Part shown: in pieces, positions 1 through 64,000 of the stretch
Numbering within the stretch: position 1 is the first letter of the stretch
Layout: every line of letters starts with the position of its first letter
DNA from: Isurus oxyrinchus
Taxonomy: Eukaryota
Assembly (NCBI GenBank): GCA_026770705.1
Contig: JANJGN010000021.1
Span: forward strand, 90,148,001 to 90,212,000
Length of the DNA stretch: 64,000 bases
Direction: 5' to 3'
Translations under genes and position numbers: made by a program
The notes under the pieces: model-generated
What the model saw: only the letters and a program-made list of their open reading frames with translations
Databases searched by the model: none
What the model was told of the DNA's origin: nothing

Positions 1-1049
1 TAATGAGACAACAAGCTATGTGTCACTAAAACCTCCAATGTGTATTTTATTTCCTGTATTCACTCATTGCATGTTCGTAAAAATGTGTAATCAAGTATAG
101 CGAATGTTTGCCCATTTATCGATGTTAACAAACTTGACTACTTTCATATTTGCATTTCTTTACTAAAATTAAACAGAAGGATGTCGCACGGAAGGCGATA
201 TTATGCATCGAATTCTGGGAAGCTTCACCACACATACCTGTTGTGTTACCCCCTCGTTCCAACTTCTTTAACACAACAATATTAAGCTAATTTTATTTCA
301 ACATGCTGCTATTTCCTTAACTGGCATCTTAATCATTTGGGTGCAGAGGCTGTACATTACGAGTAATAATTGCTTTTCAAATTTCGTGATTCAATAGTAG
401 CTGCCAGAGAAAAGTTGGACATAGTACTGATAAAGACTCACGTTAAATATATTATTATTACCTATATGTAATTTTATGTTTGCATTCAGTGAGGAAATGA
501 TGTCAAGTTTGCTGTGAGGACTGAGCCCAGTAACTATGTCAGTAAACTCATGATCGTGCATACTATATTTAAAAGGTCAACTGAAACACATTTTCGTGGA
601 CAAGGATCTTTCATCATTAATAAAGACAGCGTTGATAAAATCTTATTGGACTGTTCTCGGAAAAATACAATCTGAATGATCGAAATAGCTCTATGTATTA
701 TCAGGAAATTACATTAACATGTTATAAGAGTACGTTTTCTATTCTTGCAATTATGCTTCCTCTTAAAAATTGCTTGAGGAAGATGCAGATATATTGGCGT
801 GAGGCTATGTGCCCGGATTGTAAATGATTAGTTATATTTTATTCACGCTATCAAAGTCAAAATTACGCAATAGGCGACGAGGTTGATTACTCAGTTCTGA
901 ACAATAACGCAAATACAGAACTTGGTCGATCAAAACTTAGGGGGCTGATTTTTGTTTTCACTGAATTTCTGAAACAAATCATATTTGTGCTTCACCACAG
1001 CGAAATCCTATCTTGTAACGGAATATATGTTTTATGTTTCGTCTCTCAG

Positions 1050-1085
1050 ATGTGGAGAAATTAAAACGTGACCTGCAGAGAGCCG
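1050..1085 (+). CDS. 36-nt phase-1 coding micro-exon of unnamed coiled-coil gene ((D)VEKLKRDLQRA)
   Basis: tttcgtctctcag|ATGTGGAGAAATTAAAACGTGACCTGCAGAGAGCCG|gtaagg; same length, phase and peptide pattern as the exons at 23812, 37475 and 45314. Confidence 0.8.
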
Positions 1086-1149
1086 GTAAGGAAAATGTAT
1101 TAGGACAGAAAGCTGCATTTTTTTCACTTTGATGACGATAAAATATCTA

Positions 1150-1530
1150 ATTATAAAGCAAAAGTAACACGTGACCAATAGAAGAATATATTAGGACTGC
1201 TGTCCAACAGCTTGATGAAAGGGGTAGACTTTGATGAGCGTTTCGAAGGAGGGAGAGGTGGCTGATGATTGTCAGGATTGGGACGGCGTAGGGGGTGGCG
1301 GTGTGGTGGGGAGGAGCGGGGCGAGGAGGGGAGGAAGGGTTGGGGAGGGGGCGAATTACAGAGTGCTGGTCTTGGTCACTGTAAGTTCTACAATTCGAGT
1401 CCAAAATCAGTGGAGCCCATGAAGCTCAGAAGAATGTGGTGCTGGAGGAACATAAGTTGATGAACGGGCATAATTTAAAAATCGAGGCCTTCAATAACTT
1501 GAAGCCAAATTAGGTAAGCGAAGACATTTC
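1150..1530 (-). mobile_element. L2-type LINE 3' fragment, degraded
   Basis: Reverse complement resembles the L2-type 3' end also seen at 12900-13195. Confidence 0.45.
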
Positions 1531-1638
1531 TGCTACACAATTAAAAATGATAACACCAAGCCGACATCTATCTCGTTTTGTCTCAAGAAAGCGTCCAATG
1601 AATATTGTAAAGTCTGTGTATGGGTTTTTTCCCCATAG

Positions 1639-1742
1639 GTTTGAAAGAATCTGTTAAGATGCTTCAATATGTAATTGGAGAAAATTACTGCTTCACTGAT
1701 AACAAACGCCAGTCAAGTGACCTGAGTGTTTGGAGGCAGTAA
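1639..1742 (+). CDS. Candidate alternative terminal exon ((G)LKESVKMLQYVIGENYCFTDNKRQSSDLSVWRQ*)
   Basis: Strong acceptor gggttttttccccatag; open in phase 1 to TAA at 1740-1742; AATAAA at 1905-1910; no homology support. Confidence 0.4.
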
Positions 1743-1904
1743 AGAAGACGAAAAATGTGAATGAGAGTTTTACCTTGGTGCCTCGGGTGCCTGTGTGAAA
1801 ATATTTTTCTTTTATGGAGCACTTTGCTGCAGTGCAACTTGGAGTTAAGAAGGAAACAAACGCTAAGAGCAGCTTCTTGTGGGACCTAACGTGTATGAAT
1901 GCGG

Positions 1905-1910
1905 AATAAA
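1905..1910 (+). terminator. Candidate polyadenylation signal AATAAA
   Basis: About 160 nt downstream of the stop of candidate terminal exon 1639-1742. Confidence 0.3.
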
Positions 1911-2199
1911 GACATTGTGAGGAGGTTCCTTCGCAAATTCAATGACACAAAATAGAGCAACAAAATGCTGGCCGACCTAAGGAGATGGAACTGGATAACC
2001 ATTCCAAAAGCTGCAGAAAAACCCAAAAGGCTGATGCGGCATTTCTACTCTCAGACATAATATGAGTTGTGGCTTTCTAAATAGTTCCTTCTGCTCTGTG
2101 GTCGGTCAGAAGCACGGTTTATGAACGTCAGACCGTGAGACTTGAGACTTTTGGACACGCATTTTGTGGTGGTGGTGGGGGTGAGGGGGAATTTATTTC

Positions 2200-4340
2200 A
2201 TTAGATAGGAAATGAAACTTACATTGAAGATGGGATGCCAGTCAGCAATGTCAAAAGGGCCGAGACTTGTTTCCGAGGAGATAATTGATGATGGCATTCC
2301 ACTGAGAAATTAACAGTCCAAAGGGAGGGGCCACCATCAGAGGTTAACTAAAAAGTTAAATACAGTATCAAGCTTAAAGCATAAACATACCCTTATGCAA
2401 AGACGGGTGGCAGATCAGAAAATTAGAAATAATATGTCATGGTGAAGAATGATAAAATAATTAATAAGGAGTGAAAAATAGAGTACGGGAGAAAGCTAGC
2501 TAATAATATGTAGATGTATAGTAAGAGTTTTGGTAGATATTTAAATAGGAAAAGAGTTAGCAAGGGTGAGCATTGGCCCTATAGAAAGCGCATCTGGGGA
2601 TTTGATAATGGGAAGTAAAGAGATGGAGGTGTAACTATATACCTCTTTTGCTTCGGTCTTCACGATAAAAAACATAATTACAGCCCGGACATAGCTGCAA
2701 ATCAGGAAATGGAAGAGAGGGAGGGCGCAATTCGGGAAAATTACAGTCACCACGCAAGAGGTATTGAGCAATTTGTGGCGGCTGCCAAATCCCTAGGTGT
2801 GGATGGGCTTCACTCTAATGTCTTGAAAGAAGTGGCCAGTGAGATAATTGGTGCATTGGTTTTAATTTTCTAAAAATCCGTAGATTCGGGGAAGATTCCA
2901 TTAGATTGGAAAATAGCAAATGCAAAAAAGGAAGCAGGCAGCAAACAGGAAACTAGACCCCACTTAGCCTAACTCCTGCCACAGGGAAAATGTAAGCAGT
3001 TATTATTAAAGACGTTACAGCAGGGCACTTCGAAATATTTAAGGCGAACTGACAGAGTCAATATAGTTTAGTGAAAAGGAAGTCATGTTTAACCATTCAT
3101 TGGAGTTCTTTGAAGGAGTCACATGTGCTGTGGATAAAGGGGAACCAGTGTATGTAATATGCTTATATTTCAAGAAGCTATTTGATAAAGTGCTATATTA
3201 AAGCTTATTGCAGAAAATAAAAGCTCATAGTGTTGGGGGTAACATACTGGCAGTGCTAGAATATTGGCAAGCTAAGTGGAAACAGAAAGTTCCCATAAAT
3301 AGGTGTTTTTATTTTTGCAGGTTATGACGAATGGTGTACCACCGGGATCCGTGATGGGTTCTCAAACATTTATAATTGATATAAATGACTTGAATGAAGG
3401 GACTGAAAGAATGGTTGTCAAATTTTCTGACGACACAGAGATAGGTAGGGAAGTGAATTGTGAAGAAGATGCAAGGTGGCTACAACAGGAGATAGATAGG
3501 TTAAGTGAGTGTTCTAAGATCTGCCAAATAGAGTATAACGTGGGTAAATGTGAAAGTGTTCATTTTGTCTGGACGAGTAAAAAATCAGATTATTATCGAA
3601 AATGCCAATGCACTGAGATTCGGAGGGGCATGGGTATCCGGGTGCATGAATCACAAATGGTTAGTACGCAGGTAGAACAGGTAATTAGGAATGCCAGTAG
3701 AATGTTAACATTTATTGTGAGGTGAATTGATTGCAAAAGTAGGGACGTTATGCTTCAGTGGTATGGGGCGCTGGCGAGATTACTTCTGGAGTGTAGTGTA
3801 CAGTACTGGCCTTCTTATTTAAGGAACGATGTAAATGCGTTAGAAACAGTTCAGAGAAGGTCTGATGAACTAATGCCAGCAATGGATTGCCTTATGAAGA
3901 AAGGTTAAACAGATTAGGCTTGTCTCTACTGGAATTGAGAAGAGCAAGAGGCGACTTAAATGGAACTCTTAAGATCCTGGGGGATCTTGACAAGATACCC
4001 GTGGAGAGTATGCTTTGTCATGTTGGCGAATTTGGAATAGAGATCGCTCTTTACAAATAAGGGGTCGCTCATTGAGGACAGAGATGAGGTTAAATGTTTT
4101 CTCTCTGGGGGTTGTGAGTCTCTGGAACTCTCTTCCTCAAAAGGCGTTGAAAACAGTATCTTTGAATATTTTTAAGTCACAACTCGAAAGATTCTTGATC
4201 AGCAAGGGGGGTGCAAGGTTAATGGGTGTCTGGAAGAGGTTACAACCAGATCAGCCATGACCTTATTGAACGGCAGAGCAGGCTCGAAGGACAGAATTGT
4301 TTACGCCTGCTCCCAATGTCTATGTCTGTATATTCGTATG
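2200..4340 (+). mobile_element. CR1 LINE, 5'-truncated, degraded ORF2 RT and 3' tail
   Basis: GVPPGSVMG..FIIDINDL..KFSDDT (ORF 3303-3725); VVSLWNSLPQK; tail cagatcagccatgaccttattgaacggcagagcagg. Confidence 0.9.
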
Positions 4341-4557
4341 AAGGCAGATTTTAAGGAGAGGGTAACAATACCTGAAGAGTTGAGAAACATGAATGTAATT
4401 TCCTTCGCAAAATTATTCGAAATTGGATTGGCTGCATCTCAATGTGACTCACGGTGCTGGAGCGTGGGGTTGGTGTCACAAGGAAACCGGAAAGATGGCA
4501 TTGAGAATACAATACGCTGTAACATGTGCCGCTATGAAATCTCAGTTAAGCAGCTAT

Positions 4558-4739
4558 CGAGCATTTTGACTGTAGTCGGAGCTGCACTCATTTAGGCCAA
4601 TGGAAAATATACTATCACGTTTCTGAATAGTTTGTTCTAGAGGAAAAGCTTTGCAATTCACTGCAGAACTACAAGCATTTTAAATTCCCTTGGAGCCAGT
4701 GTAGTTTTCCTGGCTGGTCCATTTTATTTCCTGATTAAT
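4558..4739. repeat. 182-bp direct repeat, copy 1 (copy 2 at 5232-5413), LINE-derived
   Basis: Near-identical cgagcattttgactgtagtcggagctgcactcat...ttttatttcctgattaat. Confidence 0.9.
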
Positions 4740-4929
4740 TTGCTTTGGGATCAATTTTCACACCTAAAACCGCAGAGATGCACAAACTGCTAAAATCATC
4801 CAGCAATGAATTAACATATCTGAAAACCAGACATACTCTTAATGGTTCAAATGAGAAAGGTTGCCAGTTATTGCTAGAACATTGAAGGGAGGAATTATTA
4901 TTTTTTCATTTCTGCCCCTGTATTTTCAA

Positions 4930-5830
4930 TGAATTTTTCACTGTCTCATTTGGTATGCGAGCATCTCTGGCGAGGCCAGCAATTATTATCCATTTTTACG
5001 AGTCCCTTTGTTGGTGGAGAGCCGTCTTTTTAAATTACTGCAGCCCATTTGATGTAGCTACACCCATTGTGCTGTTGCTACACCCAAATTTATGAAATAG
5101 CAACAGCAAATGGATGGCGATTTAATTCCAAGTCAGCATGGTAGGATGCAATGAGGTAAAATTGTGGGTGATGCGTTTTAACGTGGGTGACTGCGGTGCC
5201 AATCAGGTGGGCTGTTTTGTCACGAGGGTGCCGAGCATTTTGACTGTAGTCGGAGCTGCACTCATCTAGGCAAATCGAAAATATACTATCACGTTTCTGA
5301 ATCCTTTGTTCTACAGGAAAAGCTTTGGAATTCACTGCAGAACTCCAAGCCTTTGAAATTCCCTTGGAGCTAGTGTAGCTTTCCTGGCTGGTCCATTTTA
5401 TTTCCTGATTAATGGTAACATTGCAGGACATTTATGGTGGGTAATGCAGCAATGAGAATATGATTGAATGTAAAGACAAAAAGGTTAAGTACAAAATTAT
5501 AGGAGATAGTGACTATCTGATACGTGTCCTGTGCAAATGCTACATACCGCTTTTGACTCTGAGCCTGAATTGTATCCAGTCCTTTTGCATAAGGAGCCAC
5601 ACCACCCGTTATCTGAGCAGCCTTGAAAGGTATTGAATATTGTGTAATCATCAGTGAACATCCCCATAACCACATTTATTATGGAGGAAAATTGTTGATA
5701 AAGCAGCTGAAGTGTTTTGTCTTCAGGCATTCCACCAAAGTACACTAGCAGCCATGTTCTGGGGCTGAGCTAACTCGTGTTCTTGAATCACATTCATCTA
5801 ACGTTGTGTGAAATACGTCTCCAATCAGTG
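4930..5830 (-). mobile_element. CR1/L2-group LINE 3' fragment (RT C-terminus and tail)
   Basis: ORF 5497-5745 GMPEDK..SSIINVVMGMFTDD matches the GVPQG..FADD RT motifs; tail shared with the SINE at 5940-6300. Confidence 0.8.
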
Positions 5831-5939
5831 CCTCTTGGTAGGAACATTGATGAATCATTCCATCAGTTTGTTGATAACGCTGTAATTGGACAGGTATAAT
5901 TTGTAAATCAATTCGCCAACAGAATATACCTATAACAAT

Positions 5940-6300
5940 GTTCTACATTGTCAGACTCTGTGGACATCGGTTCAATCGCACGGCGGTAGCCAATGAAATT
6001 AACACACTTTAAATTTGCAATATTGTTTCCGCAATAGTGAGCTGTAAACTATCATTTACTCTCGCGGGGAGGTGCTGGGGGGAGGCGGGAATGATCTGGT
6101 CCACTAATGTCATTCTTGGAATGAAATCTCTTGTCCTTACCAGCCCTGGTTTCAATGTGATCCCAGATCCACAGAAATGTGTTTGACTTTTAACAGCCCT
6201 CTGATATGATCCAGAAAGATATTAAGTTCGAGGTCAATTAGGGACTTTAAACAAATGCTGGCCTTGCCAGCGATTCCCACATCCCATGAAAGAGTAAATG
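5940..6300 (+). mobile_element. Elasmobranch-type SINE
   Basis: atctggtccactaatgtc..tccttacc..gacttttaacagccctctg..caattaggg..aaatgctggccttgccagcgattcccacatcccatgaaag, a tail I recall as common in shark genomes. Confidence 0.7.
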
Positions 6301-6559
6301 AAGAGTCGATGGCGTTGTCGATCCAAACTCGCTGGAAAAAAAAAGGTAGTTATGTACCCTTTCTCTCATCAATTTTATTTGCGTTCATCTTGTTAGACAG
6401 GCACGCCAAACCTTCCTTTCGATGCTTTGACATTCTCTCCAATTTGTCGGCTTTCCTCTCTCGACCACTCCTTGTTCTGCTATTCCTTGCCTTTGCAGAT
6501 TATGGACTGAATAATGTGGTCGCTAGCCGACGGCGCTTTCGGCACCTTGAAGTCAGCGG

Positions 6560-6670
6560 CATTCCGTCTCCTGCAGTTCCGAAGAACGGTCATGCGGACT
6601 CGAAACTGTTTCTCTCTCGACAAATGCTGTCAACCCTATTGAGATTTTCCAGCATTTTCTCTTTTTGCAC
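6560..6670 (+). mobile_element. Penelope-like element terminal repeat remnant with degenerate hammerhead core
   Basis: ccgaaga-acggtc-atgcg-gactc-gaaac followed by tttctctctc..gagattttccagcattttctc. Confidence 0.45.
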
Positions 6671-7439
6671 TGTCTTCTGTGGCTGTCCTCGATGCGCGCC
6701 TGATATTACACTAATTGCCGCGAATTAGCAATAAAGAAAGTGAGTCCGAATAAGACGATTAGACTGACAGTGCTTGGTGCAAGCCGAAAAAGAGCTTCCA
6801 TCCCAGTCACATGCGCAACTCTCCCAATGTTGTCGCTCGTTTCCCATTGTTATCCAAGATGCCCTATTCTTGTTTACGTATAGTTAACCTGATCTCTTTT
6901 CTAACATGGCTTTTGAGCCCGACTGCTGGCCTGTTTGATTTTTTTTCACAGTACGGCCAAGGACGATTTTCTATTTTGCTGGGACGAGCCGGTCTTTCCA
7001 GCGTGTCTTCGGCCTTAGCTACCTGTTTCCTTACCATTGGAAGGAAGCGACACCAAGAGATGAGAACTTTCCCTTCGCAGACAGCATTTTACTCTCAGTC
7101 CGGGATGGGTATGGACATTTCCTGAGATTCGAAGTTAAGCAGTTTTTGCCTTAACTTCAGCCCACCATGCAGGAGGTGCCCAGATTTAAAACGTGAGCAC
7201 ATGATAACCTTAGTAACTTCATCGTCAGTGATATGTGTTACACATTCATTTCAACTGATTGGATCTCTGATGATGAGCGTTTCGTTTCCAAACGTATGCT
7301 CTCCTTAAGTATTTAATTAATTGGGCATATTGCTCTCGCTGGATGCCCATGATGCTCGAATTCATCTGAAGTGGAACGTATACAGGTGATTAATATGTCT
7401 GTGGTCGATATGCGAAGAGTCACTGACAACACATAATCG

Positions 7440-8260
7440 TATATTCACAGGTTTTTTAAAGCACCGGAGGCGACCTGCTGGCATTTCGCGTTACCATTGG
7501 ATTTCTGAATGAGCCACATTCCTAGTACCATCCACCAGCCCTCTCACCGTAACCGGCCACACCCTTCCTTTGCAGATAATAGTCTAATTCCCTTTTGAAT
7601 GTTTCGATTGAATTTGCTTCCACCAGCCTTTTAAGAAGTGCATTACAAATTTCAGCCACGCGCTGTGTGGCTTTTGTCCCCTCCCATATGGCTTTTGCTT
7701 CTTCGTTGTTGTTTTAGCTATGTTGTCCCTGTCTGACTGTTTCATGAGTGGCAACAGTTTCATGATGCTTTAGCAACTCTGTCAAATTTCAATTCGCCTT
7801 TCTCTTCTCCAAGGAAAGCAGTCCCAACTTATAAAATCTATCTTAATAACAGTAGCTCCTCATCCCCGCAAACATTTCACCGAATCTTTCCTGCATTTCC
7901 TCCAATGCCTTCACATACTTCTAAATTATGGCACTCAGAAATGAACGCAATACTCCATCTGAGACTAAACTTGTGTATTATACATGTTCAACATAACGTT
8001 TTTACTCTTTTATTTAATATCCCTATTATGATGGCCTGGGGTACCCGATATGTTTTATAACTGCGCTCTGAACCCGTTCTGCCAACATCAATGACCGCTG
8101 CACACATACAGCCAGGCCTGTCTGTTCATTCGTCCCTTTAACTTCTATTTCTTGTCTTACATTGTGCTTCAATGTTCTTCCTTGAAAAATGCATCACTTC
8201 ACAATTTCCACTATGAGACTTTATCTCGAATCCTCCACCCATTCCACCAATCATTGGCAA
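7440..8260 (-). mobile_element. CR1 LINE 3' fragment
   Basis: Reverse-strand CR1 motifs tctcttctccaaggaaagcagtccc and aaaatgcatcacttcac. Confidence 0.75.
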
Positions 8261-8299
8261 ACATCAATTCCAGCACCATCACCCCTGACATCTGAGGTG

Positions 8300-11000
8300 A
8301 GTATTTCAGTCGTCTCTAGTTAAATAGATTGATTGCCATGTATTTTGAAGAGGATATATGTCTCTTTAGCTTTTCCATCAAACGTTCCAGAATGCATCTC
8401 AACGAATAATACACTGAAGAACGCAGGGGCCATGCCACTCACTACTTCGCAACACTTGTCACGTAAAATGGCTCAGTGTAATCGTCACAATCAAAGATTG
8501 TGTCCGCCATTGCACCGTAGACCTTTTGTGTCAAACTCTATGAGGACATCTACTTTTTGCAACGAGTTTTGAAATGGCCTATTTGCTTACAATGTGCAAG
8601 ACCTTCATCCTGTCAAGAAAGACACACTAAAGCTCCTTCTGCTCTTTGCAGCATTTCTGATGTATTTATCATACTATGAAGTTTGAGTGGAAAATCTAGC
8701 TATCTTTTCTAATTCCAAGTTGAATTTCTAGCAATACCATTCTTCTATATGACTTAACGGTCTGTTGCGCAGAATATTAGTTTGAATGCTATCAAAAGCA
8801 AAGAGATTCGTCTTGTGTTTGTCACACGGATAGTGGTCATTTTCCTTTTTAATTGTGGACAATCAAGGCATTCATGAATTCCTGCGGAACAATTTGCTGT
8901 TCCCTCGTTCTCGGGTGCAATTTGTAAGTGTCCCGGCACTCTGATGCCTCACCTTTGCGAATGTCAGCTGAAATGCATCTGAGTCTAAAGGTTTTCTTGA
9001 GATTGGTATTTGATCGATTATCAAACTCGGCCTCTTCCATTTTGGCCAATGCTGGAGCTTGCCTATAGCTGTCCCAGTTACGCTCTCTGAGCTGTTAGCA
9101 CACCACTAAGCTGTTAGCTTAACCCAGCTGTATTTGATAATTGTCTTGCCCATTAGAAGAAATTGCTCTGTCTGTGCGAAAAACAAGTGAGTGGCTGCTA
9201 AAGTGGAGGGGCTTACGTACAGCAGGGCGTAATAAGCATTCTTCATGTCGTGTTGATCTGCATAAGCCAGAAGCTGTCTGGCCAGTATGGCTCTTCTGCG
9301 ATGATTCTGTTGCAGGTTTCTTTTGCTTTCCAGGAGTGATTTTCTTTTTCCTTAACAGTGAACTTAACTTTATTTCCCAATCATGCTGCATATGCGTTAA
9401 TGTAATTTTAAAATTTTGCCCTTCCATAATTGAGTCATATTTTTCTTCAAACCAAGTTTACCTGGGTTGATTATGTATAGTTCAAAGAGCATTACTTCGA
9501 AGTTTGAACATACCGCTTCAACATCATCACTAGAGTTTAATTTGAAGGGCATATGTTGTTCATTTTGAGCCTGACTGCTCTGAATAGCAATTCCCAAACA
9601 TTGAGCTTTCTTGGTAGTCCAGTGTTTGTTGGTCTTCTTTTCACTGAGACAGCATATCTCGACTAGGGGCTAGCTTCCTGTGGTCAGAAACGCACAGTAC
9701 TCGCCTCATAATATTGTTGATTATAATATTTTTTTAATGTTGAACCGCTGGCACTTCTACTATGGAAGGTCGGTTCAGTTTTAAAATGAGATAGTCAGTC
9801 TAATTCCACTTGTAGCTCGCCGAGCACAGGCTTTAAGATGCGACACTTCAGTTGCATAACTATGGACCTGTTAAATGGAATAAGGATTTCTGACTCAACC
9901 AAAGTTGCAAACAACGAGTTCCTTATATTCGCATTCATTCCCGAATTTTCCTCTGTTCTCTATGTCAAATTATTTGCATACATATTCCCAGGTAAATCAA
10001 AGCCTCGCTAAGGGACGTGAATCCTTCATAACTGGTATATTTTTCACTTCATCTTTGTATGCAACTCAAATAATTGTCATTATATGCCTAGGCAATCTCC
10101 ATCCGGGATAGCATGGTCCATTTTAGGAACAGTTTCGTAAATCTTTTCTGGATCTTCTCTTCTAATGGAATCGCCACAAATCTGCGTTCACCCCTATATG
10201 TTACCTTAACCGTGAGTTATTCAGCCAATAATGGCAATTATCCCATATGCTGACTTAACATCATTTTCTACCTGGCTTGTATCTTCTGGGCTCTGTAAAC
10301 ATACATATAATAATTCGTCTGTTCGTTAGTACTCCTCATCCCTGTTTCCTCCAAGGTACAAGGGTGCAATGTAGAAGATTCTGTGCCTGGACAAGTTGGC
10401 TGAGCACGGATTTTTAGCTATGCAATATTTGTTTATGTACGTTAATGCAAGAATCTTAATGGGGCAGTGCAATGCAATAATCAGGGCCCACACAGCTAAA
10501 GATGCTTTCAGTATATATCTCGTCAGTATCACTTACCTGGGCTGAAAATCATGGGTTCCTGCTTCAGGATGCTTTGGTATCTCTGGCCTTTATTATCACG
10601 TTTATAATCCTGCGATTGATTTTGTAGAATTCCTGCAGCCTTATTTCCAGGAACATAGCTCTATCAATTCATCCTCCGATATTCTTTTTTGAAAATAGCT
10701 TCTGGATTTCAGCAGATGGACCTCTCTCTGAAATTGTGCGATAAGTCCTCGATTCTCCATGATGATACCACCTGAACATGTTCATCAATATTGCGCCACA
10801 GAATGTTCAACATTAACTGTGGATTTTTTATATAATGATTTATTTATTTATATTCTCGCCTTTACTATTAATTTGTTAAGCGTTCTTTTTTTTATACAGC
10901 TTGGCCAACGTACATGAAAATTTCCCCTCGTCCCTTCGCTTTATCATTTTGGCTCTTACTGCAGGCCAAAGCGCATCATTATATTTCTAATATTTTCTTT
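8300..11000 (-). mobile_element. Heavily degraded R4/Dong-like non-LTR retrotransposon
   Basis: Fragmentary translations in the expected order: 'SAYG..YWLN.LT' (KAPG..WLK), 'GTMLIP', GDSLSP-like, a YMDD-position 'SSDD', then a C-terminal 'EGL..KTR..C..CNGG' zinc-finger-like region; many frameshifts. Confidence 0.5.
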
Positions 11001-11649
11001 TTCTTTCTTTTCTCTTGGTCCTCATAACCTAAGGCTAACTTTCTCATCTGTCATCATGCCACCTGCTCCTTCTCACATCTCATGCATAATTTAGTGAGAA
11101 TTCTCTGCTGCAGCCATTCAGTACACTCTCCTACATTCTTGACACCTTCACAGGCATAACTCAGTATTAAGCACGCCTTCAGCTTCCCTATTTGCCATTA
11201 GTGTGATCACTGGAAGGGCCCATTCAAATACATGAAGCCGGCTTAGTAGCAGCAACAAGTGTGATATCGCACTCTCAATAACGTTTTTTTCCTAATTCAT
11301 TTTATTGTCGGTTATCGTGCCAGTACCTTTCCCTTCCCCAACCCATCCTTCCACTGCCAAGATGCTAGACTCTTTCATAAATTCATTCCTCTAAGCCCAG
11401 CAACACAGATCCCTCCATGATGCCAAATAAATGCGCACACGGCCCTTGACTTTTGTGAAGGTATTGGGGATGATTGGCTCGATATCATGGCCTTAACAGG
11501 GAATTCGTTGAGAGATGATTATATTTTTCCCCATTAATGAGGATTACCTGCCCCCTCCCTCCCCATCAATCCGGCCATTAATTCCACCATTTTCCCCATT
11601 AAAAGCAACATATTGCCCTTTGAGTTTTACCACCAAACCTCACTTTCGT

Positions 11650-12900
11650 CACAGCACTTATCCTTCGGTAATTTCCCTACAGTGAGTACCACATAATTTC
11701 AAACATTGTCACCCTCCAAGCAAAATTCCTTGTTCTCTACCGCCGATCCATGTATCATCCAAATGTTAGCAGTGTTTTTTTTTCATCATTCTCATTTTTG
11801 GCTCCTTCGTCCCTGCAACGAATGAAATCTCTTGCTCGGTGAATTAAATCTCCAATTTAATTTGGCGTGGTCTCTGCTCTGGAGTTCAATGCTCCTTCAC
11901 TTTCTCTTAATTTTTGCCTCAATGTAAACGTACCGACAGGTATTTCATACTTAATAACTGGATTTGGGACATGTCACCTGATCTCGCTGTTCGCATCCCA
12001 TCAACCAGATGAAGCCACCTCTGATGGTGTCCATGAATCGACCTCCACTCACATTATCCTCCTGCATTTCAAGCTAACCTTACTCATACCTTTTCATGGA
12101 AACAACAGATTTCCCCCAGAAATAAAATACAATTGAACGTATAAACCCCAACCCCACTCGCCATAAAATTTCTGCAGCTAATTACCTCATACAATTTTAT
12201 CTAACGTTCAATCCAAAGATTTAGTCCTCAATATCATCTTGCTCTCTCCCACGATGGCTTTTCATCGTAGGGTGGCATCGACCTATGCTGGGCCCGTTCT
12301 TGAAGAATATTGTGAACCATAGCTTTATCTGTTCACACCACATCCAGCTGGACCATATACAACACGATCTGATCCTCCATTCATTTCTAAAGTTGCTCAC
12401 TATTCGAGGAACGTCCTGAAATGCAAAAAGGCAATTCCAATTTTTTCTTCCATTTTTCACTGTTTTTGGAAACCCCATTTCCCAACATCTGGCATTCTCA
12501 CCTAAACAAATAAATGAAAAAGAACTCATCAATCTTTTTGCCTCTTGGATTGAGGTGATGTGACCAGGTGCCTTTGCCGCTTTCCTCGCTTCCACGAGCA
12601 CAATGGGCCAAGCTCCTTCTAAAGTCCCTTTTCCCCTAATTCTGAACATGCATTTTACAGTAGTTTCCCTCCAGTATCGACTCTTGTTGCTCCAAATTAA
12701 TGTTTCCTGAGACTCATCTCCTGCTGCAGGGATTACATTTCTACTAAACTGCTGTCTACTCATCTTCGTCTCCTGATCCCCATGTTTACTCATATTGTTA
12801 AAGGTTCGATCTCTTTCACTGCTGTCCCTAATCAATTCAATTTGCCATCATTATGCATTCCTCAAAATAAAACAGAAATAAATAAATATTTGTTTCATCC
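11650..12900 (-). mobile_element. CR1 fragment (ORF1 end and ORF2 endonuclease region)
   Basis: Degenerate GDFN-like motif (reverse complement of gctcggtgaattaaatctcc, about 11834-11853) and a WVE-like motif near 12040. Confidence 0.5.
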
Positions 12901-13195
12901 ATCACCACAGTCCTCCAATTAAACTGGATTCATTTCACTCTGGCCTCTTGCGTATCGCTGATATTATGGAAATTTTAGCAGATGTCGTGCTTTCAGGTGG
13001 CCTGGCTGTAAGTGCTTGAATTCCCACACCTAAACTCTCGGACAGGCTGCCACTTTTGTCTTTTTAAGAAGTTTCTTAATATCGCTCTATTCCGGCAATT
13101 TGTCATCCACGACAGCAACACTTTGTGTTAGTGTCCGTGAAGCATCTGTGCACTTTTGTTTATGCAAATGGCATGTGGATAACAATGGATGTTTT
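12900..13195 (+). mobile_element. L2-type LINE 3' end
   Basis: tctggcctcttgcgtatc..gtgctttcag..gaattccc..cctaaac..gtgaagcatct. Confidence 0.55.
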
Positions 13196-13199
13196 TGCT

Positions 13200-14630
13200 C
13201 ACCTATAAATTGTAAAAATCAGATGGATAAAGGTAGCTTAGATGAGGAATTCATAGACTGTGAGATAGTTCCTTAGGTAACAGGTTCTGGCGCCAACCAG
13301 AGAGCAGGTTGGACGAGACATGATAATGTGGAACGTGATCAGATAAATTAACACCCTCAGATTAGAAGGCGCTCCTGAGGTGCAGCGGTCATAATATGAT
13401 TGAATTTTCAATTGAGATGGAGGGAGACAGGAGTGTGCCCAAGAGAAGTATCTTAAACTTAAATAAGGACAATGATTATTGCTTGAAAGTGGAGCTAAAG
13501 TGAACTGGCAAATTGGGTTAAGGCATGAGTCAACGAAGAGGCAATGGCAAACTTCCACTTTAGAAATTCGTGAACACAAAGAAGAGACATTTACACACAT
13601 GTTTCCAGGGCTGGCCAAAGGTTTGCAGTGGAATTCCCCAGGTATCGGTATTGGAGCCCCTGCATTTCCTGATATATATTATGATCTAGATATTGGTATG
13701 CAGGAGACAATTTCAAAGCTTGCGGATGATGAAAAACTTGGAATCATTGTAAGTTGTGAGGAGGACATTTAAGGACTTCTAAAGGACAAAGGCAAGTTGG
13801 TGGATTGTGCAGATAGTTGGCAGCTGAAGTTCCATGCCGAGCAGTGAAAGTTGATTCATGTTGGTAGGAAGAACATGGAGAGACAACATAAATAAAGGGT
13901 AAAATTCTTAATGGGCTGCAAGAGCAGGTGGACCTGGGTGCATATGTGCATTGATCATTGAAGGTGGCAGGACAGGTGCAAAGAGCAGTTAATAAAGCAT
14001 ATAGTATCCTTGGCCTTATTAATGGGGCATAGAGTACAAGAGCGAGGATGTTAAGTTAAACCTCTGTAGGACAATAGTTAGACATCGGCTGGAGTATTGT
14101 GTGCAGTTCTGGGTGCAGCACTTTAGAAGGGATGGGAACACATTGGAAAGAATGCAGGAGCAATTAACAACATTGGTTGCAGAGATAGGAAGCATCAGTT
14201 ATGAGGCTAGATTGGAGAAGCTGGGACAGTTATCCTTGGTATTGAGAAGGCTAAGAGGAGATACGATCGAGATGTTCAAAATCATGAGAGGGCTTGATAG
14301 GGCTCATAAAAGGATGGGGGTCGAGGAGGGTCGGGGGCGGTTGCACGGATTTAAAGTGATTAGCAAAATAATCACAAGCCATGCTATGTGAGAACAATTA
14401 TTTTGAGAGTTTCTGGTCAGGAATCCATTGCCTGAAACTTTAGTGGAGACGCATTCAATCGAGGAATTGAAGAGGAAATTTGTTGATAATTGAAATAGAA
14501 ACAACGTGTAGCGTTTTCAGAGAATGCAAGAGAGTGGCACTGAGCTATAATTCTCATTCGGAGAAGCTGTTAGACGCGATTAGCTGAATGACGTCCTTCT
14601 GCACCATACCAATTATGTGATTCTCTGATT
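13200..14630 (+). mobile_element. CR1 LINE 3' part (RT C-terminus and tail)
   Basis: ISKLADDEKLG (ORF 13479-13772); QFWVQHFRRD..LERMQ..RRLRGD (ORF 14101-14391); tail ending gattctctgatt. Confidence 0.9.
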
Positions 14631-14639
14631 CAAGGAGAT

Positions 14640-17600
14640 ATTTCGGAATACAAAGAATGGATGCATTCCAATCAGAAAGAAACATTCCAATGTAAGGACC
14701 CACAACTGCTGGTTAACAATAAAGGTTAAAGATAGTATCAAACTTAAAAAATTAAAATATAATTGTGCAAAATGACTGGCAGGTCATAAGACTTGGAAGA
14801 ATATAAAACAAGGCAAATAATGACTAAAAGATTAATAAGGAAGGAAAGTTAGAGCGTAAGAGAAAGGTAGTGAGAAAGAGAAAGCCAGATAGTAAGAGGC
14901 TCTAAAGTCATTAAGAAGCAAAATTAACAAAGTGGGTGTTGTTCTAATAGGAATGGAATCTGTGAAGTTAATAATGGAAAATAAGGGGATGGAAGGTGAA
15001 CTGAGCAGGATTTCAGCATAGAAGATGCATGTAACATTCAAGAACTAGCTGTAACTTAGGAAACGGAAGGGAGGGAGGAACTCACGAAAGCTGCAATCAT
15101 CAACAATGTGCCACTGAGCATATTATTGTACTTCCGATTGACAACTACGCGGGTCCTGATTTAAATCACCCTGGGATCTTAAAAGAAGAGGCTGTTGAGA
15201 TAGTTGATGGGTTGGTTTTAATTTTCCAAAATTGTCTGGATGCGGAGTGGGTGCCAGTAGATTGGCAAATAGCGAATGTAGCTCTTTCATTCAAATGGGG
15301 GAGGGAGGAAGAACTTAGGCTAGATAATATCTGTCGTAAGGAACCTATAAAAACACAAGGTAATCGAACAGATTCACCATAGTTTTGTGAAAGGGTACTT
15401 ATGCTTAACCAATTTCAAAGAGCTCTTTGAATAAACAACATGTGCCATGGATAAGGGGGAACAAGTGCATGCATTGTACTTACATTTCCAAAATGCATTT
15501 CACAAGGTGCCTCATCAAAGGTCATTGCGAAAAAGGAATAACTCATGCTGTATTGGCAAGCTAGCATGAAACAGGGATGAGGCATATATCACACGTTTTC
15601 TGGGTAGCAAGATCGTACACGTGGTGTGCCACAGGAATCAGTGTTGGGCACTCAATTTTTAAAAGTTATAGAAAAGATTTGGATGAAGGGATTTTCTGAT
15701 AACAAAAACGTAGTTTGTAAAGAAGGTTGTGAAGAAGACATAAGGGAGTTGCATAGGAATATTCGATAAGCTAAGTGATTTGGTATATAACTGGGAAATA
15801 GAGTATAATGTGCACAATTATAAAATTGTCCATTTTGGGAAGAAGAATAAAGAAAATGGAGTCGAATTTGCAGTTGACCATTGAGAGATTGCAGAGCTAT
15901 GAGATGCAGAAGTGTCCTAGCACATGAATTGCAAAAAGTCAGCATGTCAGCGAAGCAAAGAATTAGGAAAGCTATTATAATGTTATCATATTTTGCGAGG
16001 GGAATTGAATACAAAAGTCGGGAGGGTATGCTTCAGTTCGGCTGGCCACTGTTCAGACCACATCTGAACTAATGTCTACAACATCGGTCCCCTTATTTGA
16101 GTAAACACATAAATGCCTCGGAAGCAGTTCAGGGGGATTTAATGGTGTAGCAATTGATTCTAGGGTGATTTGTGTTCTGCGGAAAGGCTGGACCGGCTAG
16201 GCTTGTATCTGCTAGACTTAAAAAAGTATGAGATGATTTGATTGTGAGATATTAGGCATTGGGGCGTCATAGGGGTGCTGGGGGTGTGTGAAGTTTGGGG
16301 GATTTCTTGACAGGGTAGCTCTGGAAGCGATCATTCTACTGGGAAAATTTGGATCTAGCGGTGCCAGTTTTAAAATTGGGGTCACACATTTTGGATAGGG
16401 ATGAGGACCTTGTTCTGTCAGGCAGTGGTGAATGTTTGAAAATCCCTTCCTCAAAAGGCAGTAGAAACAGAGTCACAGAATCACACTGCAGAAGAGGCCC
16501 TTCAGCCCATCGACTCTGCATCAACACGTAAGAAACACCTGATCTGCCTATCTAATGGCATTTACAAGCACTTGGCCCACAACCTTGAATGTTATGACGT
16601 GGCAAGTGTTGATCCAGGTACTTTGTAAAGGATGTGAGGCAACCCGCCTCCACCACTCTCCAAGGCAGTGCATTCCAGGCCTTTTCCACACATCCCCCTA
16701 AACCTCCTGCCCTTTACCTTGAACTTATGCCCTCTTGTGACTGACCCTTCAATGAAGGGGAACAGCTGCTCCCTATCCACCCTGTCCATGCCCCTCATAA
16801 TCTTGTACACCTCGATCAGATCGCCCCTACATCTTCTCTGCTACAACGAAGATGACTCAAGACTATCCAACCTGTCTTCCTGACTTAAATGTTTCATCGC
16901 ATGCAACATCTTGGTCAATCTCCTCTGCACCCAGTCCAGTGCAATCACATGCTTCCTATAATGTGGCGGCCAGAACTGCACACAGTACTCCTGGTGTGGC
17001 CTCATCAATGTTCTATGCAACTCAAAATTGACCGCCCTACTTTTGTAATCCATGCCTCGATTGATAAAGGGAAGTGTCCCATTTGCCTTTTCCAACAACT
17101 CACTAACATGTCCCTCTACCTTCAGAGATCTATGTTCACACACGCCAAGGTCCCTTTGTTCTTCAGAACCTCCTAATGTCATGCCGTTCATTGAATACTT
17201 CCTTGTCAAATTAATCCTTCCAAAGCATATCACCTCAAAATTTTCAGGGTTAAATTCTACCTGCCACTTATCTGCCCATTTAACCATCCCGTCTATATCT
17301 TCCTGTAGCCCTAGACAGTCAACCTCACTGTTACCAACCCGACCAATCTTTGTATCCTCCGCCAACTTTCTATTCCTACCTCCCACATAGTCATCTATGT
17401 CGTTTATATAATTGACAAATAATAGGGGACCGAGCACAGATCCCTCTGGTACGCCACTGGACACTGGCTTCCAGTCACTAAAGCATCCTTCTTTCATCAC
17501 CCTCTGCCTCCTACAACTAAGCCAATTTTGAATCCACCTTATCAATTTATCCTGTATCCCATGTGCCTCTGCGTTCTTTGTAAGTCTTTGAATTTTGTTA

Positions 17601-17770
17601 AGGAGAAGTAGATATTTTCCTGATAAGCATGGAGATGAGAATTATCGGAGGTAGGCAGGAATATGGAGTTCAGGGCACAATCACATCAGCCATGATCTTA
17701 TTGAATGGCGGAGCATGCCTGACGGGCTGAAAGGCCTACTCCTTCTCTTACTTCGTATATTCGTAAGTTC
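14640..17770 (+). mobile_element. CR1 LINE, degraded, interrupted by a nested CR1 at 16475-17582; 3' tail resumes at 17587
   Basis: Collinear with the element at 2200-4340; KAIIMLSYFARGIEYKSRE (ORF 15881-16072); tail atcagccatgatcttattgaatggcggagc at about 17685-17715. Confidence 0.85.
16475..17582 (-). mobile_element. Younger 5'-truncated CR1 LINE with an open 234-codon RT C-terminal frame
   Basis: ORF 16841-17545: WIQNWLSCRRQRV..SGVPEGSVLGPLLF..LAEDTK..EYCVQFWPP; tail gatgggctgaagggcctcttctgcagtgtgattctgt. Confidence 0.95.
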
Positions 17771-18429
17771 GCATGTAAATCCGCCATATAAACGTTTTGT
17801 TTATATTGTTACACTTGCATTTCTTTGGTACTCGCTTGCACTATTTGTCCTCTACAGAATGCATTGCCTTCCACTCTACTGATTGAATTGCATTCGTCAA
17901 TTTCCTGTCTACCTTTCCAGTTCATCATATCTTCCTGTTGCTTATATCTTTGTTACTTGCTGAAACTCGCATATCCAAAAGCATCAGGCAATGACTAAAT
18001 CATGCTGCTTATATTTAAGTCCGATTTTAGAACATTACTGTAGAATGAGGGAAGACTGATCGATTGCCTGCAGTTCTAAGCAAGTTGTCGGGAGACATGA
18101 AGGCTCCTCGAGATCCAGCATGAAGTAGAATGCACATTCAGTGAGAGTGAAGGGCATCGTCATTCCAGAGTCTGTTGCAGGGCACAATAAGCCCAATTAC
18201 ATAATTACTTCATTTATCTAATCCGTACGTTGGTTACGTTTAGTATTTACTTATAAGCCATTTTTGTGATATCACATGTTGCTCCTGCACATTAACTGAG
18301 ACACCGATCTTTCAACGTGCGTCAGTGCTTATTTCCCGTGTGCTGTGGATTCTGCTCCTACTGTTCGATTTAAGTCTGTGAATTGTAAATTGATGTCCCA
18401 CTCATGGTTATTCCGCACCATCAATCATC

Positions 18430-19250
18430 ATCCACCTCGCAGTCTGATTGCCTTGTTTGTCCTGTAGCCAATAGCACTGCAAGCAATCTAGAGCTGAGCA
18501 ACAAGTAACCCACATTTTGGTCTATTGGAGTTGTACACGTACCGCATATTTCCATGCATACATGCCTGCAACATCGGACAAAAGGGTTAGAAATTCTAGG
18601 AGGGGCAGTGCTGCCAGTAGTTTCAATCAGGGCGCCCTTGGTGCCCTCCTGCACGCAGTAAATGATAGGCGTGACAAGCGGATGGCGAGTGGTGTTAAGA
18701 GGAACAAGCCCAGGGAGATTCCTGCTGGGTTGGAGGACGTGAGCGACAACGACAATTGTGTTTTCATGGAGACGGGCACTTGGACCTCGCGCCACAAAAA
18801 GTCAATGGCCCAGTGACGTCAATTGGAGGAAGCTAACCCTCTGCCATCATACACTTGTGGCGGCAGTAGATCCTTTGCGCCTCCGCTGAAGGTTTCTCGG
18901 TTCCTCCTATCCTCAAGGTCTGGCGTTGCTTTCTCTCTTTCCTGAGGAAGCACAACAGACTGAGAATCCCCGTGTTCCTTTCTCCCGATCACCCTTCTCA
19001 TCCTCCTCCTAATCATTCCCTCCACCCTCACCGAGGTTGTGTCTCCAGTTGACAACAATCACCTCAATACAGTCATCTCAAAAACCATTCATCGCTCACC
19101 AGCATATAACGGGCAAGGAATTATTCCATCAAAAACTCTGTGCATCAGAGGAGAGACCTCCTCGTAAAAATGAAAGCCGAAAATTCCCTCGTAAATCTCA
19201 GCGTGAAGATATATTCTGATCGTATTGTTGCAGTGAAATGGGTAGTTAAT
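18430..19250. mobile_element. Probable Harbinger/PIF remnant (Myb-like N-terminus on +, transposase N-terminus on -)
   Basis: + strand RRGSAASSFNQGALGALLHAVNDRRD resembles SANT/Myb-like starts; - strand PPQVY..RVSFLQLT..RLHENTIVVVAHVLQP resembles HARBI1-type N-termini; recognised by eye only. Confidence 0.4.
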
Positions 19251-20166
19251 AAGCTGAATTGGCTTTTAAATCGACATTCCATAACGCGGGCTGGTTCTCG
19301 CTTTGTTGACCCGCACGTCTGCCGTACTCTCGGCAACGGGCCTGTTGGCGTTGAAAACGTTGCATGACGTCTTCACGCCCCATAATACACCCTGCGAAGC
19401 GAAAAATGCTCCCGATCACGGAGCGTACGATTCCACCTCTTTCTCTTGTGTTGAATAAGTTAGCGCTACCTTCATTTGCATCTACTTGGCAACTATATAC
19501 GGTACCCGTATTCAATGATTGAATTTTGCAATCAATCCGTTTAACGCTTCTATCTTTCTGTTGAAACACTCGCATATGTAGCAACCGATACAGATCCATT
19601 TAAACTCAGCGATTTGAGCAACTTCAACAGAAAATTCGCATATAATCTGAGTGAAGAACCCCGAATATTATTTAGAGCTTTTATCAATATAATGAGCTGG
19701 GATACTGGCTGGCAGTTCTTTGTGTGGAGCTTTATTTACAAACATGCGGCAATACGCGTTATGCCCATGCCAATTTTCACTCCTTCTGCTATTGATAATG
19801 TGCTTAATGAGTGACTGCTTGATGTCCGCTTTTAACCTAAATTGGTATTAACCACATAACTTGGCTTCGTACTGTTTGTTCTGACACATATGGAAGGTTG
19901 CATTTTGTTGTATCTATCTTTGCATTATAGTTCAATTTCGTTAAAAAAAAAGTGAAACCAACGCAGAAGTCAGGGCTTTCTGGAAAACTCAATGCAGAAT
20001 GAAAGAAAAGAGTGCTAAACGGAAATGTTCCTTGAAATAAATATTGTTTGGCCAGAACAACGAATGCTTTAATATGTCTAATTACTGAGATATTTTATTT
20101 CAATCCTAATTTATAAAACAAAATCTTGAAATAAAGCTAACATATGTTGCTTATTTTGTACTACAG

Positions 20167-20193
20167 AGGACGATAACAGATTTAAAGACAAAG
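20167..20193 (+). CDS. 27-nt phase-1 micro-exon ((E)DDNRFKDK)
   Basis: gcttattttgtactacag|AGGACGATAACAGATTTAAAGACAAAG|gtattt; intron flanks resemble those of the 35689 exon. Confidence 0.8.
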
Positions 20194-20589
20194 GTATTTG
20201 TTGAACAAAAACAGTCTTTGCGAGTTAAATACTATTTACGTGAATAACATTCAATAACTTTCGCTTTTCCGCATTGGCAACACCGACTCTGTGAGAAATG
20301 TGTGTGTTGAAATACTAGAAGTAAAATATAATCAAAAGTTTGCGTGCACTTATATAACAGTTAACAGAAAGCTACTCCAAATGGGAACCTCTTTTGGATA
20401 GGTAAGCGTGACACCAAACCAAATTTTAGTTTATGAGGTCCAATCGTGCCAGCGATATTCAAACAGACACTCCCTTAATGCGATAGTACACAAGAACTAG
20501 TAATAGCAGAGCAAGAGCCTTTTTAAAACATTTTTCCAAATGTTTATTTCCATTAACTCAAGAAAAGTACCGAGAGCATGAAAGATGAC

Positions 20590-21960
20590 GAATAGGGGCC
20601 GTAGCACACTATACTACGAATTGAACCTGTTCCACCATTGAAGACGATTATATCTGATTCTCGACCTGAATCCACTTTTCCACTCACTCCTCAGACCACT
20701 TAATTTTCTGAACCACCAAAACTCTTCTTCAGCCTTAAGTTTATTCAAGGATGGGGATACAGGACGATATATGTCGGAGAATTCCAAAGATTCATAACCG
20801 TTTAGTTGTAATTAATTGGCCACAGACTCTGAGACTTTGCCCCCGTGTTTCAGATTCCCCAGCCCAGAGGAACTGCCTCTTAATTTCAACACTATGAAGT
20901 CCATCCAAAATTTTGTATGTTTCGTGACGTATGATTGAATTACGTCACTTTTCATTCTTCTAATCTACAGGCAATATGATTCAAATTCTCCCAGTTTTCC
21001 CATAATTTTCATCCCAAGTATTTATGTAGAGAACAAGGCTTCCTTATTTTAGCTCTTCCGTCGCCATAAATTAGAGGCCAAGAGCAATCTTTATGCAGCT
21101 CTCCCATCATAATCTATAACTGATTTTTTAAAATTTTAAGATTCCTGTTTCTGACAGACACGTGTCGCTTTCAAACTTGGTATGGAATTGAATTGTATTA
21201 AAGTGATTTTTTTCCCCAGACCGATGCTAATCGTCACCTGAGTTGCACAATGCAATTTCTAAGATGCATACTATCCCTAGTTGTTTCCAAGCAGTCAAAT
21301 GTCACCCATGCATTATAGAAAACCGTATGCCAAATCTTATTTACCAATTTGATTCCTCCATTCTATAGGGTTCATCCCATCACCACAACCCACACACCTC
21401 ATCAACAAACATATTATCGTTTGTTTTCAACCTCCAAATTACATCTTCCGTTATGCTCCTTCCATTTGAATAAATACTGTTAGGGGGCGACGAGCCACTC
21501 CCAATGCGTCTCTGGTCTGTTATCCTAATTTTCGTCAAGAATGCTGTTATTTCTGCACTTCCTGCGTCTCTCTGGGCTGCCTTCGGGTCTACTCCTTTTT
21601 CATTCTGCCTGTCTTTTCGAAATTGTGTGTGCACCCAGCTAATTATTTTCTAACCTTGTTCACATTGCAAACATTGCTTTGCATTTGCAGTGATCAAAAC
21701 GGTTACCATTATTTGTGCACTAAACCATCTCACTTATTTTTAATGGTTAGGGCATTGGGAAAACATCTTTTCGTTTATTGTTTTCGACGATTCATTAAAT
21801 GGGCCGTTTTACTTGGCACACTATTAACAAAAACAACTTTCCGTCTCTCCCTCTTCGGCTCTCTTTGCCTTTACCCAAATGATCACATTGCTATATTACT
21901 TCGATTTTCAGATTGGGAGATCTCCCTTTAGGGAATCACCGCCCTCTTTGACCCACTCTC
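20590..21960 (-). mobile_element. Degraded CR1 fragments (3' tail and internal pieces)
   Basis: Reverse CR1 tail cctgttccaccattgaag..tctgat..tccacttt at 20625-20680 and agaattccaaagattca. Confidence 0.6.
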
Positions 21961-23811
21961 TATATTTTTTTTAAGTTTTGAAGCCGCATGCATAACATTC
22001 AAATGCAATTAGTCTGCACACGAAACTCAGTGCAGTTAACTATCTGGGGATTCGTGGAACGTGTGCGATATTCTATTAGCTACCAACAATATTCCCCCTC
22101 ATTTTTACGGCCCCCCACCTCCGCAGTGCCATTAAAGGCTCCATGTTTGTAACGTGCAGCTAATTCGTTGTTCTTAAAATACCGAGGACTAAATAGAAAC
22201 CTCCCCCGCCTAAATGGACCCCATGCACGATGACCAATCCCTTTCAGCTCCCTGGAAGCGGATTGGGAAGTGGCTGGGTTGCTGGAAGGTGAGGGTGCCG
22301 TTCGTATCTTTATTCCAATTGGCAAAGTTCTGTGACTTTGTGGTACCTCACTCAGGAGCTAGCCAAAGGCGGCCTGTCACGGTACATGCTCTGTGGCAGA
22401 AGGCCGACAAGCTGCCTTGTTATCTTAAGCTCAACGTATGTCCCAAAGTCGCACAGTCCGAAACACAATCCTGCAGCCCGAAAATCACTTTCAGAAAACT
22501 TAAAGGTTGCCGGTCAGAGGCTCATCGAGAAAAAAAGAAACACCTCCCAACCCCCAAACGGCAAAACGGGAGACAAATAAGCCTTATATGTGACAGCAAT
22601 CAGTCGTAAGTTGGGTTGCCCCTTCTATATTGCTTGTGCCAGCATATCCGGGTACTCTTGAGAAATAAGTTATTCATCCCTTTGGGAGACATTCTTTTGG
22701 AGAACCTTCCCTAAAACTACCTTCCACAATGGCCTTCATCTCTTTAGGTGGAGATGGTGGCCATCCCATGTTGTGCATCCTCCACTGGGGCCTCCCGGCT
22801 CGCTGTCCTGCCTGTCGACATGAATTCGAATTTGGACATGGAGGGAACATGGTATAATTTTCGCCCTCTGTAAGATTGCGATGTTGCAGATATCAGGAAC
22901 CACCACATCAGGGCCGGGAAATGGCGCTGACTTTTGATTGCTTCTCTGTCCGGAAGTATCCGGCCAATTATTGGAATTTCCCCAGCATTATATCGACAGC
23001 TCTCCAGGACGCAGGTGCCGGTGAGTTTAGAAACTGAACTCTTTCTAACTGCCCAATTTTTTCCGCATGCTCTCCCATTTGCCAGAGGTGGGTCTACAGC
23101 AGCTTTGTAAAGAACCCACTTATGCTCGACAGATAATGTAATCCATGAGGTAGTTAATAGGTTTTTCATTAGCGGTCTGCAATGTTGCTGACCATGGGTG
23201 TGCCCCAAGCTGTGCTTTGAATCATCAGATGAGGCGACAGATAAGTGGGCTGTGAGTGAGGCTGTTTTTTGATGATTGAGATTTAATCGTTCAGGTCAGG
23301 AATGTTAAGATAGATGATTTGCATGCTCTACATTTTGCTATTAAATATGTAATTCCTGGAGATGGATGTCTGTGATCGTTATGCACCACATGATAGCACA
23401 GCGGCTCCCCTAAGTATGACGGCAGTAGTGGTAGTACTTTGTCGCCCCTGCTGCATGGAACTCAGGGATGCGACAACTGGTCATATGTTGAAGGGTAGGA
23501 GTAGATGCCCGTCTCCTTTTGCAACGGACCGGCCTATCTTGAGCTCCCCCTTCCAGAATCCATCTGTCGTCCTTCAATGGCTGGCCAATGTTAAGGAAGC
23601 AATTGGCTGTTTTCTATTGCATTGCAGAACACATAATTGAGATGAATAAGACTGAGACCCGAAAGTGCCTGAGCATGATCGACATTTTTTTTTTGTTAGG
23701 AGCATTGCAGCCAAATATACCCCTCTGCTCGAACGGATGATTAGCATGAGAAAGTAAATTGGAAGGGTGAAATATGGTTCCAGATCTCACCAGTGCTTTG
23801 CTTCATTTTAG

Positions 23812-23847
23812 AAATGGATAAAATGAGGGACAGGCTGAGAGATGCAG
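23812..23847 (+). CDS. 36-nt phase-1 micro-exon ((E)MDKMRDRLRDA)
   Basis: ctttgcttcattttag|AAATGGATAAAATGAGGGACAGGCTGAGAGATGCAG|gtgagt; clear paralogue of the 37475 exon, including flanks. Confidence 0.85.
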
Positions 23848-24249
23848 GTGAGTCCGCCATTCATCTCTCATTCATTGATGTTTGTACTATTCAGTGCATT
23901 GCGGCACATCCAAGCAATGAGGTAAATTTTCAATTGCTATGACAAGGTAAAATTACTGAAAGCGAATATGAAGATGGTTTCATTGTTCTTTGATGATTGT
24001 TTCTTTTGCGTAATCAAAGGAGGTCCATCTGCACATCCTTAATTTAGGTAGTTCTGTCTTCATTTTCATCGATAAAGATAATTCTATTGTTTTTCCTACA
24101 TCTTATTCATAGTGATTAACAATATTATTCAAAGATTTTGCACTTTTTTCTCTTTTGGATAAATTCCAGCCACCCAACTTTCCTGTGATATATAAACTTT
24201 TGTGAGGTTTCCAAATGTTTCCGCATGCTACATTTACATGAACCTCATT

Positions 24250-24350
24250 TGTGGTTGACTCTCAAATGCCCTCTGAACAAAGGCAATCAGAGATGGGCAA
24301 TAAATGTTGGCCAGCGATGCCCACATCCCATTAACGAATAATAATAATAA
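24250..24350 (+). mobile_element. SINE/LINE 3' tail fragment
   Basis: gtggttgactctcaaatgccctctg..gatgggcaataaatgttggccagcgatgcccacatccca followed by (aat)n. Confidence 0.75.
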
Positions 24351-26359
24351 AAGTCAAAGCCTCTAAGAAAACTTATTGACCTACGGGTAATGTGAAATTG
24401 CAGCTTTGTTTCATTTTTGTTGCAATCGCCACCTCCCCACTTCCCTTGCTCCTCAAGAATCGGTAACACCTCGTGTTACCTAACTCATCCAATTTGATGA
24501 TTTTTTCTAAAATGTGGACCTGAACACTTCCAGTCCCAAGTGTACTGGATCATACTACCTGCTGTCGTTCATTCCGTTCATTCGCTGACAACCCCTCCTG
24601 TTATCTCTCATGGCAGCTTCCTGAATTAGCCCTCTACTCATTTATGGCTACCATTTCCCCTTGGTTAATATATAGTGATTCGGGCATTTGTGTGTGAATA
24701 TATGTCTTTGTTGTCACTATGTGATGTTAACGACTGAGAAATGTATAGTTTGTGAACTTCATGCATTGCCGCCTAGAGAAACATTTTGGTGTATAGGAAT
24801 TCAGAGTGGAAAAGATGCGCGCCTGGAAACTGCAATGTGCCACAGAATGTGAAAATTATTAGTTTTAATGTTTATGTCAGTTTATTTTCCCCATTTTCCA
24901 CATGTTCTGAAGCACTATATACTGCCCCTTGTACTTTGACCTCAATGAACGACTATGATGACTGGACCGTATGCAATCATTTGCCAAGTTTGAAGCTATC
25001 AGTTCAGTTGAACTGCCACTTACCTGCAATTTTCCTAATCCACCAATCCACACTTCTTTTGAAATGCTCCCCCCCCACCTCTAGCCCAGAAGTCGTATCC
25101 ACCTGTAGTTTATCCTTTACATACTCTTTTGCCCTCATTGATCTTATCTCCTCGATGAGGCATGTCTTCTGCCGTCTGCACAACATTCCCACAAAACTGT
25201 AGACCAGCAGGCTACTTCCTGGCTCGCAGGATTATTGATATGCTTCATAGTTCTCATTTCGCAGGCACTGTTGTATCACAGTCAAACGACTCACGATTAT
25301 CTCCATCTTCAAATCAGAACAGATAACTGCATTGCGCTTGCAAATACACACACAATCGCAAACGTTCCTTGTCCCTGAGCAGTCCTCAAACGTGCAAATG
25401 TCTTGCGACGGATACCTTACATTTCCCGAATGCAATGGGCTGAATAATATGCTCCCAGTTCGGGAGCGCTTCCCACCTTGCGGTATCGTGAGGCATGATG
25501 ATTGGGCATGGTTTACCATGTCATCAAATTGGTTTCCGATGACACCGCACGCGGGCGGGACAAAAAGCTGGGAAACCCTCGTGTTATTTAAGTATCAATG
25601 TAAAAGAAAATGCAGCTAACTAACCACCCATCCCGCTGGATTAAAATGGTGAAACCGTTTATTACCTTCAGGGTATTAAATAATAATACATTCAGCAATA
25701 ATATATTCAGGGTGAGATTTCCAACATGCAGGGAATCCGTTGTTTTTAAGAGCTCGCTTGTTTGGGCAGGTTTTAAAACTGCAGCTGAGACAAAAGTCTC
25801 AGCTTTGGATAGGAAACACTATTGATGACAATCGTTGTCCATTTCAGTGAACAGGCGAAGTTTTTGGAGAAAACATTTTTTTGTACATCAATCGACCCTA
25901 AACGTTTCGATGAGGAATGTTTGTTTTAATGTTTGTTTTATATAAAACAGCAACTGTTTACCTAGATTTTACATATCAGTAAACTTGATGTTATTTGGTA
26001 ATTTCACTTTAACCTCCACTTCCTGTGCACCTCCAGACCTCTATTCATCTCTCGGATTCTGATTATTTCCATTCTCCCACTCAGCCTACCGTCAACCACG
26101 CCACCCCGGCACGACACTCTCGGAATTTACCCTTGCTCTGCACTATAAACGTTCTGATATCCAGACCTACTTTTGGTAGTTTTGGCATTTTTGTTTGCAT
26201 GAACATAATTGCTCTGAACACTATCTCTTCCATCAATGCGTCCCATCCATCTGACACTGACTTTATTTCATGTAGTCCTTGCCATTTGAGTATAACAAAT
26301 CATGACTAAGCACAATGAGCATAATCCAATATTCCAATTTAAAACATTTAACGTTTGTG

Positions 26360-26800
26360 TATCTAGGTGGATAGGCGGGTGAACTGTGAAAGTTAGCAGA
26401 TTCGTGGTTGAGTTGGTGGGTGAGGTGTGTGGTCGGGTATGTTGGTAAATTGGGGGAGGTGAGTAGGTCGGAAGGTGGGTAGATGGCTGAGTGTGTAGTC
26501 GAGACCTGGCTGTAATTCGGTGTTCGGTGGGGCAATCAGCTGGGGGCGATTTTCTGTCGGCTATGAAACAGTCAGGCTTGATCTGGGATAAGATTGTGAA
26601 GAAAGGGGCAGTTTGTTTGGGTCTGGGTTTAGTCGGGTGTTCGGGGATACTTGGATGTTCGGGAAGAAAATATAATGTCTGCACAGTTGTGCAGTTCTGG
26701 GGGTAGTTGAGTGCCCCGTGGTAATTGTTTGGCGAGGGCGTTGTTGGAGCAGTTATGGAGGAGTCGGGTGGTATTCCTGGTGGTCGTTGGTGCTTAATAT
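26360..26800. repeat. G/T-rich strand-skewed low-complexity tract
   Basis: Repeated ggtgg/gtcggg/ggtagt motifs, C-poor on +; similar tracts at 31580-31800, 46200-46900 and 47160-47830. Confidence 0.75.
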
Positions 26801-26832
26801 TTTTTAAAAATACCTTTGTTCACTGTCACTCG

Positions 26833-27619
26833 TATTGCAGACCGAGCTCTGAAGAGAATTAATTCTAGCCACACTTATCCACAGGATTATTATATAGCAA
26901 ACTAAAAATAAACTAGTATTAACATGCCGCAGTTTAGAAGTGTAACGATTTTCCAATAAAAAACAGTTATTTTAACTCACATAGATTCACACACAAACAC
27001 AAAACAGGACAAATCAAATGCAAAATCCTGCGAGGGCTGGAGTATGGGAACATCTTCTTTAAAGTTATAAAATTCAAAACCATCTCAACGTTATTGATCT
27101 TGCAGAATTCTGGTCACAGTAGATCTGGAAGCCTTTTCAGATGGACTTTTTTTTATTGAAACTGCCCTTGATGACATTTTTTTATCACAACTTTGTAGAC
27201 TTTCAAAACAGATGACCTTTGCTGATAAGACGTTTCTGAGGAAAATTTAACACAATGGTGGACCAGGAAAAGGGAAAGGCGGAACCCTTTTCTTACAGGC
27301 TGCTTCTAAGGCACACCCAAACTCTGTTAGTGAGCTTTGAAGACTAACGTTTAGAAAATAATTATTTTAGTGCAGGTGATTTTAACCAATTAGCATTTTT
27401 TAAGTCTGGAAGATCTTTGCTTACTTAGATGTAAAAATTGTCCCTTCCCTCTCCAGGTGTTCCCTACTGGACATCTAACGTGTCCCGTGGTTTCTTGAAG
27501 AGGCATATTCACAGCCTCGAAGTATTATCGCAAACCTTTAAATATAGCTCATGAGAGAGAAAGCTCAATATTGAAGGCCTTTCAGGTTTTCAAAAAAGCG
27601 GTTCCAGAAGCTCAGTACA
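26833..27619 (-). mobile_element. 3' LTR of Gmr1-like Gypsy element
   Basis: Homologous along its length to 31824-32761 (tttagaa.tgtaacga, gggctggagtatgg, gaaactgcccttg, aaggcacaccca). Confidence 0.8.
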
Positions 27620-30600
27620 CGTTCTGATCTTTTGATTTCTATATTATATTAACACCAATTCTTTCTGGATAACACATCGGGAATTGCATTATCTTTTCCA
27701 GCATTATGAACAACCTTCAAGTTATAAGGTTGGATCACCAAACTCCAACGACATAGCCTTGCATTCTGAGTCTTAAACTTTCGATAGGGACCAGGAATTA
27801 TTGTCAGTACATATTAGGGTTTCTCTACAGTCACGACGGAGCTGTATCTCAAAATGTTCTAGAGCCAGTGAGAATCCAAGGATTTCGTTTTCCATGATGG
27901 AATATATTTCTGGATGCCAAAATTACTTTTTAGAAAACTATCCTGGTGACGTTTCTATGCTTGATTTAGCTTCTTGTAATAAGACCTCACCCACCCCCAA
28001 GTCACTGTCATCGACTGCTAGCTTGGAGGGCTTGGTGACGTTTGTGGCAGCCAACACCGATTCATGAGTGAGAATTGCCTTCAGCCTCTCACTGTCTCCT
28101 TCATCCTCCACTCTCCTTACTATCTGACATGCCTGCTCATTCCTATCCTTCTCCCTTCGATGGTATGATTTTAACATGTTGAGCTGACATGGCGGATTAT
28201 TTTTCCTGCTATCTGGGTGTCTATCAAATGATTTACTTTACTAGGCTTCTTAACTACCTTGTACGGGCCACAGAACCGTGCATTCAGAGGGTCCTCTTGT
28301 AAAGCCAGTAAGAGTAACACATAATTCCCTAGCTGGAATATTCGGGTCTCAGTTTTTTTCTCTGCCAATCCCTTCATATTCGAGAAATGTTAAGATGTTC
28401 TTGAGCCACTTTTTAGGCTGACATGAGTGGTTCCTGGAACAAGGATACGTAATCTAGCATACAGTATCTGTCCGTCTGTCCTAAAAACTTTTCTCTGATT
28501 ACATTTGGAGGACCTCTTACCTCATATATATAGATTAATTCAAAACTGAGTTTGTCGGTAGCTTAATTTGGTGAACGCTCGGTGAAAAAATAAAAGAAAG
28601 TCCAGTTCTTTATCACAATCATGCAATATTCATGACGATATGATTTACTGAGTGTTTTGAGAGTTTGATGGTACCTCTCTGAAGCTCCCCCTGTCTGCTT
28701 ATGGTATGTCCTGGACATTAACGGTTTTACATCCTGAAAACTTGATATGTTTTGAAAACATGCGCATACAATTGGAACTTTGATCTGGCAGGGTCTCCAT
28801 TTATCTAGTAAAAAAATATGAGTTAACTACTCCACCACGACCTTCGCTGTAATCATTCTGAAAGGGAAATCGACTTGTCATAGCAATAATAGTAAGGATT
28901 TGCCGTTGTCCCGCTTTACTGGTTGGTAGCCCTCCCACACAGGCTGCTAACACTCTAGTAAATGTTTCTCCTAAAATCGGTCGGAAATAAATGTGCTAGT
29001 TTGATTGCATGTTGTGAATAGTCCCACCAACTGTTATATGTGGTATGTTTTACAAAGCTGCACCACATCCTTGTTAAGACCTACTCACTAGAAATCGTGA
29101 CTTAACATGTGCTTGGGTCTTTCAGATCCCTACATGAACAGCCACAGAATTTCATTACCTAGCCTTAATACATCCTGGCGCTATTTGGGTGGCACAACTA
29201 GCTGATGAAGCACAGTCCACTCTTCGTCAGAAGCTCTGTGAAGAGGTATCTACTTCTTTATCAGAATACAGCTTTAATATAACAGCTTTTTGGAACCCCT
29301 TCTGCTTCAGCTTCGATTTGAGCTGATTGTGTCATCTTACTTAACTCTGGATCGGCTTTTTGACACTCAATTACGAATGGTTTACTGACTATTTCCTTTG
29401 GATTGTCCAAACCTGCAAAGACATTTTCAGGAGCCAAATACCTGATTGTGGTGCAATTTTTACCTCCATCGATGGAACATCTATAGCCATTGCTTGGTCA
29501 CTACAAAAGAAGGAAAATTTCCTCCAAGGTTTTTCTGCAACTGCTCTGTCTCCTTCAATTCACATGACCTTTCCTTAACCATTGGAGAAACTACTGCTTT
29601 CGCTCTGGCGAAATCATTTCTGGGGAGTAGGTCAACTCCATCTACAGCCAAATTGCGAAACACTCCTAATTTTATAATTCCAGACATTAGGCCTTACTCC
29701 TGTGCACCAGATTCAAAAGTACGCTTGTAAACCGCCTTCCAATGTCATTCATCAAATGCGGGGCATTTGGTGAGCATTCTGGTGGAAAAGTCACGTCTTT
29801 CCTCAGCAAAGAGTTCAGGTATTCCCTCTCTAAATAATTGGTACTGCAAGTTGTCGTCCTTCATTTGAGGAATATTGAGATACTTTTGATAAGAATTCCC
29901 TGTAGCTTTCTGTATCTTTGTCAACCCCCGCCTCCACCAAGACACCCACTTCCACCCACTCTCCCTGCTCACCTCTCCTCCCCCACCATCACACGCACCA
30001 TACAGCCAGAGCATAGTTCACACTAGGATTCAGAGCTGAACTTAATATTAAAACTTACAACTAAAACAGTTTCTTTTTCTGTCACGACCCTTTTTCCAGA
30101 ATAATCTTTAGGTACGGCAATACATCGCATGGATATCACGAGCAACTTCAATCAATTTCCCCTAATGTGTCCCGCCTTGTTACAATGGAAAAACTTAGGC
30201 CTTCCTACGTAATCCACACCCTCAACCTTCCCGTCATGATCCGAGGAGGAGATTTCTGCACATTCCCAGTTGTCCCTTCTTTTCCCAAACTATTTGCCTT
30301 CTTTTCACCCTCCACTTTCTCTACTTCTCGAGTTTGTGGGGTTATGGAAAAAGGGTTTGGGTTCATGGACAAGCGTGTAATCAAAAGCCATCTCCGCTGC
30401 CTCTTTGGCCATTGTAACCTTCTGGTAATCCTCATGAGAACTACTGGAGGGAGTGATTTTTTAATTTCTCCAGGAGAATTATATCCCTAAGTGCATCATG
30501 CGTGATGTCTACCTTCAGTGCTCGTATCTAACGAGCAAGGTTAGTTTGCTTTGCCCTCTCAAACTCAGTGTAGGTGTTCCCAAGCCATTTCCTTATGTTT

Positions 30601-31438
30601 CGAGACTGTTACCCGTATGTTTCAAGGATAAACTGGTATGCACTAAGAATATTCTACTTTACTGCATCATAATCCTTACAATTCTACCAAAAGTGATGCA
30701 TAAACCTCACGAGTTCTAGTCACTAAGCAACTTTGCCAGATCAATTTTCAGTTTCATTTTGGCCACTTCATTTCGTTAACTAACATCTCAAATGAATAAT
30801 GCATCTGCAATTCTTTTTCAAGCTTTGGAAGTGGCGTATACATGTAAAACATCTCCCTACTGGAACTCTGTGTTAGGATAAGTTCTTCCATCTACAAAAC
30901 GATCCTCAACATCTGATAATGTTTTAAATTCTATCGTTTTTAAGCTAGTATTCCCCTTTTTGTCTCTTCTCTCTTGCATGAAATTCCCGTTTTTACTGCT
31001 TCAATGCTTTTCGCTTTCTGCTCTTTTCCATTCAGGTTTAAGGTTCTTAACTTCTTTCTTGTGTTCATGCTGCTTCATTTCCAACCGAATTCTAACTAAT
31101 TCAATTTACTCACCGCCTGGAGAATATGGTGTCTCTTGTATATCTTCCAATTTCAAATGCTGCACTCTTACTCAACTATGCCTGCTTTTCTCGCATCTTT
31201 GGATAATTCTAACTTGAATGTATCAGTCAATTCCCTTAGCTTAACGTTGGCTACTTTTTGTAAACCAGCCAAAGATGTCTTCCATCTTTAAAAAAGTCAT
31301 CACGACTTCTAAACCAACGTCCATTGCTAATAAATCAGAAACACAGTACCTGTCTTTTTATCCTTAAACAATTATTGATAAGCTGCATCCAATCACTCGT
31401 TGTTTATGGTTCCAATCCCATGAATTACACCCGTCTTA
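27620..31438 (-). mobile_element. Internal region of degraded Gmr1-like Ty3/Gypsy LTR retrotransposon: gag-protease-integrase-(RT deleted)-RNase H
   Basis: gag start about 31324; zinc knuckle FHCNKAGH about 30170-30200; DGVDLLPRND; integrase YHKQTGGASERYHQTLK about 28660-28715 and ARFCGPYKV; KPSKLAVDDSDLGVGEVLLQ; TQNARLCRWSLVIQPYNL..GKDNAIPDVLSR. Confidence 0.9.
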
Positions 31439-31578
31439 TGTAAAGGACCGGGGTGGGGTGAGTACTCAGTTAGTTGCAGCCTCATTTCTCCACATGGCAT
31501 AACCATAGTCTAACGGTTTAATTTACCCACAAAACTGGCCAGCTGTTACCTTTGATACAGTTATTCCCAGCAAAAAAT
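31439..31578 (-). mobile_element. Truncated 5' LTR adjoining the internal region
   Basis: tgtaaaggacc..actggccagctgttacctttgatacagttattcc matches the start of the LTR copy at 31824; degenerate tRNA-Pro-like PBS (reverse complement cgggtgtaattcatgggat) adjacent. Confidence 0.65.
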
Positions 31579-31823
31579 GAGGGCAGTCTGGTTGGACAGG
31601 GCGTACTCATGTGTTAGCGGTAGTCTGGTAGTTTAGGATGGAAAAATGCACGTCTGCACTGAATGATAGCTGGGTAATCGTGGGGGTAGTTGTATGCTCA
31701 GGTGGTAATATTCGTAAATGCATTGTTGCAACAGTTCCAGGAGCAGCCTGGTGGTTGGGGTGGTAGTCGAGACGGTCGGGGGTGGTTGATGTTTTGAGAA
31801 GTATCTTTGTGCACTGCCTCTTG

Positions 31824-32761
31824 TGTTACGGACAGAGATTGGAGGAGCACAGTTAATTCTATCCCCAATCTTCCACAGGCCGTAATAATAGTTTAAAAGT
31901 TTAATCCGCCCTCAGCACTGGCCAACTGTTACACTTTGATACAATTATTCCAAACACAAAAAAAATCTCACCAGGCTTCTTTCAGTAAGCACAAACAATT
32001 TTAATTTATTAAAATACAACATCTTTTTAAGTCAATGTTCAGGACCTGTTTAAAACACACGATTTAATTTAGAAATGTAACGAATTCCTTTTTTAAAAAC
32101 AAACAGTTATTCGAACCTCTCTACACCCCTGGTCAAACACAAAAGGGGGCAAATCAAACACAGTGCCCTGCAAGGGCTGGAGTATGGTAAAATTTCCTTT
32201 AAAAATATATAATTCGAAAAGGGACCAAGCCAGATAAGCTAACAGAATTTTGCTCAAATAGTTCTGGATGTTCTTTCAGATGGATTTGTTTGTTGAAACT
32301 GCCCTTGCTGGTTCTTATTTATAACAACATTTACAAAAAACAATTGAATTGTCCCAATGGGAAGGTTCTGAGGAAAGTTTAATGCAAAAGAGGGGCAGCA
32401 GAAGTTAAAGAGGATGGCTATTTCCTGCAGCCTGCTTTAAGGCACACCCACACCAACTCTGCCAGAGGGTTTTAAAGATGAACGTGTTCAGAGAAAACTG
32501 ATCTTAGTCCAAGTGTTCTCTTCAGCAAATCAGCAAGAGTCTTTAACATTGCAACAGCAGTTCCTTGCTAACTTAGAATTATAGTATATATTCCCTCGCC
32601 AGGCATTCCCGCTGGAGATCAATCTCCATACCTGGTTTCTTGAAGGATGGCATATTCATAACCTCAAATTAATGGTGAAAACTTTAAAAAAATAACTGAG
32701 GATAACGAATGTAAAAAAAAAAGCCATTGTCCTTATAATTTTACAAAACATGCTCCTCACA
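31824..32761 (-). mobile_element. Third, full-length LTR copy (TG...CA)
   Basis: Begins tgttacgg and ends ctcaca; homologous to 26833-27619. Confidence 0.8.
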
Positions 32762-32959
32762 CTTGCCATAGGCTATTCATAGTCTGGGGACCTCTGAATT
32801 CATCCTTTATTATCAAGGCTTAAGAGCAGAGGCAAATTTATCCATCACTTGGAACATGATATCAAGAGCCTGCAAATTATAATGATTGGGTGTTGTTAGT
32901 TGTGAGAGGACCAGCACCTGGAAGAGATAGGAGGTAATAATTAACACCTCAGCCTGCTA

Positions 32960-34075
32960 CTATGTACAGGGCGATGAACACCGGATGACTCAGGATGGCT
33001 TTGAGAGTTCCAATATCTGGTCAATTGAGATGAATGGAGATTTAGGCATAAAGTGAAAATTCTTCCAGGCTCGGTAGCACTACTACAGATCAAGGTGGCT
33101 GAGTACTAACGGATATAGCTGAAAGACTGGGTCTGTGGCAGTTAATGAGAGAACCAAAAAAAGGGGAAAACAGATCTGACCTCATCCTCACCAATCTGCC
33201 TGCCTTAGCTGCATCTTCCTAGATATCATCCGTAGGAGTGTTCACCACACAGTCTTCTCATTGATGATATTCTTCATCATGTTGTTTGGCGTTACCACCT
33301 TGCCACGTGGGATAGTTTTCGAAAAATACTAGCCACTGAAGACTGGGTTTCCTTGAGGCGAAGTGGGCCATCATCATCAGCAGCAGAATTGTACTCAACC
33401 ACATTCTGCAACCTCATGTCAAAGCATATCCCCCACTTCACCATTAACACTAAGAGCCCCTGGTTCAATGAAGAGTGCAGGATGACATGCCACGAGCAGC
33501 AATAGGCATACCAAAAAGTGTGGTGCAACCTGATTAAATTACAACTCAGGGCTACTTGCCTGCCAAACAGCATAAGCAGAATGCAGCAGACATGCAAACT
33601 CACAACAAATGGATCAGATTTAAATTCAGCAGGCCTGCCACATCCAGTTGTAAATGGTGGTGGACAATTGAACAACTCAGTGGAAGAGCAGGCTGTACAG
33701 ATGCCCTCATCCTCAGAGATGGGGAGTCCAGCACATCAGTGCAAAAGAGAAAGCTGAAGCATTTGCAATCATTTCACCCAGATGCTCCGAGTGGATGATC
33801 TATCTCAGCGTCCTCCGGAGGCCCCCAGCATTACCGCAAAGACCATGGGCCTTGATAATAACCCCGCAACAGTGCTGAAGCCTTGCAGCCCAGAACTAGC
33901 CCCGTCTCGACCAAAGCTGTTCCAGCACTTGTACAGAATTGCCATCTACTCAGCAATGTGGAAAAAATATTGCCCAGTTTTATTGTGCACCGCCCAACAA
34001 AGAGCTGACAAATCCAATCCAGCCAGTTACCGCTCGATCAGTCTACTCTAAATCATATGTGAAGTAATGAAAGAA
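32960..34075 (+). mobile_element. CR1/L2-group LINE internal fragment (endonuclease end to RT start)
   Basis: DLILTNLP, PWFNEEC, KWWWTIEQL, GLDNNPATVLKPCSPELA..NPASYRSISLL. Confidence 0.85.
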
Positions 34076-35688
34076 CGTTTCCCACCACTTCTAACTTGTT
34101 AGTACTGACTCTTTGATCCTTTGCTGTTGGGCTACAAAAGCAATACATCACTTGGCCTCACAGTGATGCATACAGGATCGCCGCTCTACCCTCGTGAGTA
34201 TCAGTTTCCTGTGACTATTGCATTTCTAGTTTTCTTTGCTCCCCGTGTGGTCATGCGACCAGTGTTCCTATGTGTGCGCTCTAGCCTACATTGCCTGAAG
34301 ACTCATCCAACTCACTGGTGTTAAGGACTGAATACGTGCGAGTGCTGCATTTTTGGACATTCATGCAACTTCTCCCTATTCATCCTACCATGTCATTGAA
34401 CTCTCATTGCCAAAGCTCTGAACAAATTTTGAAATACATAATTGAAGATACATTCCTCCACCTATACACCTGTAGCATCATCAGCTACCCCCGAACATTT
34501 GAAACATTCAGCAGAATCTTGACCAGAGGGAGATAGTTCTTTACACCCATGCTTTTCCAGGAAAGTTGAAACATCCTGGGCTTCACGTGGCACTGACTTT
34601 GCTTCCGAAGGAGCTCCATTTTTCATCCAATTGACTGAAGCGACTATTTGTTTGCTTTATATAATTTATGTAGTTTGCTTCATTTCATGTGGCATGTTGC
34701 CCGCCCTTTTCTTTTTTCTGTTATGCTGTTGTACGAGGCTTCAATATGGTAGTACCTTCTCTGTCTAGCAGTTAAATTTCACTCTTTCCAAATTGTAATC
34801 TCCGGTTATTGATTCGTTTTGAGCTTGGTTATGAGCTGATACTTTTTGTTCTGGAACTCTCTGCATCTTTGCGGAGAAACTTTCTAATATCTAGCTATCT
34901 GACATGGAGCAATTGCTTTCAGTAAATTTGGAGAATAGAAACAAAAAAATATATTTGACCTTGATGTAATACGGCTAAAATGATTATGAATCTAAGGAGA
35001 AAATGTACCTGAGATCTCAGGGGAAAGATCGTTTAATGGAGCTTTATTTGCAACGAGGATGTAGATCTTTTTGCTTCCACATCGACTGTTTTTTTCATTT
35101 CCCTTGGTAAGTCACTCATTGTGCAATTATTTGGATGTCTCTTGGTATCAACATTGATCTTGAACACTATTTTTTTAATGGACAAAGGGGTAGAGAACGG
35201 AGTCAAGATAGGAAGAAATGAGTTCCATGGCACAGGAATAGGCTGACAGGATCGGTCTACCTTTTTTTTACTGGACAAGGGAAGACTGAAAGGATCAAGA
35301 CAGGAATAAAGTATTTGAAACGTTTCTCTCCACAGATTATCATGGAGCTTCTGAGTTTTTCCAGCACTTTCTCTTTTTTTTACCTTAAACATATTCGTAT
35401 GGCATGCTTTATTCTGACGGACATGGTCGGTTCATCTAAAATAATTTCTAAATATATTTTGGTAACACTTACATTACTAAATTGGCGCAGGACTCCACAC
35501 TTTCGAGAAATCTCAAAGCTGAGTCAAGTAAATTTGCATAATTCAAGAAATGTCACGAGACTGTGGAAATGTATGTTTCGGTGTAGTATCGACTGTTTTT
35601 GCATATCTATAATTCAACTTCTTTACTTGCACTGTAATACCAAAACTTGAGAAAAGGCTAATATATTTTACTTATTCTATCACAACAG

Positions 35689-35715
35689 AAATCCAACAGA
35701 TAGATAAGACAAGAG
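35689..35715 (+). CDS. 27-nt phase-1 micro-exon ((E)IQQIDKTR)
   Basis: cttattctatcacaacag|AAATCCAACAGATAGATAAGACAAGAG|gtacgt. Confidence 0.8.
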
Positions 35716-37474
35716 GTACGTATTGAAGAAATTAAAAATATATAATATTGGTTATGTGCATGGCATTCAGTTTACAGTGTTGGTAAGACTGAAATATTCA
35801 GGGCGCTGACATTTCCGTTTTGAATGTAAAGAATAACCTCCAATTCACATTCACATCTCACTGTTAACAACAAACCTCTGGAAATATGCACTTTGAGGCG
35901 GTGTGCCGAGACAAAATCAGAGGAAATTTTAATATATGCTATTGAAATCTATAGGGCTATTTTTAAGCAAATGGTAATTGACTTAACAGGATCGTGTAAA
36001 GCAGTTGATAGCAAGACAACAGCCCCATGTACAGATCTTCGGATTTTGTTTTCAATTAAGTTAAAGAACTAGTGGGACATTAGCACAAACAGGCGATATT
36101 TCATTTCTCTGCCTGTATAAACCTACCGATTTTCCCCACCCAGGAACAGAAAAAAATGGCGTGATGTTTAATGTGCAGCTAAAACGTCCCATCGGAATGG
36201 ATTTTAGGCACACTCACCGAAATCTTCCTGGCCCCTTAGAGAGAAAATTGAATGCAGGGTGTGGGAGTAGGAAGACTTTGGAAAATCTTTTGACTCCTCG
36301 ATGCTGACCTGTGTTCAAGTGATGTCCAGAAGAATATCATGCCACAGGAACCATCATTAACTCTATCGTGGTGGGCAGCAAATCTATCTACTTATGGGTT
36401 TAATAAAAGGCCATGATTGCACAGATAGACCACTACAAACACGCGAAGCTACCCTTCTCCTTCACCGATTCCAGAGGCCAGTATTTAGTTGGAGGAGATC
36501 ATTTTAGAGGTCCTTTGGAGCCCTTTGCAATGATCAATTGGCAGGACGGCAGTGTTGAATTAGCTCCAGATGCGCCCGCAATCATTGCTGTGGAAGGTGT
36601 CCCATCATACCAACTTGGAAAACAAACAATGAGGGGCCTTTTAATTAGCCATCTTATTAAAGATCACAATGCTCTGCAGATATCAGACACCAGCAGGTTC
36701 GCAATTTGGCAATGCCCTTGAATCTCGATAACGTATTTTTATTTGGAAGTTGGTCTATGCCTCCCAGGTAAATTTGTTGGCGTGGGTTTGGGATTTTAGA
36801 ACTGAAGTCACAGGGCCGGTTCATTGAAGTGCTCCAGCCTCTTCGCATATTTCCTGGATGCAGGGACATTGCAGTGACAGCAATGCATCCCTGACATTGG
36901 ACAGAGTGTTGCGCCAGTCATTGGGTAAGCAGACTCTAATTTTGCCAGCGAAGGTCGTGCCTGCTCGACTTAGCTGCACCTTGCCAAGTTAGAAATGGTG
37001 CCTGTACAGTGACAGGTGAACCTTGCATTAGATGTGAATAAAACTGAAATTATCATGGAATAAAATGTCAAAACTGCTCTGTTCCCTTTTCACAAGCTGG
37101 GGGAGAGACATCTTTTATCACGGTGGTTGTCAACATCTCCCCTGATTCGAAAGGAACCTTCAGCACTTCATGTTGTTTTTGTTGCGGTGGGGTGGGATGG
37201 ATTCCAGGCACTATCTTGTGCTCCAATTTCTGCAACCCGGTTGGAATTCCTAACTGAATGGAGAACCCTGAATCAAACTGCTAATTAGTGTGATCATACG
37301 AGATAGAACAGCCGTGAAATGATCAGTGTATAGGCCCATTAATCATGATTTCACACAATTTTATAAATGTGAAATATTCCGACAATCATTTTCCCTCTAG
37401 GCTGATTTGCCTGAAGTAGTCAATCTGTAAGGGGGAATGTGACTCCCGATCTCACCAGTTTCATTCCATTTTAG

Positions 37475-37510
37475 AAATGGACAGATTGAAAGACAGGCTG
37501 AAAGAGGCAG
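37475..37510 (+). CDS. 36-nt phase-1 micro-exon ((E)MDRLKDRLKEA)
   Basis: tttcattccattttag|AAATGGACAGATTGAAAGACAGGCTGAAAGAGGCAG|gtgagt. Confidence 0.85.
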
Positions 37511-38779
37511 GTGAGTTCGCAACTTAGCATGATGCATTGGTTAACAGTTGTAAGTTTAATTAACTTACATCTCATATGGCTCAAGAGTGAAAGCTTAGCC
37601 TGATAAGGCAAAACGAATGACAGCAAGTGGACAGATGATTTTAAGATCTCTGGATATTTTTTTTTCCGTTTTTCAGCGAAGTCACTGACAATAGATCTAA
37701 AAGCCAGCATTCAAGTTCCACACGTTTCCCTTCTTGTTCGTAGGTGCAATCCCTGTTTGTCCTGCTGAAGCATATTGATGGATATTATCCTTTGCGTTTA
37801 TTGCACTTCCCTTGTCCACTCGAATATATTTCAGCCTTTACCTCTGCTGCGAAATGCAATTAGTTGAGAAGCACATGTGTGGAATGAGGAGAATGATTAA
37901 CTTTGGACACCATGAAATAAGGTTTCCAACTGCTCTTGCTTGGTTGTATTTACATAATCATCATTTCCATTTCCTCTATGAAGTCCTGCTCACCGTTAGA
38001 ATAGCTAAGTCTGGTAATGATACTGTCTCCTGGTGCAGTCGTGGCGTCCTATATATTGCAATATTGCCCCTCCCCCACCTCCCGCCGTTCCCAAAGAAAA
38101 GCAATGTGTTCTTTCGTGCTTTGCAATAATCATCATGTTCGCTCCCCATGATATAAAGACAGAGGGCACCAGCAAATATCCTTGCACGCTGGATCTGTTT
38201 CAAATGTTGTCATTGCATCATTTAGCCCACTATGTGACTTTGCCGAGCTCCCGTGTTGGGCGTCTGGGATGAGAACTCCTTCTTCATTTGGTGCCACCTT
38301 CGCACGTTGATCCACTTGGATCACACTGCTTATTATCTCTCATGGGAAACCTTCACATTTCTAGGCGCTTTATTCTTTCTGCCTTGCCTTCCCTTCGTGC
38401 TTTGATTAGTGTACGATTCTATCAATCCACTGTACCTCATGGACCTATTGATAGCATTCAATTCAAGTATTCAGTTCCACAAGTCGTTGCTTTTTTATCC
38501 TCGATATCTGATTTAATCGGTTGCAATTATATCACTGCAGCTTCATGTATACATCATTACTGGAACGAGATGAGTGGAATATATTTGCATGTGCTCTATC
38601 TGTGCTGAACTTATTTTGGTTCACTATATTCTCAGGAGACAGGCTATTTTTGACACCATTATTGGGGGGAGTATGTAAAAGGATCGCTCTTTCTTTTTGG
38701 ATTGAAGGGAAATGTCTAACCTCTTTTGGAACCATGCAGGCCAGCGAGATCAGTACGGTCTGCTAATCAAAAATATGAC

Positions 38780-41190
38780 CATGAATCATAAAATACTGTT
38801 AAATAATTGGTGTTGGTTCCTCGGAGGAGTGCAATCAGAGCCACGTTTGTGGCAACATTGGGGGCGCTGCTGTGGAAGACAAGAGGAAGAAGGGTAAAAG
38901 AGCTGTAGTGTTAGGGGGTTTCGATTGTTAGGGGAACAGACAGGCATTTTTGTGACCATAAGCATGACTCCAGGACGGAATGTTGCCTGCCTGGTGCCAG
39001 GATCTAGAATATCTCAGAGCAGATGCAGGGGATTCCTCCAAGGGAGGGTGATCATCCAGAGGTATTGTTGCACGATGGTACCAGTAACTTAGGAAGGAAA
39101 AGGTTATGAGGTCCTGAAAGAAGATTTTGGGGAGCTAGAAAGGAGATTGAAAAGCAGACATCCAGAGCAGTACTCTCAGCATTATGCCCCGTGCAAGTGA
39201 ATATAGAAATAGCAGCATTGAGAAATTTAACACGTGGCTGCAAAAGTTGGTGTAAGAAGGAGGACATCAGATTTCTGAAACATTGGGGAATGTGGGACCT
39301 GTGCAAGCTGGAAGGTCTACGCCTGAAAAGGACTGGAACAAATATCCTAGTCGCAGTGAGATTTGTTAATGCTGTTGGGTGGCGGTGGTGGTGGAGCGGT
39401 GGGGGCAAGGTGAGGAGGGCGGGGAGGAGGAGGAGAGGTGAGCCGGTAAATTAGATTGACAGATGACTGGCAACCCGAGCACAAATTTAGAAGCAGGGAA
39501 CAGGAGATGGAGAATTAGTGAGTGGCTCCGAAAGAAAGAAGAAGTGTAGTTTAAAAAGTGGACAGCACAGGATTTTCTCAGTGCTAAATTCAAGGTGTTA
39601 GGAAGTAAAACCAATGAACGGAGGGCACAGATGATGCATGGCAGCATGATTTCATCGCTATACTGGAAATCTATCTCAAAGAGGAGCAAAAAGGGCAGCT
39701 GGACATCCCTAGATATAGAGTTTTCACGCAGGATAGAAATGGGATAGAAAAGGTGGGGGGAGAGGGGTGAAACTTTATTGGTTTAAGAAGCAATTGTAGT
39801 TGTAAGGAAGGATGATGTGCTAAATGAGGCATCAGATTAGTCGACATAGGTTGAAATCAGAAATAAAACAGCGGCAGCTACAGTGCGCAGACTGCAGTAT
39901 AGATCCACAGATAGTGGAAAGCAGTCAGAAGAGCAAACATGTAGGCATATTTCTGAGTGCATATCAAAGGGCAGTAATAGTTGGAGAATAATTCAACTAC
40001 CATAATATCAATTAGGATACTAACAATTTGAACTGCACAATATTCATGACTTGCATTCAAGAGAAATGTTCAGCTTGCATGTAACAAACCCAACAAGAGG
40101 GGGTACAGTTCGAGGTTTAGCCTTAGGAAACGAAGCTGGGCAAGTCGATAAAGTAGCAATGGGTGGCCAGTTTGGAGATAATGATCATAATGGAGTTACA
40201 TTTAGCATTATTGGTTTCAGAAACAATTAAAGGATAAAGATAGAACAGGAGTAAAAGGTCGAGATTGGATGGAAGGGAAATTCCACAAAGCTGAGAGGTA
40301 AACTGGCGAAAATGGACTCCATACAAGTACTAGAAGAGAAAACGTTTCCAAATAGGTGGAAGGTTTTCAAAAGCGAGAAACTACCGGGAGGGCAAACAAA
40401 ACATAGAATAACCCAAAAAACGGGTGGATATTAAGAGGGGTTGATGAAGTGAGAGGCCATTGAGTGCATATCCACAGGTTCCTGAATGTGTCAGGACAGG
40501 TAGATAAGTTGGCCAAGTATGCATACGGAATGCTTTCCTTTTTTGGACAGCATATTGAATACAAATGCATGGATGTATTGATGGAACTGTGTAATACGTT
40601 GGTCTGGCCATAGCTGCAGATTTGCGGACTGTTCTGGTCATCACTTTACATGAAGGACATAATTGATCTGACGAGAATACAGAGGAGATTTGCAAGAAAC
40701 TTACCAGGTCTGGAAAACTGCAGCTATCACGAAATATTGGATAGGCCTAAGGTTGTTTTCCTTAGAACAATGGAGGCTGTGGGGTGACCTTATTGACGTG
40801 CACAAAACTGACCAGTCTGGATAGCATAGGCAGAAAAGGTCTGTTTCCCTAGCTGATGAGTCAATCACCAAGGGCATAGATTTAAGATGATTTGTGGAAG
40901 GATTAGAGGAGACATATGGAAAAGCGTTTTCAGCCAAAGGGGGTGGACGTTAGGAATTCACTACTTAAATTGATGATTGAGGCTGAAGTGCTTAACTCAC
41001 TTGAAAAGTATCTGGATCTACATCTCAAGTGTTGTAACCTCCAAGGCTACAGACCGGGTGCGGGAAAGTGGGATTAAAAAGGACTGTTGGCTTTCTTACC
41101 CCTCACCCCCATTTTTTTTAGCTAGATCAGGCATAATTGGCTGAATGGTCCATTTCTGTGACAGTAACATTTCTTTGGTTCTGTGGTTCT
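38780..41190 (+). mobile_element. CR1 LINE with ORF1 SGNH-esterase, endonuclease, internal deletion, RT C-terminus and tail
   Basis: RAVVLG(D)SIVRGTDRHFC..CCLPGAR..HDGTSNLG at 38900-39095; GGG endonuclease motif near 39755; RT end and tail ggctgaatggtccatttctgtg. Confidence 0.85.
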
Positions 41191-41219
41191 CCTACAGTTT
41201 TTCGATGTAACACTTAAAT

Positions 41220-41520
41220 TTGCACACAGTTTCCCATTCCCACTTTTTGGCTTTCCATTCACCCCATTCCTCTGCTGGCGGTGGCAGTGATCCGATATTT
41301 CCTCAATTACTTCTATTGGGAAGCCCCTATTTTATTGTATGTACGTGTTTGCGTTGTATATGCGCGTTTGATGGTGAGTCTGTCTGTGCTACGATTAAAT
41401 GTTGTCAACAAGTTAAAGTGTAGTGAGACGTTGAAATGTTATCGATGGACGTTGTGAAAATATGCTTTACGGCATACATGAGCAGTTGGCACATTGGCTC
41501 TTAGGATGAACAGTTGCAAT
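41220..41520 (+). mobile_element. L2-type 3' fragment
   Basis: Weak similarity to the L2-type tail at 12900. Confidence 0.35.
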
Positions 41521-41626
41521 TATAAATAATTGTAAATAAACCGTCAGATGTGATAATAGTTGTTTCCTATGTCAAAACAATAAGTAAGAAACTGTTATGA
41601 GCAATGTATTGTTTTTATGACAACAG

Positions 41627-41653
41627 AAGACAAATTGATTGGTACAGCTTCAG
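41627..41653 (+). CDS. 27-nt phase-1 micro-exon ((E)DKLIGTAS), no 36-nt partner found
   Basis: ttgtttttatgacaacag|AAGACAAATTGATTGGTACAGCTTCAG|gtaagt; consensus donor and the same caacag acceptor as other 27-nt exons. Confidence 0.75.
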
Positions 41654-42269
41654 GTAAGTAATGAACAATTATAGTATAATATCTTGAACAATAATTCGTT
41701 TGGAAAGAGCAATCTTTGACAGTTTTCCGTCCTCAGAACACATTAAAACGTAAGCCAGATGTTACTTTGTCACTGTGGCCGAAAAGATGAGGATATTCGT
41801 TTGAGTTTTCGTAATAATTCAACTCGTTTGCAGAACAATTATTTGGGAAGCATATAAATGGGATGGGGATAAGGGCTAACTACATATACCTTTTTGAAAT
41901 ACGCTAAACTGGAGTGTCTACATCTTCCTTTCCCGAACTCCTATAGTTTTCTACTACATCCATGTGTCATGCAGAACACGAAGCATTAATGCTTGGCTCC
42001 TCTCCGTCCCTTTCCATATAGCCCAGATTCCTCTTGCGATTAAGAGTGACAATGGCGACATCTCGTTCCTGTTCGGACAGTTTCATCAGATCCACTGTCA
42101 ATAAATAGACGTATAATTTATATATGTTTGGACTTGCAAGGCCTCACGGCATTTACTTATACTTGTGCGTTTTCAGTTTAATTTACATCTACATATCAAC
42201 TTGAGGAACATTAAATTCTCGATAGTGATAGGCCATTACCACTCAACAGTGTTACATAAAATATGGCGC

Positions 42270-44130
42270 TAATGCTGGAAGGGCGGGATGTGCGGCGACG
42301 GGCCGTCAGTAGCCTGGAGGAGCAGAGGGGATCCAGGGAAGGGATTCCTTAAACAATGATCCTATCCAACTGATCTGGCGTACAGAAAAGCTTCTAGGAT
42401 AGAGATTGAGTCTGCATGGATGCTGTTTACCATGCCACCGTGGCAGTATAAGACAGAGGGTAGAGGGGCAGGATAAAATGGTTGTAGTCGTATGTGACTC
42501 TAATTCTATGGGAATAAAGAATGCTCACTATTCCAGGAAGATCAGTTGCCTAGGTTAAGAAAGGAAGCGAATCCCGAAAGGGAAAGAAATGGTCCACTTG
42601 TCATTAAGCATGTTAATATCAAAAGCATCGGGGGCGGGGGGGGGGGGGGAGCAATAAGTCATGTTAAGTGTTCCTAGAGTCACCTGCTTTAAATCCCAAC
42701 TTTGAAAACACGTTTTTTTTATGAGTTTGCGGCTCTTGCCTTAGTTTAATATCCACAATCTAACCATTTATTTCACTCGCTGTACAATTTGAATTTAACG
42801 TCAACAGTTTGTGTTTAATTTCCAAAATTAATATGTTTGAAATATTAAATCCTGACTGATTCTTTGATGGCATTGCTGTTCCGTAACGCTTTGCTATACT
42901 ATAGACTTTTCTTTGGAAATCACATTTTCCTTTCTGCATATGATTTAAACCTAAATCAAATTTCTTGCTTTATCCGTTCTTGCATGGACATTACCGACCT
43001 CAATGGGATCATTTTCTTGGTTGAAGGGCCTCTAAAGTGCTTCATACCGAAACAAACTCTTCATAAGCCTGATGATAAGTTTGCTACTGATGTGTAGATA
43101 CGACCATTAAGTGCACAATATCAAATGTTCATTTGCCGTCAAAATGAATATGCCTGCGATCACTGTCTAGCAAAGTTAACGGCAGACTTTCATCTAACTG
43201 TATTAGAGAAGCTAACGGGGAACGCAGAATACTCGCTGAGAATTTCAAAAAAGCAATTTCGTTATTGGCAAAGCTTGATGCAATCTTTGAACAAGTGACA
43301 GGGAAAGTATTAAGGGTAAGCTGATGGATACGATCCGTGAAGGTTTGCAACTTTTTTTCTCATTGGAACCGCAGACCCTAATCTAAGTTCAGCATATGAG
43401 AAATGAAGTAACAGACTAGGTAGCAAACTGCCAATAAAACTAACAACAGGATAGAAGAGATTAATTTCAAAACTATTTCCCCGAAGCGCTGGAAAATCGG
43501 ACCAGGCACTCATCAGGGATATGTGTTGTCATCAGTATTGCTATTTACCACTTAAAGCATTGATTTGGAATTAAGAATTGAAATAACCTAATCGAAATTT
43601 GAGGATAACGATAGGGGACATGTGAAAATTATTTTCAATATTTGGGAAGCCTGAAATTAGCACTCATAAGCATTACATTGCGGTCAATATATCTAATAAT
43701 GTAGTCAGGAAATATTTATTTTCTTTAATGCAGACAGCACAGATTCTTTGAAAGAAATGTCAAATTATTACTTGACGCAGGACTGAATAAAGGGTCTGTT
43801 GATGAGAGGACGTGGTTTCAGATGAGATAAGAAGCATTATCACTGCATCGGCGTGTTTGGCAAAATAAACATTTTGGTCGTGCTGTGGACGGGGTGAGGG
43901 GTGGAGCTGGTGGGGGAAAGGTGGCGGTGGGGCTGGTGAAGGGTAGTGAATGTTTTCTATCTTGGCAGTTAACAGATTATGATTTTCCTCGCAGCACAAT
44001 AATAATTAATAAGCACTAACATAATAAACAGTAAGCACTAGGCCATAATGCTCATTTTGAGAGCCGATGCTGACAGGATGGGCCGAATGGCCTCCTACTG
44101 TGCCGGTAAAATGCTGCGATTTTGTGATAA
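42270..44130 (+). mobile_element. Old degraded CR1 pieces (ORF1 fragment, RT fragment, tail)
   Basis: ORF1-like VVVCDS near 42480; tail gatgggccgaatggcctcctactgtgc at about 44078-44104. Confidence 0.6.
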
Positions 44131-44887
44131 ACTGTTTAAGTGGTAAGGAACACTTTAATAAATGATATTGTGTCCGCAAAGAGCTTAAATGTCCTTTACA
44201 TACTTCGATATGTATTTTAGAAACTGTATTAACGCCATTGGCAGCACGCAGTGAAATGTGCAAATACTCCGTCCAGCGGCAAAAAAAATGCAGACATGGG
44301 ATGGAACATAAAATGCTGAGGCAAATTCCAGATTCATAATTACAGTTGAAAATTCATTTCTTGAAGATTTTCAATTTCATAAGTTATTTTGGACGAGCAG
44401 ATTTGATAACAATTCTCCATTTGGGAAGGAGTAAATGACGAAGATATTTATTTAATTGTTGTACAAAGAGTTCCGACAAGGTTTCAGGGAAATTTCTTTG
44501 CACGAGGTTTTCATTTTAAACTAACAGACAACTTAAAATAATGCTTGAATGAAGTATGGTCTTCTAATCTTTTAGAGCTACTTACAATAGTCAGCTTTGA
44601 AACAGTTCTGATGAAACCAACTGTTTTCCTTTTTAATCATAAAAAAGCTCAAATTTATAACAAGCTAAACTCAGCACTACATGGACTCAAGTTTAGCAGT
44701 TGTCCAAAATTTGTACTATTGTGTCAGCTTATATTATTCTCCAAGCATTTGTTTGTCTGTTTTTATTAGCTCTGTTGAGCAGAATATGAAACATGCCATT
44801 GTTAGCCATGCCTTTGACTTTTCTCTAGCCCTATACAAAAAAATCTATCATCATGTTCATATACGTTCCATTATTTTATCACAACAG

Positions 44888-44914
44888 ATGCTGACATAAA
44901 AGCAAAAGACCGAG
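44888..44914 (+). CDS. 27-nt phase-1 micro-exon ((D)ADIKAKDR)
   Basis: attattttatcacaacag|ATGCTGACATAAAAGCAAAAGACCGAG|gtactt. Confidence 0.8.
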
Positions 44915-45313
44915 GTACTTACAAAAGTGAACTGAAGTTCCAGTTATCGATTAATATTTACCATTTTATTTCTCCTTATTCCTCTCTGAAGATTTATTAG
45001 AAATGATACTATAATTATGTAGGCTTTTTTGTTATAAAAATGAAATGTTGCCTACGTTTTAGTTCTGTACATATGTAGTTAATAAGAGAAAATTACTTCT
45101 ATTGTGTCTGTCTGAGTGGCAGGAGAATAACACGGTTAAGCAAACTTGTAATGTCTGATGCGCGACCTCATATGCCCCTTCCAAAGGAATGAACAATGTA
45201 TTAATATGCTTTCCTGTACTCTGCGCATTTTCCCCCGTGCATACTGACCCCTTGACTTTCGAGCTAAAATGATATATAGTACCACGTATTAATCGCTTTC
45301 CTTTCTTTTTCAG

Positions 45314-45349
45314 AAATCGAGAGATTGAAAGATAGTCTGAGAAATGCAG
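45314..45349 (+). CDS. 36-nt phase-1 micro-exon ((E)IERLKDSLRNA)
   Basis: ttcctttctttttcag|AAATCGAGAGATTGAAAGATAGTCTGAGAAATGCAG|gtgttt; paralogous to the 37475 exon. Confidence 0.8.
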
Positions 45350-46199
45350 GTGTTTTCGCTAAGCAGAGCTTATTTTCCATTGATTTATGTAATAAATAAA
45401 TTACAAACTTCGTATTATGATAATGCATTGAAGCTATAAACTAGTTATTTTCCTTTAAAACAATTATTATTCAGGCTTTTTAACATAATGATTATATTAC
45501 GTCTCGGTAATTATTGAATTCGCAATGCACTTAGCGTCAACATTGAATGGGTTTCCCAATCCCGCTGATGCAACTAGCTTGTGCCTGTCAGTCTGTTCTG
45601 GCATTAAGTAAGCAGTGACTAGCTGACACCACCGCAAATCCTCTTCACCCCAGCCCTCTCTCCCAACGAGCACTGTCTCCTGCCAACCACATTGTACTCC
45701 GAACCAATCACGCTTGCCACTGTAGATGTAGCTGGCGAAAACAAATAGGATCCTCTGCTACTATGTTCCTATGATGCAAAGGAACCCGTTATTTTTGGTG
45801 ATGTATAGCACTTCGCGTTTATCTCAAATGCAATTCAAGTACCTAGAATTCTTATATTTTGCACATTTTATCCCGTTTCTTCTTTCTGTCTAATTTGGGC
45901 ATTATTCACGCTCCCAAAGCTCGCAATTCCTGTCAAAGGAAGACCTAGTTCTTCCGATCAGTGGCGATACGGGGCGTATTCCCACTGCCATCAAATTTTT
46001 CTTGACCTGACGATATGCGCCCTTCTTCCGGAATCTTCTGATCCAGGCCAGAAAGGCAGGTGGATGGCGCACGGTTTCGAGGGTAAGACCAACGCTCATT
46101 GAAGAATCGAGCAAAGAGGGTTACACTTTTCTCAGCGATAGCTGTCCTGTTCAGGTAAGTATTAAAACGCAAATTATTTTAATGAATGCCGTTGATTTA

Positions 46200-47830
46200 C
46201 TGAATTGGTGAGTGAATGGGTGAATGGATGAATGAATAGGTAGTGGGTGATTGAGCATTGAAGGTGGGTAGATAAGCAAGTGTGTTTGTGGGGTGAAATG
46301 TGTAGGTGGATGAGGTGGCAGTGGTGGGTAGGTGGGTGGCGTGATCACGTAGGTAGGTGGATGGGTAAGATTGCATTTTCAGTATGTCGGTATAGGGGTG
46401 AGCAAGTTGTCAGGTCTCAGCCGAATTGTGAAGATGAGGATGTAACTGGGTCGGGGATAGCCATGAAGTTGGAGCACGGTTGGGTAGTCTTTCGGGCATG
46501 GTTTGGTAGGCTGGGTAGTCGGCTAGCTGTTGGAGGTACACAAGCGGTCAAAGGAGGTTGGTTCTGGGTGAGGGGATAACTGCGTCGATGGGGGGTTGCC
46601 AGATCTCATCAGCAGTTTAGTCGTGTGGTTGATAGTTAGTTGTCTCCTTAGTTCAGAGGTTAGTCGTATCTGGTTGTAATATAATAGTTTTGTCGGGAAG
46701 GATGGGATAGAAGGATGTCTGGGGGCATTAGCTGGAAGGCATAGTCTGGTGGCTGGGCAGCTAGTCGGTGGCAGTGTCGGCTGATCAGTGGGCATTTGGA
46801 TCTTTTCAATCAGGTAGCTTGGTTGCCAGGTGTGGAGAGGTGGCCGCTGGGTGCAGTTATACATTTGGCTGTGTTGCCGGGTATGTTCAAGGGGAGTTGG
46901 TCGAAGAATCATAGAGTTTTACAGCATGGAAGGAAACCATTCAGCCCATTGTCTCCGCACCTGTCATCAAGCCCTATCTAAGTCTGTTTTGCAACACTTG
47001 GCCTGTAGCCTTTTATGATATGACGTTTCAAGTGTTCGTCTAATACTTATTAAATGTCGGAATGTTTCTCTCCTTTACCACCTTCTCAGGCAGTGAGTTC
47101 TAGATACACCCATTATCTGGGGGCAAAAAAATCCTCAAATCCCCCTTCAACCTCTTGATCCCTGGTTGGCGCTGGTCTGGTGCATTGGGTGGCGAGGGGT
47201 ATTGTGGTGGCGGGGAATATATTTCTTTAGCTGGCTAAGAGATGGACCAGATTAGGGGTAGTCAGGTCACGTCAGAGTGTGGTCTGCTCTGGCTGGAATG
47301 GTTAGTTAGGTAGTTTGGAGGTGTCACATATTCAGGGGGTGATTTGCTGGTCGGTGGCTTGCTGGACTTGTCAGGGCTAGTGAGGTGGTCAGAGGCACTT
47401 TTCAGTTTCGAGGGAATAGTTGGGTCAGTTGGGCTGTGTACTTGGACCTTCGGTGGGGAAATCACACGGTTGTGATGTTGTCGCCTCTGGTCGGGGTAAT
47501 CATACAGTGAGGTGGTTATCAGCTAATTGGTATGGTCGTTGGCCATTGAGGGGTCAGATTTTACTTGGGTGTTTGGGGGGGTAGTTGTTTGTCCGAGCTG
47601 CTGTCAATTCTGGGATGTAATCGGGTGGTCAGGGGTAGTTAGCCTTTGTTAGGTCATTATGCAGGTGGTCAGTGGGTAGTTGTTATTATCATAGAGGAGG
47701 CCAGGTGGTTGGGATGTAATGGCTGATCGGGAGGTAGCCAGTTCAGGTGAGTGGGGATAGGTGAGTAGTCAAGGGGTAGTCGGGTCAGGTCAGCGGCAGT
47801 GGCTGCGTTGACCAGTGGTGATCAAGTAAT
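46200..47830. repeat. Long G/T-rich low-complexity tract interrupted by a CR1 tail
   Basis: Recurrent ggtagtcggg / gggtagtt / ggtggtc units. Confidence 0.75.
46905..47160 (-). mobile_element. CR1 3' tail fragment
   Basis: gaatcatagag..ccattcagcccattg..cttggcctgtagcc..caggcagtgagttc; same family as 16475-17582. Confidence 0.8.
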
Positions 47831-49060
47831 AACAGGAATGATCGGATGAATCAATTTGATGTTCGGCTTTGTTACACAACCGTTAGACCAGGTATATAAA
47901 TGTCTAGCATTTTCCTGGTAAATATTCAGGTTAATGTTGCCAAGCTAGCCCATATCACCCCTAAGCTCAGACTCCGAAGCATGCACAGAGGGTTCGGACT
48001 ACTGGGAATCATCCCATCAGAAATTTAAACTTCCCAGGCAATTCCCATTCATGTCCAGCATCAAGATTGCTGCAGGTCCTGACGCGCATTTTCCAATGTA
48101 TCTCTGACAATCCGGAAACCGGGAGATTTGTGCGGTAAATTAATGAACTAATAGCAATTCCCGCTAGTATAGTTTAAAATCTGATAAGTATCCTTTAGTA
48201 GAGTGAAATCCTCCTTCTTTTGAAAGGTTGCATCTGAGGGCGGTACCTAGTCTGTGTGCAGCCAAAACAGCCATTTTGTTGCACGGTCTGAATCCTGAAT
48301 AGCCATTCCTCCCCATTGGGTTCTCACAAGTGCTGTGATAGATAGTGATTAACAAAACAATCAGGAATCCACTCACATTATCTAGCCCTTGGTTTTCGGT
48401 CGACCACTGACTCAGTATCCTTTTGCCTGTCCCAGGTTTCGTTTGCAATCAAGTTCGTATTAATTATCTTCAGCAACCACATTCTTATTACTTTCTACCT
48501 GTCACTTGGTGAGTCTTTTCACGGCCACTGCCCCTCCATTTGAGCTCTTGCTCCTCTCTTTTCACTAGCGGACATGGCGTGGATTTTCTGTTTGTTTTCG
48601 GTCTTTGATGCTGTACGATGTTCCTGCAGTAGATGTCAAACCTTTCAAGCTGTGTAAAAAATGTCCCCCCCCACAACTTTTTACCCATTCACCTGACTTT
48701 GTCTGATTGAAGCAGTGCCCCCTAATTTGGCGTCCTCTTCAAAATCTGATTTGGAGAGCCAATATCCCCTATTGTGACCACCATAACCTTTATTATTCTG
48801 TACACCCGTGTGTTTCTGTCTGACTGCATGCAAGTGTGTGCCTCTGTTTGTCTGTTTATGTAAAACAGCGATATATCATAACAGGCAGGAAAACTATGGT
48901 CCGAAAACCCTTTAAATCTTTGCAATAACAAAATTATGCATAGAAATTTACAAATGTATCAGACATATTCCACGGAACAAAAACGTGAGAACGTGTACAG
49001 ATCAGCTTTTCAGTCCTAGAGCAAGCATACTTCAAAATACTTTATCTTTTACCGCAACAG

Positions 49061-49086
49061 AGGAAAAAATTGGTGATAAAACAGAG
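49061..49086 (+). CDS. 26-nt member of the 27-nt exon class ((E)EKIGDKTE); shifts phase from 1 to 0
   Basis: tttatcttttaccgcaacag|AGGAAAAAATTGGTGATAAAACAGAG|gtaggatttgaagaaa; one base shorter than its paralogues; downstream intron motif resembles that after 35715. Confidence 0.65.
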
Positions 49087-52000
49087 GTAGGATTTGAAGA
49101 AAATTAACACATGAAAATATAGTCCATTCAAAGCAACATTGGATGGGTTATATTTGTGTCATGGGTAAGAACACAATGAAGGAATTTCTTTGATGCGCAC
49201 TGCCTTAAATAACATTGAATCTGATTTAATGAACTTGCAACCTTACAAATCATTATAGTGCGATGCGTATTCATGTCGCTGAAAAAGCTAGGAGAGTTGA
49301 ATGGAAAGAAAAATGAACTCAGCTAGGAAATAAATTGATTTCTTCACAGAAGCATAAAGCGGGCACTATCAAATAGTCTAGGTGCAAAACTAACAATGGC
49401 CTCCAAGGCAGCTGCCCACAAGCAACTAGCACTCTCAGCGACATGAAATGCCATATGAACGATTTCTGTTTAAATGTTTGCCGAAGCAAAATTTTCACCA
49501 GGTGTGCAGTGATAGTGATATCACTAAGTTACTAACGGCGGTCCCTCAGAACAAGGAAGGTGCTTGCGTTGGAGTTCGAGAGTAGAGAGATGGAGCATTA
49601 GAAAAAAAAAAGAGAGAAATAAAGACAGGCTGTAAGAGATAGGCTTGAAGTCAGTGTCGGGCAAAGGATTTGGAAGAGTGAAAGTAAAAGAGAGAAACAC
49701 TATTTAAAAAAAAATCCAGCATGCACATTCCACCTTGGCATTCAGTTAGTAGTCAGTCACTGATTTCAGCAACTAGGATAAACAAGCAATCAGACTGAAG
49801 TCTGCACACAGATTGCAACCCATGGAGTTAAACAGGCTGAAAATCAAATATTTGTAATTGCATTTTCATCCACCGAAATAACTGAAGATGCTTGGATTTA
49901 AATGGAATGCGAATTCACAAGGCAAGCAAACTTTGAAAGAATTTATACATTTTCTCAGTCAAGATGGAGACATTTCAAATCTTTGAAATGTAGAACTGTA
50001 TTGCAAGGCATCTATGGATGGTGAGAAGAAAATTTACAGGTGCATATTATCTCATTTACATCTGATTCAACATTTTTTCTTAGCGGAAAAAGTGGGGAAG
50101 TTATTTTCAATTCACTGATTGTTTACGGATTGCACTTTGGAAACATTTTAAAAGCAGGCTTCTGTTGGAGTTGGGCTCACTGACAGCAATTGCTGGAATT
50201 GGAATTATTCGGCCCATGTGCAGCCCCTGAAGATCTGCAAATTTTGGTGGAGTACTGTTGGCCATCATACCACATCAAAACCTGACCAACGGCTTTCTGT
50301 TATGTACCTGGTTCGATAATCACTTCAATTTACTTGAATGGAAATGAATATCAAACAAACGGATCCAGTAATGCTGTTCTGTAATATGGATAACAAAATC
50401 TAACCAACAATTTAAGTGAACGTTGGAACTGCGCAAATTCATTGATAATGGCCAATTGGCTGACAACTTAAAGAATGTGGACTTATTTACAACTCCCTCT
50501 GGATCGTGAGTAAATAACCCATAGTTTGTTCAAGGTTACTTTCAGAAATCATATCTTCAATGAATAGAAAGACGCATCGAGCATGAATAACTTTGAACAC
50601 TGCTAACTTTGGAATCTCTGCACGTTGTTTCATCACCCATGAAATTCTACATAGTCTTGGGGAGGGACAACTTTTCCTTTACAATTCCCGAAAGTAGCAT
50701 ATGGTAGTGAACTATTACACTGGAAACAAAGCTGTGATAATATAAAACGTTACTCATGGTTCCTGTTACTTTACCAAGAGATTAGCGAATTAGAATTCGG
50801 AACATTAATATAAAGTAAATGGTTCATTACGAATTTGTTTCTCTGGATTTGACACTATCTAACAATCACAGTAATCGCTAGATCTTCTCCTTTCATTACA
50901 TATGGTTGGGAAGATATCAATTTCTGTAATGGGCAATTATTCCACAATGCAGGACTAATTTAAATGGTTAACATTAGTGTAAGAGGAATAACTTTGCATC
51001 AACCACCCATTCCCTGTATGTAAAGTAAAATCTGAACAGATGTATAAAACGTCAGGTGAACTCAAATTGTCGCCCTAACCAGCAATTATAATGCAATTAT
51101 TGAAGCGAATTTAAGCCAAAGCACCTGTAAAGCCTAAGCGAAGTAAAAACAAGAGGAAATACTAGAAACATACAGCAGTATAGGCAACAACTGTGGAGAT
51201 AAGTATTAAAGGAAAAATTCAGTTCCATGTACTGTGAAATTTGCCACAATCCCATTTTGTTTATTGCAAAGGAGACTGGGAACATATTGCATTTTCTCAG
51301 CTGAAGCAAAAGCTACACTGGATGGAAAACATGGATGCTTCATATGAGCACATTTTTTTGCCTGCTGCTAAAAGTTAAATTTACCTCAGTGAACAAGGTA
51401 GTTTGAGTGCCAAAACATTTAACATTATGGGGAAAATCCTTGCGTGTATCTGTGGACTGGGATACCTAAGAGTGCATCCATTGCAGAATTAGCCACATTG
51501 AATTATGTCAAACGAGTAGAATATTAAGCAATTTTAGGATAGACGGCCAATTTGTTGTCAAGCATTTATTGGCCATTAATGCAAGCTAAGTTTACTCGTG
51601 GTCGCAGCATCTTTCTAGTTGCAAACAAGGAAACAGATTTTCAGCACCCTTGCCACCATCACCCCTTTCGCCCCTCCCCCTGCACCACCACCCAACCAAT
51701 AAACTACAAATATGGGTTTGCCATTTAATACAGGAGCCAATATACCCCCAACCAGGGCGGGACACCCAACAACGCCGCAACTCCGGCGTTCTTCCCCAAC
51801 ACACAAACGCACACACACACGCAGTCACCTAGCGAATTAACAAATGGCACCTTCTCAGAGCACTGACAGAGATAAAGCACCAGTTTGTCAGCCATCGCAT
51901 AACATCACAACAATGACACATTCAATCGAAACATGGACAGAAGAAGCAATCAACAAGACAACTGCATAAGGGCAATCTTGACATTGCATCGTGTAATTTC

Positions 52001-53099
52001 AAATCAGAGCCCTTTTGCTTCTTGCCCCATTTTTTTGCCATTGATGTCACAGGGCATGCTTTTAACTTTCTTTTGGATATGGATCACAGTGAATTTAGTG
52101 TCAGTTTTTGCTCAGTAAAAGAACATACCTAATTTCCTGGCAAATATTCTTTCAGCGAACTTGAAGGAAAGTTTGAAGGAAGCAAAAGTAGTTTCGAGGC
52201 AAAGTGACTTCTTGAAACATAAGGTGTAAATTTTGAAATTACCACCAAGTTGTAACTTTGCTATTGATACCCTGCTCCTTGTTATAAAGCAGCCATTTCT
52301 CAAGCTAGTCTAATCTAAGCTTTGACACTTTTACATAAGACTGGTAGGCTAAATTATACCTCAAATAACGGTCGTTCTGCACTTCGTAAGATGAAGTGTG
52401 TGAACGTAAGTTTATGTCAGGTTGCAATTGATAAGTTGAGTTCAGACGTTATTCACTGATTGGTAAAAATGGCCAGACAGCAATCGCAACAATGGGAGTT
52501 GCGGGTGATTAATGAAAATACAGCACTTCATCTAGTGGAAGGCCAGATGCATGTCCATTTAATCATCTTGTTTGATCAACAATAGCCTTATGGGAATCTG
52601 AAGTCTTTGGAAAACTCGGGACCTTTTCATAAAACAATCATTGAAACCATAGTGAACAATAGGTTTGTGTAAACATGTTTTTTAAACTTCATAATACTTT
52701 GTGGCCCCGAACTGTTGTTGTTGAGACTATGTTTGCCTTTATATATCTTGGAGTGACTGCTGCATTTTCATTTGCATCCCTTGCCTTCCAATAGATAAAG
52801 TGTATCAAAGTTATAAAGGTATAGTCTACTATGTTTTTTATTATTTCATTGTTCTATGGAATAATTAACAAAAAAGTAATAATAGTCAATTGTACAAAAT
52901 GCCCTAAGAAACTGCCTGACTTACTTGAATCTCAAGTTTATAATTGTTTTTAAAATATTATAATTTTCTAATTCCCAGTTTGCGTTTTTCATTATCCTTT
53001 TGTCTGGCATGATTTGTCATGTGGAAATTTGAAATTAAACCCCCTGGTGTTGGAAATGTGCAGCACCGGATGCAATATTTTTTTCATCCCATGCAATGC

Positions 53100-54050
53100 A
53101 ACTCTCCGTTGATTACAAATATTAGTAATATTGGCCATGATATTAAGCCGTGACTCCATTCTTTCTCATGCATTAATATTCCATAAGGCTGGCTTGCAAT
53201 TACCACCTTTGAATCAAGATGTGTGAAATTAACTGACTCTTTTGTGGATAGCAAAAACTTGACTATCACCTGACAATATGGTGTAATTGTATTCGGATCT
53301 ATAATTATTTGGGCAAACCATGAATGAAAAAAAGTCGTAAGCTTGGCCCTGCTGCTTCATGTTGTGAGGCCAGAAGAAAATAGCAAAACTTTTAGTCGAA
53401 AGGAAAGCCAAGAAATATGAAAAAGGCTTGTCATGTATTGAAGCTCAAACAGCCCCCTACCCTTAACCATTGTTTATAGTCAATTTATACAATTTGTCTC
53501 AATACAATTTCGTAAGTTGCAGATAGACTCTGCATGCAAAATGTATTACATCGCATTCTGTCTTGGCATACAGATGAATTCACATGATTCACCCCGAAAT
53601 GCCAATGTTCATTTCTTTTGAAGGACCTGCCATCGGGCATAGGGTGCAATATGCTGCAACAAGAACAGAACATTGTAGAATGTGGAAAGCTTTTACGTGG
53701 TCAGAATATTAGGCTCCCGTCACCGAGTAGCCAGGATCTTCGCCTGTGTTGCTGCAATGTTGATAATTGGTCTGTTAGAGCTAAACTATGGATTGAACGT
53801 GATCCCCAATAGGCTAAGTGTACTTACCCAAAATAATGCTAGGTTTTATAAAATTGGATGGAGGTTTCTGTGTTCTCTTTGCTTCATATGGTCATGATAT
53901 GGCACCTAGGCAATACAAACGAACCTTACAAATTGTCCTCGCAAGCCTAGATATATTCATGCTCTTTAGTTACCTCACAAGTAGACTTTATTTCCTAATG
54001 GGTCCTAATGTAGGTGGAAGTTGGAGAACAGTGTAAGACAATTCCTAATG
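53100..54050 (-). mobile_element. L2-like LINE RT fragment, degraded
   Basis: Minus-strand translation around 53560-53680 resembles the L2 'LF.IY..PL....HGV.FH.YADD' region. Confidence 0.45.
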
Positions 54051-54239
54051 TTGCAATGGAAATATATCTATTTGTAGCATCTAAGCACAATGGAGTTGAG
54101 CAACCATTCTGAAGAACTCAACGAATCAATGTCTTTGGTGTGATGTGTTGATGTGAAGCATATGACAATTCGTGCCAGAATTCGTAATGGCATTAATGAC
54201 TCCAAGTGTTGGTTGTTTGAGTTATTTGTGCCGTATGGT

Positions 54240-55170
54240 TCATGGATATTCAGACCAAAGTTAATGTTCTGTTGCTAATTGCCCTTGTAATGTTTGTGGT
54301 GAGAGGCTGTCTTCAATTACTGCAGTTTGCGTGATGTAAATGCAGCATAAGGGCATTTGGGGGACGTGACACGAGAATAGTAGAACAATGGCAATACTTT
54401 TCCAAGCTGAGATGATGTACGACTTGAGCAGGACATGAAGGTGCTGGTGCTCCTATCTATTCTGTGTCCGTTCTCTTCCAGCTAGATGACGTAGTACAAA
54501 TGGAATGTATTGGCTTGGATGCTTTGAAGTCATTCCACGGTGAATCTTGTAGACAGTACTTATTGTACCCACAGTACGACATTTTGAAATGAGTGAATAT
54601 TTAAAGTGATGGTAAGGGTTTCACCAAGTGGTTGGCTTTTTCAAGGGCATTTTGTCAAAATTCTTGATTGTTTTACGGAAATAAATTCACCAAGACAAGT
54701 GGGGGCATTGCACAAATTTTTAGACTCATCAGCTGTTAAATCTGTTCTGTTTCTTTCCCGCTTAACCCAGTGATAATGCCATACGCATTGATGGATACTG
54801 CCCTCAGGGTGAAGATGGGATTTCCTCTCCACATGGAGGGCACTGGTCCTTATTATCAAGTCTGACATACATTTGCAACAGGGGGATTGGTGAGGACTAT
54901 GTAAATTTGGCATTTATCAGGTCTTGGTTCCCTCACCATCTATCGCACTCTTCCAACTATGTCCATGGGATTCTGCCTTCTCTGTCACTCGTGGTGCTAC
55001 ACAGCTACACCTGATGACAATAATGCTGCACGCCCCTCATATATATACTCTGTAGCCTTACTAGTCTTAATGTTTCCATAAAGAGTTAGCAGCAAATTTT
55101 TCATTTTTCATTCTGTGCATTGCCTTCATTCTAGCTAGCACAACGACATTTAATTTCATTCTCTTTGGTA
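54240..55170 (-). mobile_element. LINE 3' fragment, same family as 4930-5830
   Basis: ctaattgcccttg..gtggtgag..tcttcaattactgcag tail pattern. Confidence 0.55.
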
Positions 55171-55899
55171 TCATCATCTAAAATTCATGTCCTTATGAAA
55201 AGAATAAGGAGACTTAGACTTGAGAGGCAAAGGCAAAAATGGAAGTCTTCCCGGCCGATTTGATGAGGAGACGTTAATTATTATATTAATTAATTATTAC
55301 ATTGGCGATGTGTCCTTCAATCTTAGTGGTTGGGAGAGCTCTCTTTGTTAAACAATTGGATGGAATTGGAATTGCTTTGTTGAGGAATTATTATTTCTCC
55401 ATCGTACCACCACTGTATATTAAATGGATGGCTCCTTTGAGAATGATCATAGCTACAATTATGCACGTTGTTAGAAGAAGTATTGTTGCCTTGAGAAAGT
55501 AAAATGCTACCTACACGTATACATTTCTCTGAGTGATTTCTCTCATTAATGACATTTCTTTGTTCAACATGAAACTCCTGTTGACTTATGTAAAATGCAT
55601 TTCATTTCTGATTATTTAATGCAGAATTCAAAAAACTGCTTCAAGACACCAGTAAGCAATCAACAGTATTTGGAAATTATTTCCATAGAATTATATAACC
55701 TGTGGTTTGGAAATGACGAATTATTGGCACTGGAAAAGCGTTTTCATTTAAGAAATTTTGTGTGTGCTTTTCAATAATCCGAGCACGAATTCGTTATTTG
55801 ATTGAAGTCATCCAATCCTGACTTTCCATGACATATAATCTGCAAATAATTATCACCCGGTGCATTGAAATGTGCTGAGTATATTTCAGGAACATGATT

Positions 55900-57340
55900 A
55901 AAAAAATGAGCAGTAGAGCCGCACATGGCACTTAACATCTCCTTCTGCATTAAGTGCAATCGTGATTTATCTTCTACCTTAATTCCACTTTAATCCCAGT
56001 ATCCACTGATTCCCTGAGATATTGAAACATGTTCCTTAACGTTGAATATATTCAACGATCGACCATGAAAAGCCACCTGGGTAGGAAAATTCCAATGATG
56101 GAAAACGCTCCAAGCGAAAAAAAATCCTCATCTCAGCCTCTCAAGGCCCATAATAATTTTTAATGTTTCAGTGAGGGTATTTTCCATTCTTCTGAAATAC
56201 AGAGAGAGGTAAGACACAATCTGGTCAGCCGCTTAACATAGGATAAGTCCTTAATGCCTGGGGCCAATCTAGTGAACCTTGTCTGTACGAACTCCATGAC
56301 AAGTATATTTTCCTTTGCGATGGAAAAAAGACTGCAGTATTTCACGTGTGGACTCACAAAAGCCTTATTCAATTTGGCGTTCTTGTATTAAAGTACAACT
56401 TCAATGAAAGCAGGCATTCAGTTTGCCTTCCCGAATGCTTGCTTTCATGAATGATAATTTTCTGTGTGCCTTGTACAAGTGCAGCCAAGTCTTTACAAAA
56501 ATCAAAATTTGCAAGTTTTACGCTGCAACAAATCATTAAGCTTTTCTACTCATGTGCCTAACCTCACTCTTCCACTTATATGCCACGTCTTATTCATTCA
56601 ACTACCCAGCCCCGATCTCTTTGCAGTGTCTTTGCATGCTCCTCGAAGAGGTCATTCATCACAGGTTTTTACCTTGAGCAACCTGCAATGTATTACCCTC
56701 GAAACATTTATTCAAGTTATGAATACCGTTTGGGAGTAGCTGAGGCCCCGGGCAAATTCAAAATGTCCCATTTCTCCATAATGTCTGCTTTCTAATTTAT
56801 TGCCCTCACTTACATGATCCGTCATCATGCATTTCACCCTTGTATGCTGTACATTAAGGAATGCCATTTTTGGAAATCAACGTACTCCGTCTCTACTTTC
56901 ACCTGTAATACTAAGCACGTTATCTCAGAGCAAAAATGTAAGCAATTCGCAAATCATTAATTATCTTCTGTAAAACCATGTCGACTCTGTACAGTCATAC
57001 TTTGACTACCTAAGTGCATTGTTAGCACTTACTGAAAAGATTCCAGCACTTTCCTGACGAATTAAGTCAGACCTAGTAATCTATAGTTTCCTTTTATCTC
57101 CCGTCCTCGTTTCTTGAATAGCTGCACTATATTTGCTAACTTCCAAACCAATGGGGCCGTTCGAGAATAGAGGGCGTTTTCGGGGAAAAAATTTGTACAC
57201 TGTAACATTGTTTTAGAAACCTAGGAGGATGAGCACCAGGTTCGCGCAATATGGAAGATTTTAGCTGCCTAAGTTTCTCTACTAGCGTTTATCAGATCAT
57301 ATTAGTTATTAAGTTTTTCATTTTTATGAGCCTGTTTAGT
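55900..57340 (-). mobile_element. CR1 LINE 3' part
   Basis: ORF 56160-56372 KAFVSPHVKYC..VQTRFTRLAPG..SYVKRL. Confidence 0.85.
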
Positions 57341-57758
57341 TTACCCATGCTCATGATGATGCCATCAGAAGGTGTTATGTATTTTGAAAGCTGAGAAGCC
57401 ACATTGGTGTGAGTTCTTTTTGCGGAAGTATCAGAAGTGATGTGTCAGCATAGGTATCGCTTCTTCGTCGATGTATCGTTGGCATAACTATCATCATATA
57501 ATATTTACTTTCCAAAGGCTAGAATTAGAAAATAATTGAGCACTGGGCGGGGCCAGCTTATTAAACAGTATGGGATGAAACTTGACTTTGCCCGAGCTGT
57601 GAAGCAGATTGTGATACAGTGGCATGTCATTAACTGCCCCACATGATATGAAGTTCCTTTGATTCCTTTCTTTACTGCAGCGCTTTGCTCAGCCTATTAA
57701 ATATTGGATCACTTAGTACAAATTAAAATCAATAAATATCTCTTCTTTTCTGTAACAG

Positions 57759-57823
57759 GCATTATCAGTAGTACTGATGATTGTGTGTGCCTGACCGAGG
57801 CCAATGTTACTCATTCATCATGA
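57759..57823 (+). CDS. Candidate terminal exon: phase 0 ALSVVLMIVCA* (ends 57794) or phase 1 (G)IISSTDDCVCLTEANVTHSS* (ends 57823)
   Basis: Acceptor tctcttcttttctgtaacag in non-repeat sequence between TEs; no canonical polyA signal seen nearby. Confidence 0.35.
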
Positions 57824-58339
57824 AGAGTGCTTCATGATTCCAAAATGCTGGCACTAAATTCTACATTTGAAGCATTATTTTCTATTGGTGTTACACACTA
57901 TCTTGAAGATTGGAAACATGCAAATATTTAAGAGATTTTAGTGAGAATGCATGCTTGCAGCGATCATGTATATCCAAGCTACTAATATAGAGTTAATCTA
58001 TTCAAGAACACTTGCTGCATTCTGCCTTCATTTTGCTAACGAAAACAATGCCCCACAAGCAGCCCCAGCCACTCCACCCCCGCCAAAACGTTCGTCAATC
58101 AACATCCTCTTACATCACAATCGTATCTAATATACATCCGAACTCAAATCAAGCTTTCATCATAGTCATCATGTCCATCATAATTCGTTCATTTTCCTCT
58201 GACAAACTGTTAAAAAAGCAAACTCTATTCCAGGATCCTATTCTCGTTGGTATGGTATTGCAATTTACCATAGAATGGAGGAAGTCAGGGAAGTGAGACC
58301 AGGTGAATGTTTCTTGCAGAAAGCCAGCACTGACAAGAG

Positions 58340-59075
58340 AAGCCAACTGGCTCCAGCTGTACTCTAACCATTCTGTGGTGCCACAATTTTATGTTGTTAC
58401 TATCCACTCCACTTTCAAAATACCCATCAAGCTTCCTTCAGCCCTGAATCCTCATGAATTACCCATCTGTCCCAGAAAACTGAATATTTCCAACCACACT
58501 TCCGCTTCAAAGTTGCACATATCTTGTTGCTTCCAAAGTCATTAAATTGTAGAATGCCTTCAGAACAGAAATTTACCATTCGCCTCTGAGCATCAATGTA
58601 TCCTGCCTTCACCACACTCTGAGGCAAGGAATTCCTGATCATAACCACGTGCTGTGTAAGAAGAAGTTGCTACTCATGTTATCATTGCTTCTTTTCCCCA
58701 ATTAACTTAACATTGGGGTCCTCTACTTTTCCATTCTTCCACCGATGGGATGTTTCTCTTTATCTACCCTGCGTAGACCCCTAGGTCGTGAATACCTGTA
58801 TGATCTGTCATGTGAACCTTCTCTCCTCCCTGGAGATCAGCCCCAACTTCTTCTACATAATAGATTTTACTTATCCATTCTTGGGCCATTCTTGTGAAAC
58901 TTTTCTGCACCTCCTCTAATGCCTTCACATCCATCCAAAAGGGTAATGCCAATACCTCGACACCAAACCATCATTTTAGATACGTGTAACACAACTTTCT
59001 TGCTTTTCCACTCTAATGTTTGATCTCCTTCATTATCGATGATGTGCTTTTCTTGTGGCCATAGGGTCATCTTTT
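58340..59075 (-). mobile_element. CR1 LINE 3' fragment
   Basis: DVKALEEVQKSFTRM; RNSLPQSVVKAG. Confidence 0.8.
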
Positions 59076-62000
59076 GTACATTCTGCTGTGGCTTTGGAGC
59101 ACCATTGTAGACATGGATGACCTTCCAAAGTGCCTGTAGGGGTGAATTGTCTGTTCTATTCCGGCTGCAGTTGTTTTACACGCATTTTGCACTTTGCTGC
59201 CTGTATTCCGTGTTGTTCGAAGGAAACAGAGGGTCTGGTTGAGAATGCTCCCCAGTTAGCTGTTTCTTCGAAATTATTTTCCCAGTTTTTGGTGGACATG
59301 CTACATTTCGAGAGGGTCACCTTCAAGGCGTCCTTGAAACTTAGTAATGGCCTACCTCGCATGCAGTGTCCATGTTATGTTGTGAATATGTGATAGTTCC
59401 AGAGATTTGATAGGTAATTATATGCATTTCCACTCTATCTGAGCAGGGCACTGATGATGAATGATTTAATTCCAGACACATTTGCTCTTTGAAGTTCTTC
59501 AGTGTTAAACACTTTATGTTCCCACTTGCTGCCCCTGTTGTTCAGAATGCATCTCATATGACAGCTATTCAATGGCCTAACATTTCTGCAATAAGTAATC
59601 CATGTTTCACAGGCAAACAAGAGGGTAGGTATTATCACGGTTTTTTACATAGCAAGCTTTGTTGTAAGCTTGAAATCTCCTTCACTCCACAGCCGCTTTT
59701 GGAAACGGCCAAATGCCATTGCAATTGCTCTGGCAAATCAATCTTGCTGCCACTGCCAATACTTGCAGAGCTTGTGTCTCCAAGATAGCTGATGTTGTCT
59801 CCAGCCTTAAGGTTTGTGCCATTTTTAACTACAATTGGTGAGGTATAGTAATACTTTGGTGGTGGTAGATGGGATAACTATGTCTTTCTTGAATTGATTG
59901 CTAGCCCATATCCATTAGCCGCTTTTGAAAATCAGTCCATGATTATTTGAAGGCCGTTCTCACAGTGTAACAAGAGGGTACAGTTATCAATTACTATATA
60001 CTTATCTGGGTTATGTTATTTGAGGATTTTAGTCACCTCAGGCTGAAGCAATTGCCAACTATATTGAAGTGGGTGTATATTTTATCAATACTTCCATTTA
60101 AACATGCAGAATGCTTTGGGGAAAATGATATACTGAAGAGCATAGGGGTATTTGCTCAGCCCTGTTTCGAGCTACTCTTTACATCAAAGGGCTCAGCATA
60201 TTTACCATAGTTGGCAGCAGTGGAACTGTTATATGAAACATCCAACTGTATCAAGACATCCAAGTTTGTCTACGACTTTTCACAAGGTCACTCTACTTAC
60301 TGTGTCAAAAACTTTCGCCAGGTCACCCGAGATAAAGCAGAGTTCAATGTGTTCATGGCATTTCATTTGTATTTGCGAAAGTGTGAAGACCATTGTGCAT
60401 GTGGGTCTGACATTCCTGAACCCACTTTAACTACCTAGTAATATACGTTCTGTCATGTGGCTTACCAGTCTTTGGAGTAGAAATTTTGCTAGAATATTAC
60501 GAACCTTGCCAACTGCCACAAGCAGCGATATTCCTCGGTGTTTGACAGAAGCAGGTTTCTGGCATTTTGCTTGGTAGAAGTGAAAAATATTGGCATCGTT
60601 GAACTCCTGAGGAATGGTTTATGGATACCATATGTTGTTATATAATTGTGTGGATTTGATGAATGGCTGCTGTTATCTAGATTTGATTTTGTTTCCAGGG
60701 ATCCCGCCTGAGCCTCGAGTTTTCCTTAAGTCTAGGGATCTGATTTCTTTTTCAACATACACATCAGCAGGCTTGCTGTTCAGGTTATCATATTTGTGTC
60801 CATTTGGAATTTTCTCTGTAATTACCTATATACTTGGGACGGACGGCCCTAAGTTGTTCAGGTCAGGGCTCTTTTTAAACAGCTGTCCGTCAGAACAGGC
60901 TCCTCATCAGTGCTGAGAACTGATAAGTTACCGCGTGAGGGACAATCATACACAATCTTCAGCACTTTATATAAATTAATCATGTCTTGCTGATCAGCAT
61001 ATGCTTGAAGCCCTCTGCTATGATTAGCCAACTATGCCTTATACATCCTAGGCAGTTCCTGCTGCCGGTTGCCTTTGTTCTCGTGGTTTGGGTTCTTGCA
61101 GCGGGTCTCTTTCCTTCCCATTGCATATGCGTCATTTTCTTAATTTGATCTGTGAACCAATCGTGATTTTTTTTCCTGTTTTTGCGTTCCTGTAATATCA
61201 TGAGCAGTCCCAGAACAGTTGACTCGAAGGGTGACTGTGCCTTTTCAACAAGTTCACCAGGGTTTTCTTTAAAACAAAGCTGTTCTGCAAATCTTAGCCA
61301 GAATTGATTGCAATGCTCTGCATACCTAGCTTCTTAGGGGGAGGGGGGGGGGGGGGGGTGGGTGGGCTGTGCGGGGGTGGTGAATGTTGCTTTGCTTTTC
61401 AGTGAGTTGATAAATTTCCTCTCTACACATAGCATCATCCTATCTGTAGAGCACTCCGCTACCACAATTTTCATGGCGATGATCACATACTGCATGCCGC
61501 TCTAAGGGGATGATAAAGTCTTTCTGATGCCAGTTTTTACATGTTGCGTGTAATCAAGCATTTTTGTACATTTGCTTTCTGCCTAAATATGGTGCTGCAT
61601 ATTCAATCGGCTGCAGACTTAGACATGCAATTTCCGATGCGTTTCCCGAGACCTTTATGCCTCAGGGCACGATTGCAAGACAGCTCTTACTCCAGAATTG
61701 CACTCCTACATCGCAATAATATTTTCCACCTGTGAGCAATGTGCAATAACTCTGTCCAGGCCTGCAGAGTGTTTGGACTAGGTATCCTCCGGATTCATCG
61801 TTTCTGAAGCATAATCACTGACGATTTTCACACATTTGCTTTCCACAGAGAATTTGAAGGAGCCCAAAGGAAAGATGATCCATACTTGTTGCTACTTCAG
61901 GCTTTGTAGCAATGCCGACACCTTCTTGTCTCTCATCTTTGGCTTGCCTTTCCGGAAATATGTATAGCATAGTGAGAGCTCTCTTCGCTGGCTCTCCTCG

Positions 62001-62090
62001 GCTCAGCAGGTTCCAAATAAATCAGTAATATCAATATATTGCAATTATCCGTGTAATCCAGAGCAGTCAGGCGCTTAGTTCGACAGCTTT
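59075..62090 (-). mobile_element. RTE-clade (BovB-like) LINE, degraded, near full ORF length
   Basis: IIPTLLFACETW..HMRCI..KWEHKVFNTEELQRA; RGRPLLSFKDALK..WE; 'KNHDWF' tether motif near 61155. Confidence 0.85.
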
Positions 62091-62619
62091 TGACTAATTT
62101 AAGTTGAGATAGTACATTCCAAGGAGCAGAATTGAGTCCATTTGTCTTCTTATACTTCTTTTGGACCCAATATATTTAGGTTTTGCGAAGGCTAAACTTT
62201 GCATTTCTGAATATAACAGGATATGTGTAAAGGCGTTGGTAAGATGAAAAAAACATGCTAAGGATTTGATTAGAGTGATAATGGTTTTTTGATTTACCAC
62301 ACCCACTCTCGCGGTCTTAAACACCTTTCTCTTTGCCTTGACAAGTCAAGAAGACTGGTGGTGCAGTCGACTGGAAAGTGCCCGCGACTGGAATTGAAAA
62401 AAGATGGTAGAATATGGCGTTTTCTTACATATGTGGACTTCATCTCTCTTTCTGTGTTTAATGGGTTTGCGAACCAGTAAAGTTACCGGGGCTAGGCCGC
62501 ATTCATGCATAAGCAACTACATCTGATCACAGGTTACAGCTTGGTGAGTGTCGAGGATCAGGAGCAGTAATCCATCCAGCTATGAATTAGACTGTGGCTG
62601 ATCCTTCCCCCACCTACCC

Positions 62620-64000
62620 CAACACCCCTCCACCAACACACACAACACTCTCCATTTCTCTATGCACTTTATGGCTCTTATTTATAGAACCTAGGATGTT
62701 GTATGCTTTATTAGCTGCTTTCTCAACCTGTGCTACAGCACCCATCGACTTATGCACCCATGAATCTCTGCTCTTGTTGTTCATCAGGATTTTAGATAAT
62801 ATTATTGCCTATTCCTACAGCAAATGAATCGCTTCATACCTCTTTGCATTAAATTTCATATTTCCCTTGTCCATCTATTCCACCAAGTTTTTTAATTACT
62901 TTTAAGTTCTAAATTATCCTTATAATAGTTAACATTTCCTCCATATTTTTTATCCTCTAGTGCATTTGAACAGGCGCCCTAGTTCAGTTGCCTATTTCGT
63001 TAAAACACACCAGGAAGATTGCGGGTGCAAACAATGGCACCTGGGGAACTCCAATATAAAACCCCCTCCTGTCTGGGAAAAAAAATCACCATTAACTGCT
63101 ATTCTGAGTTTCTGTCACTCACCCAATTCCATTTCTTTTTTTTTGCTAATGTCTATTTTATTCCATGAGCCCTAAAGATTTTCAAATATTTGTTGAATGG
63201 CATTTTAGCAAATTATATTTGAATGTCCCTGTGCAGTACGTCAGCAAGATTGCCATCATGGGCCATCTCTTTTTCATTTCAGCAAAAAAAAACATCTCAA
63301 TTGGTTAGGCAACAAAATTTGCCTTTAACAGATCAGTGCTGCTTTCCTTAAGTAATCCACTTTAGCCCAAGTGACTATTAAATTTGACCGTATTGTCATT
63401 TCTTGAATCTTGACCACCATTGAGGTTAAACTCGCTGGCATGTCATTGTTTGCTTTAACTTTGCATCCTTTTGGAAAGTGGTGCAACATTTGCAATTTTC
63501 CAACCCTGTGACACCAATTTTGGGAATAAGGAAGTTTGGAAAATTATGGCCAGCGCATCTGCAATTTCCACTCTGGCTTTGCTTTGTATCATTAGACGTA
63601 TTTTATCTGGTCCTGGTATCTTACCTGTAATGTAGAGAGCCTATCCCATACATTCTCTTTCTTCAACATGAAAAGTGTGCCCCCTTCTTTCTTCTTAAGG
63701 AGAGATGCAAGTTACTGATTTATTACCTCAGCTACATGTTCTGCCTATATGAGTAATTACTTTTCTTGGCTCCTAAAATGCCCCATTCGCCAAAATGTTT
63801 TTATTTTTATATGGCAATATCTTTTTTGTTCCCTTTATGCTAGCCGCCACTCTCTTCACATCATCTCTCTTTGCTTCTCTTATTTAATTTTTTACTTTCC
63901 CTCTGAACCATCTATATGCAGCCTGGTAGTCAGCTATACTACCCATCTGTCATTAGTGAAATTTTTCATTTCCATCTTAAACTCTATCACTTTTTCTTCC
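62620..64000 (-). mobile_element. CR1 LINE fragment running off the window end
   Basis: Reverse-strand CR1 motifs ggatgttgtatgctttatt, tgcaacatttgcaattttcca, tttatctggtcctgg. Confidence 0.75.

Follow-up and report, generated by a model that had tools for sequence, protein, structure and literature searches.

Predicted coiled-coil rods encoded in micro-exons at a tandem B30.2 locus of the shark Isurus oxyrinchus

In the cited accounts, chicken BG genes comprise an IgV domain, a transmembrane (TM) segment, and 13–36 exons of 21 (sometimes 24) nt (PMC4046983, PMC8813856). BG and a BG-derived zipper protein resemble the locus described here in belonging to an MHC-linked tandem family with copy-number turnover and, to the extent that these accounts cover it, in having a long heptad rod, many tiny exons, alternative splicing, and no B30.2 (PMC4046983, PMC8813856). 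One of them raises the question of whether BG tails work with separate B30.2 partners (PMC8813856). In contrast, unit B of the shark locus has neither Ig nor TM, and contains at least 166 exons of 36, 27, 24, and 18 nt in 21- and 18-residue modules. The one-heptad 21-nt tail exons of BG are not its pattern, in which 27 and 36 nt dominate. As a working analogy, the unit B rod may be compared with a BG tail.

Butyrophilins (BTN/BTNL), as far as the sources cited outline them, have short heptad exons before a single-exon B30.2, as do units A and C, and include BTN3A2, which is without B30.2 (PMC6790196, PMC12841164, PMC8813856). The solved structure nearest to the unit C B30.2 is BTN3A1 (E 8e-23). 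The shark locus differs by the absence of IgV, IgC, and TM, by a rod that is 10–50 times longer, and by B30.2 domains that form a separate long-branch clade (100/100).

TRIM-B30.2 proteins (TRIM39-like, pyrin), in the source cited, are similar in combining a cytosolic coiled coil with B30.2 (PMC4455283). In contrast, the shark locus has no RING or B-box, and its rod is divided into micro-exons. A set of unnamed long coiled-coil and B30.2 proteins (P0084-P0087, P0099, P0054, and others) likewise has rods of 700–2,400 aa, one B30.2 cap, and no Ig or RING, but several possess a signal-peptide-like start, and their B30.2 belongs to another clade. Two other systems are alike by architecture only: enterophilins, which have a leucine zipper and B30.2 without TM, and schistosome micro-exon genes (MEGs), which contain arrays of symmetric micro-exons.

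Positions given here, unsigned or with a + or − offset, follow the numbering of the window (the whole analysed stretch, 64,000 nt), and those in Mb follow its contig, C21. The locus consists of five tandem units, A, B, B2, D, and C, each with its own start exon, rather than simply of one megabase gene. It is embedded in a large TRIM cluster and is linked to the MHC: C21 carries 30 of the 31 MHC class I matches, of which the one at 93.6 Mb lies nearest. B30.2 exons are found by nhmmer at A, B2, D, and C only, and none in unit B. Those of A and C, the latter at C21:91,348,264, are intact, while that of D has decayed and the unit is dead. The B2 exon is also decayed, with 60% identity left and numerous stops, yet the rod (dN/dS 0.33) and the start exon of this unit are intact; therefore, rods persist without a head. 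The start exon common to the B2, D, and C type begins at +268,498. A genome-wide DNA search with the unit C start exon matches only itself, and no 5′ exons common to the A/B type and the B2/D/C type were detected when looked for. The C34 paralogs have the same kinds of exons upstream of their B30.2 in four of four stretches. The B30.2 context of the micro-exons lies beyond the window on which the first-pass annotation was made.

Exon lengths were surveyed as AG..GT segments with good splice scores on both strands of 1.664 Mb around the window. Segments of 27 nt number 118 on the plus strand and 9 on the minus strand, those of 36 nt 107 and 11, and every other length between 12 and 60 nt is represented 2–30 times per strand. 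Exons of the 27/36-nt type seen in the window are thus far beyond chance. A separate count gives 175 of 27 nt, 132 of 36 nt, and, for the 21-nt class, 17 (plus) and 8 (minus). Across the region, 335 exons were modelled. Among the 36-nt exons (n = 121), I, L, M, V, or F occupies position 2 of 87%, position 5 of 94%, and position 9 of 68%, and among the 27-nt exons (n = 173) one of these residues occupies position 4 of 65%. The first-pass annotation had proposed a coiled coil in symmetric micro-exons of a largely unannotated chondrichthyan gene, with a design akin to butyrophilin and BG tails. The strand-biased length peaks, the a/d pattern, and a catshark homolog are among the results that support this.

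Nine micro-exons totalling 278 nt had been placed in the window, and all nine are present there (Table 1). As described, AG and GT flank nine of nine, and every segment begins with AA, AG, or AT and ends in G. The exon at 55625 is of the same type as a module conserved in shark and ray RefSeq proteins, and with it the window holds 10 of the at least 166 exons of unit B. The statement that all junctions encode E or D is true of the window and fails in the wider array (E/D at 236 of 318). The 27- and 36-nt exons do not strictly alternate; two 27-nt exons, at 41627 and 44888, follow one another, and a search between them found no intact 36-nt exon. Residue 4 of the five 27/26-nt exons, which was assigned to a hydrophobic a position, is N, Q, L, I, and I, in agreement for three of the five and not for two. 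Inclusion of the 26-nt exon would shift the frame, and it is either a broken or skipped exon or an assembly indel. Exon 37475 is 81% identical to exon 23812, with only 57–62% in the intron flanks. Exon 1050 has a local duplicate 38.7 kb upstream with 78% identity and flanks at 82–83%, and is thus no better conserved than its surroundings. Database proteins compared with the window's own exons (−200 to +60 kb) give best chains of only 0–2 abutting junctions and no clean mapping.

Table 1. Micro-exons of the window and related RefSeq models
Feature	Position or accession	Strand
Entire window, interior of unit B	1..64000	+
36-nt phase-1 micro-exon, 12 aa, unit B	1050..1085	+
27-nt phase-1 micro-exon, 9 aa	20167..20193	+
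36-nt micro-exon	23812..23847	+
27-nt micro-exon	35689..35715	+
36-nt micro-exon	37475..37510	+
27-nt micro-exon	41627..41653	+
27-nt micro-exon, weak donor	44888..44914	+
36-nt micro-exon	45314..45349	+
26-nt family exon, 1 base under the 27-nt class	49061..49086	+
27-nt micro-exon, the tenth, overlooked in the first-pass annotation	55625..55651	+
Chondrichthyan RefSeq models of the family	XP_038671249.1, XP_038672306-10 (S. canicula), XP_072329362.1 (S. torazame)	
Chondrichthyan RefSeq models of the family	XP_069775384-90, XP_069775418-28 (N. bancroftii); XP_043533988-9, XP_060706632.1	

A three-heptad module of 21 aa had been suggested as the general rule, with skips that keep the heptad register. 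Neither is supported as a general rule: of 318 adjacent pairs detected, just 135 add up to 21 aa, and none of nine internal isoform deletions in the RefSeq models of relatives (6, 8, 8, 9, 9, 9, 11, 12, and 23 aa) is a multiple of 7. Modules of 18 aa (7+11) arise from 27+27 and from 36+18 exon pairs. In one tandem array, 30 of the 33 exons have an 18-nt partner, compared with 80 of 500 in a random control.

Unit B begins near −380,500 (C21:89.768 Mb), with its start exon at C21:89,767,870, and ends near +244,500 (C21:90.393 Mb), a span of about 625 kb. Its 136 modelled exons and 30 18-nt partners make up the total of at least 166, with sizes of 18–36 nt, and the predicted product is a helical rod of about 1,600 residues. 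The 5′ region matches gene A at 70% over 189 nt (E 2e-14) and nothing else in 1.864 Mb, and the ATGs of both are aligned. This 5′ homology, together with exon types shared with XP_038671249.1-type proteins, places unit B in the micro-exon family. A terminal exon was sought, and none is recognizable. The rod is under purifying selection with a dN/dS of about 0.5, comprising 0.56 within B (26 pairs, CI 0.35–0.96, and thus reaching close to 1) and 0.47 for B against C (18 pairs), while an off-frame control gives 1.4–1.7. Unit B is presumably spliced, judging from the spliced catshark model of its paralog C.

A search for Ig, TM, and N-terminal exons, as had been recommended, yields no credible Ig or TM exon. 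IgV/IgC motifs and tblastn matches are absent from 1.864 Mb, and Pfam detects no Ig domains in orthologs. Among the 31 matches listed in a genome search for BTN IgV (150 of 424 candidates scored), none is at C21:89.5–91.4 Mb; true BTN-type IgV exons occur on the same contig, with the nearest listed at least 10 Mb away. In units A, B, and C, the stretch from the start exon to the rod contains no credible TM exon. RING and B-box motifs are lacking in the region and, by Pfam, in orthologs, and with 150 of 2,305 candidates scored, the B-boxes listed nearest to the locus are those at 89.14 and 92.68 Mb. Pfam TRIM_CC has no match in P0001, P0005, P0011, P0023, and P0024. Because it has no Ig, TM, RING, or B-box exon, unit B is not a butyrophilin, nor is it a BG or a TRIM. 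A signal-peptide scan finds no convincing exon, with 23 (plus) and 7 (minus) candidates, many of which are intron-end artefacts. Secretion, by analogy with the unnamed long coiled-coil and B30.2 proteins, was considered and rejected, as the B30.2 of those proteins groups apart; a motif resembling theirs in the unit B 5′ exons is short and ranks only 23rd of 856 candidates.

S. canicula XP_038671249.1 chains to 63 unit C exons, and 48 of 63 junctions abut exactly. The corresponding controls give 0 for the minus strand, 2 for the reversed protein, 0–1 for four shuffles, and 7–11 for four block shuffles. The RefSeq models in Table 1 belong to the same family, units A and C/B2 being their orthologs or close paralogs, and none covers unit B. 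The models are partial, the catshark one beginning at a Met within a micro-exon, and their automatic names are misleading; 'TRIM39-like' and 'A33-like' are given because of B30.2 alone (Pfam). A ray locus has nine rod-only isoforms. The S. torazame model ends before B30.2, which is present in its 87%-identical S. canicula relative, and rod-only models can be truncation artefacts. The P0001 Atlas model has low confidence (pTM 0.25), with structure matches at TM <0.5 by query. A published description of a micro-exon coiled-coil/B30.2 family was not found in the literature searched (main texts of papers outside subscription).

We give about even credence to unit B being a gene of ~625 kb with at least 166 phase-1 micro-exons and no B30.2 of its own, the predicted ~1,600-residue cytosolic coiled-coil rod of which likely dimerizes and pairs with, or serves as a scaffold for, B30.2-bearing tandem paralogs. 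Unit B is likely a headless scaffold, or is spliced onward to the head of a neighbour. Its rods would be cytosolic and may form a parallel dimer. Growth may have occurred by tandem duplication of the exon cassettes 36+27, 27+27, and 36+18, and whole genes would have been duplicated in tandem, with some copies losing the terminal exon. Skipping of single in-frame exons may vary length or sequence. The weakest step is that headless rods would pair with headed ones, an idea taken from two parallels, BTN3A2, which lacks B30.2, and the tail of chicken BG.

A single giant gene up to the unit C B30.2 was the lead reading until the dead B30.2 and internal start exons displaced it. It persists as a less likely alternative, in which B, B2, and C, having arisen by tandem gene duplication, would be transcribed as a single unit of 1.58 Mb that holds about 350 or more micro-exons and has three alternative promoters. 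Transcripts from the B promoter would skip the internal start exons, splice over the dead inner B30.2 exons, and reach the B30.2 of unit C. The products would be nested rods of about 1,000, 1,700, and more than 3,300 residues (~0.5 µm) tipped by the same head, with length set by promoter choice and in-frame skipping. The modelled exons, at least 317 in B+B2+C, are symmetric phase 1, and joins from B to B2 to C would therefore be in frame. The lack of a recognizable end in unit B is in line with this, and a decayed B2 head with a rod under selection is expected if the head is bypassed. However, splicing would have to bypass intact start exons across ~46 kb (+244k to +290k) and again across ~130 kb (+649k to +780k), no RefSeq model in four relatives crosses a unit boundary, and no longer homolog occurs among 7,981 candidates of 1,015–2,895 aa (a weak test). 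If true, this gene would be an MHC-encoded molecular ruler and among the most exon-rich vertebrate genes.

A pseudogene state of unit B, reached by recent silencing and with the intact exons as a relic, is very unlikely. The 26-nt exon at 49061, donors lost at +153,762 and +188,046, a mutated acceptor at −98,008, the missing head exon, and the dead neighbour D would fit such a state. In contrast, about 5 of the 27/36-nt exons in B are broken and 129 intact (~4% of those detected), compared with a decay simulation in which 10% are broken at a neutral divergence of 2% and 41% at a divergence of 10%, although badly decayed exons would escape detection; dN/dS is below 1, and skipping of a broken symmetric exon does no damage to the frame. 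Attachment to a membrane, whether as a tail-anchored tether of the golgin kind or as a BG-like protein with missed TM/Ig exons, is unlikely. A strong acceptor at +245,597, 1.1 kb past the last rod exon candidate, leads into a frame of 44 aa that contains a TM-like stretch and then ends at a stop, but TM-like terminal frames are at chance level in 1.864 Mb (14 plus, 12 minus), and this tail anchor was rejected. Exon 1 of unit B has an upstream in-frame ATG and a mildly hydrophobic stretch, but this ATG is ATA in gene A. The lack of Ig exons nearby also speaks against attachment, as does unit C, where the interval from the start exon to the first 36-nt rod exon offers only an 18-nt exon as a good candidate.

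The mapped start exons and dead heads are exact primer sites for distinguishing separate genes from a read-through giant. The locus represents a large, selected, MHC-linked cartilaginous-fish gene family, members of which are truncated, misnamed, or missed by annotation because they have almost no ordinary exons. The family separates the heptad-exon/B30.2 half of butyrophilins from the Ig-TM half. Holding headed, headless, and dead copies next to one another, the locus is a testable model for the origin of BG-type tails without B30.2, and bears on whether B30.2-less tails act with separate B30.2 partners, as has been asked for chicken BG.

Coordinates are on the window scale extended outward, and the position on the carrying contig (G000:C21, 118 Mb in a genome of 4.98 Gb) is 90,148,000 plus the window position. 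The nine segments of the first-pass annotation lie where it placed them, with AG/GT ends and a total of 278 nt. Eight measure 27 or 36 nt and the ninth 26 nt; a tenth micro-exon is also present. In a strand control over 1.664 Mb, candidates of 27 nt number 118 on the plus and 9 on the minus strand, and those of 36 nt 107 and 11, with 2-30 at the remaining lengths. Chance origin of the 27- and 36-nt exons is excluded because this control is so lopsided, and the micro-exon observation is real. The 27-nt exons at 41627 and 44888 follow one another, and the interval between them yielded no intact 36-nt exon.

Flanks of 1.8 Mb (-660 kb to +1,204 kb) were taken in. A position-weight model, with a cut-off that lets through only two minus-strand matches per class, keeps 335 exons, namely 173 of 27 nt, 121 of 36 nt, and 41 of 24 nt; 18-, 21- and 30-nt exons occur beyond these. 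The 36-nt exons have hydrophobic residues at positions 2 (87%), 5 (94%) and 9 (68%), and the 27-nt exons at position 4 (65%), with lysine at position 7 in 91 of 173. The 36+27 pair therefore holds a 3-4-3-4-3-4 register, as proposed for the 21-aa module. The module is less general than proposed: among the 318 pairs of neighbouring exons detected, only 135 add up to 21 aa, and 72, 48 and 42 to 18, 24 and 17 aa, sums that are blurred by undetected exons. Another class of 27-nt exon resembles a 36-nt exon cut short; paired with the first class it gives 18 aa, which by coiled-coil theory would be a heptad plus a hendecad. In the tandem array of 33 copies at -266k..-200k, 30 units have an 18-nt partner at conserved spacing, which again gives 18 aa; in the random control 80 of 500 stretches have one. 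Because the phase-1 exons are symmetric, their duplication, loss or skipping leaves the reading frame intact, and cassettes of 21 or 18 aa would lengthen the coiled coil. Skipping of a pair was also proposed to preserve heptad register; the isoform deletions in relatives (6, 8, 8, 9, 9, 9, 11, 12 and 23 aa) keep the frame but not the register.

Features of the window, the tandem locus and related sites
Feature	Position	Strand	Description
ORFs	3303-3725, 14023-14391; 16841-17641	+; -	presumably decayed CR1/L2-type LINE reverse transcriptase; introns full of such repeats
Direct repeat	4558-4739 / 5232-5413		182 nt, 674 nt apart, 93% identity
Intron duplication	26859-27194 / 31853-32331		~5.1 kb apart, pieces ~79% identical; no micro-exon of the family found inside
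Candidate decayed 36-nt-type exon	~44518-44553		in gap between the two 27-nt exons; without AG, in-frame stop
Ninth segment	49061-49086	+	26 nt; inclusion shifts the frame
24-nt candidate	52795-52818		AG/GT; under model cut-off; likened to linker exons 5' of 55625-type exon in paralogs
Tenth micro-exon	55625	+	27 nt
Unit A			16 modelled exons; head intact
Unit B (the window's)	-380k to ~+244k		136 modelled + 30 18-nt exons; ~1,630 aa
Unit B2			74 exons; head decayed
Unit D			dead; 27-nt exon with stop; head decayed
Unit C			107 exons; head intact
Start exon of B2	+268,498 (C21:90,416,498; L063)		non-coding exon before it
Start exon of D	+709,918 (C21:90,857,918; L147)		conserved start-codon exon
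Start exon of C	+772,233 (C21:90,920,233; L153)		non-coding exon before it
Intact terminal B30.2 (PRY-SPRY) exons	-425,772; +1,200,264
Decayed B30.2 exons	~+679,980; ~+742,885		full-length
Second partial B30.2-like piece	~+680,700-680,920 (L144)		follows directly on the decayed exon of B2; nhmmer E 3e-10
36-nt family-like exon	+1,163,211 (L192)	-	single, high-scoring; perhaps inverted copy
MHC class I alpha1 + alpha2	C21:66,132,994-66,134,184	-	one shared 845-aa open frame; far from main class I cluster
Five further B30.2 exons	C34 (another contig) 2.7-7.5 Mb (L105-L109, L213-L220)		closest to this family; spaced 0.8-1.6 Mb

The locus consists of five units rather than one gene. Exon-poor +650..780k contains two decayed B30.2 exons, identical to the intact one at 330/551 and 336/549 bases; both have indels, and each frame holds 7-15 stops. 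They align with scores of 221 and 227, whereas sets of 100 random stretches for each average ~46 and peak at 148 and 69. A start-codon exon is conserved at three sites; it is ~39 codons long, ends in a phase-1 donor and contains an acidic tyrosine motif. The motif is encoded in B2 and C, where we take it to resemble a kinase/SH2 site, and the tyrosine is lost in D. The sequence at -380,462..-380,275 has 70% identity to the 5' region of upstream gene A, at E 2e-14 and with no second match in the region. An 87-nt exon at -380,130 has an ATG that lines up with the ATG exon of A at -496,636, and the exon after the latter matches the beginning of the Narcine ortholog. B2 +440..647k is a duplicate of C +1,030..1,174k. 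At the DNA level, whole-gene tandem duplication has left A and C with a head, B and B2 without one, and D dead, the head being the terminal B30.2 exon.

A search with the downstream intact B30.2 leads to S. canicula XP_038671249.1 (945 aa, 65% identity across the domain), which, like the relatives' proteins, is a database gene model. It chains collinearly to 63 micro-exons (+952k to +1,196k), and 48/63 junctions abut with exactly one junction residue; controls gave 0 on the minus strand, 2 for the reversed protein, 0-1 for four shuffles, and 7-11 for four 21-aa block shuffles. Related models occur in S. torazame, Narcine, Chiloscyllium and Hemiscyllium, and Pfam finds SPRY alone or nothing in six models. 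No relative's model maps cleanly onto the window exons, since between -200 and +60 kb no more than 0-2 junctions abut; that the ten exons are spliced is therefore inferred from homology together with their splice signals and the selection on them.

Reciprocal-best exon pairs give a dN/dS of 0.56 for the 26 pairs inside B (bootstrap 0.35-0.96), 0.47 for 18 pairs between B and C, and 0.33 for 32 pairs between B2 and C. Read off-frame, the B pairs yield 1.69 and 1.39. Exon 1050 and its duplicate are no more conserved than their flanks, which counts against selection. The broken-exon scan, which would miss badly decayed exons, gave 10 plus-strand candidates vs 267 intact; after removal of the 4 candidates that overlap intact exons, 5 remain in B and 1 in D. 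In simulation, 2% neutral divergence breaks 10% of B's exons. That unit B is a pseudogene appears highly improbable.

Neither a motif of Ig, RING or B-box type nor any convincing TM exon turned up in 1.864 Mb, and no Ig or B-box match lies inside the locus among the matches listed. The family belongs to none of BTN, BG and TRIM, because the defining features tested are absent. A membrane-anchored form of unit B is unlikely. C21 carries many TRIM B-boxes, BTN-type IgV exons (101-114 Mb), 30/31 MHC class I matches (nearest 2.3 Mb beyond unit C), and >130 of the 150 B30.2 matches listed. One study places butyrophilins proper on the MHC chromosome of cartilaginous fishes (PMC12841164). A single long-branch clade (100/100), separate from sampled TRIMs and Ig-bearing proteins, unites the B30.2 domains of A and C with those of four C34 paralogs and of the shark and ray models; the tree (53 rows, 24/30 genomic loci) has a midpoint root and therefore shows no direction. 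Upstream of the C34 B30.2 exons, 27-nt exons occur in 4/4 stretches examined, and 36-nt exons also in two. The nearest solved structure is the BTN3A1 B30.2 (E 8e-23), with TRIM7 behind (3e-16). Unnamed proteins with a 700-2,400-aa rod and one B30.2 exist, several with signal-peptide-like starts, and their B30.2 groups elsewhere. Six unnamed proteins of 1,100-2,600 aa with coiled coil, B30.2 and signal-peptide-like N-termini (working labels P0084, P0085, P0086, P0099, P0074, P0117) form a separate clade, which may be an undescribed secreted family. No description of a chondrichthyan micro-exon coiled-coil/B30.2 family was found in the literature searched, subscription journals and supplements lying outside it.

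No B30.2 trace was found within or after unit B by nhmmer with all four B30.2 exons as queries. The main rival, read-through splicing from B through B2 to C, is allowed by the reading frame and would account for the missing terminal exon; it is possible, if rather doubtful. BTN3A2 is known to pair with BTN3A1. BTN3A2 is without B30.2 (PMC6790196), and the chicken BG tail has 13-36 exons of 21 nt and is the source of an actin-myosin-regulating zipper protein (PMC4046983, PMC8813856); both serve as analogies for a headless rod and its pairing. The rod would work in the manner of a BG/BTN heptad tail, at a far greater length and with no membrane half. In TRIM20, a B30.2 dimerised via its coiled coil binds oligomeric ligands (PMC4455283). 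There is about an even chance that unit B encodes a soluble dimeric rod, which would pair with, or act as a scaffold for, its headed paralogs.
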